In this document: positions 1 through 64,000 of the stretch, one piece after another
Numbering within the stretch: the stretch's first letter is position 1
Layout: each line of letters starts with the position of its first letter
Source of the DNA: Perkinsus chesapeaki ATCC PRA-425
Taxonomy: Eukaryota > Protista > Perkinsozoa
DNA length: 64,000 nucleotides
Reading direction: 5' to 3'
NCBI GenBank assembly: GCA_013115145.1
Contig: JAAPAO010000038.1
Coordinates: 1 to 64,000, forward strand
Translations under genes and position numbers: made by a program
The notes under the pieces: model-generated
Databases searched by the model: none
Told to the model about the DNA's origin: nothing
What the model saw: the letters and a program-made list of their open reading frames with translations, nothing else

Positions 1-402
1 TGTTGTACTGTATTTATGGCAACGCTTGTCCGTCTAACTGATCTGAGTTAAAATGGGTAAAAAGACGGCACAACTTTTTCAAAGTTAATCCGTTTCCCGT
101 GAGAGATGGAATTCTTCCGAAAATCGGAGGAAGGACTTTTCCCACAAACGCACCACTGCGATAAGTTACGAGCTTTTGAAAAGTCAACCAACAGGGAGAT
201 TTGAACTCTCGAAGACCAAGTTAGTTTTGCCTTCAGAAACGGGACGGTGGCCGCGACGATGAACGAGAGAAAACGTCCGACATAATCGTTCGAAACTAAG
301 TGGGTAAAAACATCAGTCTCGCTCGCCACAATCGCTATTAGATACCCCGCCTTAAAACGTCTAGCGCATAAACGTTCATCGTCTTGTTGTTTAAACCTAC
401 TA

Positions 403-1330
403 ATGGCTCAGCAATCTGGTGTGCCCGAGTTTAAGCTCTTGTTGGTTGGTGATGGTGGTGTTGGGAAAACCACTTTGGTGAAACGTCATCTTACTGGAGA
501 ATTTGAGAAGAAGTATATCCCCACTCTTGGCGTCGAGGTACTTAATCGATTTTTTATGTTGGTCATCAAGTTGACCTATTTTGTATCCTACCTGCTTCTC
601 GGAAAGATTCCACCTTTAGGTACACCCGCTGAAGTTCATGACCAACTGTGGTGAGATTATCTTCAACGTCTGGGATACCGCTGGCCAAGAGAAGTTCGGC
701 GGTCTTCGAGATGGCTACTACATCCAAGCAAGTGTCGTCTCCCCGACTAACTTGTCATTTCCGCATCTTTCAGGGCCAATGCGCTATTATCATGTTTGAT
801 GTCACTTCTCGTATCACTTATAAGAACGTTCCCAACTGGCATAGGGACATTGTTAGGGTCTGCGAGAATATCCCAATTGTTCTGGTGGGAAACAAGGTCG
901 ACGTTAAAGACAGACAAGTAGGTGGATGATTCTCGATATAGTGCGTTGTTACTGTATCTTACTTGCTCAGGTCAAGGCACGTAACATTCAGTTCCACCGC
1001 AAGCGTAATCTACAATATTATGATTTATCCGCTCGTTCGAACTACAACTTCGAGAAGCCCTTCCTTTGGCTTGCAAGGAGACTAACGAACCAGCCCCAGC
1101 TCGTTTTCCAGGTTAGTTTGGGGTGGTGGTTATACATGTTGTTTTGCACTCGAGAGGTCCTAGGGTCGATCCCCGTATGCGGTATTTCTGTAAACGTTTG
1201 TCGTTTCCTTTAGGGAGAGTTTGCCAAGGCACCCGAGTTCCAGATCAACCCCGAGCTTGTTGCCCAACACGAGAGAGAGCTCCAGGCTGCCCAAGACCAG
1301 GCAATTGACGATGATGATGACGACTTGTAA
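403..1330 (+). CDS. RAN: Ran GTPase, 5 exons (403-537, 620-727, 774-917, 971-1111, 1214-1330)
   Basis: Spliced translation gives [41 protein letters not shown] and the acidic C-terminal tail DDDDDL*. All four introns restore the frame. Confidence 0.98.
567..587 (+). repeat. Near copy (20/21) of the 22-bp motif CAAGTTGACCTGTTTTGTATCT, in Ran intron 1
   Basis: caagttgacctattttgtatc compared with 11613-11634. Confidence 0.75.
728..773 (+). other. GC-AG intron (Ran intron 2)
   Basis: YYIQ|gcaagt...tttcag|GQCAII; only a GC donor restores the invariant Ran sequence. Confidence 0.9.
1120..1187 (+). pseudogene. Degenerate tRNA relic (Val/Ala-like) inside Ran intron 4 (1112-1213)
   Basis: GTGGTGGTTATAC (D-arm-like), TTTGCAC (anticodon-loop-like), GAGAGGTCCTAGGGTCGATCCCCG (variable loop and T-arm), then TATTT. 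The stems are broken. Confidence 0.7.
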
Positions 1331-1765
1331 CTGCTAAGTCGTTCGGTTGTCCCACAGATGACAGATGCATCGCGGGTGACAGTAACATTTCTTTCTCTTA
1401 CTTGTTATTGTGTTTGATGGCACAGAGTTGGATGGGGCAAACTGCTTGCCATTGAGATTAGTTCCCTCCGCTGGGGTTGGGTAGATTGATTACACTTTAA
1501 GGTGGTATAGATATCCTTAGCAACTCGTTTTTCGGGGTCTAGGAGCAACTAGGCTGGGCTGATGGAGTATCTTAGATATAGCTCCCCTATGCACAAACAG
1601 ATACATGCTTTAAAAGTTGGTCCTTACATTTCTACTAAGTGCCCGAGATTCACCTCAATGGGACGAGTTTGTTAAAGGGCAAGGGTCATCCGAGGACTCA
1701 TTTCTAATTGTAAAAGTACAGTACGAGAATATGTGGTTGGGTGTAGTTATTGTCCGTTCCGAGTT

Positions 1766-2785
1766 ATGGATGAAGTATATACTCCAATAAATACTAAGTC
1801 ATCAGCGCCGTCGTCGTCGTCCAACAAAACATTACGGCTGCCTTCAGAGGCCTTTTTAGCCACCCCAAGTGAATCTGGTATAAGCAGTATGGGTAGTTTG
1901 TCGCCATATGGCACACCGACTCCAATGACCACGAGTACACCAGGAAGCGCTCTTTCAGCTTTACAAGAAAGTTATGATATGAGATGTGGAGATCGTATAG
2001 CGATTGGTGGTTATGGTTTTATATACACTGCAAGATGTCGAGATTCTGGTCAAACTGTTGTGGTTAAACATGTTATAAAACCACCTTATGAAGGAAGATT
2101 CACGGATACACCAAAATGTGATGTTGAAGCTGAACTTCTTCATAAATGTAAAAATCTTGGTTTGAATAATATCAAGTCTTGTTCTGGTGGAGTTACAACT
2201 ATATTTGATGCTTATTCGGATATCGATTCACTTTATATGGTTTGCAAATATGAAGGTAATGACCTCCAGAGAATCATAGAATCTACTTACTGTGGTGGTG
2301 AAGATTCTACCAGCAGCCCTTCTACATTAGACTGGTATACAATTCGTGATTCAGTTCTGGGAACTCTGACGGCCCTTCATCATTGTGGTATATTACATAA
2401 TGATATCCGACCAGAGAACATTACCTACTATACCGACCAGGACTTCAACAATAGGTCAACTACTGCCAAGTCAACGAACCCCACTGTAAAACTCATAGAT
2501 TTTGGTTTATCCACCACATGCCATTGTCCTGCTCACTGTAAGCTTTTATCCCATTCACACGAGTATGCTAACGCTACAAATGGTATTCGGCAAAGTGCCA
2601 TTCGGCAGGCTTGGTTGAACTGTACTGATGATGAATTCAAATTATGCAGCGAGATTGAGTGTACCAACGCGATCGAAATGATCGAAGATTTATCCGGCAT
2701 AGACAACGATGAAGCTGAGTGGGTCGGCGATGCAACAGAAGATGTTGCCGCCATTTTCACCCCGTCTGTGACTCACAGTTTGTGA
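1766..2785 (+). CDS. Intronless protein-kinase-like protein, copy 1 (subdomains I-VII only)
   Basis: IAIGGYGFIY (Gly loop), VVVK, LHNDIRPEN, VKLIDFGLS; no recognisable APE or DxWSxG afterwards. First ATG at 1766 (the ORF track starts at an upstream GTG, 1733). Confidence 0.8.
   Translation: MDEVYTPINTKSSAPSSSSNKTLRLPSEAFLATPSESGISSMGSLSPYGTPTPMTTSTPGSALSALQESYDMRCGDRIAIGGYGFIYTARCRDSGQTVVVKHVIKPPYEGRFTDTPKCDVEAELLHKCKNLGLNNIKSCSGGVTTIFDAYSDIDSLYMVCKYEGNDLQRIIESTYCGGEDSTSSPSTLDWYTIRDSVLGTLTALHHCGILHNDIRPENITYYTDQDFNNRSTTAKSTNPTVKLIDFGLSTTCHCPAHCKLLSHSHEYANATNGIRQSAIRQAWLNCTDDEFKLCSEIECTNAIEMIEDLSGIDNDEAEWVGDATEDVAAIFTPSVTHSL
1940..2575 (+). repeat. 636-bp near-identical direct repeat (partner at 4290-4925)
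   Basis: About 6 substitutions by eye between the two kinase cores; identity drops abruptly on both sides. Confidence 0.95.
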
Positions 2786-3959
2786 GTGTCACTTCGCCGT
2801 GATATAAGTCGTTTTGTACTGATTTGTACGAAAGCTGCTGAACTGTTGTACATCATTACTGCAGCAGCTTATATAATTTTCCCAGATATTAACAGCCAAC
2901 GGTCGCCGGGTATAATAAATTATGAAAATCCACTAAAGCCTTTTATCTCAAATTTGCGGCATTATCAATCACTGCCCAGCATGATCGCCAGAGCGGCTCG
3001 TGACCAACACTTTTCTCATTTATGTACTTGCCACATTATAAACCTATCACCATAGTCTTTGCGACGTGCTGCTGCATTTCTTTGCAGTGGAGGTGCTGCT
3101 GCTGGCAACTTATTGGTGATGGCGTTGTCATTGATCCTAACCATTTTGTGTAAAGGAAGGTGATTGCCGCGACCAATTTGAGTTTTGCCGTACCTGTATC
3201 ATTTTGGACCAATGAAAAGCACAAGTTGCGCTGAGATGATCGCATCATGGTTACACAAATATATTCAATCGTAATCGATTAAGCTGATGATAAGTTTCAT
3301 ACCTGAACAGGGTTGTGTTCCTTATGAGAGGATATCATTGGAAAGTAGCGACCTGTGTGTCACGCCTCCTCTTCTTGCCTGTGACATTTACTTCCTCTTA
3401 AAGCATACCAGCGTTCGCTCATGCTATAATCCCATTTCCCGTTGATCATTCTCCCCAAGTTGACCTTTTGAGGTGACCAATCCATCGTGGGTTGCACCGC
3501 GACCGTCGTAGACTGCATCGGTCTGATTTTAAACTATCTCGTTCATTGAGGCCTCTATAAGGATTCGCTTTACGAGACAGCAACTGTTTAGGCAACGGTG
3601 GTTTCATCTTTAGCTTAGCGTAAGTTACCCATGATTCAGATGGCCGCCAGTTAGGGAGCCATTGATGAGCGCCAGATGTCAGGCCCAGAAGAAATGCATT
3701 CGACATAGGTCTCTTTCGGTCTAGTTATGTATCCTCTAGCTACACTTTAATTTTGTCTCCTAGTAAAGAACATTTTTCGATCCCCAATGAACACATTTAT
3801 TGAGGCTATATGAATCCGTGCTTGTGCACGTTCGGCGTTCCATAGTTTCTTTTCTCGTGTCATCTGTGATCTCGAAATGCTCTCCCGTGGAGAGCCTTCA
3901 CGTCCATATCTGCTGCATGAATCTATTCACGTCACCACGTGCAATAGCTTTGAGTTACC

Positions 3960-5066
3960 ATGCGTATGAAGAATTCGGCACTTTCTTGTTCGAGTTGCCT
4001 CGTCCTCGAGGGCAGTTCACTGGCCTTCCTCCATTTTCCTATGATTCGCTGCAGTATTTTAGTTATTTCGTTAATGTCAGCGTCAAGCGTTAGATTGGTC
4101 TCTGAGACCGCGGAGTCTCCTACTCGACGACCCAGTCCTGCAAAGAACATTATACAACTAGATTTGAATGACAATGGGATAGCAGAAATGCAAATCGTGT
4201 CCAGTCCTCGCTCGGTCGAAACCATAAAGGTCGACGATGACGACCTCTGCTGTTCGCCGCTCATGCTCACTCCCCGCCTAACCTACGTGCCAGGAAGCGC
4301 TCTTTCAGCTTTACAAGAAAGTTATGATATGAGATGTGGAGATCGTATAGCGATTGGTGGTTATGGTTTTATATACACTGCAAGATGTCGAGATTCTGGT
4401 CAAACTGTTGTGGTTAAACATGTTATAAAACCACCTTATGAAGGAAGATTCACGGATACACCAAAATGTGATGTTGAAGCTGAACTTCTTCATAAATGTA
4501 AAAATCTTGGTTTGAATAATATCAAGTCTTGTTCTGGTGGAGTTACCACTATATTTGATACTTATTCGGATATTGATTCACTTTATATGGTTTGCAAATA
4601 TGAAGGTAATGACCTCCAGAGAATCATAGAATCTACTTACTGTGGTGGTGAAGATTCTACCAGCAGCCCTTCTCCATTAGACTGGTATACAATTCGTGAT
4701 TCAGTTCTGGGAACTCTGACGGCCCTTCATCATTGTGGTATATTACATAATGATATCCGACCAGAGAACATTACCTACTATACAGACCAGGACTTCAACA
4801 ATAGGTCAACTACTGCCAAGCCAACGAACCCCACTGTAAAACTCATAGATTTTGGTTTATCCACCACATGCCATTGTCCTGCTCACTGTAAGCTTTTATC
4901 CCATTCACACGAGTATGCTAACGCTCCGAGTGATATTCAAAAAAACGCCATTCAGCAGACGTGGTCAAGTTGCACTAATAGTGAGTTCAAGCGGCGCTGT
5001 CTGATTGAGTTAATGAACGCTTCTACTCAACTTTCATCGCTGGAAGCTCTGTTCTTCCGCAAATAG
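3960..5066 (+). CDS. Intronless protein-kinase-like protein, copy 2
   Basis: Same kinase core as 1766-2785, with a different S/T/P-rich N-terminus and a diverged but alignable C-terminus. Start codon uncertain. Confidence 0.8.
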   Translation: MRMKNSALSCSSCLVLEGSSLAFLHFPMIRCSILVISLMSASSVRLVSETAESPTRRPSPAKNIIQLDLNDNGIAEMQIVSSPRSVETIKVDDDDLCCSPLMLTPRLTYVPGSALSALQESYDMRCGDRIAIGGYGFIYTARCRDSGQTVVVKHVIKPPYEGRFTDTPKCDVEAELLHKCKNLGLNNIKSCSGGVTTIFDTYSDIDSLYMVCKYEGNDLQRIIESTYCGGEDSTSSPSPLDWYTIRDSVLGTLTALHHCGILHNDIRPENITYYTDQDFNNRSTTAKPTNPTVKLIDFGLSTTCHCPAHCKLLSHSHEYANAPSDIQKNAIQQTWSSCTNSEFKRRCLIELMNASTQLSSLEALFFRK

Positions 5067-6196
5067 ATTTGTGTAACTCAACTCGGGACCCAAGTCTTGG
5101 GTTTCGAGCAATCTTCTCTCGGACTTCGGTCAGCCACGGATGGGCTAGTAGCGCAGCGCTATTAGCTTACCATCCATTCTATTTCGCTATTTCGCTTCAC
5201 TGTATCTTTAGAGTAGGAGAGTCCTCATTGACCATCTACTAGATGCCATTTAGTAACATCGGCTCACCTGAGATTCCTTGCACCAGCGTTGGAGTCTATT
5301 TATCATATGAATTACGCTTTTGAGTTTAGTAGTAGCAGTACGAAAGTTCTGCCATTGACCTAGACAAGTGTCCGGGGTCTACCAAACCAAATTCAGTTGC
5401 AGCGTCGATCACAAGCGACTGGAATCTGTAAGCTCCCGCGTGGAAGCTTGTAGCATATAACTTTGGGGTCGGTTACCGAGCCTTGGTGGTTCTCTGACAA
5501 TGCGCCGCACCGGGTGCGGGTGCATTGCACGATTCGACACAATTTGTGATAGCTGTCGAATAGACAGTGTCTTTCGTGTGTGCGGATCATTCGTAGTTAC
5601 TCGAGCGTCCCCAGAAGGAGGATAAAAGAGATCCATGCTTCGTGTACATATTCTTCGTTCACGTCCGTAATACAGACTCTGTATCATACAGTTTTCCTTC
5701 GTACACAATACGCTCGTACACTTCTTTATCGTACACCTTTGAGTAATACTCAACAAGGTCATAGACTGTACTACATTCGTTTTTGGTAAACCCTACAGTG
5801 ACAATAACAGTATAGGTATTAAACTCTCGCTCTGAAGCTGCACATAGAATGGACAGTCTAACTAGGCTAATTTTCGGCGTTGGACTATAAACTCACACAC
5901 ACACACAACAAGCGTACACATGCATTTCGTATGCAACGATCACACGAAAATAAACTAGACAACTGTTGAAGGTGGATAGACTTCCAGAAGTAGCTACATC
6001 GGGCGGGATCTTAAGTTACCAAACCAGCACCCATTAGCCGTTAATCCCCGGACATGGTGCGACTTTGCTCTTTATAAACATCTCAGTTCCATAGCTGCAT
6101 TGCATTCACTCCCTGATACTCTTCATTAACACAACAGGATAGCAATATACAACTGTTAATAGACATACATCATCACGACATTCCTAATAACATCAT

Positions 6197-7368
6197 TTAT
6201 AAGCTGGTGGGCATGATATAACCCATAACATGCACCTCTGGCGTCAAACGCTGACCATGTATGTCCTTAGACTTAGACCTCTTATCGGCTTTCTTATCAT
6301 TCTTCACCCTTGTCTTGTCATGTTCAAACCACATCAGGTAGCCCATGCCCTCACTCTGTCCATGGCCGCCACCTGCTTTGGTCGTCTCGCATGGAGTCAT
6401 CTTTATGGAATCTCTTAGCAGTAGTCTTAGTTGCCAGTCGGTGTACTTGATGAAAAGCTTGCACGAGCTGTCGGGAAGGACGAAATCTGGCACCGTCTCG
6501 GTTGTAACCACATGCTTTCCGTCATATAAATCAGAATGAAGTCGACTTCTCTTCGCGCCATCCTTGAACAAATTTTTCCTGAAAGCAATATGAAGGTCAA
6601 TTGCTGCCCCTTACTTCTCACCCTTTGGCATTGAGAGACAGCAACCTAAACTGGTCGAGCCCCGGCACCCAGCTGGCGTCGACGCTGAAGCTTTTCTTCT
6701 TTTGTTTGGTCTTTGTTCCTTTCCTCAACGTCCTTTTTACTTCTTTATTGTAGCAGACATCGAACTCGATATCGCATGCCTACACTGAGCATCCTATTTT
6801 ATTGCCTTTCATCCTACATTTTCCTCGGTGAAACGATCAGTAAATGCTTTCTCCAGTTTAAGGTTGTAAATGCTCCACGCCACAAATGAATCACTCGGGT
6901 TTGAAATACCCAATAACCTAGCATCTCGCTGGAACACAGGCGACTTTTCACCAAGGAATTTCCCAAGGTCCCTCAGCATGCCTCCACAACGAGCGGCATT
7001 ATCCTTGAAAACTTTGGCAGGTTCAACTTTCAGCATTCGAGCTATGTCTAGATCGAGCAGCCCCCTCACTTCTTCACCATTATAAGTTATCACTTCACCC
7101 CTGACAGAGTAACGTCTTATATGTCGACCGATGTATCCTACTCGGCTGTCGTCTCTTCCATCTCTAGTATGCGTGGAACTGTCATTTTGTGTATGTCCAT
7201 AGGGTTGCGAGTCTCCTCTACGACAGCCTTTATTTTGACGCCCCTCTTGTCCATCAAGTTGGCCCACAAGAATTCACAGTCAAAGTGTTGATGCTCATTA
7301 TCCTCGCCAGCAGAGGCCGAGGCGCGTTCAACGAGTAGGAGGGTGACAGCGACAGCTTTATATAACAT
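6197..7368 (-). CDS. Lineage-specific secreted protein, multi-exon, tandem copy B
   Basis: Signal-peptide-like MLYKAVAVTLLLVERASASA. Exons share HFDCEF, RGVKIKA, SDSFVAWSI.NLKLEKAFTDRFTEEN, ACDIEFDVCYNKEV and GGGHGQSEGMGYLMW with copy A. Confidence 0.7.
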
Positions 7369-7785
7369 CAGGAAATCTATCCACAAAGACGCGGGTGGAA
7401 ACGTTTCTGTCAAGCTGGGCGAGCGAGAATAATTCGAACACGTGATTTTTAGCTAATGGCAAGTTCTAGTGCTATAGCTTGCTGCTGATCCACTTAGTCG
7501 CATTAGCGGATAAGTCGACCATGCCAGCCGTAAACCTTCACGTAGGTAATGTAAGTGGCACAAATGAGTTAGTGTAAGATTTATGGTTTCACACGAGTTG
7601 ACAGTGTACGGGTTTTCGGTGTACGAGACATGATACACTCGCTGCCTTCCTCGCCCATTGTTGATCTCGAACGCTGCGGAATGTGATTCTCCGTCGTTTC
7701 GCTGACCACTAGTAGCACAACAGGAGGAGCACAACACACATCTGTTGATAAACATATACAGCGAAAACATAAATCATAACATCAT

Positions 7786-8971
7786 CTATAAGTCAGTGGG
7801 CATGTACCCCAGCACAACAGCCGCAGGCAACGCGTTCCTGCTATAGATAGTGTGGCGAACACTCTCTTCGATTTGCTTATTTCTTTTCACTCTTGCCTCG
7901 TCATGCTCAAGCCACATCAAGTAGCCCATACCCTCACTCTGTCCATGGCCGCCACCTGTCTTGCTCGTCTCGCATGGGGTCATCTTTATGGAACTTCCCA
8001 GCAGTAGTCTTAGTTGCCAGTCGGTATACTTGATGAAATATTCGCACGAGCTGTCGGGAATGTCGAAATCTGGCACCGTCTCCGTTGTAACCACATGCTT
8101 TCTGTTATATAAATCGTGAACGAGTCGTACACTTTTCTTATCTTCGTTCAATAGATTTCCCCTGAGAAACCACTCCAATGGCCCCCTCTTACCCTCTCTG
8201 CCGAGTACGACATTTCTCACCTGGTGCTGTTGAGAGCGAGTATACGAAATTCCGAGTAACCCGACTGCCAGCTGGCCCCGACTTTGATATTCTTCTTCTT
8301 TTGTTTGGTCTTTGTTCCCTTCCCCAACGTCCTTTTTACTTCTTTATTGTAGCAGACATCGAACTCGATATCGCATGCCTACACTGAGCATCCGACTTAA
8401 TTGCCTTTCATCCTACATTTTCCTCGGTGAAACGATCAGTAAATGCTTTCTCCAATTTAAGGTTGAGAATGCTCCACGCCACGAATGAATCGCTCGGAAA
8501 CGTGATGCCAAGTGATGTCGCATCTCGCTTGTACACAGGTGATTCACGATAAAGGAACTTGGAAAGTTCCTCCATTAGATCTCTACATCTGGTGGTCCGA
8601 TTCGAGGTGAGAGAAAAAAATTGCCTGGACACTTTGAAAAATAGCTCCGAGTCGAACAGACCTTCCAATTCTTCGCTCGTGTATGTCGTCACCACCCCCC
8701 TGACAGAACCAAGCTGTGAACAGTCTGATTAAGCCGCCATTGTATCTCACTTGGCCGTCGTTTCTTCCATCCATAACCGTGGGACTGTTTTGATACGTAT
8801 GGGTAGGGAGTCGGGAACCTCCTCTACGAAAGCCTTTATTTTAACGCCTCTCTGGTCCACCGAGTTATCCCACGAGAATTCACAGTCAAAGTGTTCAGCC
8901 TTGTGACCCTTAGCCGATGCCGACGCGCACTCGGCAACGAGTACTAAGAAGCCAACAGTTTTACACAACAT
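7786..8971 (-). CDS. Lineage-specific secreted protein, multi-exon, tandem copy A
   Basis: Signal-peptide-like MLCKTVGFLVLVAECASASA; same exon order and motifs as 6197-7368. Confidence 0.7.
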
Positions 8972-9362
8972 CAGGGAAGTTTTCAGTCTGAAACGGAAAA
9001 ATACAAAAAAATCTCGAGAGAAGGTTTTATAGGACAAACTCAATAGCGTTCCTGTGTCCAATTCTTTGACAGCTGCTGAGAGCCATCTATTCAACACCTT
9101 TTGTCCAGCTTAGTTCCTTCGCGTTCCTAGGAACATCCCGCTTGCTCGAGAGGGGGCGAGCGAGAATCTTTCGAGTTGAACGGGCTTTTGTGAAATATTA
9201 TGGTCGGATAGCAAACAGGCTAGGGGATGTTGTTGTATGTTATTCCTTGTCGATCTGCCTTATCGAGGCCGAACACTCTCGCGGCAGTCGGACAACAACG
9301 ATGGGTATCTAAGTTGAGCCATAAATATTCTAGGGAGGTAGTATCTATAGGTTGACCATGCA

Positions 9363-9384
9363 AGATACAAAACAGGTCAACTTG
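9363..9384 (-). repeat. 22-bp motif, perfect inverted partner of 11613-11634
   Basis: agatacaaaacaggtcaacttg is the reverse complement of caagttgacctgttttgtatct. Confidence 0.9.
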
Positions 9385-9445
9385 ACACCCTTCATGTCAG
9401 TTTAAAATGGAGTATCCTCCGAAGAACCGGTCAAAATTATGGCTT

Positions 9446-10020
9446 CTACAGCCCTATAGAAAACTGTTCTTTGTTGCCAACGGCTGGTGGTATCCCGAGC
9501 TTCTCACTCGCCGGTAATATCATCTGGACAGTGCCAACGAACTGCGTCTTAGGCGCTCCCGAGACCCGCCGGAAAAAGTCGATCTCACTTTAATTTGCTT
9601 CAGCAAAGGCGGTCAGAATAAGATACTTGAATACTTTACCAAGGAGGAGATGCAGTTTATATGGGAAAACGGTGAATAGTGGAATGGCATCCGGCGTCAA
9701 AAAAGATTCCCAGGAGGTTGATTGGTGAACCAAATTCACAACTCAAAATCGATTTGAATACCTAGTATCGTTTAGACGGGGACATGTCTTCCTACACAGC
9801 TGATGGCATCCACAGGTGATAAAATAAGGAAGATGTTTGATGAACAAGAAGCCTTGCGAGAGTCCTTAGAAGATAGGGACAAGGCCAGAGAGCATGAATG
9901 CCGATGAGTTTCTGACACCTCTAGCTGTACTGTGTTTAATTTGCCCTCTACTTTCACCTGTAGCTTTCTGGCAATGTCCTCGCCGGTAACCTCCTCTTCT
10001 GAAGGAGTCTCTAGTAGCAT
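9446..10020 (-). CDS. Hypothetical multi-exon protein, divergent from PTH2
   Basis: ATG-initiated MLLETPSEEEVTGEDIARKLQ followed by several plausible GT-AG exons. Exon structure is not resolved and no homology was recognised. Confidence 0.35.
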
Positions 10021-10044
10021 TACAAGCTTTCCCTGGTGGACGTA

Positions 10045-11573
10045 ATGGAACGAGAACGAAAAGTATTAGAAAATATTCTTTCCAGCTTATTCGTAGTTTT
10101 CGGCATCACGAAATTCATCACTGGACCATCGGGCCGACGAGCAGCTCGGCGTGTTGCTCGCTTTCTTGGCAAAGATACGCAGGTGCCAATTGCAGCTCTC
10201 TCCAAAAGTCACGCATCGAGCTTAGATACCTCCTAGAGTAGACGGTCGACAGAGAGTGCCGAGCAGCAGTTCTAGTGAGGCCAGTGAGGCCTCATCGAGC
10301 TACAGTGATGGTGAAGAATTGAAAATGGTTATCGCTGTTAGAATGGACTTGCAAATGGGAAAAGGAAAGGTAATAGGAGGGCATCGGTGAGCTTCATCGC
10401 TTTTCCGAAGGGGGGGGATTCGACCGTTTGCAGCGTCGGTTCTCGGTGGTATAGGGATGTCTGTCGGCTACTTCCTTCGAGGTGTCCCACGTCATTTGAT
10501 CGAGTTCGAGGAGCGCGAAAATTTGGCCGGAATCCAATGAAATATTTTTCAAGTTGTCTTTGCTCGTCGGCGCATCTTCCACTAAGATACGCTCATCGTT
10601 CTAGCTGCTCTATTTATCGTTCGCTGTTCAATACTGGACTCGGCCATAAGTACGGCCGGCATTGAATGAGTTTTTTTCGTCGTTGTGTCCTCAAATATAC
10701 TTGCATTCACCTTTTCCTTCTGATCTTTGCCTATTTCCAGTTTCTCAGATAGCGGCTCAATGTTGCCATGCTGCCGTCAGAAGCTACCAGAAGCTCTCCG
10801 CTCCAAGTGCGTCTATTGTCTTTCCTAAAATTCATAACTATTATCATTTTCAGCTGGTGATCCTGTGAGCGATGCTTATTGGCAACGAGTTAAGGAAGCA
10901 TGGGAGAATGGAGGACAAAGAAAAGTCGTTGTTAAGGTGATATGGCTGCTAGAGTGGGATCTGGGTCGGATGCGGCCTCGTGGGAGTGGAGCGGAGACAT
11001 AGCGAACTCGGACTTACAGTAGCACTGGTTACCGACGGTATATTAAACTATGCTGTACCGCACACTGTATAGGAAGCTCGTGGGAGATCCGTTTCCGCAA
11101 TTAAGCAGAAGCAGACACATCTTATCCGAGATGGCGATGCCCCTTAGCAGTTTCCATCGCCGCCGCCCGCGTATCTTTTTACTCCTTTCATTTCAACATC
11201 CCACGGAAGCAAGTTCATATTTAATATATTATATTAGATTAATATACAATATTATCATAAGATGATTAATAAATATTTATTACTTTATAACCTATATTTA
11301 TCTTATTAATAGTAATCTATTATCTATTTATATTAACTTATTATTATTAAATATCTCGTTCACAGTTGTGTCATTCAAGCTTGGTTTTAGGTGCCCAATG
11401 AGGAGGCGCTCAATGATGTGGTTGCTGCCGGCCGGGAAGCGGGGATTCTCGTCAGTACGATCCGTGACGCTGGGAGGACTCAGATAGCCGCCGGCTCCAA
11501 GACAGTGGCGGCGTTCGGTCCGGGACCGGAGAGCGAAATCGATAAAGTTACGGGCCATCTAAAACTACTGTAG
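10045..11573 (+). CDS. PTRH2: Peptidyl-tRNA hydrolase 2 (PTH2/Bit1 family), 5 exons
   Basis: Hydrophobic N-terminal anchor, then [18 protein letters not shown]|[17 protein letters not shown]|VP and [37 protein letters not shown]. Confidence 0.96.
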
Positions 11574-11612
11574 TTCCTTATGACGTGTTTATTGTAAATA
11601 GATGGAGGTTTC

Positions 11613-11634
11613 CAAGTTGACCTGTTTTGTATCT
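11613..11634 (+). repeat. 22-bp motif CAAGTTGACCTGTTTTGTATCT, 40 bp after the PTH2 stop
   Basis: Perfect inverted match to 9363-9384 and near match to 567-587. Confidence 0.9.
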
Positions 11635-12667
11635 AAGTATTAATTTGGGATGAGAAAGTGGTCAGATGTCGAGTGAGTCAAATGACGCGGCCTTCTCGAG
11701 CAGGGCGGTCTCGTCTCTGGAGGATAGGTCGTTGGACCAGGTAAGTGAGGACGGTGGGGCATCACGTTCCAAAGCTCTGGGAATCGGGGATGAGTCAGGA
11801 GGCTCGTCGGAATCTGCTCCGTAACAGTGGTCGGTGATTATACAATGGCAGGATCGTATGTTTGGAATCACTCTTTAATATAAGAGTTGCTTGGAGGTTC
11901 TTGCGAGCTTCCTCTTCTTATTCCTCGGGCACGGCACGGTCTATAAGGCCCTACAGCCGCCTTTGCGATCTCTACGAATGGCGATGCCGTGTTCACCAGC
12001 TGAACCTCAGCTACTACAACTTACAGGAGCTTGGCTCGCCATCTTCGGTTATTTCAGGTACTGTCCATGGCTAAGAACTATCTCTCTGCCGCGAAGCATT
12101 CCTCCACCACCAGCACCACCAGCGGTATTGGCGATCCTTTGATGCTCTTGGGTCCGGTAACTGCTCTCGACGATGCATTCGGATGGTTGGTGGATCACTT
12201 GCCTACTATGAGACCTTTGCTGTGCTTGATAAAGAGGTGAGCTGCGGAGTCGAGCCATAGGGCCAGACTTGTAGATCTAAAAACAGTATATTTAATGATC
12301 TGATTAATGCAACGTTGATTGGCAGCAGGCTGATGTCACTCAACAAGAAGAGCACTATAGGATTTCACTACCGATAGCTACTTCTAGTGTTATTAGGAGC
12401 TCATTATGAGTAATCGCAGAAATTTGATTACTTCCATAGGAGTACCATTACAAATATACTAACTTGACACATAGTTAGTTATTGCTGATCCTGGTGAGCG
12501 CCAATGTTATTAGCAGTACTGTCCACGGAAGGGAAGGCCTCACTTCCCGCAACATTGGCGCCATGTGGGAAGGTTTCCTGACTCTCCTCTGCTTCGAAAA
12601 GCCCGCTCTTCGGGAGTAACCCTCTGTCAGCGAGTATGACTCCTGTCTACGCGGTCTTTGCCGTGCA

Positions 12668-13590
12668 TTGGAGGCGGCAACTCTGAAGACTCATCGACTG
12701 GATATGATTGAAGTCGAGATGGCGGTTAAGTGGGAACACATGGAAGCTTTGCAGAGGAAATTGGAGGTAGGTTTCGACGAGGTGAGCTTGGGGACGCCGG
12801 TGGGCCAGGAGGAACACAAGAATGAAATTGAGCAACTTAATTACGAGCAAAACGAACTCAAAGAAGCACTCAACTACCAAACGAAGGACATGAAAATACG
12901 AACGGCTGAACTGGAACGAATCCGACATGAGAGACACGAGCAACACAGGTGCGGAGGGGACGGGAAGGGAAGATTAGCTGTCATCAGACAAAACCAGGAC
13001 CTGGTAAAAAGTCATAATAGGCTCCTGGCGGAGTTGACCATCATCGCCGAGAGGGAGGAAAGGGCCTCGGCTGAGTGTACGTTGGTGGGCTGAGACAGAG
13101 AGGATTGGGTGGCAGGTGTCAGACTGGGCCAAGATCTGAAAGAGCGGGAGCATTTGAATAGTGCTCTAGAACAACAGCTAGCTGCTCTCAGCGAAAAGAT
13201 ATCTAGTGAGTAAAGATACTTGGAAGGTTGGATTGGTGACTACTAGTCTAGTCGTGCTACCCAGAAGGTATGGGAAAAGATTCCTTGTATAGAAGAGGTG
13301 CTTTATCTCTGAGAAACCTCACAAGGTTTGTTGAGATTTTACCTAGCAAACGTGATCATACTCCTTGCGCTTGTCCCACAGTGAGACCATGTCACGGTCT
13401 AGGCCCGTGTAGGGCTAAATGACTTTGAATTGATCAGCATGTAGGAGCTCGGTGGTAGCCTAGGTTACATGCTTTTGTTCGATGATGGCCGGTTTGCCTA
13501 GATATGGTAGAGCCGGAGATACATCGAGACGTAGTTGGGATGAAGGAAAAGGCTGAAGAGGAGCTAGAAATAACGAAGCAGAAGTGGGTA
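12668..13590 (+). CDS. Hypothetical coiled-coil protein (partial multi-exon model)
   Basis: E/K/Q/L-rich heptad-like exons (NEIEQLNYEQNELKEAL, LKEREHLNSALEQQLAAL, KEKAEEELEITKQK) flanked by GT/AG sites. The true start is probably upstream. Confidence 0.5.
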
Positions 13591-14114
13591 ACTTGGAGAC
13601 TTTGTGACACAACTTGTGTCACAACAGTTACTGGTTACTGTAGTCACTACAGTACTCGTACTAGTGCATTCTGTTAGAGGCGGATTGTTGGGTAATCATG
13701 CGCGCAGGCTTCGACGGAAAACAAATCGGAGCAAAATTCTCCCTTGTTGTTGAGAAAATTTCCCGACAAGTTTGCGCATATCTATATGGTACTGTACCAA
13801 CTGTTTGAAGAAATGCCGTAAATGGCGTCGAAAATGAGGGGCTTTAGTTGATATTCTTTGGTACAAACGTAGATGGATTCCTTTATATAACTCACGATCA
13901 AGTAGAAATGACCGACTGGATAATGCTATTACATAGTTCAAGTCAGCGATTTCTAGTCGCGCTTGCCCGTATCTTCTCGGCGCTTTCGGAAGTGGAATAG
14001 ATAATTTCCCGATTCTAAGAACCTGTGTTGTCATGCGGGTTGGAAGGCTAGCTATTCGAAAGGTACACGAGCCTCTCTGCGGAGTACAAAAACCTATCTC
14101 GACTGTACACAGCA

Positions 14115-16391
14115 TTGACGGCACATCGACGAGGGCGCAAGACGAATGCCGTAGATGGCACCGAAGAGGAGAGCGTAGACTGCGAGGAGCCTCCAGTCGG
14201 AGACTACATGTACCAGGTGTTTCGACCGCTCACACCCCGACCAACTTGGGGCGATGCTGGTGGTGCCGCAGACTGGCAAGTGGAAGTCGATGACAAACAA
14301 GCACATCCCGATCACACCGACTCAGCTAGGGCAAATGGAATGCTCTCTACTCTCGTTGATGGGATAACCCGGGCATCGAGTGTGGGGCTTGCTAAGGCTG
14401 TTGTAGAAGAGATAAAGTTGAAGCAAATAGAAGGATTGGCCACTCTATTCGCGTGAGTCACAGGCTAAGCCTCCCAGGAGCATGTATCGGATAATACGCG
14501 TGGAGCCCGAGATGATTTTACCGAACGCTTGGGGCATATCTCCGACGTGGGTCGTATATACCGGCCTGGTTCGCCCATCTACTCCTCCAACTCAACGAAC
14601 TCTGCTCCTTCCTGAGGAAGTGACATGCGTGCATGACCGGACTGAGGCCGCCGGGCTTACGGCTTGGTCGATGCACGTATATATTGGGCAATGGCTGATT
14701 TAAATGTCGCAAGCATTAACACGACAACTCTATCGGCACCCTCGCCGGGAACTCCTTAGATACGGCGGAAATGCTGCATTAAGCAAATCTAGGACCTTGA
14801 AAGATTGTATTGCCATTTTTGGAGTAAGTCTGGCAAATTGGCGACCGAGAATTGACCCACAGAAGTTTTCAGGGTTCGGGTATGACCAGCAGCACATTGA
14901 ATCGATTATCGTCGTTCGGTGACATAACAGCAGAACTTGAGCCATGGAAGAATGTAGAAAAGCTTTTGGCCGACGGCCCCTATGACAGACTTGCTAGGCC
15001 TTCACAGTGGCATCCGTCAACTCGGCAGTGATGACTCTGAGTCAAGAACTTGCCGAGGACGGGAATCTGCCTCTTTCCGATGCGGACGTGGTGAGAAAAG
15101 ATTCCGAGACTGGGGACATGCGGGATACAGGCGGTTATGGTTCGGGAGCACAGTGACGAGGGCGCGCCCCGAGGATGCGACAACTTGTGCTTGTCGGTGG
15201 CGACCGTATGGGAATTCCTGTTTGCTATTGCCGACATCTACGCGACCAATCATGGAGCGCAGCGGGCTGATTCTTCATTCGCAGCCGCGGTTCTTAGAGC
15301 TATCGCGAATCCATCATCCGTCTACACTGGTGATGCAACAGAATCGATTACCATTCCTGGGACCGGCTCAGGGTCTAGTCGATTGTTGAAGCGATGGAGT
15401 GTCGCTGTTGCGGATGCGCTTCGACAGGCATCGAGTGCGTGGACCACTTCAACAAATAAAAAGGAAGCTACCTGGAAAATTCTACAAGTAAGGCGGTCTT
15501 GGCGTCCTGTCTATGCAGCTGTGGTCAGTATTCAGTATGGAGCCTTCTCTTGTCGATGCTGGCAGTTTTACGGCGAGGAGCCCTCGAGCGCACAGAAACC
15601 ACGCCCGTGATGCTGGCAATGGTGCTTCTGATACGAGCCGAGGTATTAGCGATTCCGATCTGTCGCCGCTCTGAGCTCCGCGCAGATTCCTGCATGGGCT
15701 GTACTCGACAACTGTGGCATCGCTCGTGACATATCGAAGTCCTTCGACGAGAAAAACAGCTTAGATGTCGGGGAACATGAAATCGGCCGGGGGCATGGAT
15801 CCCGTTCAGAGCGCTCGATCTGCCCAACCTGGCACGGTCTCGAAGGGGAATCTTTTCTTCGACCTGCAAGCGTTGATGCCGTGGAAGAACAAAAATCGAT
15901 GGCAAGAGCTCCAGCAATACGTACCAGCCGGTAAGCATCTCCGAGTATCTTTGAATCGCACCATGAATATTTGTGCTGCTGCATCATCATCATTAGGTGG
16001 AGCTGACACCATCATAGATTACCATTGTCTGCTTCACACTCATCCCACCAATGCTTCCCGGGCCCGAGTGTCATCGTCGCCACTGGTACTCGGCCTGCGC
16101 TTGCAGCACTTAGATGAGCACCGAGAACGAGTTGACTTTCTTCGTAATTGTCTTCTCCGTCTTTCCACTGATGGTCGCGTAACCTTTGGCGACACGGCGG
16201 CCATAGTGTCAGCCAACCCAGCATTCGCCTTCATAACAGCTTCGCTGGTTCGAGCTGCTTTCCTGGAAGAAGTCGAAGAGCCCGCTCCGACGACTCTGCC
16301 CGCTAGCACTGCAGTCGGACTAGAGCCTCTCCTGGAGCGGTTATTATCCCATCGTATTTTTCCTTCCTTAACGTCCCGACCTCCCATATAG
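14115..16391 (+). mobile_element. Possible decayed Mutator-like (MULE) transposase relic
   Basis: Intronless GC-rich stretch of broken ORFs. FSCRCWQF..(P)..LAMVLL resembles a damaged SWIM CxC..CxH finger and ATNHGAQRADSS resembles the MULE TNNxxE motif. Many stops and frameshifts. Confidence 0.3.
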
Positions 16392-16477
16392 CTGCGTGTG
16401 TGCGTGCATGTTCGATTGTCTCTGATATCACGGCGCTGCGTTTCCCACACCTGAGTAGGAGTCTTCCCATTCGCCTC

Positions 16478-16993
16478 ATGAGCTCGGCGACCGCCCTTCG
16501 CAGTGCGCGGCCGAATGACGAAGAACTTGAGTTGAAATTGTGGCGTTACTCGGTCGGGATTATCCCCATTGGCATCTTCTTCTGGTCGTGGTAAGCCACT
16601 TGGTACCTGCCAACCTGCCAGAGTGTTCACTCAGGGCTCTCCTCAACATGGTATCCGGCAAGGTGCCATTCGATTTGGGAATTGTCAGCTTCGCGCTGAT
16701 AGTCTACACCGGTTTCGTTGGCATGCTGAATAAAGATGGCGGGTGACGTTCTATCATCCGTTGCTTTTAACTTTTCTTCCGGCAGGTCGTACCAAACCGC
16801 CAGACGTTTTCGCCAGCTGGTCTACTTCTCCCATGGATTCCTTTCATTCAACTATCTCTTGGGGGCGATAGTCGGACGGGCTCGTCTCGGCTTTGCGATT
16901 TACTGCGGCACCTTCACGGCTATCTGGTTCATTCTCATGATAGTTGTTGGTAGGGCAGCTCGGCGATATGAGCTGGCATTCAGTCAGTTATAA
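16478..16993 (+). CDS. Small multi-pass membrane protein (about 4 TM), 3 exons (16478-16590, 16635-16742, 16786-16993)
   Basis: Clean GT-AG splicing gives MSSATALRSARPNDEELELKLWRYSVGIIPIGIFFWSWALLNM...FILMIVVGRAARRYELAFSQL* with four hydrophobic segments. Confidence 0.75.
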
Positions 16994-19344
16994 CTTGTCA
17001 TTATTGAGTCTACGAAATGGTGGGTGTGAGTGTTGAACCGAGGAAAGAACGCAGTGAGGAGTTGTGAAATTCTCTCAGCATCCGATGGTCCAGTTTTCAT
17101 ACTTGAGCGTACTCCTATTAGATCCTATCACCGGTTTTATATCTGACTGAATCCTATTACGCATTGCAGCCGTTGTTTGTGGCCTGTGGGAATGGCAACC
17201 ACAACAGACTCCTCGTCTATCTCCTCTGAAGATCCCTCGGCTGTACCGTTTTTCTCGCTAGCTGATGAAGACTTCACCAGCAAGCTGCTGGAAGTCGCCG
17301 CAGACCAGGGCATTCAAGACCAAATGCTTCAGTAGCTGTGCTGGCAGAATGATGTGCATCACTTCTATCAGGTACAAGTGGGTGCTTTGGGAGCAACTTC
17401 AGGCTAATCAGAAAACGAGTCCGGCCGACTGGAAGGATCTTTCGCGCTCCGTAAGTGCTGGCTTCGCCGGTGGCCAATTCTGAGGCTGATGTTGGAAAAT
17501 TTCTGTTGAATTTAAGATAACTGGAGATTAGATAGTAAGTGGAAAGAGATTTTCGATAATTTCTTGTAAGCCGAGCACTAAGCGGGCAAATGTCGAGCCC
17601 ACTTTAGAAAGGAACCCGGGCAGTATAATAGGTATTCGAGGTATTGTTGTCAGATTTGCTCCTTTGAAACTGTGGGCGAGTTCTGGCGTTACTGGCGTCA
17701 CGTTCCCCAGCCAAGCGAGCTCTTCTCGGAGCCTGGCGGTTGTCGCTTCGTTCGCGAAGGGCCCAGCGGCGGCCTCAGAGTCGTGGAAAGTATGTCCGAT
17801 GATATATGCCATTAGTGGTACCCGATTATTATCAGGTATGATGATATTCCGTGACGGCGTGACGCCTGAATGGGAGCATCCTCTCAATGCTGTTGGTGGA
17901 CATCTTCAGTTCTCGTTATCCCCAAACGTGGGAGCTAAACAAATAGACGAGTAAGAATGTTTGAGACAAGCGGTCGAACCTGACTGGGACTTTACCAATG
18001 ACAGTGTGCTTTCCAAAGTATGTTCACACTGAAGGAACGTTGACATGACGGTGTGACATACATATCCCGAATCTCCGTAGTGTCCTCCATCGGATAGTGC
18101 AATTAGTTTTCTCATCACTTCAGCCCGCGAATACCCATGTGAGATGTCTAAGCATTCGGCTCTGCTTACCCAAAATGCAGTAAATATTACCCTCAGCCGA
18201 GGGGCCAGGTCCCCTCAAATCGGTGTGCTTGAGCTCACGTCCTTCAGCATCTCGGAACTTAGTGCTACTAAGCGAGCCCTTCCACTTTTGTAGATCTAGG
18301 ATCTACAAAAAAATATAAGTGTATAAATGTCTGTAGATCACCGTTAGGTTGATAGTGTTGTCGAATTTATATTATAACATAAATTATTACTTATATATAT
18401 TTTATTATTTATATAGTACGATATCTATTTACTCCTCTTCTTTAATGATGTATTCTGTTCTACAATCAGTTCGTCCTCGGTAGGTACTGGAATAATCTGG
18501 TCCTGGCAGTTGTTGGTGGATCTCTAGATCCACCTGATATGGTAACTGGGCTCCGTCTATGTGACAAGTTGTAAGCCTCCCCTTTTCTTATCGTCAATGA
18601 GTTCCCCTCGCAGATTCTCCAAGCGTGGCGGTCCTAGCCATCAGGGGTGCGTTCGTATTGAACTGTGGTTTACCGACGCTTCTGACCAAGAGAAGGTCGA
18701 AGCTCTGTGCAGCTCCGTCGAGAAATGCCTGATCACTCGCCTCGATGGTATCTTCTTCTCGCCATGTTCGCAGCTCTACTGTTTCGTCGTTTTAGGCACT
18801 GTAGTGGACCCTTGCCCGAAGTATGATGTAAAGTATCATGGTGGCAAACATTGAGATGCTATCTTTATTCACACATTCACGATAAGCATCGTTGTTTTCA
18901 ATAGACTCACTAGATCTCATTTCTCACGCTGTCTTTGTGTTTTACCATTACCGTCCACATCCACTACGAAAAACTGAGGAGAAAGTCAGATGTGTTCAAT
19001 TCACGCTCTTACCGCACGGTGTATAGTAAGATCGGCGCGACTGCCTAGTGATTCAAATGCACATACACAACCTAGCTCGCACAGACAATTGTGTGGCAAC
19101 ACAAATAGACAGATGAGGAACCGACTCCCGCTCGAGCTTTCCAAGAGGCCTCCTGACCCAAAGGATTGCTGACATTCACGTGAGTTCCTCCTTTTGATTC
19201 CTCCACTAGTTTCACCGAATATCGTATTGAATTACAACTCCTCAGTTCTGCATAAGGAATTCAAATCTAGCAATCGGCAAGTAAGGGATCTAACCTGCAG
19301 GGTTCCCCTTACAAGTGTTATTGGGTTTATAAACAGTAGGATGG

Positions 19345-20401
19345 CTATCGTCCATCACTAGCTATTAAAGATACAACACAACTGAGCATGTCCACTTCTC
19401 TAGGTGTTCTTTTCGACGTCACTTTTCTCGTTGTATGGAGATGACGTAGGTTCGTTGAACTTTTAACGCAACACTTTGCAGCTTTAAGATCCTTTGCTAC
19501 GTTTACTAATAGTACTGAATCCGGGACTAGATCGTCGTCGCCTAGATAATAAAGAGACATTTATGCCCCCAACGAAGAACAACTCACTTTCCGCGTTTCC
19601 TTCCTGGTCCACTGCTACGGAGCCTACCAGCGATTTTGCCATGATTCGCCCTAAAATCAAAGCCACTAGGCTTGTGAAGAAAATCGTTGTTAGCAGAACT
19701 CAGCTCACGGACATATGGTCCTTCACGGTCGGAATGTCTTACGGGTACATTGGAAAGGACCGAAGAGGCACTCACAGCGAAGCAGCCGAATTGATGTCGG
19801 TGGGTCTACGAACAGCGCTGTCGAGTTTGGTGTTGATGAGCTCGATCAACTGTTCAGTTTTAACAAGGTACTGAGAAGCCTCATCCCGCGCCTTGGCGGC
19901 TTTCTCAGCCTTCTTCTGCTGATTCTCCAAGCAACTGCGAGCGCACCGTCAACAACGTAACGCAGCGGTATCATTTACGTATGGAAGTCCTCGCGGGCAT
20001 CAGCCACCCCGTTGAGGAGTTTCGTCAACTTCTTCGCTCGGCTCTCCGAGATATACTCCTTCCCACTTGTTCCGCTTTTTGCCATCCTGGAAGCGAAAAA
20101 TGAAACCCATTTCAGAAGGGCATAACGCACTCTTCAATTTCCCCTACCAACAGCTGATAGCGCGCTTCCGCCCTCTCCAGCGATTCCCTCGCGCTGTCGG
20201 CTAAGTCCTTCATCTCACTCAGCGGTCGAATGAAACCTGAAAGAGGCATCGAAGACCACCAAGCACCTTTGTTTCACTTGTTGGGTGACATGGTATCTCA
20301 ACTTCGCGGTCGGACGGCGCCCCGGCGGGGAACTCCGTCGTCACAACCGATCTCGCTAAGGCATTGATACGATTGACATCCTCCGGACTGAAAGGTAACA
20401 A
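19345..20401 (-). CDS. Hypothetical multi-exon coiled-coil protein
   Basis: In-frame GT-AG exons include SEMKDLADSARESLERAEARYQLL, CLENQQKKAEKAAKARDEASQYL and GDDDLVPDSVLL...DGR*. Start uncertain. Confidence 0.55.
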
Positions 20402-20747
20402 GGTGCACTGAAAGATTCCCTGGGCTGAGCTTACGTGAAGTTGACATAAGCGTTCAAGACAGGCTGGGTTCGCTGCATAGGGGTTATTAACCTGGGCTGG
20501 CCTCGAGGGAATTGGTAATGACAGCAGTTGACAAAAATAAGGCGGAGCGAAGCTGATGGGCGATATGGTTAATTGAAGAAATTCAACAAGAGTTCAAATG
20601 GAAATGAATGGTTTTATTGGGTGAACAGCATAGACAGTAGAAAACACAACGGTGGTGGTAGTTAAGTGTTGTAAGGTAAGAATCACAGAAAGTGTACGAT
20701 GCGATAGATGAGCAGGAACAAGGCGTTCGCCTAAGACCATCATACTC

Positions 20748-20782
20748 AAGGTTCCGGGTTCTATCCCACCACTCGTCATTTT
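20748..20782 (+). pseudogene. tRNA 3'-half relic, not assigned to a confirmed intron
   Basis: AAGGTTCCGGGTTCTATCCCACCACTCGTCATTTT: variable loop, T-arm, acceptor strand and oligo-T. Confidence 0.65.
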
Positions 20783-20887
20783 ACTAATCAACATATTTAT
20801 CAAACTTATCAACGAGGACAGCATTACTCAACTAGAACATCATAAACTAACGTTGGGTGTTTTTGTGACGCCATGACGTCCGACTCC

Positions 20888-23800
20888 TTACCAGCAGGGC
20901 TGGTTACCTAGGATGGCTATTTCTTGTACTCGCCACGGGAACTTCAATCCCTGATTAATAAACACCTTACTAACAACCACCACCATTATCAACAACAACT
21001 CACCACTGTGTTCGGCTCGGGATGTCTCTGAACAGCTAACGCATAGAACACTTGTCGAATGTCATCGATCGCCCCCTCGACAACTTCCCCTAAATTAAAA
21101 ATGCAATGCCACAATGTGAGGCACGATTTACCCTTTTCGTTGCGAAGGCAGTTGATCTGCTGCGTGCTGAAGGTGAAAATGAAACACGGAGAATCGACTT
21201 CGCCGCCCGACTTGGCGCCCTTCAGCTCGAGGTCCTCGGGGCCCTGTAATAAAATAGGCAAAGGTAAGGTATTGCTGACTTCACCTGTAGAATGGTCGGG
21301 TCCAAGGAGAGTCTCTGATTCTTTCGCGCCGCAATTGATGCATTGACAGCTGCAAAGGCGGCCTCTCCGCAGTGGAGCTTCAGGTCCTCCGCGTCACCCT
21401 AACACGCGGAATCAGCATGAACGCGGCAGCAAGAGTCACAAGAATTTCAGGCAAAACCATCAGGAGTTAACACGTGACCGGAAACCAATAAATTTGATAT
21501 ATTTGAAGTTGAGTGACTGGAACGACTGGAACAATGAAGCCTGCTGTCGGATGCATTTCTATCCACCTGCCACCAGGAACTAACAGGACTGCTTTTAGAC
21601 TGCTGATGGTCGAAAAGGCATAATAATGCGGCAGAGGCTGGAATTTATATTTTAGGTTATGTACATATATTTATTTTTCTATAATGGCTTTATTATATAA
21701 TTATTCTAGATCACCTAGTTGAAGTCTAGAGCCCTACCTCGAGGAACCAAGTTATGATACTGGGCGCCACAACAGCCTCGACATCCTCAACTAGCTGTGA
21801 GAGGCGGAAATGAGGATCGATCTCCTTCATTTCACGGATAGATTGGGAGATCTCCGTCTCACCGAAAACTCTGAAATTAAAAACAAATGGTCAGATCCGT
21901 TTTATGCAGTGTTTTTACTAGTGACCGGATCCTAACGCAAAGCAGCGAAGGCTAAGGCCGGTCCGAGGTGAGAGAGGCATGCCGTACGGAAGACTTTCAG
22001 TGAAGGATGTATTTCAAAGCCTCCTATCATAGGAAGTCTTGGAGTAAATAAAAGTGAACAGACGAAAACGAAGGCTTGGGCGAGGTTACAGGCCAACGAA
22101 GGGAAGTAGTCGAATAGCCGTTCTATGAGCAGCTTATGGATATCGGAAACATACTTAATGAGCCTATCGACAAGGTCAGCCGATTTAGTACTGTTGTTAA
22201 CAGAGACGGACAAAGTATTGATGATAACAGAGAGAGACTCTCATGAAAGAGAAGCCTTCTTGGAAGGAAAGATACGTTTGATAGGTCAGAGCGTGTGTTA
22301 ACTAATGTCTGTGATAGAGGAAATGCTAAAAACAGGCTGTTTTAAACAGCAGTGAACAGGCAGTCCGAGAGGGAAAGGAATGCTTCACCCTTGCCGTGGA
22401 AAGAATAGAACTGGGCTACCAGCTGCCAGCTGCGATACGGTATCTTTAACTTTATAAAATGCACGCTCTAACCTCCAAACACTTTCTAAGGTTCTATTCT
22501 TACCTATCGAGCATCGGATTGTCGAAGAAGCCTCCGAGGAATTTGGAGTCGCCAGAATCGCTGGTGTTGAATCCGAATCTTTCCCAAGTGGACTTTTGCT
22601 TATCAGAGACCACCAAGGCGTTCGCGTGGGGATGCTCCGGTATAGGTTCGGCCTGGAGACAATTAACGTGGCTTCACTGCTGACCGATGATACCACAAAA
22701 TACTCTATATAAAGAAGGTAGTTCCTTTGCCTAGCGCAAGGATAAATACTTGCACCATATAAGCGAATCAACTTCACCGAAAAAAAGTCGCGGGAGATGT
22801 CGCGCCCCACCGAGCATAAGCAAACTCCATACCACTACTTGCAGAGCTGCTGAGGAGCTGGGCAGTCGGAGGACATTCTAAATGCTAATCCAATCTATAC
22901 GAAATTTGCCCACAGCATTGTCGTGAGGTGAATAGAGAGATAAGTAAACATCTCCATCGTGGCTTACGTTAGGATCCTCCTCGGCGGCCTCCCTCAATTC
23001 CTCATCCTTAGCAGCTTGTCGGGCCGCCTGAACAATCGCTCTACCACACCGATGGTGAGCTGCTTTACCTCCTGTGAGCGTTGGAAGTCCTGTTGCCTCT
23101 TCTGAGTTGCCTCCTTGCTCTCTTTAGTCATCATATTTACAAATGCAGTGGTGCGGTCAAGAGCCTGATAAAAATGCGGGATGCCGGGATAGAACCCGGG
23201 ACCTTTCGACATAGGCATACCTTCACCCCAACCTTCTTAGCACTTTCTCCTGCCGACTTCATCCAATCAGGAACATGAACTGAACAAATAACATACAAAT
23301 ACAGCTTTTCCGGACAAATTCTAAACTTTCACCATGCACGCCAAATGTGGAGTTAGCGGATGTAATACGGAGGATAAGCATTTCGCTACCCTATCAAAAT
23401 TGGATTCCAGTATGGAGCCTCCATCCATTTCACTATCAAAGATAAATTCCAGGAAATATTGAAATGTCTTAGCCAGGGATCGAACCCACGACCGCCCATA
23501 CCTTGACTCAATCTAGATTGTTGCTTCCCCTCCTCTCCCGTGCTCTCCGAGTGAGGCATCTGTTTCCGAAGCTCCTCGAAAAGATGCTTCGTTCGTTGCC
23601 TGATATCACCGCCGCCATAATTTAGGTAATTTTCGTCCTATTCGAAAATCTTTACTGTGCGTTGGACATTTGCTGTCTCATTGCGCGCATCTTCGCCTCC
23701 TGAGCCTCCGCACGCGTGCGCAGCTGTTCGCCGGTATCCGACACCTACATATAAAGTCAGTTTCACGCGCCATGAAATACGAGAAACCAATCCAATTAAT

Positions 23801-24148
23801 CGCCAACCAATTCTCGAAATTGCATGGAAGGTAAACAGTCACGCGCCACGAAATTCCCACCCTCGTTTTCTTCTTTTCCATATCATCCAGAGCCTTTTTC
23901 AGTTCCGGATCGTCTTCAGCGTCCTTTCGTACTTGTTCCATTACCTACATTAAAAATGCCCCTCCCGCGGATCGAACCCACGCCCTTCCGATGCTTACTT
24001 GTCGGATAAATGACGATTCATTCCTCCGTGGCATAACAAAGACCGGCGGTGCTCGTGCAGCTCGAGACGCCATTGCACCTGTTGCTGCCAGCTGATTGGC
24101 AAATACCGAACTGCTGCAGCCGATGCAGCGACTTGCTTTACTGAGCAT
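20888..24148 (-). CDS. TIM44: Mitochondrial import inner membrane translocase subunit Tim44, multi-exon
   Basis: Basic/Ala-rich presequence, SFIRQVMEQVRKDAEDDPELKKAL, then Tim44-domain exons FGETEISQSIREMKEIDPHF, GDAEDLKLHCGEAAF, FTFSTQQINCLRNEKGEVVEG and WRVQEIAILG. Confidence 0.92.
23165..23220 (-). pseudogene. 56-nt Tim44 intron consisting of a tRNA 3'-half relic
   Basis: gtatgcctatgtcgaaAGGTCCCGGGTTCTATCCCGGCATCCCGCAtttttatcag. Confidence 0.8.
23460..23501 (-). pseudogene. tRNA 3'-half relic directly after a Tim44 5' splice site
   Basis: gtatgggcGGTCGTGGGTTCGATCCCTGGCTAAGACAtttc; the 3' acceptor is near 23433 but not certain. Confidence 0.75.
23945..23998 (-). pseudogene. 54-nt Tim44 intron consisting of a tRNA 3'-half relic
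   Basis: gtaagcatcggaagggcGTGGGTTCGATCCGCGGGAGGGGCAtttttaatgtag; its removal joins SFIRQ to VMEQV. Confidence 0.8.
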
Positions 24149-24602
24149 GGTGGATGGAAGGAAAGAGGAGGAAGTAAAAAACAACTGAACTCGATAATAT
24201 TCATTATTATTGCCGGCAAACTGCCAAGTCATAAATATTAATTCAATTGATCCACTTGATGGTACATGTGCTCTTGGGACAAAAACGTCGAGTATCGACA
24301 TTGAAGGAGAAGGGCTCCCTAAACGTGTCTCTATATCATATACTATATGACAGATGGAGTAATGATATAGACTATACGAGAGCTGTCTAAATGAACCTAT
24401 CACTCGAACAACGTACCGTTATAGTAGCCGCCCTCCACACTATAAAGGATGCCTACAAATAGACAGTATAAGATTCATGTATGTGTTCTGCGCAGCGTGC
24501 TGAAGTTTCAAGAGTTCACCTTCGTTTTTCAAAAGGATGCGTAAAAAGTTAAACAACCTGTACAATTGTCATCATAAACGCAGATCCAAGTGAGGCAGGG
24601 TA

Positions 24603-25352
24603 TCAAACACTTGTCACTTCGCCATGAAATTCAGCACTTCGCTCAGCACGTGTCGTGTTATTTTCTGACACTTCTAGCTGTGCTTTACGAACAAGTAATA
24701 TCCACTCGAATATCACCGCAGCAGCCGGATGAATGCACACCACATCCGAGGGACTTTCAATTCCCCTCGCTTCAAGATTCTTCAGAACTTCCCGGAGCGC
24801 CCGAGCCGACCTTTTGGGAATCTTTCCAGGCGAGAAGACTGCCATTTCCAGAACTAGCTCATCCCCGAGGCTGAGCACGTCTTGCCTAAGCGCGTGCCAT
24901 GGGTGCGGCCGATCGACCTCAAAAAGAATCATAGGCAGACAAGATACGATCATTTGGACAACTGGGTGAGGTCTCGGCAACGACTTCAATTCTCGCAAAT
25001 GGTGCCCCTTCACCTTGCAGCACACCGGAGGAATTCCTGCGCGCCACGAAATATGGTCTTCAACTGAATAGTCCCGACCAAGCGATAGAGATATTCCTCC
25101 CCTCGTTGGCCGCTCAACTTTAACTGGGGGATCTGCCTGGATACTTCCGATGCATTTCCGAGCCAATGAAGCTCCAACGAAAGATATCTCAGAAACCTCC
25201 CATGACGAAATCACCGTCGCCGAGCTCCACCGGGAAGACAGACAAGGCTCGACTGAAAAGATACTTTTTAGGTCAACCTGGAAACTACCGGGCAACTTAC
25301 TCCTGGTCATTACTGTACAGAGAACACCTGTGACATTCATTTTCCCTAGCAA
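24603..25352 (-). CDS. Intronless hypothetical protein (249-aa open frame, open for about 45 more codons upstream)
   Basis: Long open frame with protein-like composition; no motif recognised and the start is unclear. Confidence 0.4.
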   Translation of the reverse strand: MLGKMNVTGVLCTVMTRSKLPGSFQVDLKSIFSVEPCLSSRWSSATVISSWEVSEISFVGASLARKCIGSIQADPPVKVERPTRGGISLSLGRDYSVEDHISWRAGIPPVCCKVKGHHLRELKSLPRPHPVVQMIVSCLPMILFEVDRPHPWHALRQDVLSLGDELVLEMAVFSPGKIPKRSARALREVLKNLEARGIESPSDVVCIHPAAAVIFEWILLVRKAQLEVSENNTTRAERSAEFHGEVTSV

Positions 25353-25949
25353 CCTCGTGAGCCGTTTTCTGTAGACATCCAGGAGGTCCTCTATCGCGCT
25401 CGGAATGATATAAGATACGTTCTCCGCACCGACCAGAGGGTACGGGAAGCAATGCTTGCAAAATAGTTGCTCCTCATTTACTATGGCGCATCCGAAAACT
25501 ACCGTTAGACAACTGAAAAAAGCGAAAACGAGCTTATATAATTTAGCCGGGTTCCGACCAAGATATTGATATTGTAATTTGCAACGTCTAAATCAAACAA
25601 ATCAACGAATGGCAAAACTTGCGCACGGCTTCAAGTGATGCACTCGTTCTTCCCTTTGGCGGTGTAGGGGCTTGGTAGGGATGTCTCGTCGATCTCGGAA
25701 CATGGAGGGTCCGTGGCCGGGATACCAAGGTAAAAGGTTTACAAATATAATAACGCAACCAAGGAGTGTATACAGTGAGCCTCCAAGACATAAAATATGG
25801 CTCGGCTTCAAGGTGGTGCGTAGAGTGACACGCACGAATTCTCGGTCTGTCTCGGACGGTGATAAGGCTTGGAGTCTATGAAGGGACTCAGAAGATAGCT
25901 TAAATACAAACTATAGTCTAGAGTCTATAGGCTGTAGCTATTGTACAGC

Positions 25950-26560
25950 CTACTATCTCTGTTATATACGGCCACAGAGTCAGTGACACAGAGAAAGCGC
26001 ATTCAGTGCACCTCCAAAAATATAGACTGTTCGCTCGCAACGTAAATACGGAGTTGGATTCCGTGCATAGGATAGAATTCGCTCCTTGCGAGCTTGGCAA
26101 GAGCTCGTTTTGGATCCTAGGGGCAAGATGTGCTTCTTTCCAGATAGAAGTTACGCAGCGTCCGTGTGAGCTGGCGAGCAAGCTCCATAATTCCGAAGAA
26201 ATTGCCGGGATTCTTCGAGTCAATGCTTTCCCAATGGCCCCGCAAGGCGATTCCCCGACAGCTGCAGAAGAGCATGACCGACACTACAGCCTACTGCCGA
26301 TCAGTCTGAATCTGTAAATATATGGCAGATATTTCCCAAGAGCGCGAGGGGTTCCTCAGCACTCCGAATCACCTCTCGACGTCGCCTTCAAAAGGCGATA
26401 TGCACATACTTCAACCCTAACATCCACCAAGGTTCCGACGGAGCCGGCGGGTGAAGGAATCCTGGTCTTCGGACGTGCAGATGTCTAGAATTTTCATTGT
26501 AGACACGGGGAGGAGCTGCTTGGGCATAATGACATTTCTATTATAGAGACGGAACTCCTT
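25950..26560 (-). mobile_element. Decayed hAT-superfamily transposase fragment (ZMYM1/DUF4371-like region)
   Basis: VMLFCSCRGIALRGHWESIDSKNPGNFFGIMEL matches the ALRGH..E...N.GNF motif, followed after a frameshift by PRIQNEL (cf. SPxIQNEL). Several stops. Confidence 0.75.
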
Positions 26561-27560
26561 AGAGGGTGGGTGACCTTGAAGCGGCGGCACTGACCCAGAT
26601 ATGAGACCTCCTGATGAATCTCGTCAGTAGGTATAGTTCCCTCAAGCCGCTTGTTGTTCCTGGAAGTATATTAGCAGAAGATTTTCCCTTGAACATCCAA
26701 AATAGGAAATTAGGTTGACAAATTACTACAAAAATCTCGGGTGGAAATAGTGCTTCCAACGAAACTATCACGAGTGTGCATCTGCCGAACCGTAACCGTG
26801 TACACAAGTTACACTCTATATCATTTCACACAGACGTTCTCTACACGTCTTATGTCGCCGATGTACGGAATTGGCGAGGTCATGCAACTTCGTACCGCAC
26901 AATCTACCCAATCTCATAGGAAAACGCTCAATATAACTTTTCAGCGTCTACGATGAGCGTTTACGATTAGAAGTAAACTCGGCAAAGACTGTCACGGCTA
27001 TCAGAACTCAGATATTCTACAGATAATGGTGAAAATGATCATTGAACTTCACATATTGGAAGAAACAACGTATTGAATGTTATTCAGATTTTCCTGCTTG
27101 CCGGTAAATATGGATTTGGAAAATCACGAATGTTGCCACATCGCCGAAATTAACCAAGTTCGTTCGGTAACGCAAGCACTTACCCTACTGGGGCATCTAG
27201 TTCACCGTCTCCGAGCATAGTCTCGACAATATAATCGAACAGGCAATCACCAAGTGGGAACGCACTCAACTGGAGGATCCATTGCGGACGAGGTTCGAAG
27301 ACAGCTTACTGCGCACAGTGAAGATTTAAAAAATACTTTGCACTGGCCAATGTCAGCCGCGGCTGGCTCGATCGAGTAATATGTCCGGAGCAGCGCAGCT
27401 ATAGAAGAATCTAAGGAGATTAAAAATTCACTGGATTCAATTCGAGGGCTGAATCAAGACTATAGACCTGGAGAGTAACATTTTTCGAAGAAATCGCTGA
27501 ACTCTCTGCTCGAAGAGGAGCAGCATTCCTCGATTCTTTCGTTCCGACTGTCCTAAATTT

Positions 27561-30372
27561 CTAGCTGTATCTCCGCATTACGAGTAAAAGATGAGCCTCG
27601 ATGGCTGTTTGAGGGAAGAATTGTGTTTGCCTATCTTTGTAATGAGTCTCTCTCTCGCACACGGATACGTTTTCCAAACCTCTACATTTGGCCACACGCA
27701 TGAAGTAAGACGAATCCCATTTACCTGGCGGAGGCAGCTTCCCTATAGAGGCTGACGCAGTTATAAACGGTGACGAAGATACCATCAACAACAAACAGCT
27801 GTGGAACTCAAATCGATCACATAATCGATCATTACTCACTAAAACTCGAGTCACTTTTTCTCGGACATCAAATGGAACACATCAGAACATGCCACGGAGG
27901 TCTCATTCAGTATACTAGTAACATCGATTAGTTAAAATCACCTACTCCTCCCTTTATCGATTATCTCCGCCACTGGCCCCAGCTCCTTGTTGCCTCCCAC
28001 ACCCAGTGCCCAGTTGCCACCCACACAAGCATCATCTAGATACTTACCTGCGGAACCCATCTCAAAAACTAACCCGAGCAGACATTTGGGAGAATAATTC
28101 CCGCACGGTACAACGCAATGGACACGCTCCAACCTGAGATTCATTTTTCCGAAATAATAATTAATTCTTTGGATTGATCTGTGCACCGCCACACAAAATT
28201 TTCCCGAAAATTTCGGAATTTCACCGGCTCACATTTTTCCAGAATTCTACATAACAGTTCCCCTCCTCTTTGACCAACAGCACCGACAGCTCTCGCCTGA
28301 ACAGATCATATCAAAATCGTCACGCGCCCGGAAAATACCGATATTGAAGATCGCTCTCCTTTCTCCAAAGCCGCGACAAGTCTGTCGTATCCGACGTGAT
28401 TAAGAAAGTTTTGAAGCCCCTCATTCCCAAACTGATTGTTATCGATCCGCAGCTTCTCCAAAGCCCCCTTCTCTAACATAAGATATCGTACCTGATACTC
28501 ACCGTGTCACATTGCGCTAAAATCCACATTGAACTGACCATACGGACACATCTAGGATCGCGTGCAGCAGATTCAGACCGCCCTGAGATGCGCGTTAGGG
28601 ACTGGTGATTTCCTATCGAAGCTACTGGAGCCCAAATCTCGATTTAGTGTATAAGTGCGTACACCGAAGGCTAACGAGTATCGAATCATTGCTATACTAT
28701 TTTCAACACCAAGTGTCCCTCACCATCTTCCCGAGTATCCCTCCACCTTCCGCTCCCATCAGACCACACCTGCCGACGTTGAGGTAACTTAATGCTGGCA
28801 GCGTGGGATGGCATCTCGAAGATCGCACGGTGCTCTGCCGTTTAAAGGAAGGCTTCAATCGACCTGAAAGATTCCCGTTCGGAAATACCGGTACATGACA
28901 AAGAAATCAGATGGTTCTCTCAGCTAGTCCGGGATAGCAGACTAATTGATACATGTCTAAATTTTCCGATTCCATTTTCCCAGAAAATATTCTGAGGCGC
29001 TTCACAGAGAACTGTGAAGCTACTAACTCTCTGGTCTACATACCATAATCATCGTCTGACCATCTTAACATGGACGTACAAAAGAGCCTCCGGTACGTAA
29101 TTAATTCTCTTCACCGAAATGCAAGGCAGCCTAGCGGTAAAATACCCGACCATCAACCAGAAGGTCCCAAGTTCTATCCCACCCATTATATCTTTAAATG
29201 CATTATTTCCAAGCTCGCTATTATCACTCAAATCCAACCTCTTCAACTTTTCGCATCTTCCAGCCAATAAATCACCCAAGATCCGCCCACTGTCCAGACC
29301 CCTGAAAATGTGAAACAAAAATCGCTTCGCTCCGCTAGGTCATTCCATTCCTTACACGCCAGCCAGGTGCAGCACTTGCAAATTCGCAAATGTGCACCCC
29401 AACCACATCGACTGGCTTCCACTGCCGGCAACCGCACTTGGACCACACACGTCTATCAGCTCCAAATTAGCATCTTGCAGAAGAATCATAATCGATCAGG
29501 TGATCGATTTGGACTCCACATTATTACAATTAGCTTTCCCCACCAACAACATCACATTTTCTGGCGGTAAGCCACTCACTCTGAGCTTCCTCAAATTTAT
29601 CTTAGGTTCAACCGTGCATGTACCATCCGGAAAAGATTCCCCGACACCATCGGCCGCCAAATCGCTTGCTTTTCTTCCTCTAATATCCAACTAAGCCCAA
29701 AAGAACCATGCTGGGCGAGCGAAATTGTTTCGAGCCAAAACGAAATTAGCCGAATCCTCGCGGGCAGCCCTACCTCTTCAAGATTTGGGGATCTACCCAA
29801 TACTTCCCTCACCAATCCCGCAAACTCTTTCCGATCAAACGTCACTGCGCCACAAAAATCCCTTGCCGTCACGTCCACAATCAACCTGGCCAACTTCGGC
29901 AGGGAATCTTTTGCCGAGGTCAAAATATGATGCAAACCTTCCAAAGTCTGAAAATACCGAATCATTGCTACAAAAAAAATAAAGCTCTTGCGAGTATATT
30001 AAGAATAATTTGTCATCACCTTAAACTTCAGAAGAACCTCTGCGCAAAATAACAGCTGTGGTTCATACCAGAAAAACCAGATGCGCGCCCAAAATGAGTT
30101 TCGCCGCACACCTTGATCCTTCCGCTATACAGAACACTCCAATCCAGCACCATCTCACTACATTCTTCATCCTCAACGAAATGGTACACTTTCCATCGCC
30201 GACCTAAAAAGAAAAGTTGAGGAAACGCGAGAATGGCCAAGATTGCAAGATTTCCCATATTACCTTCCATACATAATCTCCTACAAGATGGACTTGCCCC
30301 TCCAAATCTTAGAATATCTTTCGAGTCCAAAAACTGCGCCAAAACCTGACCATCCGACCCTGACTCAGACAT
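27561..30372 (-). CDS. F-box / leucine-rich-repeat protein, multi-exon (boundaries approximate)
   Basis: N-terminal QVLAQFLDSKDILRFGGASPSCRRL (F-box-like) and LRR-type segments SPNLEEVGL, NLRKLRVSGL and CEKLKRLDLSDNSELGN. Confidence 0.6.
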
Positions 30373-30422
30373 TTATTAAACATCCATTTTACCCTATATT
30401 AGAGTGCGGATTTTAATACAGT

Positions 30423-31690
30423 CTATATACCCAACGCAACATCTAGAAATATCCGGTCAGGACAGGTAAAAAAATTTCCTGAGGAGAATTCCGAGCTGAT
30501 TCCTTTTCTGTTGAGTTCTCCGTAAACGATTACCATCATATCGAGCTTGCCCGATTCTGATACAAAGTACGTGGCCCTAAAATCTCCCTCGAAACCGGGA
30601 ACCGGACACGTTCTCCTCACTGAGACATTTTCTATTGGTAAAAAACTACCTTCAACAATCTTACAAAGACTCTCACAATTAAATGTATGCCCCCCGCTGA
30701 AATTCGAATCCTCTTTTGATGGTAAGTACTGTACACACCTACCGAGTCCGGACTAACTAGTGGGAGAGGTACCGGCCATCTACTTCATACAAATGGGAGA
30801 CTCGGAAGAGTAAGTGATGTGTTATAGCCCATAGCACTCCTCGCTACCTCATAAGCCCCTCTTAGAGCTTGATTGAGCAATCCATCTCCAAACCTGCACG
30901 ACCACTCTGACTTTGCCTGAGGTGCCGATACCTCAACAACAACATCTTTGATAATTCCTATCCGGAGCTCTAAGAGACTGACAAGAGCATTTCCTGAATC
31001 TGCTTCTCAGTAGCGAAATATTTTATCACCATCGGAAAACATGAGCCATTCAAGCAACATTAGCGGCGAATGTAGTCTCCTCTTCTATTACCCGCCGTCC
31101 TTCCTTTATTACCAGTTTAACCGCGCCTTCAAGCGCTACAACGTCCCTTTTCTGCCAAGCCACTCTCTTTAATAATTCATCCAATTGTTGCTTGGCGTTA
31201 ACCAGTAACTACATGACAAAGAATAACGAAAAGTTGAATCAAGTAAATTCACGATCAAAACTTCAAGCGATACTATAGAATAACTCATATAGTAGACGAT
31301 AAAGTTGTAAGGGCCGACTCGATGTTATCACACGCGCGGAGCTCGAAAAAGAACCACTGGAGACGATAGGAAATTACACTACATCAAATGATGATGAATT
31401 GATCGAGAGAAAGTACCGTTATACAATATTGCTGGGTTATCGACGAAAGTCCTCTTGCTCGGTGTCCTAACTATTATCCTAACTCTACCCCCTCCCAGTC
31501 CCCTCACTACCTTCTCCTTCCTTATTATAAACTCCCCCAAATCCTCATCACTAATAGTTCGTATTGGATGCCTATCATCCATCAACTCCAACATTGCATC
31601 TCCTTCATACGCTCTAACAGCAGCCGGTAAGCAACCACCTATCCGACTTCCACCCTGCCGTAGCCGCTGCTGCTGCTGACGTAGCTTCAT
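30423..31690 (-). CDS. Hypothetical multi-exon protein
   Basis: ATG-initiated MKLRQQQQRL exon, a helical exon LVNAKQQLDELLKRVAWQKRDVVALEGAVKL, and a terminal exon ending FLDVALGI*. Confidence 0.5.
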
Positions 31691-32078
31691 TTAAACAGAT
31701 GACTAACAACTGAGCAATAACCCTGCTCGCTAGACACGGTGATCGATAAGGAATAACGACAACTACAATCTCCGACTAAGAGTGTCCCTGCCAGCGACTC
31801 GCTGGACGCTTGGTGGCTGCTGCCCCCAGATCAGATCCGATGGCCTGTCCTTCCTACTTCACTCCTTACAACCCAAGCATCTTCCTTCACTTACTTCCTT
31901 ATTATGTTTTCGAACGATGGCTCGGCGATAAAAGCACCCCTAACAAATTTCATCCGGTATCGTTTTGAAAACAACCATGATTATCACTTGGATCCCACTT
32001 CTCAGAGATAGACTACAAATAATATCCTACAAATCCCGACCTCTCCCACCAAACGCAAGCTTCAACCTAAGATACCAT

Positions 32079-35000
32079 CTATCCAGAAATAGCCTCCAAT
32101 GGTGGCACATCACTCTCATCATAGTCACCATGTGTTCCCCTCTCAACTTCCTTTAATAAATCATCATCATCGTTATTAACTATCCCCAAAGATACGCTCT
32201 TACTCAACGGCAGCTGCTTCGCTCCGCTAGAAATGACACACTTCTCTTCCTTCTCAACTTTAGACGATCTAGTCGGCGGGAAATTCTAAACACAAGTAGA
32301 ATAATAAGCACCACTCGCCTCTTTATATTTTACTAATTTAACTACTTCCCCATATGAATCCAGAAAGAGCTCCCTTTCAGCACTAGAAGCTCCCCTCGGC
32401 ATCCAAACAGGCAAACACACATTGCCATCGTTCCAATCGCCCCCTAGTAGGTCTATCAGTTTGCTGAATTTGAAGCTGTAGAACTGTACCACCGAGCTCG
32501 AGAGGTCCTCCCGAGACACGCGCTATCATTTCGAATTCTTCGGAGCGTATAATATTCTGACAAACATTATCACCTTCGCTCCGTCTTTTTCAGCTTTCTG
32601 CTCGGCGGCCACTCGTAACAGGCCAGCCCTGTCCGCCCGGGGCATTTCGATTCTAAGTAAAACGTGACGGGATCGAACTCACGACCTTCCGCTTTAGGAG
32701 CAAGAATACTAACCTACTGCTCTATCCTTACCTTAATGCACCAGTTGTCTTACTTCGCTTTACCGACGATGCATCCACAAGAACTTCACAAGGCGTTCTC
32801 AACTGAGTTAACTTATCCTTTATTATACACCTGCGATGATACCGTCATATCAGGTGTCGAGTCACTAGCCTTCCACCTAACTTTTTCAGTCAAAGAAGAA
32901 AATTAGAACAGAAAATTACCCACAGTAAAAACACGATATTTTTTTCACCCCTAACATTACCAAACGTTAAGCAATATACCTCCGTAAAGGAGAGCGTGCA
33001 GCCTCTACCAGAGCCGAAGAGCTCTCTACGCCTTAGAACCCTAGTTGAACACAGACCACACTTCTTCCAACCCAAAGCCGCTCCACGCTCCATGTTAACA
33101 TTTCCCTCCTTCGACCCGCACCTTATATAATTAGGTTGAACATCCACATCTATTAAACTGGTATCCAAGTAAGCCGGCACATCGATCTCAATCACCACCA
33201 TACCGGGACTTCCAAACTCGTCAATATGGAAATTATACTTTCCTTCATTGCACTGCCGTATCTGATCCCAAAGGTCCCAGGTTCGATCCCCGGTGCCGGC
33301 GTTTTTATATATTATTCTCATTCCACAATTCTAATGTTCCCATCCGTCTAAAGCCATAAGTAGTATACCAAACTCTTCAACATAAATCTTCGGAATCGAC
33401 GATATCGATCAACCGTTTCATGCCACTATTTGTCCGACAGCCACCAAGATGGTTCTCGCTAATTCGCTTGGAAGTAAACAAGACAATACAGAAGACATAC
33501 CACTGGTCAGCCATAAAATAGACCGTCACGCGCCACAAAATTACCCCTACCTCCCCTCTATGATTCAATGCCTCCGGTATCACTCGTGGTGGCTTCGGTT
33601 CAATTCCTATACAGCCACTACAGCGGAGCGAAGCGATTCACGTTTGCCATTTTTATTACCCAGCCTTTTCTTTTCCCTTTTATCCTTCTCCTCTTTAACA
33701 GCCGCCTGCTCCCTATACATCTCCAACCGTGACTCTTTCGTGTACGCATCTGATAGCTATAATGGAGAGATAACCAAACATCGACATATGGGAGCCCCAA
33801 CCAGAGCCAGCAATTCATTCTTCACAATTTAGAAAATCAATTTCACCATACAACGCCGCAATGTTAACACAAGTAGCAATAAATACTATCCCCAAATTCC
33901 CACTTTAACGGGATCGTCGGATCGAGTATAATGAAGAGTTTTCAAACAGTGAGATTGACACTGTAGATGCTACGGGCATTAACATCAAGCCCATCCTCTT
34001 TGATAAGTCTCGAGCGCTACTTGTGTACACTGCCCCTCAATCCCCCTCTCTGTTATAACCTTTGCTCGGTTTAATATTATTCTCCATTTCATATTTCTTC
34101 CGCTTTATTGAAACATCTGCGAGCTTTTCCAACTCCTTCTCCAACTTACTGATAACTCTGTTCGCCTAATAAATCCTTCTTCGACCTAAGATACCCTTGC
34201 GCATGCGTGCAGATACCTCGATCCTTTCAGTGGGAGTGATCAACGTTCCATCAAGCTGCAACAAGCTCGGCAGCCTCGCTACTATATACTGCCTGCCAAA
34301 GCCCTTATCAGCTCGAGATTTGGGAGAAATATGGTGTAATTAATTCGCACCTCGCTTTCGGCCAATCCATACATGGGTTCCCCAACATATACAAATCCTC
34401 TAAATTATAATTGCACTGAAAATCAAACTCCCGCTTGCGCATGCGTGCAAGCTACCTCCAAATTAGTGATGGAGTCCTTTAGATTTTCGATGTCAATAAA
34501 ATTAACCGTCAAGTCCAACTTCCTCAAACTCTCGCAACGATCCAAGCCTGAAGCAACCAGCTCAACGACAATGATACTACTGCTACTCCGCAGCGGTAGG
34601 TTCTCAAAACAAAGCCCGAGAATAGTAATAACGACTGCGAAACTGCATAAAACGCATCACGTTTATATTACAGCTCGCATGCCACTATACTGTTTTACTA
34701 CGCACAGGCTATCACAGTGGCCGAGTCTCTATGGAAAGTGCTTACTATATCACACAAAGCCATAAATTAATAAAAACTACGCTTGTCACAATTTCAAAAA
34801 TAACGAATACGATTTCTTAACAGTCCAGCACGATAAAACCCAAAACCCAAAACCCGTTATTATTACGGCGAACCTGGCTAACCGACTTCTATCCCGATCC
34901 CCGCCATTATTACCTTCGATCTTGTCTATATTGTTTAAGGCAACATTAAGATATTCCAGTTCCTTCAATTTATTAAGATTCTCCAGCTTACCAATAACAT

Positions 35001-35662
35001 TATTTTGAAGTAACAATATTCTTATTCTTCGACATCTTTCTCCCAAGCATTTATCTATACTTTCAATCTCTTCTTGATGGAGAGCTACCTAACACAGCCT
35101 GCGGAACCTTACTAAGGACGGCGATAGGAGCCCCATCACAGCACAAGGTCTTGTCCCCAATAACAACAACAACATATTGCACGATTCGTTCTGACGCAAA
35201 AATTACTATTGCAAAGAAATCTAATTAATTCGCCTCGCACGTAACTACTACTTTAGGGATGCACCCTGACTAAGCAGCAAAGCCCAAACTGTGGGTTCTC
35301 AGAGGTTACCCAGCTAACCTCGAGTGTTTTCGGCCCCTTTCATACCCACCCAGGGCAATCTCACAATCAACGCCCCTGCACTCGTTAAGTCGGCAGAGTA
35401 ATTCAAGAACACTGCTGATTCAGCAGTGCTGAAATGCATGTCACAGCTAGGGTCACCTTCACAGCTCAAATAGTGGAGAAACCAGTTCATAATAAGAATT
35501 AAATAACAAGCAATAGCCTCGAACTCCAATCTCCAGAATTCCATATTATAGACTACAACTAGGTTACTCGGTTAACCGATAGCATACCTCTTCTAGATCA
35601 GCCAGAATCCCCTCGTTATGCTCCGCTCGTTTACGAATAAGCTCCTCAGTCAAAGGAGGCAT
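32079..35662 (-). CDS. LRRC6: Dynein axonemal assembly factor LRRC6/DNAAF11 (tilB/Seahorse) ortholog, multi-exon
   Basis: MPPLTEELIRKRAEHNEG, LLQNNVIGKLENLNKLKELEYLNVALNNI, LRKLDLTVNFI, RQCNEGKY, LDTSLIDVDVQPNY, SSVKRSKTTGAL and a C-terminal DVPPL. Confidence 0.95.
32653..32731 (-). pseudogene. 79-nt LRRC6 intron consisting of a near-full tRNA relic (Arg-CCU-like loop)
   Basis: gtaagGATAGAGCAGTAGGTTAGTATTCTTG-CTCCTAA-AGCGGAAGGTCGTGAGTTCGATCCCGTCACGttttacttag; its removal joins GALR to IEMP. Confidence 0.85.
33270..33306 (+). pseudogene. tRNA 3'-half relic (Phe-like), antisense within an LRRC6 intron and abutting the acceptor at 33262
   Basis: AAAGGTCCCAGGTTCGATCCCCGGTGCCGGCGTTTTT. Confidence 0.85.
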
Positions 35663-35748
35663 TATCAAAAATACTAAACTGACAGGACCTCTATACCCTG
35701 TAAAGTTAACATCGTAGAGGAGGAAACGGTATGAGAATCAATCAAAAT

Positions 35749-36716
35749 TTACATGCCGAAAACTCTGTATAAAAGAGCGAAGAACATAGCGGCGCCTGCA
35801 CCAAACATCGCACTATTACCTAAAAGAGAAACAGTGAGAACGCCGTCGTTGAACAGGAAAAATATATCACGAAATATTCGAGCGAAAATTGTTATGGAAA
35901 AGGACCACGCGCAACCAGCTACTACCAAGGGCCCTCATGAGGGTCTCTGGCCTGCCACTTCCAACGGGAGTAGTTGCATTGGATTTAGGATGCCACCAAT
36001 ACCTAATAATACACCCCCTGGGATTCGAACCATAAACCATAGGGTGCAGAGCCAGTAGTACTATCCAACTAGACTAAAGTCCCTCTCATATTACACTCCT
36101 CCAGAATCAGCATCCTTGATAGGCAGCCATGCATCCTCTTCCTTCGCCCTCTCAACAACCTCCTCAGGCACCTTATCCGCCTCATATAGCTTATTCATCT
36201 CATCAGGCGTCCACTATTCAAGAGCCATTTGCACCCATGCACACGATAGCATAATTACCGGACGATTGGCTTCTGGCGGCGATTTGTATACCAATGACCG
36301 CTTCCTATTTTCCGTACAGAAATACCTCCCGCTGGCCACATTGCGAACCACCCAGGCTCTGCTGCTGCTCCTCCGAAATGCACTGAGCCCCACAACACCT
36401 ATGACGAGGTATGTTACTCATTACCACGATGGCTGATATGGCTACACCGGCAGCTCGATAGAGAGTAGGCTATCGTTGATAAGTTTATACTGTCGGTCCC
36501 AAAAGAATTATGGACGTGAAGATATCTCACAGAAACAGTATTAAAAGATACCCTCTTCCTCGCCAAGAGAGCCGTCATAGTAAATCATCACACATAAATA
36601 TATATTATTTTCCACATTATTACATTCCCACCACAATGCTTGGAGGCGGAGGAATTGGTATCAGGAAGCCTACTGAAGAGAAAGCCAACAAACCCCGTCA
36701 CCACTTTTCCCAGCAT
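35749..36716 (-). CDS. Small multi-exon protein with a WW/OCRE-like aromatic motif and a C-terminal hydrophobic anchor
   Basis: Spliced reading DAWLPIKDADSGGVYWWHPKSNATTP...GNSAMFGAGAAMFFALLYRVFGM*, with a basic presequence-like N-terminus. Confidence 0.6.
36003..36094 (-). pseudogene. 92-nt intron consisting of a near-full tRNA relic (Gln-CUG-like loop)
   Basis: gtaatatgagagggacttTAGTCTAGTTGGATAGTACTACTGG-CTCTGCA-CCCTATGGTTTATGGTTCGAATCCCAGGGGGTGtattattag. Confidence 0.8.
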
Positions 36717-36993
36717 CGCCCTCTTTTACGTATTAGACTCAGAAAGATACTAGTGTTTAGACGCAGAAATAGATGAAGTCTGAAATATCGAGAGTTCGTA
36801 GTAAACATCAATCATAACAATTTCATCGATAATAACTATCCCAACCTACCTGCCTTTCTCCGCAGCATGGTGAATAGAGAAAAACAAAAATTTAAAACAT
36901 AAAACGCTTCGCCCCGCCTAAAGAATTATCAAGTTACAGCAAATGCGCAAGATAGATATCGGTATTTTCCGTCTTCGTAGCGTCGCTTTGAAA

Positions 36994-39900
36994 ATGAGGG
37001 GACGGCTAATAGTATACTGTGGAGGAATATCATTGGGTGGGGTTATATCAGCTGACACAGCAGGTGACCTTCCGAGTATCCTTCCTGAATCAACGTAAGA
37101 TACTTTTGAGCTCAACTTGGATACGCCGTTCTAGGAACGATAATCGATTAGAAGAAGCAATAAGCAATTTAGTTGACTATAAAATAGCGAAGGAATTGAA
37201 GGTAAGATACTCTATTCAAAATATTAATAGTGCGCTGGCAGGGGTTGATGGAAGAGAACATGCGATTACGAGAAAAGGTGGAGGATTTAGATAGGAGGTA
37301 GCACAAGAATCTTTGCTCGAACCGTGCATGATACACAAGAGGTCGAGCAGCGCGGCATCATCATTATTAGATCACTTCAAGACACGTCCAATCGTCGAAA
37401 ACTGGCGTATCTCACAGATGCCATCAGAACAGATGAAACCACCGGCATGCTGACGAGCACAATGTGGAGGATCCTTACCGGTGCGATGATAATGTTCATG
37501 CAGGCAAGTTCCCTCCCTCCCTCCGAACAAGGGGGGTCTTCTATTATATCTTGCCATGAGATCTACAGAACACTTCTGGCCTCTCGCTTTAGCATTAGTA
37601 TGCTCGAGATTCAAAAGTTCGATGTCGTGCCTGCCGCTCGTCCAACTGCCACCGCAGCGGCCGATACTTTCGTAGGTGTTAATTACCCTCTCCTTAGGCC
37701 GGTTTTGCTATGCTAGAGGCAGGCTCAGTAAGAGTGTTCAATGTTCAAGCCATCCTGATGAAGAATCTACTGGACGTTTGCATCAGTAATAACTTCATCA
37801 TATCCTACTACTAACATCATCATCATTAGGTCCGCTGGTCTGGTGGCTCATGGGATGGGGCATTGCTCTCGGATATACTACCGATCCCACAACTGGTGAT
37901 CTAACAAGTGGATCACAGTTCGCTGGTAAGCAAAAGGTCCCCGGTTCAAACCCGAGCCATGACATATTTTCTACCGTTAGGATTGCTACTTCAGTTTCAA
38001 CCTCAAATTCGCCAACCTATGAATTCCCAGGCTTCTATAGCTTATCTAAACAATTTAAGACTCACTGAAACCAACCCACTCGGATCTCTCGCGAATTTGT
38101 GTCTCATGGAATCTAGTGACTTAGAATTGTTTATTAATAATTTATCAACCTCAGGTGGCAGTGGTTTCGCTGGCACTGGCCTCACTGAATACTGTGTTGA
38201 ATTCGACTCAACCACTGGTGACTGTATCGATGAATCACCAACCCCTATCGGAATGCCCAAGTTCCACCCCGATGAGTTCTTCTTCTTCTGGACCTTCTCA
38301 GCAACAGCTTCGACAATCGTCAGTGGTGGTGTGGCTGAACGAGTACATTGTACTTGATAATTTCCTGGCGCGTGACGCTTCCTTGTTCAGGTCCGTTGCT
38401 CTTCCTACTTTTTATTCTCTTCGCTTATGTCTGGTTTTATCTATCCCATTCTGGTGGCGTGGCTCTGGAGCGGTCACGGTTGGCTCAGCAAACCCGCTGA
38501 TGGCATCGATGCGGCCTACTACGACTTTGCTGGTGAGAATAAATGATAAATCCCTCTTCGTTAAATATTCCTCAATGATTCTCTCTGACATGCGCCCGTC
38601 CAGTTGAACACCTCCTAACGCAGTCACTTGAGATTTGATTCCCCAATCGTTAAATGTGGGGCTTGTGTCGGGTTTTTGAAACATGCGGACAAAACCGGTA
38701 TTATCACCTTCAGGTTCTGGAGTGGTACATTTGACAGGAGGTGTAGCAGCCTTGGTTGGAGCTAAGATTCTCGGACCTCGAAAGGGACGCTTCGATGAGA
38801 TGGTCGATCAGACGGAGTTTGTCCCACATTCAATTCCACAGATTGTATTGGGTAATGCAACAATCCCGGGTTCGATTCCCACGCCCTCCGCTTTTAGGTA
38901 CATTAATTCTCTGGTTTGGATGGATTGGCTTCAACGCTGGTTCTACCAGTAGTATGGTATCCATAAGCGATGCCAACAAGGCAGCACGCTCCGCTATGAA
39001 CACTGTTCTGTCGGGAGCCTCGGGTAAGCACCTTGAACTGATTTTGAGAATGGCAGATTCGTCGAATTCGTTTATATTCTTCAACTTGCACCGTGTCTTT
39101 CTATCACAACAGTAGTGTCCCTGATGAGTCGTCATTGTAGACTAGTATGACGTAACCAGGTTACTACGCGACTCACTGCAATTTGTATTGAGCCGGATTC
39201 GTCATGGATACTACATCCTCACGAAATAGGAGACTGTCGCTGTAGCCGAGTGTGTTGCGAGCTCTAAACTGAAGTACCACCGAGTAGAATCCAAAAGAGC
39301 AAGAGATAATCTCAGTTGTACTGTTTGCTTGAGAGATTCGTGTATCTAAAGGAGTGGTACATAAAGATGCTTGTAACAACTTTATTGATATATAACATAT
39401 ATAGAAATGTGAAGAGATTATATTATATATAACGTATGATAAAGTAATCTCTTCGTATTCCTAACTCGACGATCGTCACTGTAATCTATCGACTCCTATC
39501 CCCTCAGGTGGCTTCACCCTCTTTGTCATCCGTCTGGTATTCTTCAATATGTACGACGTTGCTGGAGTCTGCAATGGATGCCTCGCTGGATTGGTAGAAG
39601 CTATCCCTCTTCATTACCGAACATATCGATATGATCAACTTGTCAGGTGTCCGTCACTGCCGGATCGGCTAATGTCACGTCATTCAGCGCCATAATCATT
39701 GGCATCATCGGAGGATGTCTGTAAGATCAACTAACTCGATTGTCATAGTAGATGAGGCATGGGTGGACTATAAATGATCATGGGCGCAACAGGAACCCTT
39801 GAATCGATCACTGGTTGACTGCTTGATCCAGATGCGCAACTTCTGTGGTCAACTTCGGGGTTGAATATACGTGACACTAATTGCGGAGCAAGCGGAGCTT

Positions 39901-41513
39901 ATTATCTGGAAACGGATCATTTCGCCGTGCCGTGCGTACGAATTATTTCCCGATAACCAGAGCGAACTAGCTGACAGTCTATACACGAAAAGATTTCCCT
40001 TTGTCTGAGAATACCTAGAAAATTTGCAAACTTTGAAAACTACGGTGTGTTGAGTAGAAGCGGAAAAGCCTTTTTTGCGGAAAATGCAGCCTGTGGGATT
40101 CGAACCCACGACTTCTTCTCTAAATCGTTTCCATGCGATTTGATCACTCGCTCGCACCATCAAAGCGATAGGCGACTGATGACGAAGAAACAATGAGCAA
40201 ACTAACCGCTAAGCGAGCTCCGTCATCACGAAGCCTAGTATATATCGTCTGATTAGTATACAATTCTCGCGCAGCACTCCTCCTTTCACCGGGCAACAGC
40301 TACAAGCCAGTGTAGGAGTTCAGCTATGCCGGGGGGGGGGGCTGACTCACTCGTAAAAGGCCACTGAGCAGCAGCAGCCCTATGGAGTGTTATGCCCCCA
40401 TAACGATACGAAGAGAAAAGATATAAAACGATTTATACTATTTTGATAAGATAATATATCTCCTCTGTATAGTGTACAGCGGTATATAGTATTATGATAG
40501 CAATCATAATACATCTCCTGCCTCCTGAGCACTACATTTGGACCTCAGTTACCAGACTGCTTCTCGATTCCTTGCCAAGCATCACATCGATGATCCAATT
40601 GACGCCTTTGCCGTTCATGGTATGAGCGGTCTGTGGGGCACCATCGCTTGTGTCCTGTTCGACTATGGCAGTGGATTCAGGTGAGGTCATTCCTTATCTT
40701 TCCACATCCTCTTCAATACTCCCTTTCAGTGTCTTCAGTCAAGCCGAGGTCACAAGAATCGGCCCTAGTAATTACGAGGCAGCCGTCAATGTTGGCACAC
40801 AACTCGGGGTAAGCTTGTGTGAGCCATCTTCGAAGATATTAAGTTAATATTTTACACACAGCATTATATCACTAGCTGATTTCTTATTCTTCATGTGGAT
40901 TTCGATATCGCTCAACAGACTTCGCCTAGTGAACGTAGAACTTTTCCACGTTGCAGGATTTTGCATACAGAAGCACTTCTCTTGTTCGCAAAGGATTCCC
41001 AGCTCCCAAGATAACATCAGCTGTCGTTGGCTTTGTGGCTCGAACCAAACTCGCTCCGCCGGATGTCAAGCTCTCGTAGATCTATGTGGCTCGTCGAAGA
41101 GAATCCTTCTTGCTTGTCTTCCTCATTGACGGCGAGCATCGATCCCTAGACTCCAGTTGGGTGGTAACTTTTCAGGTTAACCTTCTCGGTGCATTGATGA
41201 TCATATTGTGGTCCGGTTTTTGGAGCACGCTGGTCTTCCTTATATTCCGCAGAGTGAGTGATCCTTCGTTTTTACGGTTTTTCTATCAAATTCTCTCCAG
41301 TTTGACCTCCTCCACGCCAACGAGGAAAACGAAGTCTTCGCGCCCGACGATTACATGCAGTTCTCTTCGAGGAGGAAACTGAATGACGTTTATCCAGATG
41401 ATGAATCAGAATATTCAGAAGGCAAATCTAATCGATCGAAGGTATCTGGGTCGAATAGGAGCAGACTTAAAGCTGCAATTAATGAAACAAAGGATGATAC
41501 CGAAGCTGATTAA
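36994..41513 (+). CDS. AMT: Ammonium transporter (Amt/Rh family), multi-exon
   Basis: FMQ|[63 protein letters not shown] and [12 protein letters not shown]. The start at 36994 (signal-peptide-like) is tentative. Confidence 0.96.
37504..37697 (+). other. GC-AG intron in AMT
   Basis: MFMQ|gcaagt...ccttag|AGFAMLEAG; the phase-0 junction restores the conserved Amt signature. Confidence 0.85.
37926..37980 (+). pseudogene. tRNA 3'-half relic at the start of an AMT intron
   Basis: gtaagcaaaAGGTCCCCGGTTCAAACCCGAGCCATGACAtattttctaccgttag; the acceptor is either 37980 or 38154 (both in frame). Confidence 0.8.
38852..38897 (+). pseudogene. 46-nt AMT intron consisting of a tRNA 3'-half relic
   Basis: gtaatgcaacaatcCCGGGTTCGATTCCCACGCCCTCCGcttttag; its removal restores [12 protein letters not shown]. 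Confidence 0.85.
40077..40150 (-). pseudogene. tRNA relic (Ser/Leu-like), antisense in a long AMT intron
   Basis: Reverse complement CGAGTGATCAAATCG-CATGGAAA-CGATTTAGAGAAGAAGTCGTGGGTTCGAATCCCACAGGCTGCAtttt has a perfect T-arm; the 5' acceptor strand is missing. Confidence 0.85.
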
Positions 41514-42072
41514 TGTTTTACCATGATAATAACAATTGATGTGCGGTGTACACCAAAATAACGGAATTGAGTTGAGTGGACCGAATAGGTGTCACTCTAT
41601 GGAACGATAGCTCAACCCGCAAATTTCAGATACTATTTCTGGAATAAGTCCCTCTGCCAATTTTTGTAGATGCCGCAAACCTATTGGCGCGTCTCGGTCG
41701 ACTTCGCGTGCTTGTCACTTGAGCGTGCGAGGGGACAGCGGCTACTTCCAGGCATTGTGTGACACTCTCAGCAGCGAAGGTGACAAGGTGATCATTGTCC
41801 AGCCACGTCGAGCCGCTACGAGCTCAGCGGAGCAGCAGATTGACCAGTATTTATCAACAAGTGGTTCCGGTTGTGATTTCCCATATCCAACAGAACCGGT
41901 ACAAAGGCGTGCTTGGCAGCAGCTGCATCTATCTGTTATATTCGATGACCTCAGTGAACTAACTTCGTTCTTGTCGCCGCGATCTACATGACATCTCTAC
42001 ATCCGTCTCATTTCGAAGATTGACTCCTCATCACTCAACATTCCATCAATTACAGCAGTACGTTTGAATAAC

Positions 42073-42449
42073 CTATTTTTTAGATTGCTTCCCTCCACCA
42101 CTTTTCTTCTTCTGCCCTCCTCCGCCCTTCCTCTTCATTGCCTTCGCCGATCCCAATAGTTGCTTATCAACTTTAACAACACTCACTCGGCCGCCTCCAC
42201 CCAACCCAAGATCCGTGTTGCCCTGAGCAGCCTGAGTCTGAGTGGCCTCGGCTGCCAGCTGGGACTCCATCACGCGCTGGCGAGTCCCTCCGATCCTCTG
42301 AAAAATCATCATCTGTCTTCATTTTTCCAGTCCCTTTTTACATGCATGATTTTCTCAGCAACTGACTTTGCTTTTCCCTGCTTTGGTTTATTAACCCTCT
42401 GCGTCGCCGCCTTGCCGGACTTCTTCTTACCGAGGGGCTTCTGGACCAT
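42073..42449 (-). CDS. Small Lys-rich protein, 2 exons, possibly DUF2462/C19orf53-like
   Basis: MVQKPLGKKKSGKAATQRVNKPKQGK...MH|RIGGTRQRVMESQLAAEA...GRVSVVKVDK...KKKSGGGKQSKK*. The family call rests only on size and composition. Confidence 0.5.
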
Positions 42450-42641
42450 TATAGAGGAGGACCGAACAACTGCAGCAACGGAAAGCCCAGGCACCGTGAA
42501 CGCAAACAGCGTTAAAGCAGGAAACAGTTGAACCAGGTATCGCAGCTACAGGAGATGTTGCACTAGTGGAGTCTGATGGCCCCTCATCATCGCTGTCATC
42601 ATCATCAACACTTGGACCGAATACCACAAAACGAATGATTC

Positions 42642-43199
42642 TTACCAGCAAATAAATGTACCTACCAACCCCACCCCAAATCGATCACTTCTCCCCAATC
42701 TCCCCTTACTCCAACTGCATATTAGTCGCCACACATGTCGCTCGACAGATGGCAGCATAACCGAGGTACTCCCCCTCGGTCGGGTCCAAATAATTAAGTA
42801 TCCGAAGATTGGCCGACAGCGGTAACTAATCGAAGCGGCCATTCCATCCACCTTGCCTCGGCTTCGGCTCACCACCTCCGAGAAAAAGCCATCGTGGCAA
42901 TATCCTTGGTCGCCATCCTTCCCCGCAGTCTCCTCCTCTTCGTTTCGTTGTCGTCCAGCCGACTTTTCCAACTTCTTCTGAACTGCTCCCGCCACTTCAG
43001 CCGTCATCACGTCCTTCTGTGAGCTCGCTAAGTTCCCCGCTAGAACGGACAGGCATTTCCCTACCAGAAAAGTCACTGCGCCCAGAAATTGCCTTCTACT
43101 ACGTTTTTCCACTTGCCCATCCTCATCGCTCTCCGCCCCTTGATCGAGAACATCTATCACTTGCTCCGCTAAAGCATCGATTCTGTCGCCATCTTTCAT
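42642..43199 (-). CDS. Hypothetical protein, first exon(s)
   Basis: ATG-initiated open frame MKDGDRIDALAEQVIDVLDQG with helical/acidic composition; downstream splicing is unresolved. Confidence 0.45.
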   Translation of the reverse strand: MKDGDRIDALAEQVIDVLDQGAESDEDGQVEKRSRRQFLGAVTFLVGKCLSVLAGNLASSQKDVMTAEVAGAVQKKLEKSAGRQRNEEEETAGKDGDQGYCHDGFFSEVVSRSRGKVDGMAASISYRCRPIFGYLIIWTRPRGSTSVMLPSVERHVWRLICSWSKGRLGRSDRFGVGLVGTFICW

Positions 43200-43308
43200 C
43201 GAATAAAAATATCCTTTCCAACTTCACCCCTCTCATCAACACAACCAGTCAGTAGAGAGAACAACATATACATTGGCACGCATGCGCAACATCACAACAG
43301 TAGCAGCT

Positions 43309-46766
<3,458 letters not shown>

Positions 46767-47335
46767 CTCATCCCGTCATACCGCCAGGAGACTCTTTAGG
46801 AAGCGGTCGCTTTGCGGTGCCAGCTATAATAAAATTGATGATTCACTCGGCAATCACCTATGTCATAACACACAGTGTGGACATATACTGCCTTTCATCA
46901 ATTGTTGGTGAGGATGGAAAATTTTCGAAAAAAAATTATCGAACAAGTTACATTTTCTACAGCCATTCGAGTGACTTTACCGCGAACAGATATTTCGAAA
47001 GTATTATTCCGTAATTGAACCACTGTAAACACTGAAGGCTCTATCAGCTTGAAATGGTTATTACTTCTCTTCTCCTTTTTATTGAAGCTCTGGTAGTACT
47101 GTTATCAATACTGCATATCATCTACTATTATTATTATCAACCACTACTCCTCGGTCGCCCTAGGGACCCTCCATCAGACAGCAGCGAGTTATGTAAAAAG
47201 AAGAATAACAAAATAAAGCTCTTTAACGGCGGCGGCGGTTCAGCCGATAACAGCAAAGTACAAGGAAGCCAGCAAAAAGGGGAAGGAACACACACAGGAG
47301 CCGCCTGTCGAGTAGCCGACTATTCACAGCGGTTC

Positions 47336-49396
47336 TTATTTCGCCGCAACCGCGGGAGCTGCGGTCGCCGGCGCCTCCTCCTCAGCCTTAGGCTTCTTCT
47401 GAGTGGCGGCATGGAACCACTCCCGATTAGGGGTCTTGCGGAAGACTCCTTCGCCAAGTTGCTTCTCGATCTGATTGCTTATTAATGCTACTCCGCCATT
47501 ATTAACCGTATTTTTATTACCTTCACCATACCATCCGGCTTATACAAGGCTGCCGACTTCATCCCATTACAGATATCCTCTATCTCCTTCCGAGAGTACT
47601 TACGATACTTATAACTGTACTTGGTCTCGTCACCAGTGATTTCCGGATACTTCTCCTGAGGCAGCGGAAGTAATCCAAGTACACCGTCGAAACGCTTGAA
47701 AGGGCCAGTTTGGTCGAACATTTTGCGCTTCGGAGAGCCTATGTAACTCTTAACGGTGGGTCTAGTGTAGAACAAAGAGTTCGTCGTAAGGGAGTAAAAC
47801 TATACAATATACGACGACGATAACTGAATAACTCACGCTGAAGCCTGACTAACTCACTGAACGATAAGCCTCCCCTCGAACTAATATTTCCGAACCGCCG
47901 CTTACTAACCTTAATCTCCTTCTCTGTTTCCGGTACACTAGCTGGCGCCACAGCAGCAGGGCTCTTGTGCTCCTGAGGCGGTGGGCTACTAAGACTGTAG
48001 GACACCACAGCAGAATCCATCTCAACAGCTGGCACTCCAGCGGCGGCCATCTGATGAATCCAACAACAATACTAACAGCAAGAATGCCTATATGTATCTA
48101 CCTGAGGCATCATCTCCGACTCAGGGTACTTAAGACCATAGGACACCACCGCGGAGTCTACCTCAACCACGGAGATCCTACTGCCGTACTAAATCAATAC
48201 AACAGTCACGACCGCCGCGACACAAAGAGCTGTCCCCACCTGCTCGACAGGGCCGCCATTCATCCTCCTGCCCTTCCCCTTGCCTTTGCCCTTACCCTTG
48301 CCTACCAAAACTCATACCAAACTTTCCACAACTTTATTACCTTTTCCCTTGCCACCCTTTCCCTTCCCGTGATAGAAGCCGAACTCGTCCATACCGGCAT
48401 AAGGGTTGTAATTGTTATTGTTATACCTGACAGAGCCATCTCCGACGGCAACGCCCCCGCTACTACCCTTGAGGATTGCTTGCTTGAGGCTTGCCGTATC
48501 CAAGAGCACCTGATCCAAAGATTCTCACTGCGCCACGAAATTCATGGACTAGTACTGGTAGGAGTGCGAGTTGTTGCTGTGGGTTTCTGGGCTTTGTCGA
48601 GATCAGGGAAAAGTGTAAGCATGAAATGCTCAGCCTTGACCGCTGTATGGATTGGGTTGCCATTATATTTCTGATTTCTTAGCCAAAGTGCAACATTCTC
48701 ACATTTATCTTCAGTAGTAAATCTAACATACCTATTATTAAATAATAATAAAGATACTAAATAGGTTAATAATGTTACCAATGATCATTAACATCTGGAC
48801 GAATATCAACTATATCTTTATCCATATCACATGGAGCATCTTTCAATACACAATTCTTGAAATCATCTACTGTTAATGACTTCGAATCGACATCTCTAAA
48901 AATACATAACCAAGAATCGAACCCACGACCTTTACATTACAAGACCGCCGCTCTACCACTACCTCACAATTAGAGTTGTTCTCTGCTGGAATTCAGGTAA
49001 GCAAGGCTTCACCATGGTCTTCGTAGCATCCAATGCCACCTTATCCGACGGGACAGCCGACAACACATTGGCGACTTCCTCAGGGGTAGTGTTGAGCTCG
49101 GATATAGTGCCGAGGCTGATCGACGGAAGCTTGTGATCCACCAGCTTCAATAGACCACTTACTTGAATAGATCGGCGATGGGCAAATACATCTGTGAGTT
49201 CATGCTCGACACCAGAGACGGCTCTTTCTGACACCTCTAGCCATACAATATAACCAATAGTATGCCGACCTACCCGAAGATTGTCCTTGGATAGAACACG
49301 TTCTACTGTTGATTTAATAAGGTCATTCCTTTTAGCCTTCTCCTCTGCCCCCTCCTGAGCGGTGGTGGCGGTGGTGGTCTTGTTATTATCTTCCAT
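47336..49396 (-). CDS. La-related protein (LARP4-like, La motif + RRM), tandem copy 1
   Basis: IKSTVERVLSKDNL, VALDATKTMVKP, RTTLI-RD, YVRF and GNPIHTAVKAE parallel LARP4 (YYFSRENL, VRP, CIVILRE, YITF, GKPIMARIKA). G/K-rich low-complexity C-terminal part. Confidence 0.75.
48594..48967. repeat. 374-bp near-identical tract shared by the LARP paralogs (partner at 51059-51432)
   Basis: About 5 substitutions by eye, including across introns, while the flanking exons are strongly diverged. Confidence 0.95.
48896..48967 (-). pseudogene. 72-nt intron consisting of a tRNA-Thr(UGU)-like relic
   Basis: gtgagGTAGTGGTAGAGCGGCGGT-CTTGTAA-TGTAAAGGTCGTGGGTTCGATTCTTGGttatgtatttttag; its removal joins RTTLI to RDVD. 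Confidence 0.85.
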
Positions 49397-49860
49397 TATT
49401 ATATTATCTCAGTTTGATAAAAGCAGTACAACGGCGGTATTGAAAACCTCAAATTCGGAGAAAGAGGAAGAAGCTCCGGGATGTACAAGTTACTGAAGCA
49501 TATACAACATTCTCACATAACCTTCCACGCATCTTGCACGCTCAACCTAAAGATACCTCCCACACCACCATCCAGCCCACACCTCGAAGCCAACGACAAT
49601 CGCGCGCGCCCAGTTGATCGATTTGTTCCGCGCGACCGACTGCAACGCAAATCTGCCTCCAGCTGGTTGAAAATTTTAGTTATTGTTGTATATGAATCAT
49701 TATTGATAATATAAAACCGTTAGGACTATTTCATTATCGCCGCCGCCACCGCCGCCGCCATCATAAAGGTATTATTCCTTTTACCCGAAGGGGTGGACGA
49801 CGGCGGCTGGGGGGGCGATGTACAGTAGAGGTTGTTATTAACTATACAAACTGATAATGT

Positions 49861-51851
49861 TTAGGAAGCTGCCGACACCTTAGGTGCTTCTGGCTTCACT
49901 GCCGGAGAGGCGGTGGCTGCTGCTGACGATGATGCCTTGCGGCCTCCTCCGCCACCAGTCGCAACTGGACTGCCTTCGACAATCCACTCCCTGAGAAAAG
50001 CAATCAACAGCGTAGCTGACAGCTCTCATCTACCTGTTCGGTTTGTCCCGAATCAAACCTTCACCCACTTGCTTTTCGGCCTACAAACGTTGGATAAACT
50101 ACCATCGAATGAGGGCCTTACTTTGACCATTCCCTCCGGCTTGTAGACCGCTTCGGCTGGCATGCTTTCGCAAATCGATTCGATCTCCTCTTTAGTATAC
50201 TTTCTGTAATCGTACTTGTACTTCGTCTCATCACCAGCGAACTCGGAAGGATCAATGATCTAAGACCGAAACTGCCAGTGATGAGTCCATCATCCTCGGA
50301 TGGTCACCTGTTCGACGGGTTCATGGGGAGCCCCACTGCTGCTCATGCGCCTCCTGCCTCGACCACCTTTACCTATACAGCAGATATCCAGCAGGTCTTT
50401 AGGATAAATGCTATGAAATTTCAAGCCGCTAGTAGAGACTGAAGTTCCACTAATCCTTCCAATACAATCGTCGAGCGGCACACAGTTATCAGCGAATTAG
50501 AAGTGTGGGAGAGTTGTGTTATTATTATTGTCAAAGCTTAGTAGATCAATTTGCTGAGCAACCACTCGCGTTTTCGTATACCACTAGATAGATCCTGATA
50601 AACGCCCTATGTTGGAGAGACATCTATATGGATGATTTGAAGGAAATTTGGTATTATTGTTAAAAGCTACGAGTCCTACGCCTGTAATACAGGAAATGAC
50701 GGGAATTGGGTATTATTAAACTAAATATTGAACAACCACCGTACACAAAGGGCTATATTTCAAATAGGAAGGATTAGCTTATGGATGATTACCTTTTCCC
50801 TTTCCCTTGCCCTTAGTTGCTGATGGATGGTAATAACCGTACTGGTCCACACCGGCATAGGGGTTATACGAGCTATATCTGAGCAGGACTAACTGTGCTC
50901 AGCGATGAAGCCGTCCCTATTACCCCTGATATGGTGTAGTCGCCGGCGAACTCGGTGTAAAGGCTGGACTGCCGTAATCTATTGAAAAGGAGTGGGAGAG
51001 AGGCGTGTCGGAAATAGGATGGCTACTCAGGGCAGGCGAGGGGTATGCTTCAGAGTTCTTGTCGAGATCAGGGAAAAGTGTAAGCATGAAATGCTCAGCC
51101 TTGACCGCTGTATGGATTGGGTTGCCATTATATTTTTGATTTCTTAGCCAAAGTGCAACATTCTCACATTTATCTTCAGTAGTAAATCTAACATACCTAT
51201 TATTAAATAATAATAAAGATACTAAATAGGTTAATATTATTACCAATGATCATTAACATCTGGACGAATATCAACTATATCTTTATCCATATCACATGGA
51301 GCATCTTTCAATACACAATTCTTGAAATCATCTACTGTTAATGACTTCGAATCGACATCTCTGAAAATACATAACCAAAAATCGAACCCACGACCTTTAC
51401 ATTACAAGACCGCCGCTCTACCACTACCTCACGATGACTGTTGTCCTCAACTGTAGATCGGGAATAATGGGTTTGATCTGTGTTTTAGTAGAATCCAAGG
51501 CCACCTTAGACGACCCCAATGTCGTTATCGCATTGGCTATCTCTTCCGCTGTGGTATTGAGATCTTCTATAACCTTCGAGCTGCGCATCATAATAATTCA
51601 TACCACTCTTCCCCCAAATAATTACTTGAAAAGGCTGTCCAAACTCATGTACATCTGCGCGTTCATACGGGCAGCAAATGTCTGGTTGGACTAACATAAC
51701 CCCAACTTAACCTTCTCTGTATCATGCACCCTTCTACCTTAAGATACTCCTTCGACAGCACTCCCTCCACCGCTGTCTTAACAGCTTCCAACTTATCCTT
51801 ACCAACCTCTTCCGTCGGCTTCACCTTTTCGTTCTCTTCGTTCTTATTCAT
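49861..51851 (-). CDS. La-related protein (LARP4-like), tandem copy 2
   Basis: Same exon architecture as copy 1 (VKTAVEGVLSKEYL, VALDSTKTQIKP, RTTVI-RD, KYDYRKYTKEEIESIC), ending PKVSAAS*. Confidence 0.75.
51361..51432 (-). pseudogene. Duplicate of the tRNA-Thr-like intron, in LARP copy 2
   Basis: Two substitutions relative to 48896-48967. Confidence 0.85.
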
Positions 51852-51972
51852 AATTGTATATCCAAATAAAATCTACCAATAATCAGTGTCCCCTTCTTCT
51901 CCCGTCACATCCCCCCTCCACTTCCTCCATATACCCCGCCCACTGTCTTATTACTTCGCGCTATGCTTCCCC

Positions 51973-52899
51973 ATGCACATCGAGGCCGAGTCTATGTCAT
52001 TAGCGTGCGCCCGAGTGATCGATTTATTGACTTCGACATTTACGGTGAGGGTTGATGGTAAATATGACAGTTGAGCAGAAGAGACCGTGTGGGCCTCCTA
52101 AAGATCCGAAGGTTAAGAAGCTGTATGTGGCAGCTAACGCACTGCGAAGAATTATAAAAGACGCAAAGTATATAAGATATTTTAGAGGTTGAATTGGTAA
52201 GATACGTTCGAGGTTAGATACTACCGCGAAGAGGAAGATCGCTTAAGAGCTAAACGGCGAGAAAGGCTAGAAAAAGGGGGTGATGCTGATCTTCTAGCCG
52301 CCGACTTAAAGCAAATGGATGAGGTTATCAAAGAAACCCAAGCCATGAGCCCTGTGGTAAGGCAGTCTAGAAAATGCCGAACTGCTCCTCTGGTCATGAT
52401 ACCAACTCTCTAGCGTTAAGATTTGTGGATGCTTGAATTGGAAGCGCGAAAGTCGCGGCAGAGCCCTCGGGAGTGCTTTGCTCTATGATGTTGAAAAGAT
52501 ACTAAATAGGTCGACTTGGGCAACAGGGTGGGAAAGTAGTCCTTGTAGGTCCACGATCAGTTCGTAGCAGCATATAAAGTTCTGTTCACAATGCTAAGTG
52601 ATGGTACGTATCCGGACGCTCCTGTACGATAGTCCAACAGCAACCCGCTCATCCTGCCAATGCTGCAGGCTGAAGGAGATAACAGCGACGAACCGACTGA
52701 GGAGCAAAAACAAATATTACTAGCTCGATTGGAGCTAGAGAACGCCGAGAAGGTGAGGCTAGGTTGACGCGTGCTTTTAGTAATATAAAAGATACTTTTG
52801 GCTGGTAACCAGGAAGATCTGCTACGTGATGTCCAGGGGGAGATCAAAGCAGCTAGAGATCGGAGGACAGTGGAAGTTGATGATGATGAGGAATATTAA
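51973..52899 (+). CDS. Hypothetical multi-exon charged/helical protein
   Basis: GT-AG-flanked exons YYREEEDRLRAKRRERLEKG, EEQKQILLARLELENAEK and LLRDVQGEIKAARDRRTVEVDDDEEY*. Confidence 0.55.
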
Positions 52900-52981
52900 T
52901 TTGTTATAAAAACTTTCATGACATTACAATCGTGTGGTTTGGTTTGCACCGTATGTCTGTTTTGTACAGCTTTTTGACATA

Positions 52982-54808
52982 ATGTTATCTCCTTTTGTCC
53001 TCCTCTTCGTTCACCTATTCGCATTAGCATTCTCAGCCTCCACATCTCAAGATGATATATTACTCAGGCAGTGGCCGATGGTAAGTTGGAAGGGCTTACT
53101 ATCGAAGGAGGGGTCCGGTCATTTAAATAGTTTTCGTATCTTAAAAAGTCTGTAGTGCGCCGAGGCTTTCTCCGGTAGTATCTTTGATGGCAACTACTGC
53201 CGCACTGGTGTGTTATTATGGTCATCTTCGGCCATCAAGTGGCATCATTCTAATCAAAGTCATCATCATTCCGTCGATCACTACTCCCCACGTTTTTGCA
53301 ATTCTTCTTCGGAGGGGCCTTAGACACTGGTAAGGATACCTAGTGGAAGAGTAGGACCTTTCCGGGCTTCATATCGACATGAAATGGTACCAATAATTAG
53401 TATCTTGTATGCTACAGTTAATTGGTAAACTACATTATCGCAACATTATGTAGATCGATAGCCCCGTCCAGTATCCACATTATTACTATTATCTCACCGA
53501 TTGAGTGTAATGATGATATTATATGATTCGAATCCTTAATCTATTCAAACTCTAACCGTCATGCCGCTCATGCATCTCTCCCTCCCTCCCCCGCCTCGTG
53601 AGTTTTTAAAAGTGCTGTGTCATTTTGTAAAGAGGATCGGTATGAGTCTGCTTAAACTACTCAGTGCTCGGCTGGATCTATTCATGTATCTAATTTGAAG
53701 TCATGAATCTGCCTATTCTGAAGTTCAGAAAAGACAGTCTTTCAACACCCCAAATCTGAAGCATTTAATAACATAGGCCAATTTCACTGGAATGCTAAGC
53801 CCCAATACAATCCTTCAAACTCTTCGTGGCAGTGTGCCTGCCACTCTCACCACTTCCACTGTATCTTATCAGGTTATGACCCATGACTCAGCAACTGGCT
53901 ACCTCAACGCCTCCCTAGACTTTTTTACCAAGATGGCCAAGACTCAAGTTGGCGGTTTCGCCAAGCAACTTGGCTGCGGTGCTCGAGCGTTCGATCTTCG
54001 TCCAGAATGCCATCCTAATCGTCAAGGCGATCTGAAGCTAACAATGCATCACGCTGAGATGGAAATCAAGTATCCTCTTAAGACCGCACTACAGGACATT
54101 ATTTCCTGGGCAAACGCCAATCCGTCCGAGCTTATCTTGGTTGGATTGAGCCATTACTCGCCCAATAACACTGATTGCCGTGAAGCCGTCTGGCAGCTCA
54201 CCGAGGAGCTTGGACTGATGAAATCGATTGGCAGCGGTTCCTGCCCGTCGTGTGGTGCGGTGACTGACATGTCGGTCGGTGAGGCGAAGAAGGCTTCGGC
54301 GATCGATGGAGGTGGACATGTGTTTGTCATTGAGGCAGATGATAACGCGTGTGTTGCTGAGAACTATGTACCGGCAATCACTTGCTACAACGAGAGCTCC
54401 TTCGCTGGTAACAAACCAGACGATTTCGGCGTGTGCTACCCTAGCGATGCGAAAGGAGGGTACAGTGAGTACGCTAATAAGCAGCTGTTCGACTATATAC
54501 AGAAAATGGCGGCATCGACGGCGGAGCGAAACAACAGTAAGCTGCAGATGAACCAAGCTCACTGGCAGTACAGTATACCTCTTTACACTGGTGTCGATGC
54601 TAAACATTCTAGCATTATCATGGACGAGTACTTCAGCGAAGTAAATAAGAGAGTTGTGGATCTCGTTGGCGATATGGAATTCTTGAACCTCCTTGAAGTT
54701 GACAATGTCTGCAACTACGGCCCACAGCTGCAAGATGCTGTTAACTCACGGATAGGTCGATTGACCTCAACCGCCGCCGAAGAGGATCATCGAGCTCTGC
54801 GACATTAA
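52982..54808 (+). CDS. Secreted PI-PLC X-domain (PLC-like phosphodiesterase) protein
   Basis: Signal-peptide exon MLSPFVLLFVHLFALAFSA, spliced to VMTHDSATG, KTQ...QLGCGARAFDLRP and LTMHH; both candidate catalytic histidines are present. Confidence 0.82.
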
Positions 54809-54938
54809 GATTCCCTAATTTCGGTATTGACTAATCTATCTTGACCCTTGAACAGCCGCATTTATATTTTTCCGAGATAGCAAATCTTGTTGTGTTTCAA
54901 GAGTAAGTCACAAGGGCTCGTCATCATCACCATCTTGG

Positions 54939-57900
54939 ATGCCCGTGTTTGAACCACCTTCCGAGAGTAGCAGCAGTGGATATGGCACACAGGGCTCAAG
55001 GCGACCTAGTCAGCATCAACAGAGTATCTTGTATCGCACTCTAAAGAAAATAAAAAGGTCTCTTGAATGTCCGGTGAATAATAATAACAACAAACTGGTG
55101 TGTAGATTTTTGAAATCGGCTTATAAGATACTTCTTACGTGCCTGGCGGCCACCGGCGATGCTTTGGATGCTGCCTTAGAGTAAGTCGAAGGGCGACCTA
55201 TTCCGTATCTTGCAGGGTTCAAGCTAAAATATCGCCTCAGGTATCTTGGAATACTAATGGTGGAGCTAGTGAAAGCAGTGGCTTGGCCATTCAAATGGAT
55301 CTGCCCGACTCCAGAGGTGCCTTTCTCTTAGCCATCTGTCCGTATGAAATATAATCCGGTTTTTCTATCAGATCTTACTCACCTTTAAAGATCGTCCCCT
55401 GGCCATGGTCCTTCCTATATTATTTGTATGTAACATCATAATGCTCCTTTACATTGTGTAAGTTCCTCTTTACATTCTCCCAGCTTGGAATATTATAATT
55501 CCAGTCGGCAGTGGAGTAACTTCTCGAGAATCGAGTCCACACAATATTTCAACCGAATCTCAGTGTAGTGAAGGACGTATACAAAATTTATAGGCTATGG
55601 TAATTGCTATGATTAGCAGTTGTGGAACCGGAGCAGCATCTGCAACTGGGTCTCCACGTTGTGCGTACTGTGGGCATGTTCTCCTATACGTTGGCAAAGG
55701 GGAGCAATTTCGGGGAATTAGGAAGCATCAGAGAGGCCACTTCCTACGGCGATTCGGAAAGGGAGTTCCTGAAGCCGAGCGTCAATACTTATCACATCGA
55801 ATCGGATGACGTTCCTTCCATTTTAGTTACGTCTTCTGTGTTATGCCCATATTAGGCATATCCCTATCAAGTTGGTCATCGATAGGCTTCCACCTTTCAT
55901 CCCTACTGGCTATGGTCTCGTATTACAGGGTGAGTTCTACGCTCTCTTCGTATGGTCTCAGTGAGGTCAGGTTGATACCGAATAGTTTTACTTCTCTTTT
56001 CGTTTCGTATTGTTACCGCTCTGACTGGCAAATTACGTAGCAGAAGGGTTCGTAGTTTTTTTGCTCACAGTATTGACAAGCTTTGCAAAGGATCGACTGT
56101 TAAACCACAAGCTTTCGGGGGATCAAACCGCCGCTAAGACTCGATCCTGTTAGGACGGCTGTCATCCGCTGCCGTCGCTGATTGGCTTAGTTTCCTATCA
56201 AACTGATTCATCCAATAGTCCTTCCGGCAGCCTCCCGTCGAGCCAAGCCAGAGTTCATGCAGAATTAATAGACTTGGCTAGTTCGTGATGATCCGATATC
56301 ATTCAGTTCCACTTCTGCGCTACTCAGCAGTTCTATAACCGTTTTCTCAGTGTGAATCATTAAGCGTACACTTCACCGGGAAGAGTCTACCCAATTATAT
56401 TGTTTATTTTTTCTTGTGGCAGCAGTACTCCTTTTACCGCGTAGACAGTAGCGCCGTACAGGAGTAAAGCTGTACACATGTTATATATAACATATAGTAT
56501 ATGTCATATACTGTATACAGCGTCAGTCCTTCGTAAAAGGGCGGAGAAGTGTGGTAACAAAATCATATTATATAGGAGTGTCCGTAATATAATACTGATG
56601 TTATTCACTTTTATTGCTGTCTAGTTCTATTGTGTCATCTGTCTCCCTTAGGGTGTGGTGACAGACCCGGGCAAGATACCCGAGGGTGGTCTCTGGTCAT
56701 CTTCTCCAGGAGGGCCATCACCGCCCAACATGTATGAAAGGAAGGCGAAAGACGGTAGCGTGAGGTACGATATCTCCGAAGCACACTTACGTACCGCTTC
56801 TTCGCTTTAGGTACTGTAATAAGGAGCACAAGTTCAAACCAGACCGAGCGCATTTCTGTTCCCCTATGGGAAGGAATGTTCTCAAAATGGACCACTACTG
56901 TCCGTGGCTTGCCAATAGTGTTGGATTCTACAATCATAAGTATACACATGTCTTCTTATATGATGTTGTGCAACACGTTTTCGATTGTGGTCTTTTCGAT
57001 ATAACTTAATTGTTACTAAGTAGGTACTTCTACCTTTTCCTACTTTACGTCGTTCTCGCCTGCAACACCGTGACCTGTCAAATCCTGCACGCTCTAGCCC
57101 ACCTTGCCTCGACAGGTGCATATGCATCCCAGCCAGGTAGCGAGCAGCTTATCAATGCTTTCACAACTACTCCCGCCTTGCACTTCTTACTTCATCCTTA
57201 CTCGGTCTGTTAACATCCGAGTCGGATGTCTCACACTACCACTACATATGGGTCTCAGTCACAGCTTCTTCAGACTACACCATACAGGCTACCACTAAGC
57301 CCTTGCCGCTATTTATGGCACGCCTGTGTATCTCTAACTTGATGTTTTGTTCCTCCGGAACGCTCTACCGAATCATCTACCCCCTTTATCATCCTTTCAG
57401 GGCAGCTCCTTTTCCTATTAGAAGGCCTGAGTATCTCCGGTCTCCTATCCGTCATAGTAACTCCCTTCTTCGCTTTCCACACATGGCTTATATCTAAGAA
57501 TGTCACCACGGTCGAGTAATGTTGTCATTTCAGAATGTTCGCTTTTCTGACACCTCTAGCTGTCCAGGTATTGTGAAAAGCGGCGTGATATTGGTGGTGA
57601 AAGTGGTAGCATCTCTAAGAATATAGTATCGAGGATGCCTGAGAGGTCTCCGTACGATATGGGTATCATTAAGAACTGGCAATCTGTGATGGGTGAGCCG
57701 TCCCTCATAGCACAACTGGTCTCAAAAAGCAATGTGCTTTTACTAGCTAATAATTTGCCCTTCTTCTGCAACTCTATCACGAATGAAGCAAGACCACTGA
57801 TACAGGATACGAACCGCAACGTGTCCCAAACTAATGGAGGGGTACAGTTTACAAAAATGCATACCGGACCAATTGTCTTCCAATTCCGATTCCTTGATAA

Positions 57901-57958
57901 TCAGTCATATCTTCTCGCGTCTTCGGAGCTTCCAAACCTCGGACTCTCCAACCTGTAG
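54939..57958 (+). CDS. DHHC-family palmitoyltransferase with a DHYC variant, multi-exon (ends approximate)
   Basis: [43 protein letters not shown]|[20 protein letters not shown] and [16 protein letters not shown], plus TM exons. Confidence 0.9.
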
Positions 57959-59901
57959 GCACCAATAGAACTGTTCGTGAGCTCCGCTCGCTGAACTTTC
58001 ACATCACATTTTGCCGAGCTTTATGCCTCGTAGAAGTATTTGAACTTCTGCATGTTAACCTCTATATAACTGTTCGTATTAACATGATTGTCTTACTGGT
58101 CGCGCAGGTAAGAACGTGATAACTTGGTTCATTCCGACCAGACCTCGAGGCCTCGGCAAAGGCCTTACTTTCCCGATTAATAAGGAGGCCCGAGAAATAC
58201 TCGAGAAAGGTTCGACAAAATCTTCTAGCATTCATTAAGTCGATGTAGATCTTGGCATCTCTGTGGCGATCCGGGGAGGCGACTTGGAGAGCGGTGGAAG
58301 CTCGCAAGGATCTGGGAGAGTTCAGCAAGCCACACTGATGGATAGCGAAGAGGATGATACAGATGCTGAGGTGGGTAGTTCGTAGCAGTACGTGGTGTGT
58401 GACCTAACTTGAACACAGTACAGAATTATAATAAATATAGAGTGAGCCACAGAGCTCGCATGGTGAGTGCAATTGCGCCGCTGAGAGGACTGTGCCACTC
58501 TGGCTGTTCATTTCCACTATCATGATCTCTCTGTGGCTTATTGTAGATGATTATGGTATGTCAGATGAAAAGGGCATTGGAACGTAGACAGCGGCAGCTC
58601 CAGGAGACGGTCTCTGAGCCCGAGGCTCCTCCCTCTCCTTCGTCTGTTCTACATCAACACGCAGCTTCTGGGAAAGGCTGTTGTGCCGGAAAAGGTGGAG
58701 AAACTCTTGTGGAGTATGGTCTGGCTAAAAGCAATGAATTCGCAGACTTCATATCGGTAAGAGTTTGTGCGTATAAGTCCGAGATAGCTGCACTCATCAG
58801 GGGCTCTATATTGGGGCGTGGAAAATCCTGTCCGAACCGAGCAAGCCAAAAAGGACGAAGACGCGCCGCCGGGGAAGCTCAGATGAGCGAAGGTCTCCAA
58901 TTCAGCCGGTAGGGTGATTTCATCAGTTTTTGTGGACTCGGATTCAACTTGCCCTTCAGAGATCCCCTCCGTCCTCTCCAGGGCTCGTGGAGACCGGCAG
59001 CCCGATCAACGTGGGGGAGCCCGACGCTGCTGCGTGACACACCTTCGATTACACGACTGATTTGCTATTGATAATCTCACCATTTCAAGAATTGCTTATT
59101 GTGTTAGCAGTTAGCGGCGACTGAACTAGGCAACGTACTCCACAAACACCGCTCTACGACAGGGAGAACTTTCTACTGAAAAGCGAACCCGCAATATGAC
59201 AGCTTGAGAGTACCTTGGAGAACCCCAAAGTTACCAGGGCGGAGGGATGATTGCGAAGCACGCTCGTACGGTAATGGCCATACCACGTTCCCTATGAAGT
59301 CTTCAACGAAGTCAGTGGATGAGACTATACCATTGTATCACTCATGCTCCTAATGCACGCTCAAAAGACATTTCCCGGCGAGTGCGAAGGTACCGCAGAG
59401 GTAGCTTAAATAATGAACCCGATGATGCACATCTGTGTCAGCTAAGGCCGGGGGTTCATCCAATGACTGTCAACTCTAATAACAAGGTCGCTCTCGGTGA
59501 AGCCAGTTCCCACGAAACGCACTGAAAGGTAGTTGCGTTTTCTTCTTGTCCCTCACGGTGGTAACAGCACCCCGATTGCGTGCATCCTTGCGGAAGGCTC
59601 GACCAGCCATTCTCACCCACGAGCAAATACAAAAGCATTTCGTTTTACGAGCAATACACTCATCTTCTCAAGCGCGGCTATTGGCCAAATGTACCTTGCG
59701 CCACATGGTTCACATGGCTTGTGATATCCTAAATTCTTTTATGGAGATACCGTGATACCTTTTCAAAGTGGGTGAGTCTTGCGTCGTAACCCGTTCACCA
59801 TGAAAGTTACGAGAAATGAGAACCCTGTATGTTTTTGGTCACCCACAGCAGCGTTTGTATCATGACGTTGTGTTAACAGTCAAGATCGTGACACTGTGAC
59901 G

Positions 59902-59920
59902 GTGACAGCAAATCTGTCAC
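59902..59920. promoter_or_regulatory. Palindromic GTGACAG-N5-CTGTCAC upstream of the secreted paralog at 60291
   Basis: gtgacagcaaatctgtcac; 18/19 identical to 61655-61673. Confidence 0.5.
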
Positions 59921-60290
59921 GACTGCAGTCAGAGATAACTGGCGTCAGGGCAAGTAAAATCACTTGGAGCCTCTAGGTGCTTTCTGGCTAGAGGTACCTT
60001 GAGTTTAAAAGTACCAGACGGTGAACTACGAGTTCGTTTGAATCCCAGCCGCTTGATCCGTTACTCTTTACTGTTATTGCTCGCGCTCCTAATTAAGCAT
60101 AACTGATGTCGTTCGCGAGTGTGTTAGGGTCGACTGTAGGCCCCTAGCCGACTCCGGCGGCCCGAGATATGGACTTTCGATAATGTGCCTTTGTCTGTTT
60201 TTTTACTCAGTTGTCTCATCCCAATTTTCTCCGGAAAGCCATTCCGGGAGAGTTCGACCTCCGCAGAACAGCAGCTACAACAAGCCCTAC

Positions 60291-60716
60291 ATGTTGGTGA
60301 TATCTATATTCATTTTCGTAACTTCGTGCTGGTTCATCCAAGCTGATGACATTGAAGAATTCTATTACAAAGAAATCGATAATAAGTACTGTGTGGAGAC
60401 CAAATTTGTGGCTCTCGATGTGCCTGGTGACATACCCAAGTTGACTCTGGTTATCTGGTCTGATGGGGTCAAATTGTATGAGTCGCCAGCCATGGACGTT
60501 GTGCCCAGTGGAGAGCACAGCTATATCATTCAGAGCGGCAACAGCCTGAAAATCTACAAAGAGTTCATGAATAAAGTGATCCCCAAATGTGAGGGTAAAA
60601 TAAAAGCTGGTGATTTGTCGTGGTTTGACAACACTCCTGACGATTTCACCATCAACAGCAAGGTTGGTGGTAATCCAGCGACGCTGATATGGGGATTCTG
60701 TCATGACGATGACTAA
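60291..60716 (+). CDS. Intronless small secreted protein (lineage-specific)
   Basis: Signal peptide MLVISIFIFVTSCWFIQA, 141 codons open, 3 Cys in the mature part; paralog at 61885. Confidence 0.75.
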   Translation: MLVISIFIFVTSCWFIQADDIEEFYYKEIDNKYCVETKFVALDVPGDIPKLTLVIWSDGVKLYESPAMDVVPSGEHSYIIQSGNSLKIYKEFMNKVIPKCEGKIKAGDLSWFDNTPDDFTINSKVGGNPATLIWGFCHDDD

Positions 60717-61280
60717 TGATTAGTCATCGATCAGGATTAGTCACTAATCCTCAATCGTCTAGAGTCATTGCCGATTTATCGGTGTATCAGCCTAGCATCT
60801 CATTGAGCAAGGAATAGTCTCGTCGAGTACCAATCTATTACGGCGTTAAGGCCTGTGAAGATCCTTAGTCATTAGCCCTTATCAGTTTACTTATTTATGT
60901 GTTGCGCTACTACTATAGAGTACAATAATATGCAATTACACGGATAATAACAGCAAGTACTATTAACGCCGAGCAAATAATGAGGAATAATTATGAGATA
61001 TGATGTATCGATTCAATACTACTGTTTCTCGATTTAGCAAGGAAGTTGCCAAAGATTAGTTATCTCACCACTTAGGGATGTTTGCGATGCCACTATGAGA
61101 GGGTCAATAGAACATTTCTCGAAGAACTTACCGGGATATCGTTCAATTGTATTTGGCACCGTGGCACAAGGTCCTTGCGTCCCGACCGGATTGTCTTGTG
61201 TTGCCGCTTCCAAGTTGACAGCTTCAACAACCATCCGAGGCGGAACAAGAATCCCATCTCGCAGGCAGTAATACGGTGAC

Positions 61281-61434
61281 GTTGTCGGTGACAACTAGGT
61301 GTAGTGAGGACTTGTCACTACACCTTCGGTAGTAAGGTGAACAGATTGAGACTTTATCCTCAAGCCGAGGTTACATATATTGTACAAGCGACAGAAGTGT
61401 GAGGCGAAGTCGGGCGAAGCCGACTGGCCAGTCG
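61281..61434. other. Cluster of short perfect hairpins/palindromes
   Basis: gttgtc-ggt-gacaac (61281-61295); aggtgtagtga-ggacttg-tcactacacct (61297-61325); agtcgg-gcgaag-ccgact (61408-61425); cgactggccagtcg (61421-61434). Confidence 0.6.
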
Positions 61435-61654
61435 ATGGTTTTAATACTCTGAATATTCAGACATATATAATACTTCCATCCGGGGTCGGCCAGTGTTTGA
61501 CACCACAGCTCTTAGTTGATTGCCACCACATAAATTGAGAACTAAAACTGGTGCTGTTAGGCCCGACCTGTCAGTAAAAAAGCGAAAGACTCCTCATCCT
61601 TTCGGCCAGTAGTGGAAAAGTTGGAATATAGACTGTGCCCCCGTCATCGTCAAA

Positions 61655-61673
61655 GTGACAGCAGATCTGTCAC
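61655..61673. promoter_or_regulatory. Palindromic GTGACAG-N5-CTGTCAC upstream of the pseudogene paralog
   Basis: gtgacagcagatctgtcac, 230 bp before the ATG at 61885. Confidence 0.5.
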
Positions 61674-61884
61674 AACAACAGCTTTACGTTTTAGGTATAT
61701 CTCACAGAAACCCGCCAAGGGTGCTTTAAACTCGAATTGAAGGGCTTTCGGCGATTTCCTCATCTCAGTCGTTTTTTCTCCCCTCAGTTGTCTTCCCTCA
61801 CTTTGAGAACTGACCCGTGCTACCCCACCATTGTTTATTGGTGGGCCACCAATAAACAGATCCTTGCATCACAGTCACTCCAAC

Positions 61885-62248
61885 ATGTCGATCATATCTA
61901 CTTTCCTTTTAATGACTTTTTACTGGTCTACTCAAGCCCAAGAACTGCCTGTGACCTTCTTCGCCAGTGCCAATGACAAATACCGCGTCGAAATTAGGTT
62001 TGCTCCAGGGTTGGTAAAAAAAACTGGCGCTGGCTGTCTAGTGCAACTCGGTCCCTTACTCATCAGAACAAATGGATGTTGTATTTACTGAACAGACAGC
62101 CTATGTCATTGCCGAAGGTGGTAGTAAGAAATGGTACGAAGAGTTCATGAAGGTTGTGGTTCCGGCGTGCAATGGCTTCGTAGTGGACGACGACTTATGG
62201 TCCTTTGAGCCTGGTGAAGATCAAGTCTCGATGTGGACGACCCGTTGA
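61885..62248 (+). pseudogene. Disrupted paralog of the 60291-60716 secreted protein
   Basis: Signal peptide and DKYRVE, then a frameshift in the A-run near 62016-62023. KLALAV*CNS aligns to KLTLVIWSDG; MDVV and YEEFMKVVVPAC align to MDVV and YKEFMNKVIPKC. Confidence 0.8.
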
Positions 62249-62888
62249 GGCTTAGAAGACAAACTAACGCGTGAGTTTTGCCAACCAAGGCAACCTTTTC
62301 TGGTATGGTGTTGCCGTTTTGCTTCCTTAAATTCTACATGTCGTAGATCTGTCTATCGGGTGCCTATCTGTTACCGTCGTTTAGACTCCATTCAGGTCCT
62401 TAGCTGTCACCCCTCATCGGTATACTAATGCATGTATTGCGTCATTATAGTGCAGCTCTCAAATGTCATAGCAATCAGTAACTTATAACGCGGACCAACG
62501 ATGGGAGAGATGCTGATTAATGACGTATCAGTTAGTAGACCGCGATGATGATGATGATTTAAATTACTTCATACTTTATCAATTGTCGAGTACAAAAATA
62601 GCTGTATAGATGCTTTTTCAGCACAAAGTGAGGGCTAAAGGGAGGCCAGATACTCTCCCATAAATTTTATTGTCGATAGGATTGAATCTGCGCAGGAAAA
62701 GTCCTCGTCACGAAGCAGCAAAAAGTTGCGTTACAATATCTCGATCATTCTGGTTTGGAGGTATCCCAACTTCTTGACAGCTTCGGGATAGAAGGGATCG
62801 AGAATTATATCTGTGCCATGCTTGGATAGTCTCGTCATAAACCTGTTATAGATCGCTCGTCAACTGGATCAATCATGTAAACCGAAAC

Positions 62889-63774
62889 TCACGGTATAGC
62901 ATCAATAGGAGAAAATTCGGGGCTTGCCAAATCCACTGTGTTCCCTCTAAAATGGAGGACCTGAACATAATTTGAAGTGAGTGTACTTGACGTAAGCTCA
63001 CCAATGGTAACATCAGTCCAACAGTTCCGCAATAGCTTCCTTTAGGGGTTGGCAGACCACCCTCGGCCGCCGCAACTGCCGGCCCCATATTTACAATTGA
63101 AGAGCGTTGATCCGTCAGTGGGGGAGTTGCCTGGATGTCCTCCGGAGTGCTTGCACCAAAAGACTCCCGTTTCTCTACCATACTGACTGTTGCAGGCAGA
63201 ATTTGCCCATTCGCTGATGGGGAGTTCGACTCAGTCGTTTGAGGCTCGCTTGTCGCTCCGAGAGCAGTTGAACTCGTACGTTCAAGAGTAGTCAATTCCG
63301 TAGGCTCGGGAGTAGTCCAAGAGATGAACTCAGTAACAGTTGGAGTGACATCGGTGAGACTGGGGCTTCTACCCGTATCTGATCAACGAATACAACTTTG
63401 TGAAACGGCTAGTAGAGATCTGACCTTCAATGGTAGAACTGCAGCGAATTGGCTCCTTTTCGGGGCAAGTTTCGTCGCGGGGACGGAAACAGGCTTCTCC
63501 AGATTTCATCCGATACCTGAATAAAGCGCTGATCAGATCGGCTGCAACCAACAAGTAACATCACAGTCCGAAACAGACCGGCTCCTCTTGCCACCATTTG
63601 CAGTATGATACGAAACCGTCACGACAGGCTGGAGTATTCTGACAGACCTCCTCACACTTCAACTGAAAAGAATACCGGTAACAACGGTGCAGTATTGGCA
63701 CCTACATCTATAGGATCTACGATAGCTGCTGCCAAGTGAATGAAGAAAGCACACCAATAGGCGATAAAATGCAT
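62889..63774 (-). CDS. Secreted/surface Cys-rich domain protein with a Ser/Thr-rich stalk (Perkinsus-type SYCK...PVCFGL family)
   Basis: Signal peptide MHFIAYWCAFFIHLAAA; spliced CEEVCQNTPACRDGFVSYCKWWQEEPVCFGL..YRMKSGEACFRPRDETCPEKEPIRC; S/T/P-rich stalk; hydrophobic GTVGLMLPLVL near the end. Confidence 0.8.
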
Positions 63775-64000
63775 TATAGTAAACGGAAATAAGATACTAA
63801 AGCGAAGGTAGGAACACATGATTTCAAACTAAACAAATCCTACGGAAAAGACCGTCTTTACCATAACAATGGCGATGATGAATAGATGAATGAATTGCAG
63901 CGGTAAAAACTTCATACTGTTACGGGCAACATATATATCGTCAAAAAGTTGGGAAAGAGCATCAGCACGATGTCGCGGTGATCTTCCCACCAGCCACGGT

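Follow-up and report, generated by a model that had tools for sequence, protein, structure and literature searches.

The window analysed here is the whole 64,000-nt stretch at positions 1-64000 of contig JAAPAO010000038.1 of Perkinsus chesapeaki, a parasite of shellfish. Along it lie Ran, Tim44, DNAAF11/LRRC6, a WW-like gene, AMT, a MAP-kinase-like gene (MAPK) and two LARP copies. All 14 positions at which a sequence-only reading had reported tRNA relics indeed carry decayed 3' portions of tRNA genes, in which a variable loop, a T-arm with the B box, an 11-nt acceptor strand and an oligo-T run follow one another at tRNA spacing, as in a tRNA pseudogene. Two further relics were found beyond that list, at ~181-216(-) and 29125-29200(+). 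The features are as follows.

181-216 (-): extra relic ahead of the Ran start codon, with T-arm, acceptor strand and TTTT; 9.8 bits, E=0.089, by construction.
1112-1213 (+): Ran intron 4, near full-length sense relic with core at 1154-1189; 102 nt, GT-AG, phase 0.
20748-20783 (+): relic outside introns, antisense to Tim44, ~240 nt past the Tim44 stop.
23165-23232 (-): putative Tim44 intron, sense relic; 68 nt, T-run ending 5 nt before the AG.
23433-23501 (-): putative Tim44 intron, sense relic; 69 nt, frame open throughout.
23945-23998 (-): putative first Tim44 intron, nearly all sense relic; 54 nt, read-through meets a stop.
29125-29200 (+): near full-length relic, antisense, within the annotated DNAAF11 gene range; 11.3 bits, E=0.03.
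32653-32731 (-): DNAAF11/LRRC6 intron, near full-length sense relic; 79 nt, from frames and splice sites.
33271-33306 (+): antisense relic with intact B box in a larger DNAAF11 intron; best model score, 28.2 bits.
36003-36094 (-): intron of the WW-like gene, near full-length sense relic; 92 nt, orthologous relic in the P. marinus intron.
37926-38154 (+): AMT intron 6, sense relic at 37934-37969; 229 nt as annotated, exact protein map (P0006).
38852-38897 (+): AMT intron 9, nearly all sense relic, spanning tRNA position ~35 to terminator; 46 nt, present in three species.
40080-40157 (-): antisense relic with perfect T-arm in AMT intron 39721-40548; from T-arm match and model.
44100-44186 (-): putative intron of the MAP-kinase-like gene, near full-length sense relic; 87 nt, from frames and splice sites.
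48896-48962 (-): intron of LARP copy 1, relic from D-arm to terminator; 67 nt, anticodon loop reading Thr(TGT).
51361-51427 (-): intron of LARP copy 2, duplicate of that in copy 1; 67 nt, one further B-box change.

ARAGORN called no tRNA genes in the window or in the Perkinsus loci L001, L003, L004 and L005, and Rfam returned no tRNA match at the gathering threshold or at E<=10 for the whole window and a 7.9-kb piece. The tRNA covariance search that had been proposed as a check on the relics yielded nothing beyond an 18-nt T-arm at 40093-40110, the sole relic match in Rfam. Pattern scans and a sequence model of our own were adopted after these programs made no tRNA call. The B-box pattern GRTTCRANNCC occurs 12 times in the window versus 2.25 expected, a count reached in none of 100 shuffles, and a B box with at most one mismatch followed by TTTT at +8 to +14 also occurs 12 times (null mean 2.57, maximum 7). 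In anchored alignments, the oligo-T starts +10 to +13 after the B box in nearly all relics regardless of context, which fits a tRNA gene carrying its own terminator. The model, trained on 22 relics, recovered all 14 listed relics and 181-216(-) by construction, since all of these were in the training set; its one new site, 29161-29182(+) (E=0.03), reads as part of a near full-length relic. In 113 kb of dinoflagellate gene loci it gave two matches, in a search run with default filters on rather than with filters off.

The relics are not working tRNAs and no longer fold as tRNAs. No cloverleaf was detected by the tRNA finders, and the T stem pairs in 68% of cells versus 69% in a shuffled control, with 45-59% for the outer three pairs; because the stem is not maintained, what is conserved is a sequence element rather than a fold. 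Outside the T-arm, pairwise identity is 0.28-0.32, that is, random, and the anticodon regions differ. This points to many donors rather than one SINE family and bears out the claim of tRNA derivation without such a family: likeness is limited to the two LARP copies, which stem from a gene duplication, and the relics have no shared head, body and tail. Their description as 3' portions holds in that every relic has one, but several are near full length (Ran, WW-like, MAPK and DNAAF11). When relics are aligned on the B box, the introns of Ran, the WW-like gene and MAPK have their 5' splice site at tRNA coordinate <=1, and counting by hand places it at about coordinate 1 or lower in DNAAF11 too. 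Split or permuted tRNA genes, excised by tRNA processing, were dropped as an explanation because the halves neither pair nor fold. The relics do carry GGTTCGANNCC, the B-box consensus, but no functional Pol III gene, a combination that is the sequence mark of an ETC-type TFIIIC site.

As the sequence-only reading had it, 11 relics (10 independent) are sense-oriented in short GT-AG segments of Ran, Tim44, DNAAF11/LRRC6, the WW-like gene, AMT, the MAP-kinase-like gene and both LARP copies; 20748, 33270 and 40077 fall outside this set, the first lying past the Tim44 stop and the other two antisense in larger introns. Removal of the GT-AG segment restores a frame continuous with homologs in Ran, AMT introns 6 and 9, the WW-like gene and LARP, and the three Tim44 introns and those of DNAAF11 and MAPK are called from frames and splice sites. 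In Ran, the exon at 971-1111 aligns to residues 131-176/177 and that at 1214-1324 to residues 182-215 of PDB Ran chains, and reading through the intron meets a stop. Tim44 was identified by TIGR00984 matches in the downstream exons, the C-terminal exons ending near 20992; NCBIfam matched nothing on the N-terminal exons, so by homology the three Tim44 relic introns are still putative. The length of 23165-23232 is not divisible by 3, and coding-like frames differ on its two sides. At 23433-23501, by comparison, the sense relic and GT-AG sites are present as claimed, but its status as an intron is unproven because the frame stays open, with no in-frame stop over 69 nt.

DNAAF11 was identified by LRR_9 and CS_DNAAF11_C domains; its antisense relic at 33271-33306 lies ~20 nt before a 3' splice site, with the start of the CS-domain exon near 33250. 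In the MAP-kinase-like gene, the sole in-frame stop of 44100-44186 lies inside the relic. A 55-nt alternative of AMT intron 6 (37926-37980) keeps the frame as well as the annotated 229-nt form. Two shallow RNA runs of the species gave one junction, Tim44 21871-22503, where a minus-strand spliced contig joins 21870 to 22504, and none over any relic intron; the kinase gene is matched perfectly in the same runs. A gene finder built for this work on codon usage fused some exons and missed others, and served as a hint only. Several relic segments keep the frame open and may be annotated as exons, which matters for Perkinsus annotation.

The range of 41-92 nt given earlier is exceeded by the Ran intron, at 102 nt, and by the first AMT relic intron as annotated, at 229 nt. 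The earlier observation that the oligo-T adjoins the AG is supported: the two are <=10 nt apart in 8/11 sense relic introns (seven by script, DNAAF11 by hand), which fits a terminator doubling as pyrimidine tract. LINE-type reverse transcription had been invoked for the missing 5' ends, but later shrinkage toward the usual intron size of 40-55 nt explains them better. In P. marinus the LARP intron measures 94 nt versus 67 nt in P. chesapeaki, and the WW-like intron ~280 nt versus 92 nt. Truncated relics begin at tRNA coordinates 32-37 because those introns are 46-69 nt long. The anticodon loop as source of the GTAA donor, which lies at coordinate 35 in both AMT introns, was set aside for a simpler account: when the terminator fixes the end of an intron of 46-55 nt, its start has to fall at ~32-37.

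Comparison with sister species dates the relics. Single-exon homolog searches with the kinase gene at 1766-2782 and a 293-aa gene found no sister-species ortholog, so orthologous loci were not available for Ran, Tim44, DNAAF11 and the MAPK 3' half; P. marinus locus L001 likewise lacks the MAPK 3' part that holds the relic intron, and no ortholog of it was recovered. Four-fold sites are 33-37% identical among P. chesapeaki, P. marinus and P. olseni and are therefore saturated. In five of six comparisons, the 22-nt relic block of P. chesapeaki is matched at 15-17 of 22 positions in the orthologous intron (p=0.0002 to 0.008), with 17/22 for AMT intron 9 in both sister species (p=0.0002) and 15/22 for the WW-like intron in P. 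marinus (p=0.008). AMT intron 9 as a whole is 68-76% identical, versus 36-67% (mostly 43-62%) for other AMT introns, and in P. chesapeaki and P. olseni it also has the donor-specific acceptor strand in common. The P. olseni ortholog of AMT intron 6 is a 53-nt intron with the same relic, and the P. marinus intron has lost it; the LARP ortholog in P. marinus has a degenerate B box. The AMT intron that hosts the antisense relic (39721-40548) is 828 nt in P. chesapeaki, and its counterparts in P. marinus and P. olseni measure 49 and 46 nt. These alignments show that the relics predate the split of the three species and that a block at about tRNA positions 44-65, comprising the variable loop and the T-arm with its B box, has hardly changed over a time in which silent sites became random. 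Neither recent insertion nor the repeated insertion first proposed agrees with relics occupying orthologous introns of three species whose four-fold sites are saturated; the relics are old and kept rather than freshly inserted.

An origin of the introns themselves from pre-tRNA cDNA or pieces of tRNA genes that were inserted into exons in the Perkinsus lineage, with the T-run acting as pyrimidine tract, is a doubtful alternative. The shortest introns are almost wholly relic, and short relic introns are sense-oriented every time. Inside genes, orientation is 11 sense versus 3 antisense (10 versus 3 independent), giving one-sided binomial P values, by hand, of ~0.03 and ~0.05. The AMT positions were compared with dinoflagellates, a check that the sequence-only reading had proposed. 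At the position of intron 9 (38852), homologs of Polarella, Symbiodinium natans and E. voratum have no intron, so that on this comparison it is Perkinsus-specific, and the P. marinus AMT paralogs are intronless. For intron 6 (37926), an intron of S. natans has exactly the same position and phase; a non-relic AMT intron is shared with E. voratum, so at least some AMT introns look older than Perkinsus. Moreover, all of the at least 13 AMT intron positions, relic or not, are common to the three Perkinsus species, so no gain event has been caught, full-length and truncated forms of one relic occur among sister species, and further relics lie between genes, in a UTR or, in antisense, within an intron that was already there.

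That the block is conserved for a role at the RNA level, as a splicing signal (branch region or enhancer) of 46-70 nt introns, seems distinctly unlikely. Perkinsus introns show no clear branch consensus, and the 3' half of AMT intron 9 has adenosines only in its T-loop and at tRNA position 64, where three species keep them. The T-loop does not fit the YTNAY branch motif, however, a motif that neither the relic introns nor many ordinary introns contain. The helix is not maintained, and perfect B boxes persist in antisense relics of long introns and in intergenic relics. In favour of such a role, two non-relic AMT introns carry blocks that are conserved as strongly (17/22 and 20/22), so intron conservation in Perkinsus is not special to tRNA relics and may reflect another intron function. 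It is very improbable that the block persists without selection because the many tRNA genes keep overwriting it by ectopic gene conversion and so renew the stretch that all tRNAs share: this is indeed the best-conserved part of the relics, and tRNA gene copies in Perkinsus number in the hundreds, with unusually many tRNA genes reported for P. marinus (PMC3706591), but the block of only ~20 nt is short for conversion, the AMT intron 9 match between P. chesapeaki and P. olseni extends into the donor-specific acceptor strand, and non-tRNA intron blocks are kept too.

We consider it probable, if not strongly so, that the relics are ancient remains of tRNA genes with Pol III terminators, derived from several donors and lying mostly in very short introns, in which one block has been held by selection. 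Selection would act on the variable-loop/T-arm block as a sequence element, either as a B box to which TFIIIC still binds, a site of the 'extra TFIIIC' type, or as a splicing element of the tiny intron; a B-box function via TFIIIC in the Perkinsus relics is a conjecture. Against this reading stand the non-relic AMT introns with equally conserved blocks, the loss of the relic from AMT intron 6 of P. marinus and the degenerate B box of the P. marinus LARP intron. The terminator T-run would double as pyrimidine tract, and the 5' ends may have been lost by deletions that shrank the introns to 40-55 nt while a usable GT was retained. The wider proposal, that tRNA genes with their terminators seeded new Perkinsus introns and that their B boxes are kept genome-wide as intronic TFIIIC docking sites, appears unlikely; if true, it would connect both the birth of introns and the architecture of Pol II genes with the Pol III machinery.

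No published description of tRNA-relic introns was found in the literature. If confirmed genome-wide, the relics would establish an undescribed link between tRNA genes and spliceosomal introns in Perkinsus: tiny introns consisting largely of a tRNA-gene tail with a Pol III terminator reused as pyrimidine tract, and a Pol III promoter element under selection within Pol II genes across species with saturated silent sites. They raise, in a culturable protist, the questions of whether non-transposon cellular sequences can seed or remodel introns and whether isolated B boxes have a conserved function beyond yeasts and animals.

In animals and plants, tRNA genes, tRNA pseudogenes and tRNA-derived SINEs are small passengers in long introns. 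The Perkinsus relics resemble them as Pol III-type sequences hosted by Pol II introns, but a relic can fill nearly the whole of an intron of 46-100 nt, and conservation of one part of it far exceeds what neutrality predicts. With introners and transposon-derived introns of Micromonas, Aureococcus and Amoebophrya (PMC7789003, PMC11282704) they share an intron body that is a recognisable inserted element supplying splicing signals. Unlike introners, they show neither near-identical copies nor a common non-tRNA body, and come from several tRNA donor types; and whereas introners can be strain-specific, the relics are ancient and common to three species, an age, judged by the saturated silent sites, at which terminal repeats or target-site duplications are not expected to survive. 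ETC (extra-TFIIIC) sites of yeasts and mammals are B boxes standing alone, to which TFIIIC binds although no Pol III gene is present (PMC3395662). The relic B boxes, candidate sites of this type, differ from them in being visible remains of whole tRNA genes and in lying inside tiny spliceosomal introns, mostly in sense and adjoining the 3' splice site. Like ETC sites, they show a B-box consensus but have neither a usable A box nor a tRNA that can fold, and they are kept between species.

Decayed tRNA-gene 3' portions (hereafter relics) were present at every coordinate listed by the sequence-only reading, each comprising an AGGTC-like variable loop, a T-arm with its B box, an acceptor strand of ~11 nt and an oligo-T run. 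The bare B-box pattern occurred 12 times in the window (2.25 expected), and a B box followed by TTTT at tRNA spacing also reached 12 occurrences, where the null mean was 2.57. A sequence-only relic model was trained on 22 relics from three Perkinsus species, so that recovery of the training sequences is by construction; it added one site, 29161-29182 (+), which by eye reads as a near full-length relic. Another relic outside the original list lies at 181-216 (-). Applied to dinoflagellate gene loci totalling 113 kb, the model returned two matches with default filters rather than with filters off. No working tRNA was found among the relics, and T-stem pairing across the 22 relics was 68%, compared with 69% in shuffled controls. 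Outside the T-arm the relics are mutually unrelated (identity 0.28-0.32), and the earlier view that they are not one SINE family is therefore right.

The window is identical in sequence and coordinates to its record, JAAPAO010000038.1; gene positions are taken from the record's calls for 26994-51513 and, for Ran and Tim44, from our own identifications.

Genes of the window
403-1327: Ran, identified in this analysis
~20990-24150 (-): Tim44, from TIGR00984 matches and a spliced RNA contig
36994-41513 (+): full-length ammonium transporter AMT, NCBI protein FOL47_006702
43309-45818 (-): protein kinase, record annotation
within the calls for 26994-51513 (-): long DNAAF11/LRRC6-like gene, record annotation
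within 26994-51513 (-): 293-aa gene, record annotation
within 26994-51513 (-): 134-aa gene, record annotation
within 26994-51513 (-): two paralogous genes of 440 aa and 379 aa, the LARP copies of the sequence-only reading, record annotation

Several further features of these genes were recorded. The second Ran intron (~712-766, +) is a GC-AG intron that begins GCAAGT and ends CAG. Two single-exon protein kinase genes form a tandem pair at 1766-2782 and 3966-5063 (+); they are 87% identical, and the sole relative found off this contig is 53% identical. An RNA contig bridges Tim44 exons over 633 nt (21871-22503, -; GT..AG on the minus strand), which reflects either an intron unusually long for Tim44 or the skipping of small exons. 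Synteny breaks between window 20500-35700 and positions 7800-8630 of the P. marinus locus L001, where the WW-like gene and AMT come immediately after the eIF4E-side genes and the Tim44/DNAAF11 block is missing.

The assignment of relics to introns held for AMT, Ran, the WW-like gene and LARP. Annotated AMT proteins of three species were mapped exactly onto their own DNA, and intron i9 (38852-38897, 46 nt) proved to be nearly all relic. Intron i6, which starts at 37926 with a relic at its 5' end, is annotated at 229 nt; the 55-nt version proposed earlier preserves the frame as well, which leaves two candidate 3' ends. The exons flanking the Ran relic match solved Ran structures at residues 131-176/177 and 182-215, identifying 1112-1213 as an intron, and in the WW-like gene and LARP the exon sequences before and after the relic segment are conserved in P. 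marinus. The relic segments in Tim44 (three), DNAAF11 and the kinase are putative introns called from GT-AG ends, frame behaviour and in-frame stops. Of these, the 69-nt Tim44 segment 23433-23501 is open in frame throughout and could thus be exon. Two small, thin P. chesapeaki RNA runs gave exact window matches and one Tim44 junction, with no read across the relic introns.

Within genes, 11 relics are sense and 3 antisense (one-sided binomial P ~0.03, our calculation), or 10 and 3 when the LARP duplicates are counted once (P ~0.05). All relics in introns shorter than ~105 nt are sense.

Antisense relics
40077: in an 828-nt AMT intron
33270: in a DNAAF11 intron placed by its 3' end
29161: within the annotated DNAAF11 gene range

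As the earlier reading had proposed, the oligo-T run closely precedes the 3' splice site: the AG lies at most 10 nt past the T-run in 8 of the 11 sense cases (seven by script, DNAAF11 by hand). T-runs also occur in antisense and intergenic relics, indicating that the run is the tRNA-gene terminator and not merely the intron's pyrimidine tract. Measured from the B box, the 5' splice site has a tRNA coordinate of ≤1 in Ran, the WW-like gene and the kinase. In LARP and one of the Tim44 introns the value is 13-16, and in the four shortest introns 32-37. In DNAAF11, which lay outside script scoring, a hand count places the splice site near the tRNA start.

We compared orthologous introns among P. 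chesapeaki, P. marinus and P. olseni. In AMT, every pair of these species is 33-37% identical at four-fold degenerate sites, a saturated level. The i9 relic is present in all three species; the i6 relic is found in P. chesapeaki and P. olseni and is absent from P. marinus. The P. olseni copy (L003 1929-1981) has CCA after the acceptor strand instead of a T-run, the only relic seen with CCA, probably by chance (1 in 64). The WW-like and LARP introns of P. marinus also bear relics, the LARP one with a degenerate B box. In 5 of 6 comparisons, the 22-nt P. chesapeaki block corresponding to tRNA positions 44-65 retained 15-17 of 22 matches in the orthologous intron (p = 0.0002-0.008, null of shuffled introns). 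Such retention despite saturated sites indicates that the relics are older than the Perkinsus species and that part of each has been kept. Two relic-free AMT control introns also contain conserved blocks (17/22 and 20/22), indicating that Perkinsus introns carry several kinds of apparently constrained sequence.

The 20/22 block, in relic-free AMT intron 7, holds a second motif, GGCGCGTGACG, conserved in all three species. It occurs five times in the window with at most one mismatch (0.5 expected), often just after TTTC, and its three perfect copies are all in sense orientation relative to the genes that host them. The 17/22 block, in AMT intron 3 (window 37298-37370), corresponds to AAGATACGC; introns of P. 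chesapeaki, P. marinus and P. olseni repeatedly contain either this sequence or AAGATAC with AGGTC after it, and four exact copies were found in the window against 0.34 expected. The motif could represent a further family of relics or an element used in splicing.

Sites of the two further intron motifs
38343-38390 (+): GGCGCGTGACG, window
28318-28328 (-): GGCGCGTGACG, window
33524-33534 (-): GGCGCGTGACG, window
23837-23847 (-): GGCGCGTGACG, window
16738-16748 (+): GGCGCGTGACG, window
from 13971: GGCGCGTGACG, P. marinus L001
2170-2222: GGCGCGTGACG, P. olseni AMT locus L003
1182, 1324, 1787, 3287: AAGATACGC or AAGATAC-AGGTC, introns of L003
10172, 10584, 11169 (-), 32189: AAGATACGC or AAGATAC-AGGTC, window

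Several observations argue against a recent origin of the relics, or one by retroposition as first suggested. AMT intron positions are identical in the three Perkinsus species, and full-length and shortened forms of one relic are found in sister species: the LARP intron measures 94 nt or 67 nt, a deletion between two GTA repeats accounting for the short form, and the WW-like intron ~280 nt or 92 nt. Truncated relics start at the point dictated by an intron length of 46-69 nt counted back from the terminator. Moreover, the antisense relic at 40077 lies in an intron whose sister-species counterparts measure 46-49 nt and lack a relic, and P. marinus has relics without P. chesapeaki counterparts, one in a 5' leader and one an intergenic cluster; relics have thus been gained and lost within existing non-coding DNA. 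The leader relic (L001 5507-5542) precedes the eIF4E start codon by ~25 nt. The cluster (L001 17250-17710), just downstream of AMT, contains three tRNA-like relics, two on the plus strand and one on the minus, and is missing at the matching place in P. chesapeaki and P. olseni.

The broader proposal, that tRNA insertion created introns, fares differently from intron to intron. Neither relic position has an intron in the Polarella and Effrenium AMT homologs, nor does the Symbiodinium natans homolog have one at the i9 position. S. natans does have an intron at the exact i6 position and phase (~0.23 such coincidences expected by chance, our estimate), and one relic-free Perkinsus AMT intron is common to Effrenium. 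Three P. marinus AMT paralogs (L004 and L005, two in tandem) are intronless; the ortholog of the window gene has 15 introns. From these outgroup positions, some introns, AMT i9 among them, may have been born when a tRNA inserted in the Perkinsus stem lineage; for others this is unlikely.

Taken together, these elements are old tRNA-gene relics whose T-arm block is conserved as sequence without a helix, and which in short introns lie in sense orientation with the terminator adjoining the AG. Selection would act on the T-arm block, and the terminator T-run may have been reused as a pyrimidine tract. Conservation of the block through splicing or another intron-based role is still in play, because blocks in relic-free AMT introns are conserved as well. 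An attractive reading is that the B box is a putative TFIIIC-bound site, since intact B boxes occur in sense and antisense relics and also outside introns; it would then resemble an extra-TFIIIC (ETC) site, a B box without a Pol III gene. Full-text literature searches returned no account of Perkinsus introns with tRNA relics, or of introns gained from tRNAs; tRNA genes themselves are unusually numerous in P. marinus, as described by Kojima and Jurka (PMC3706591).
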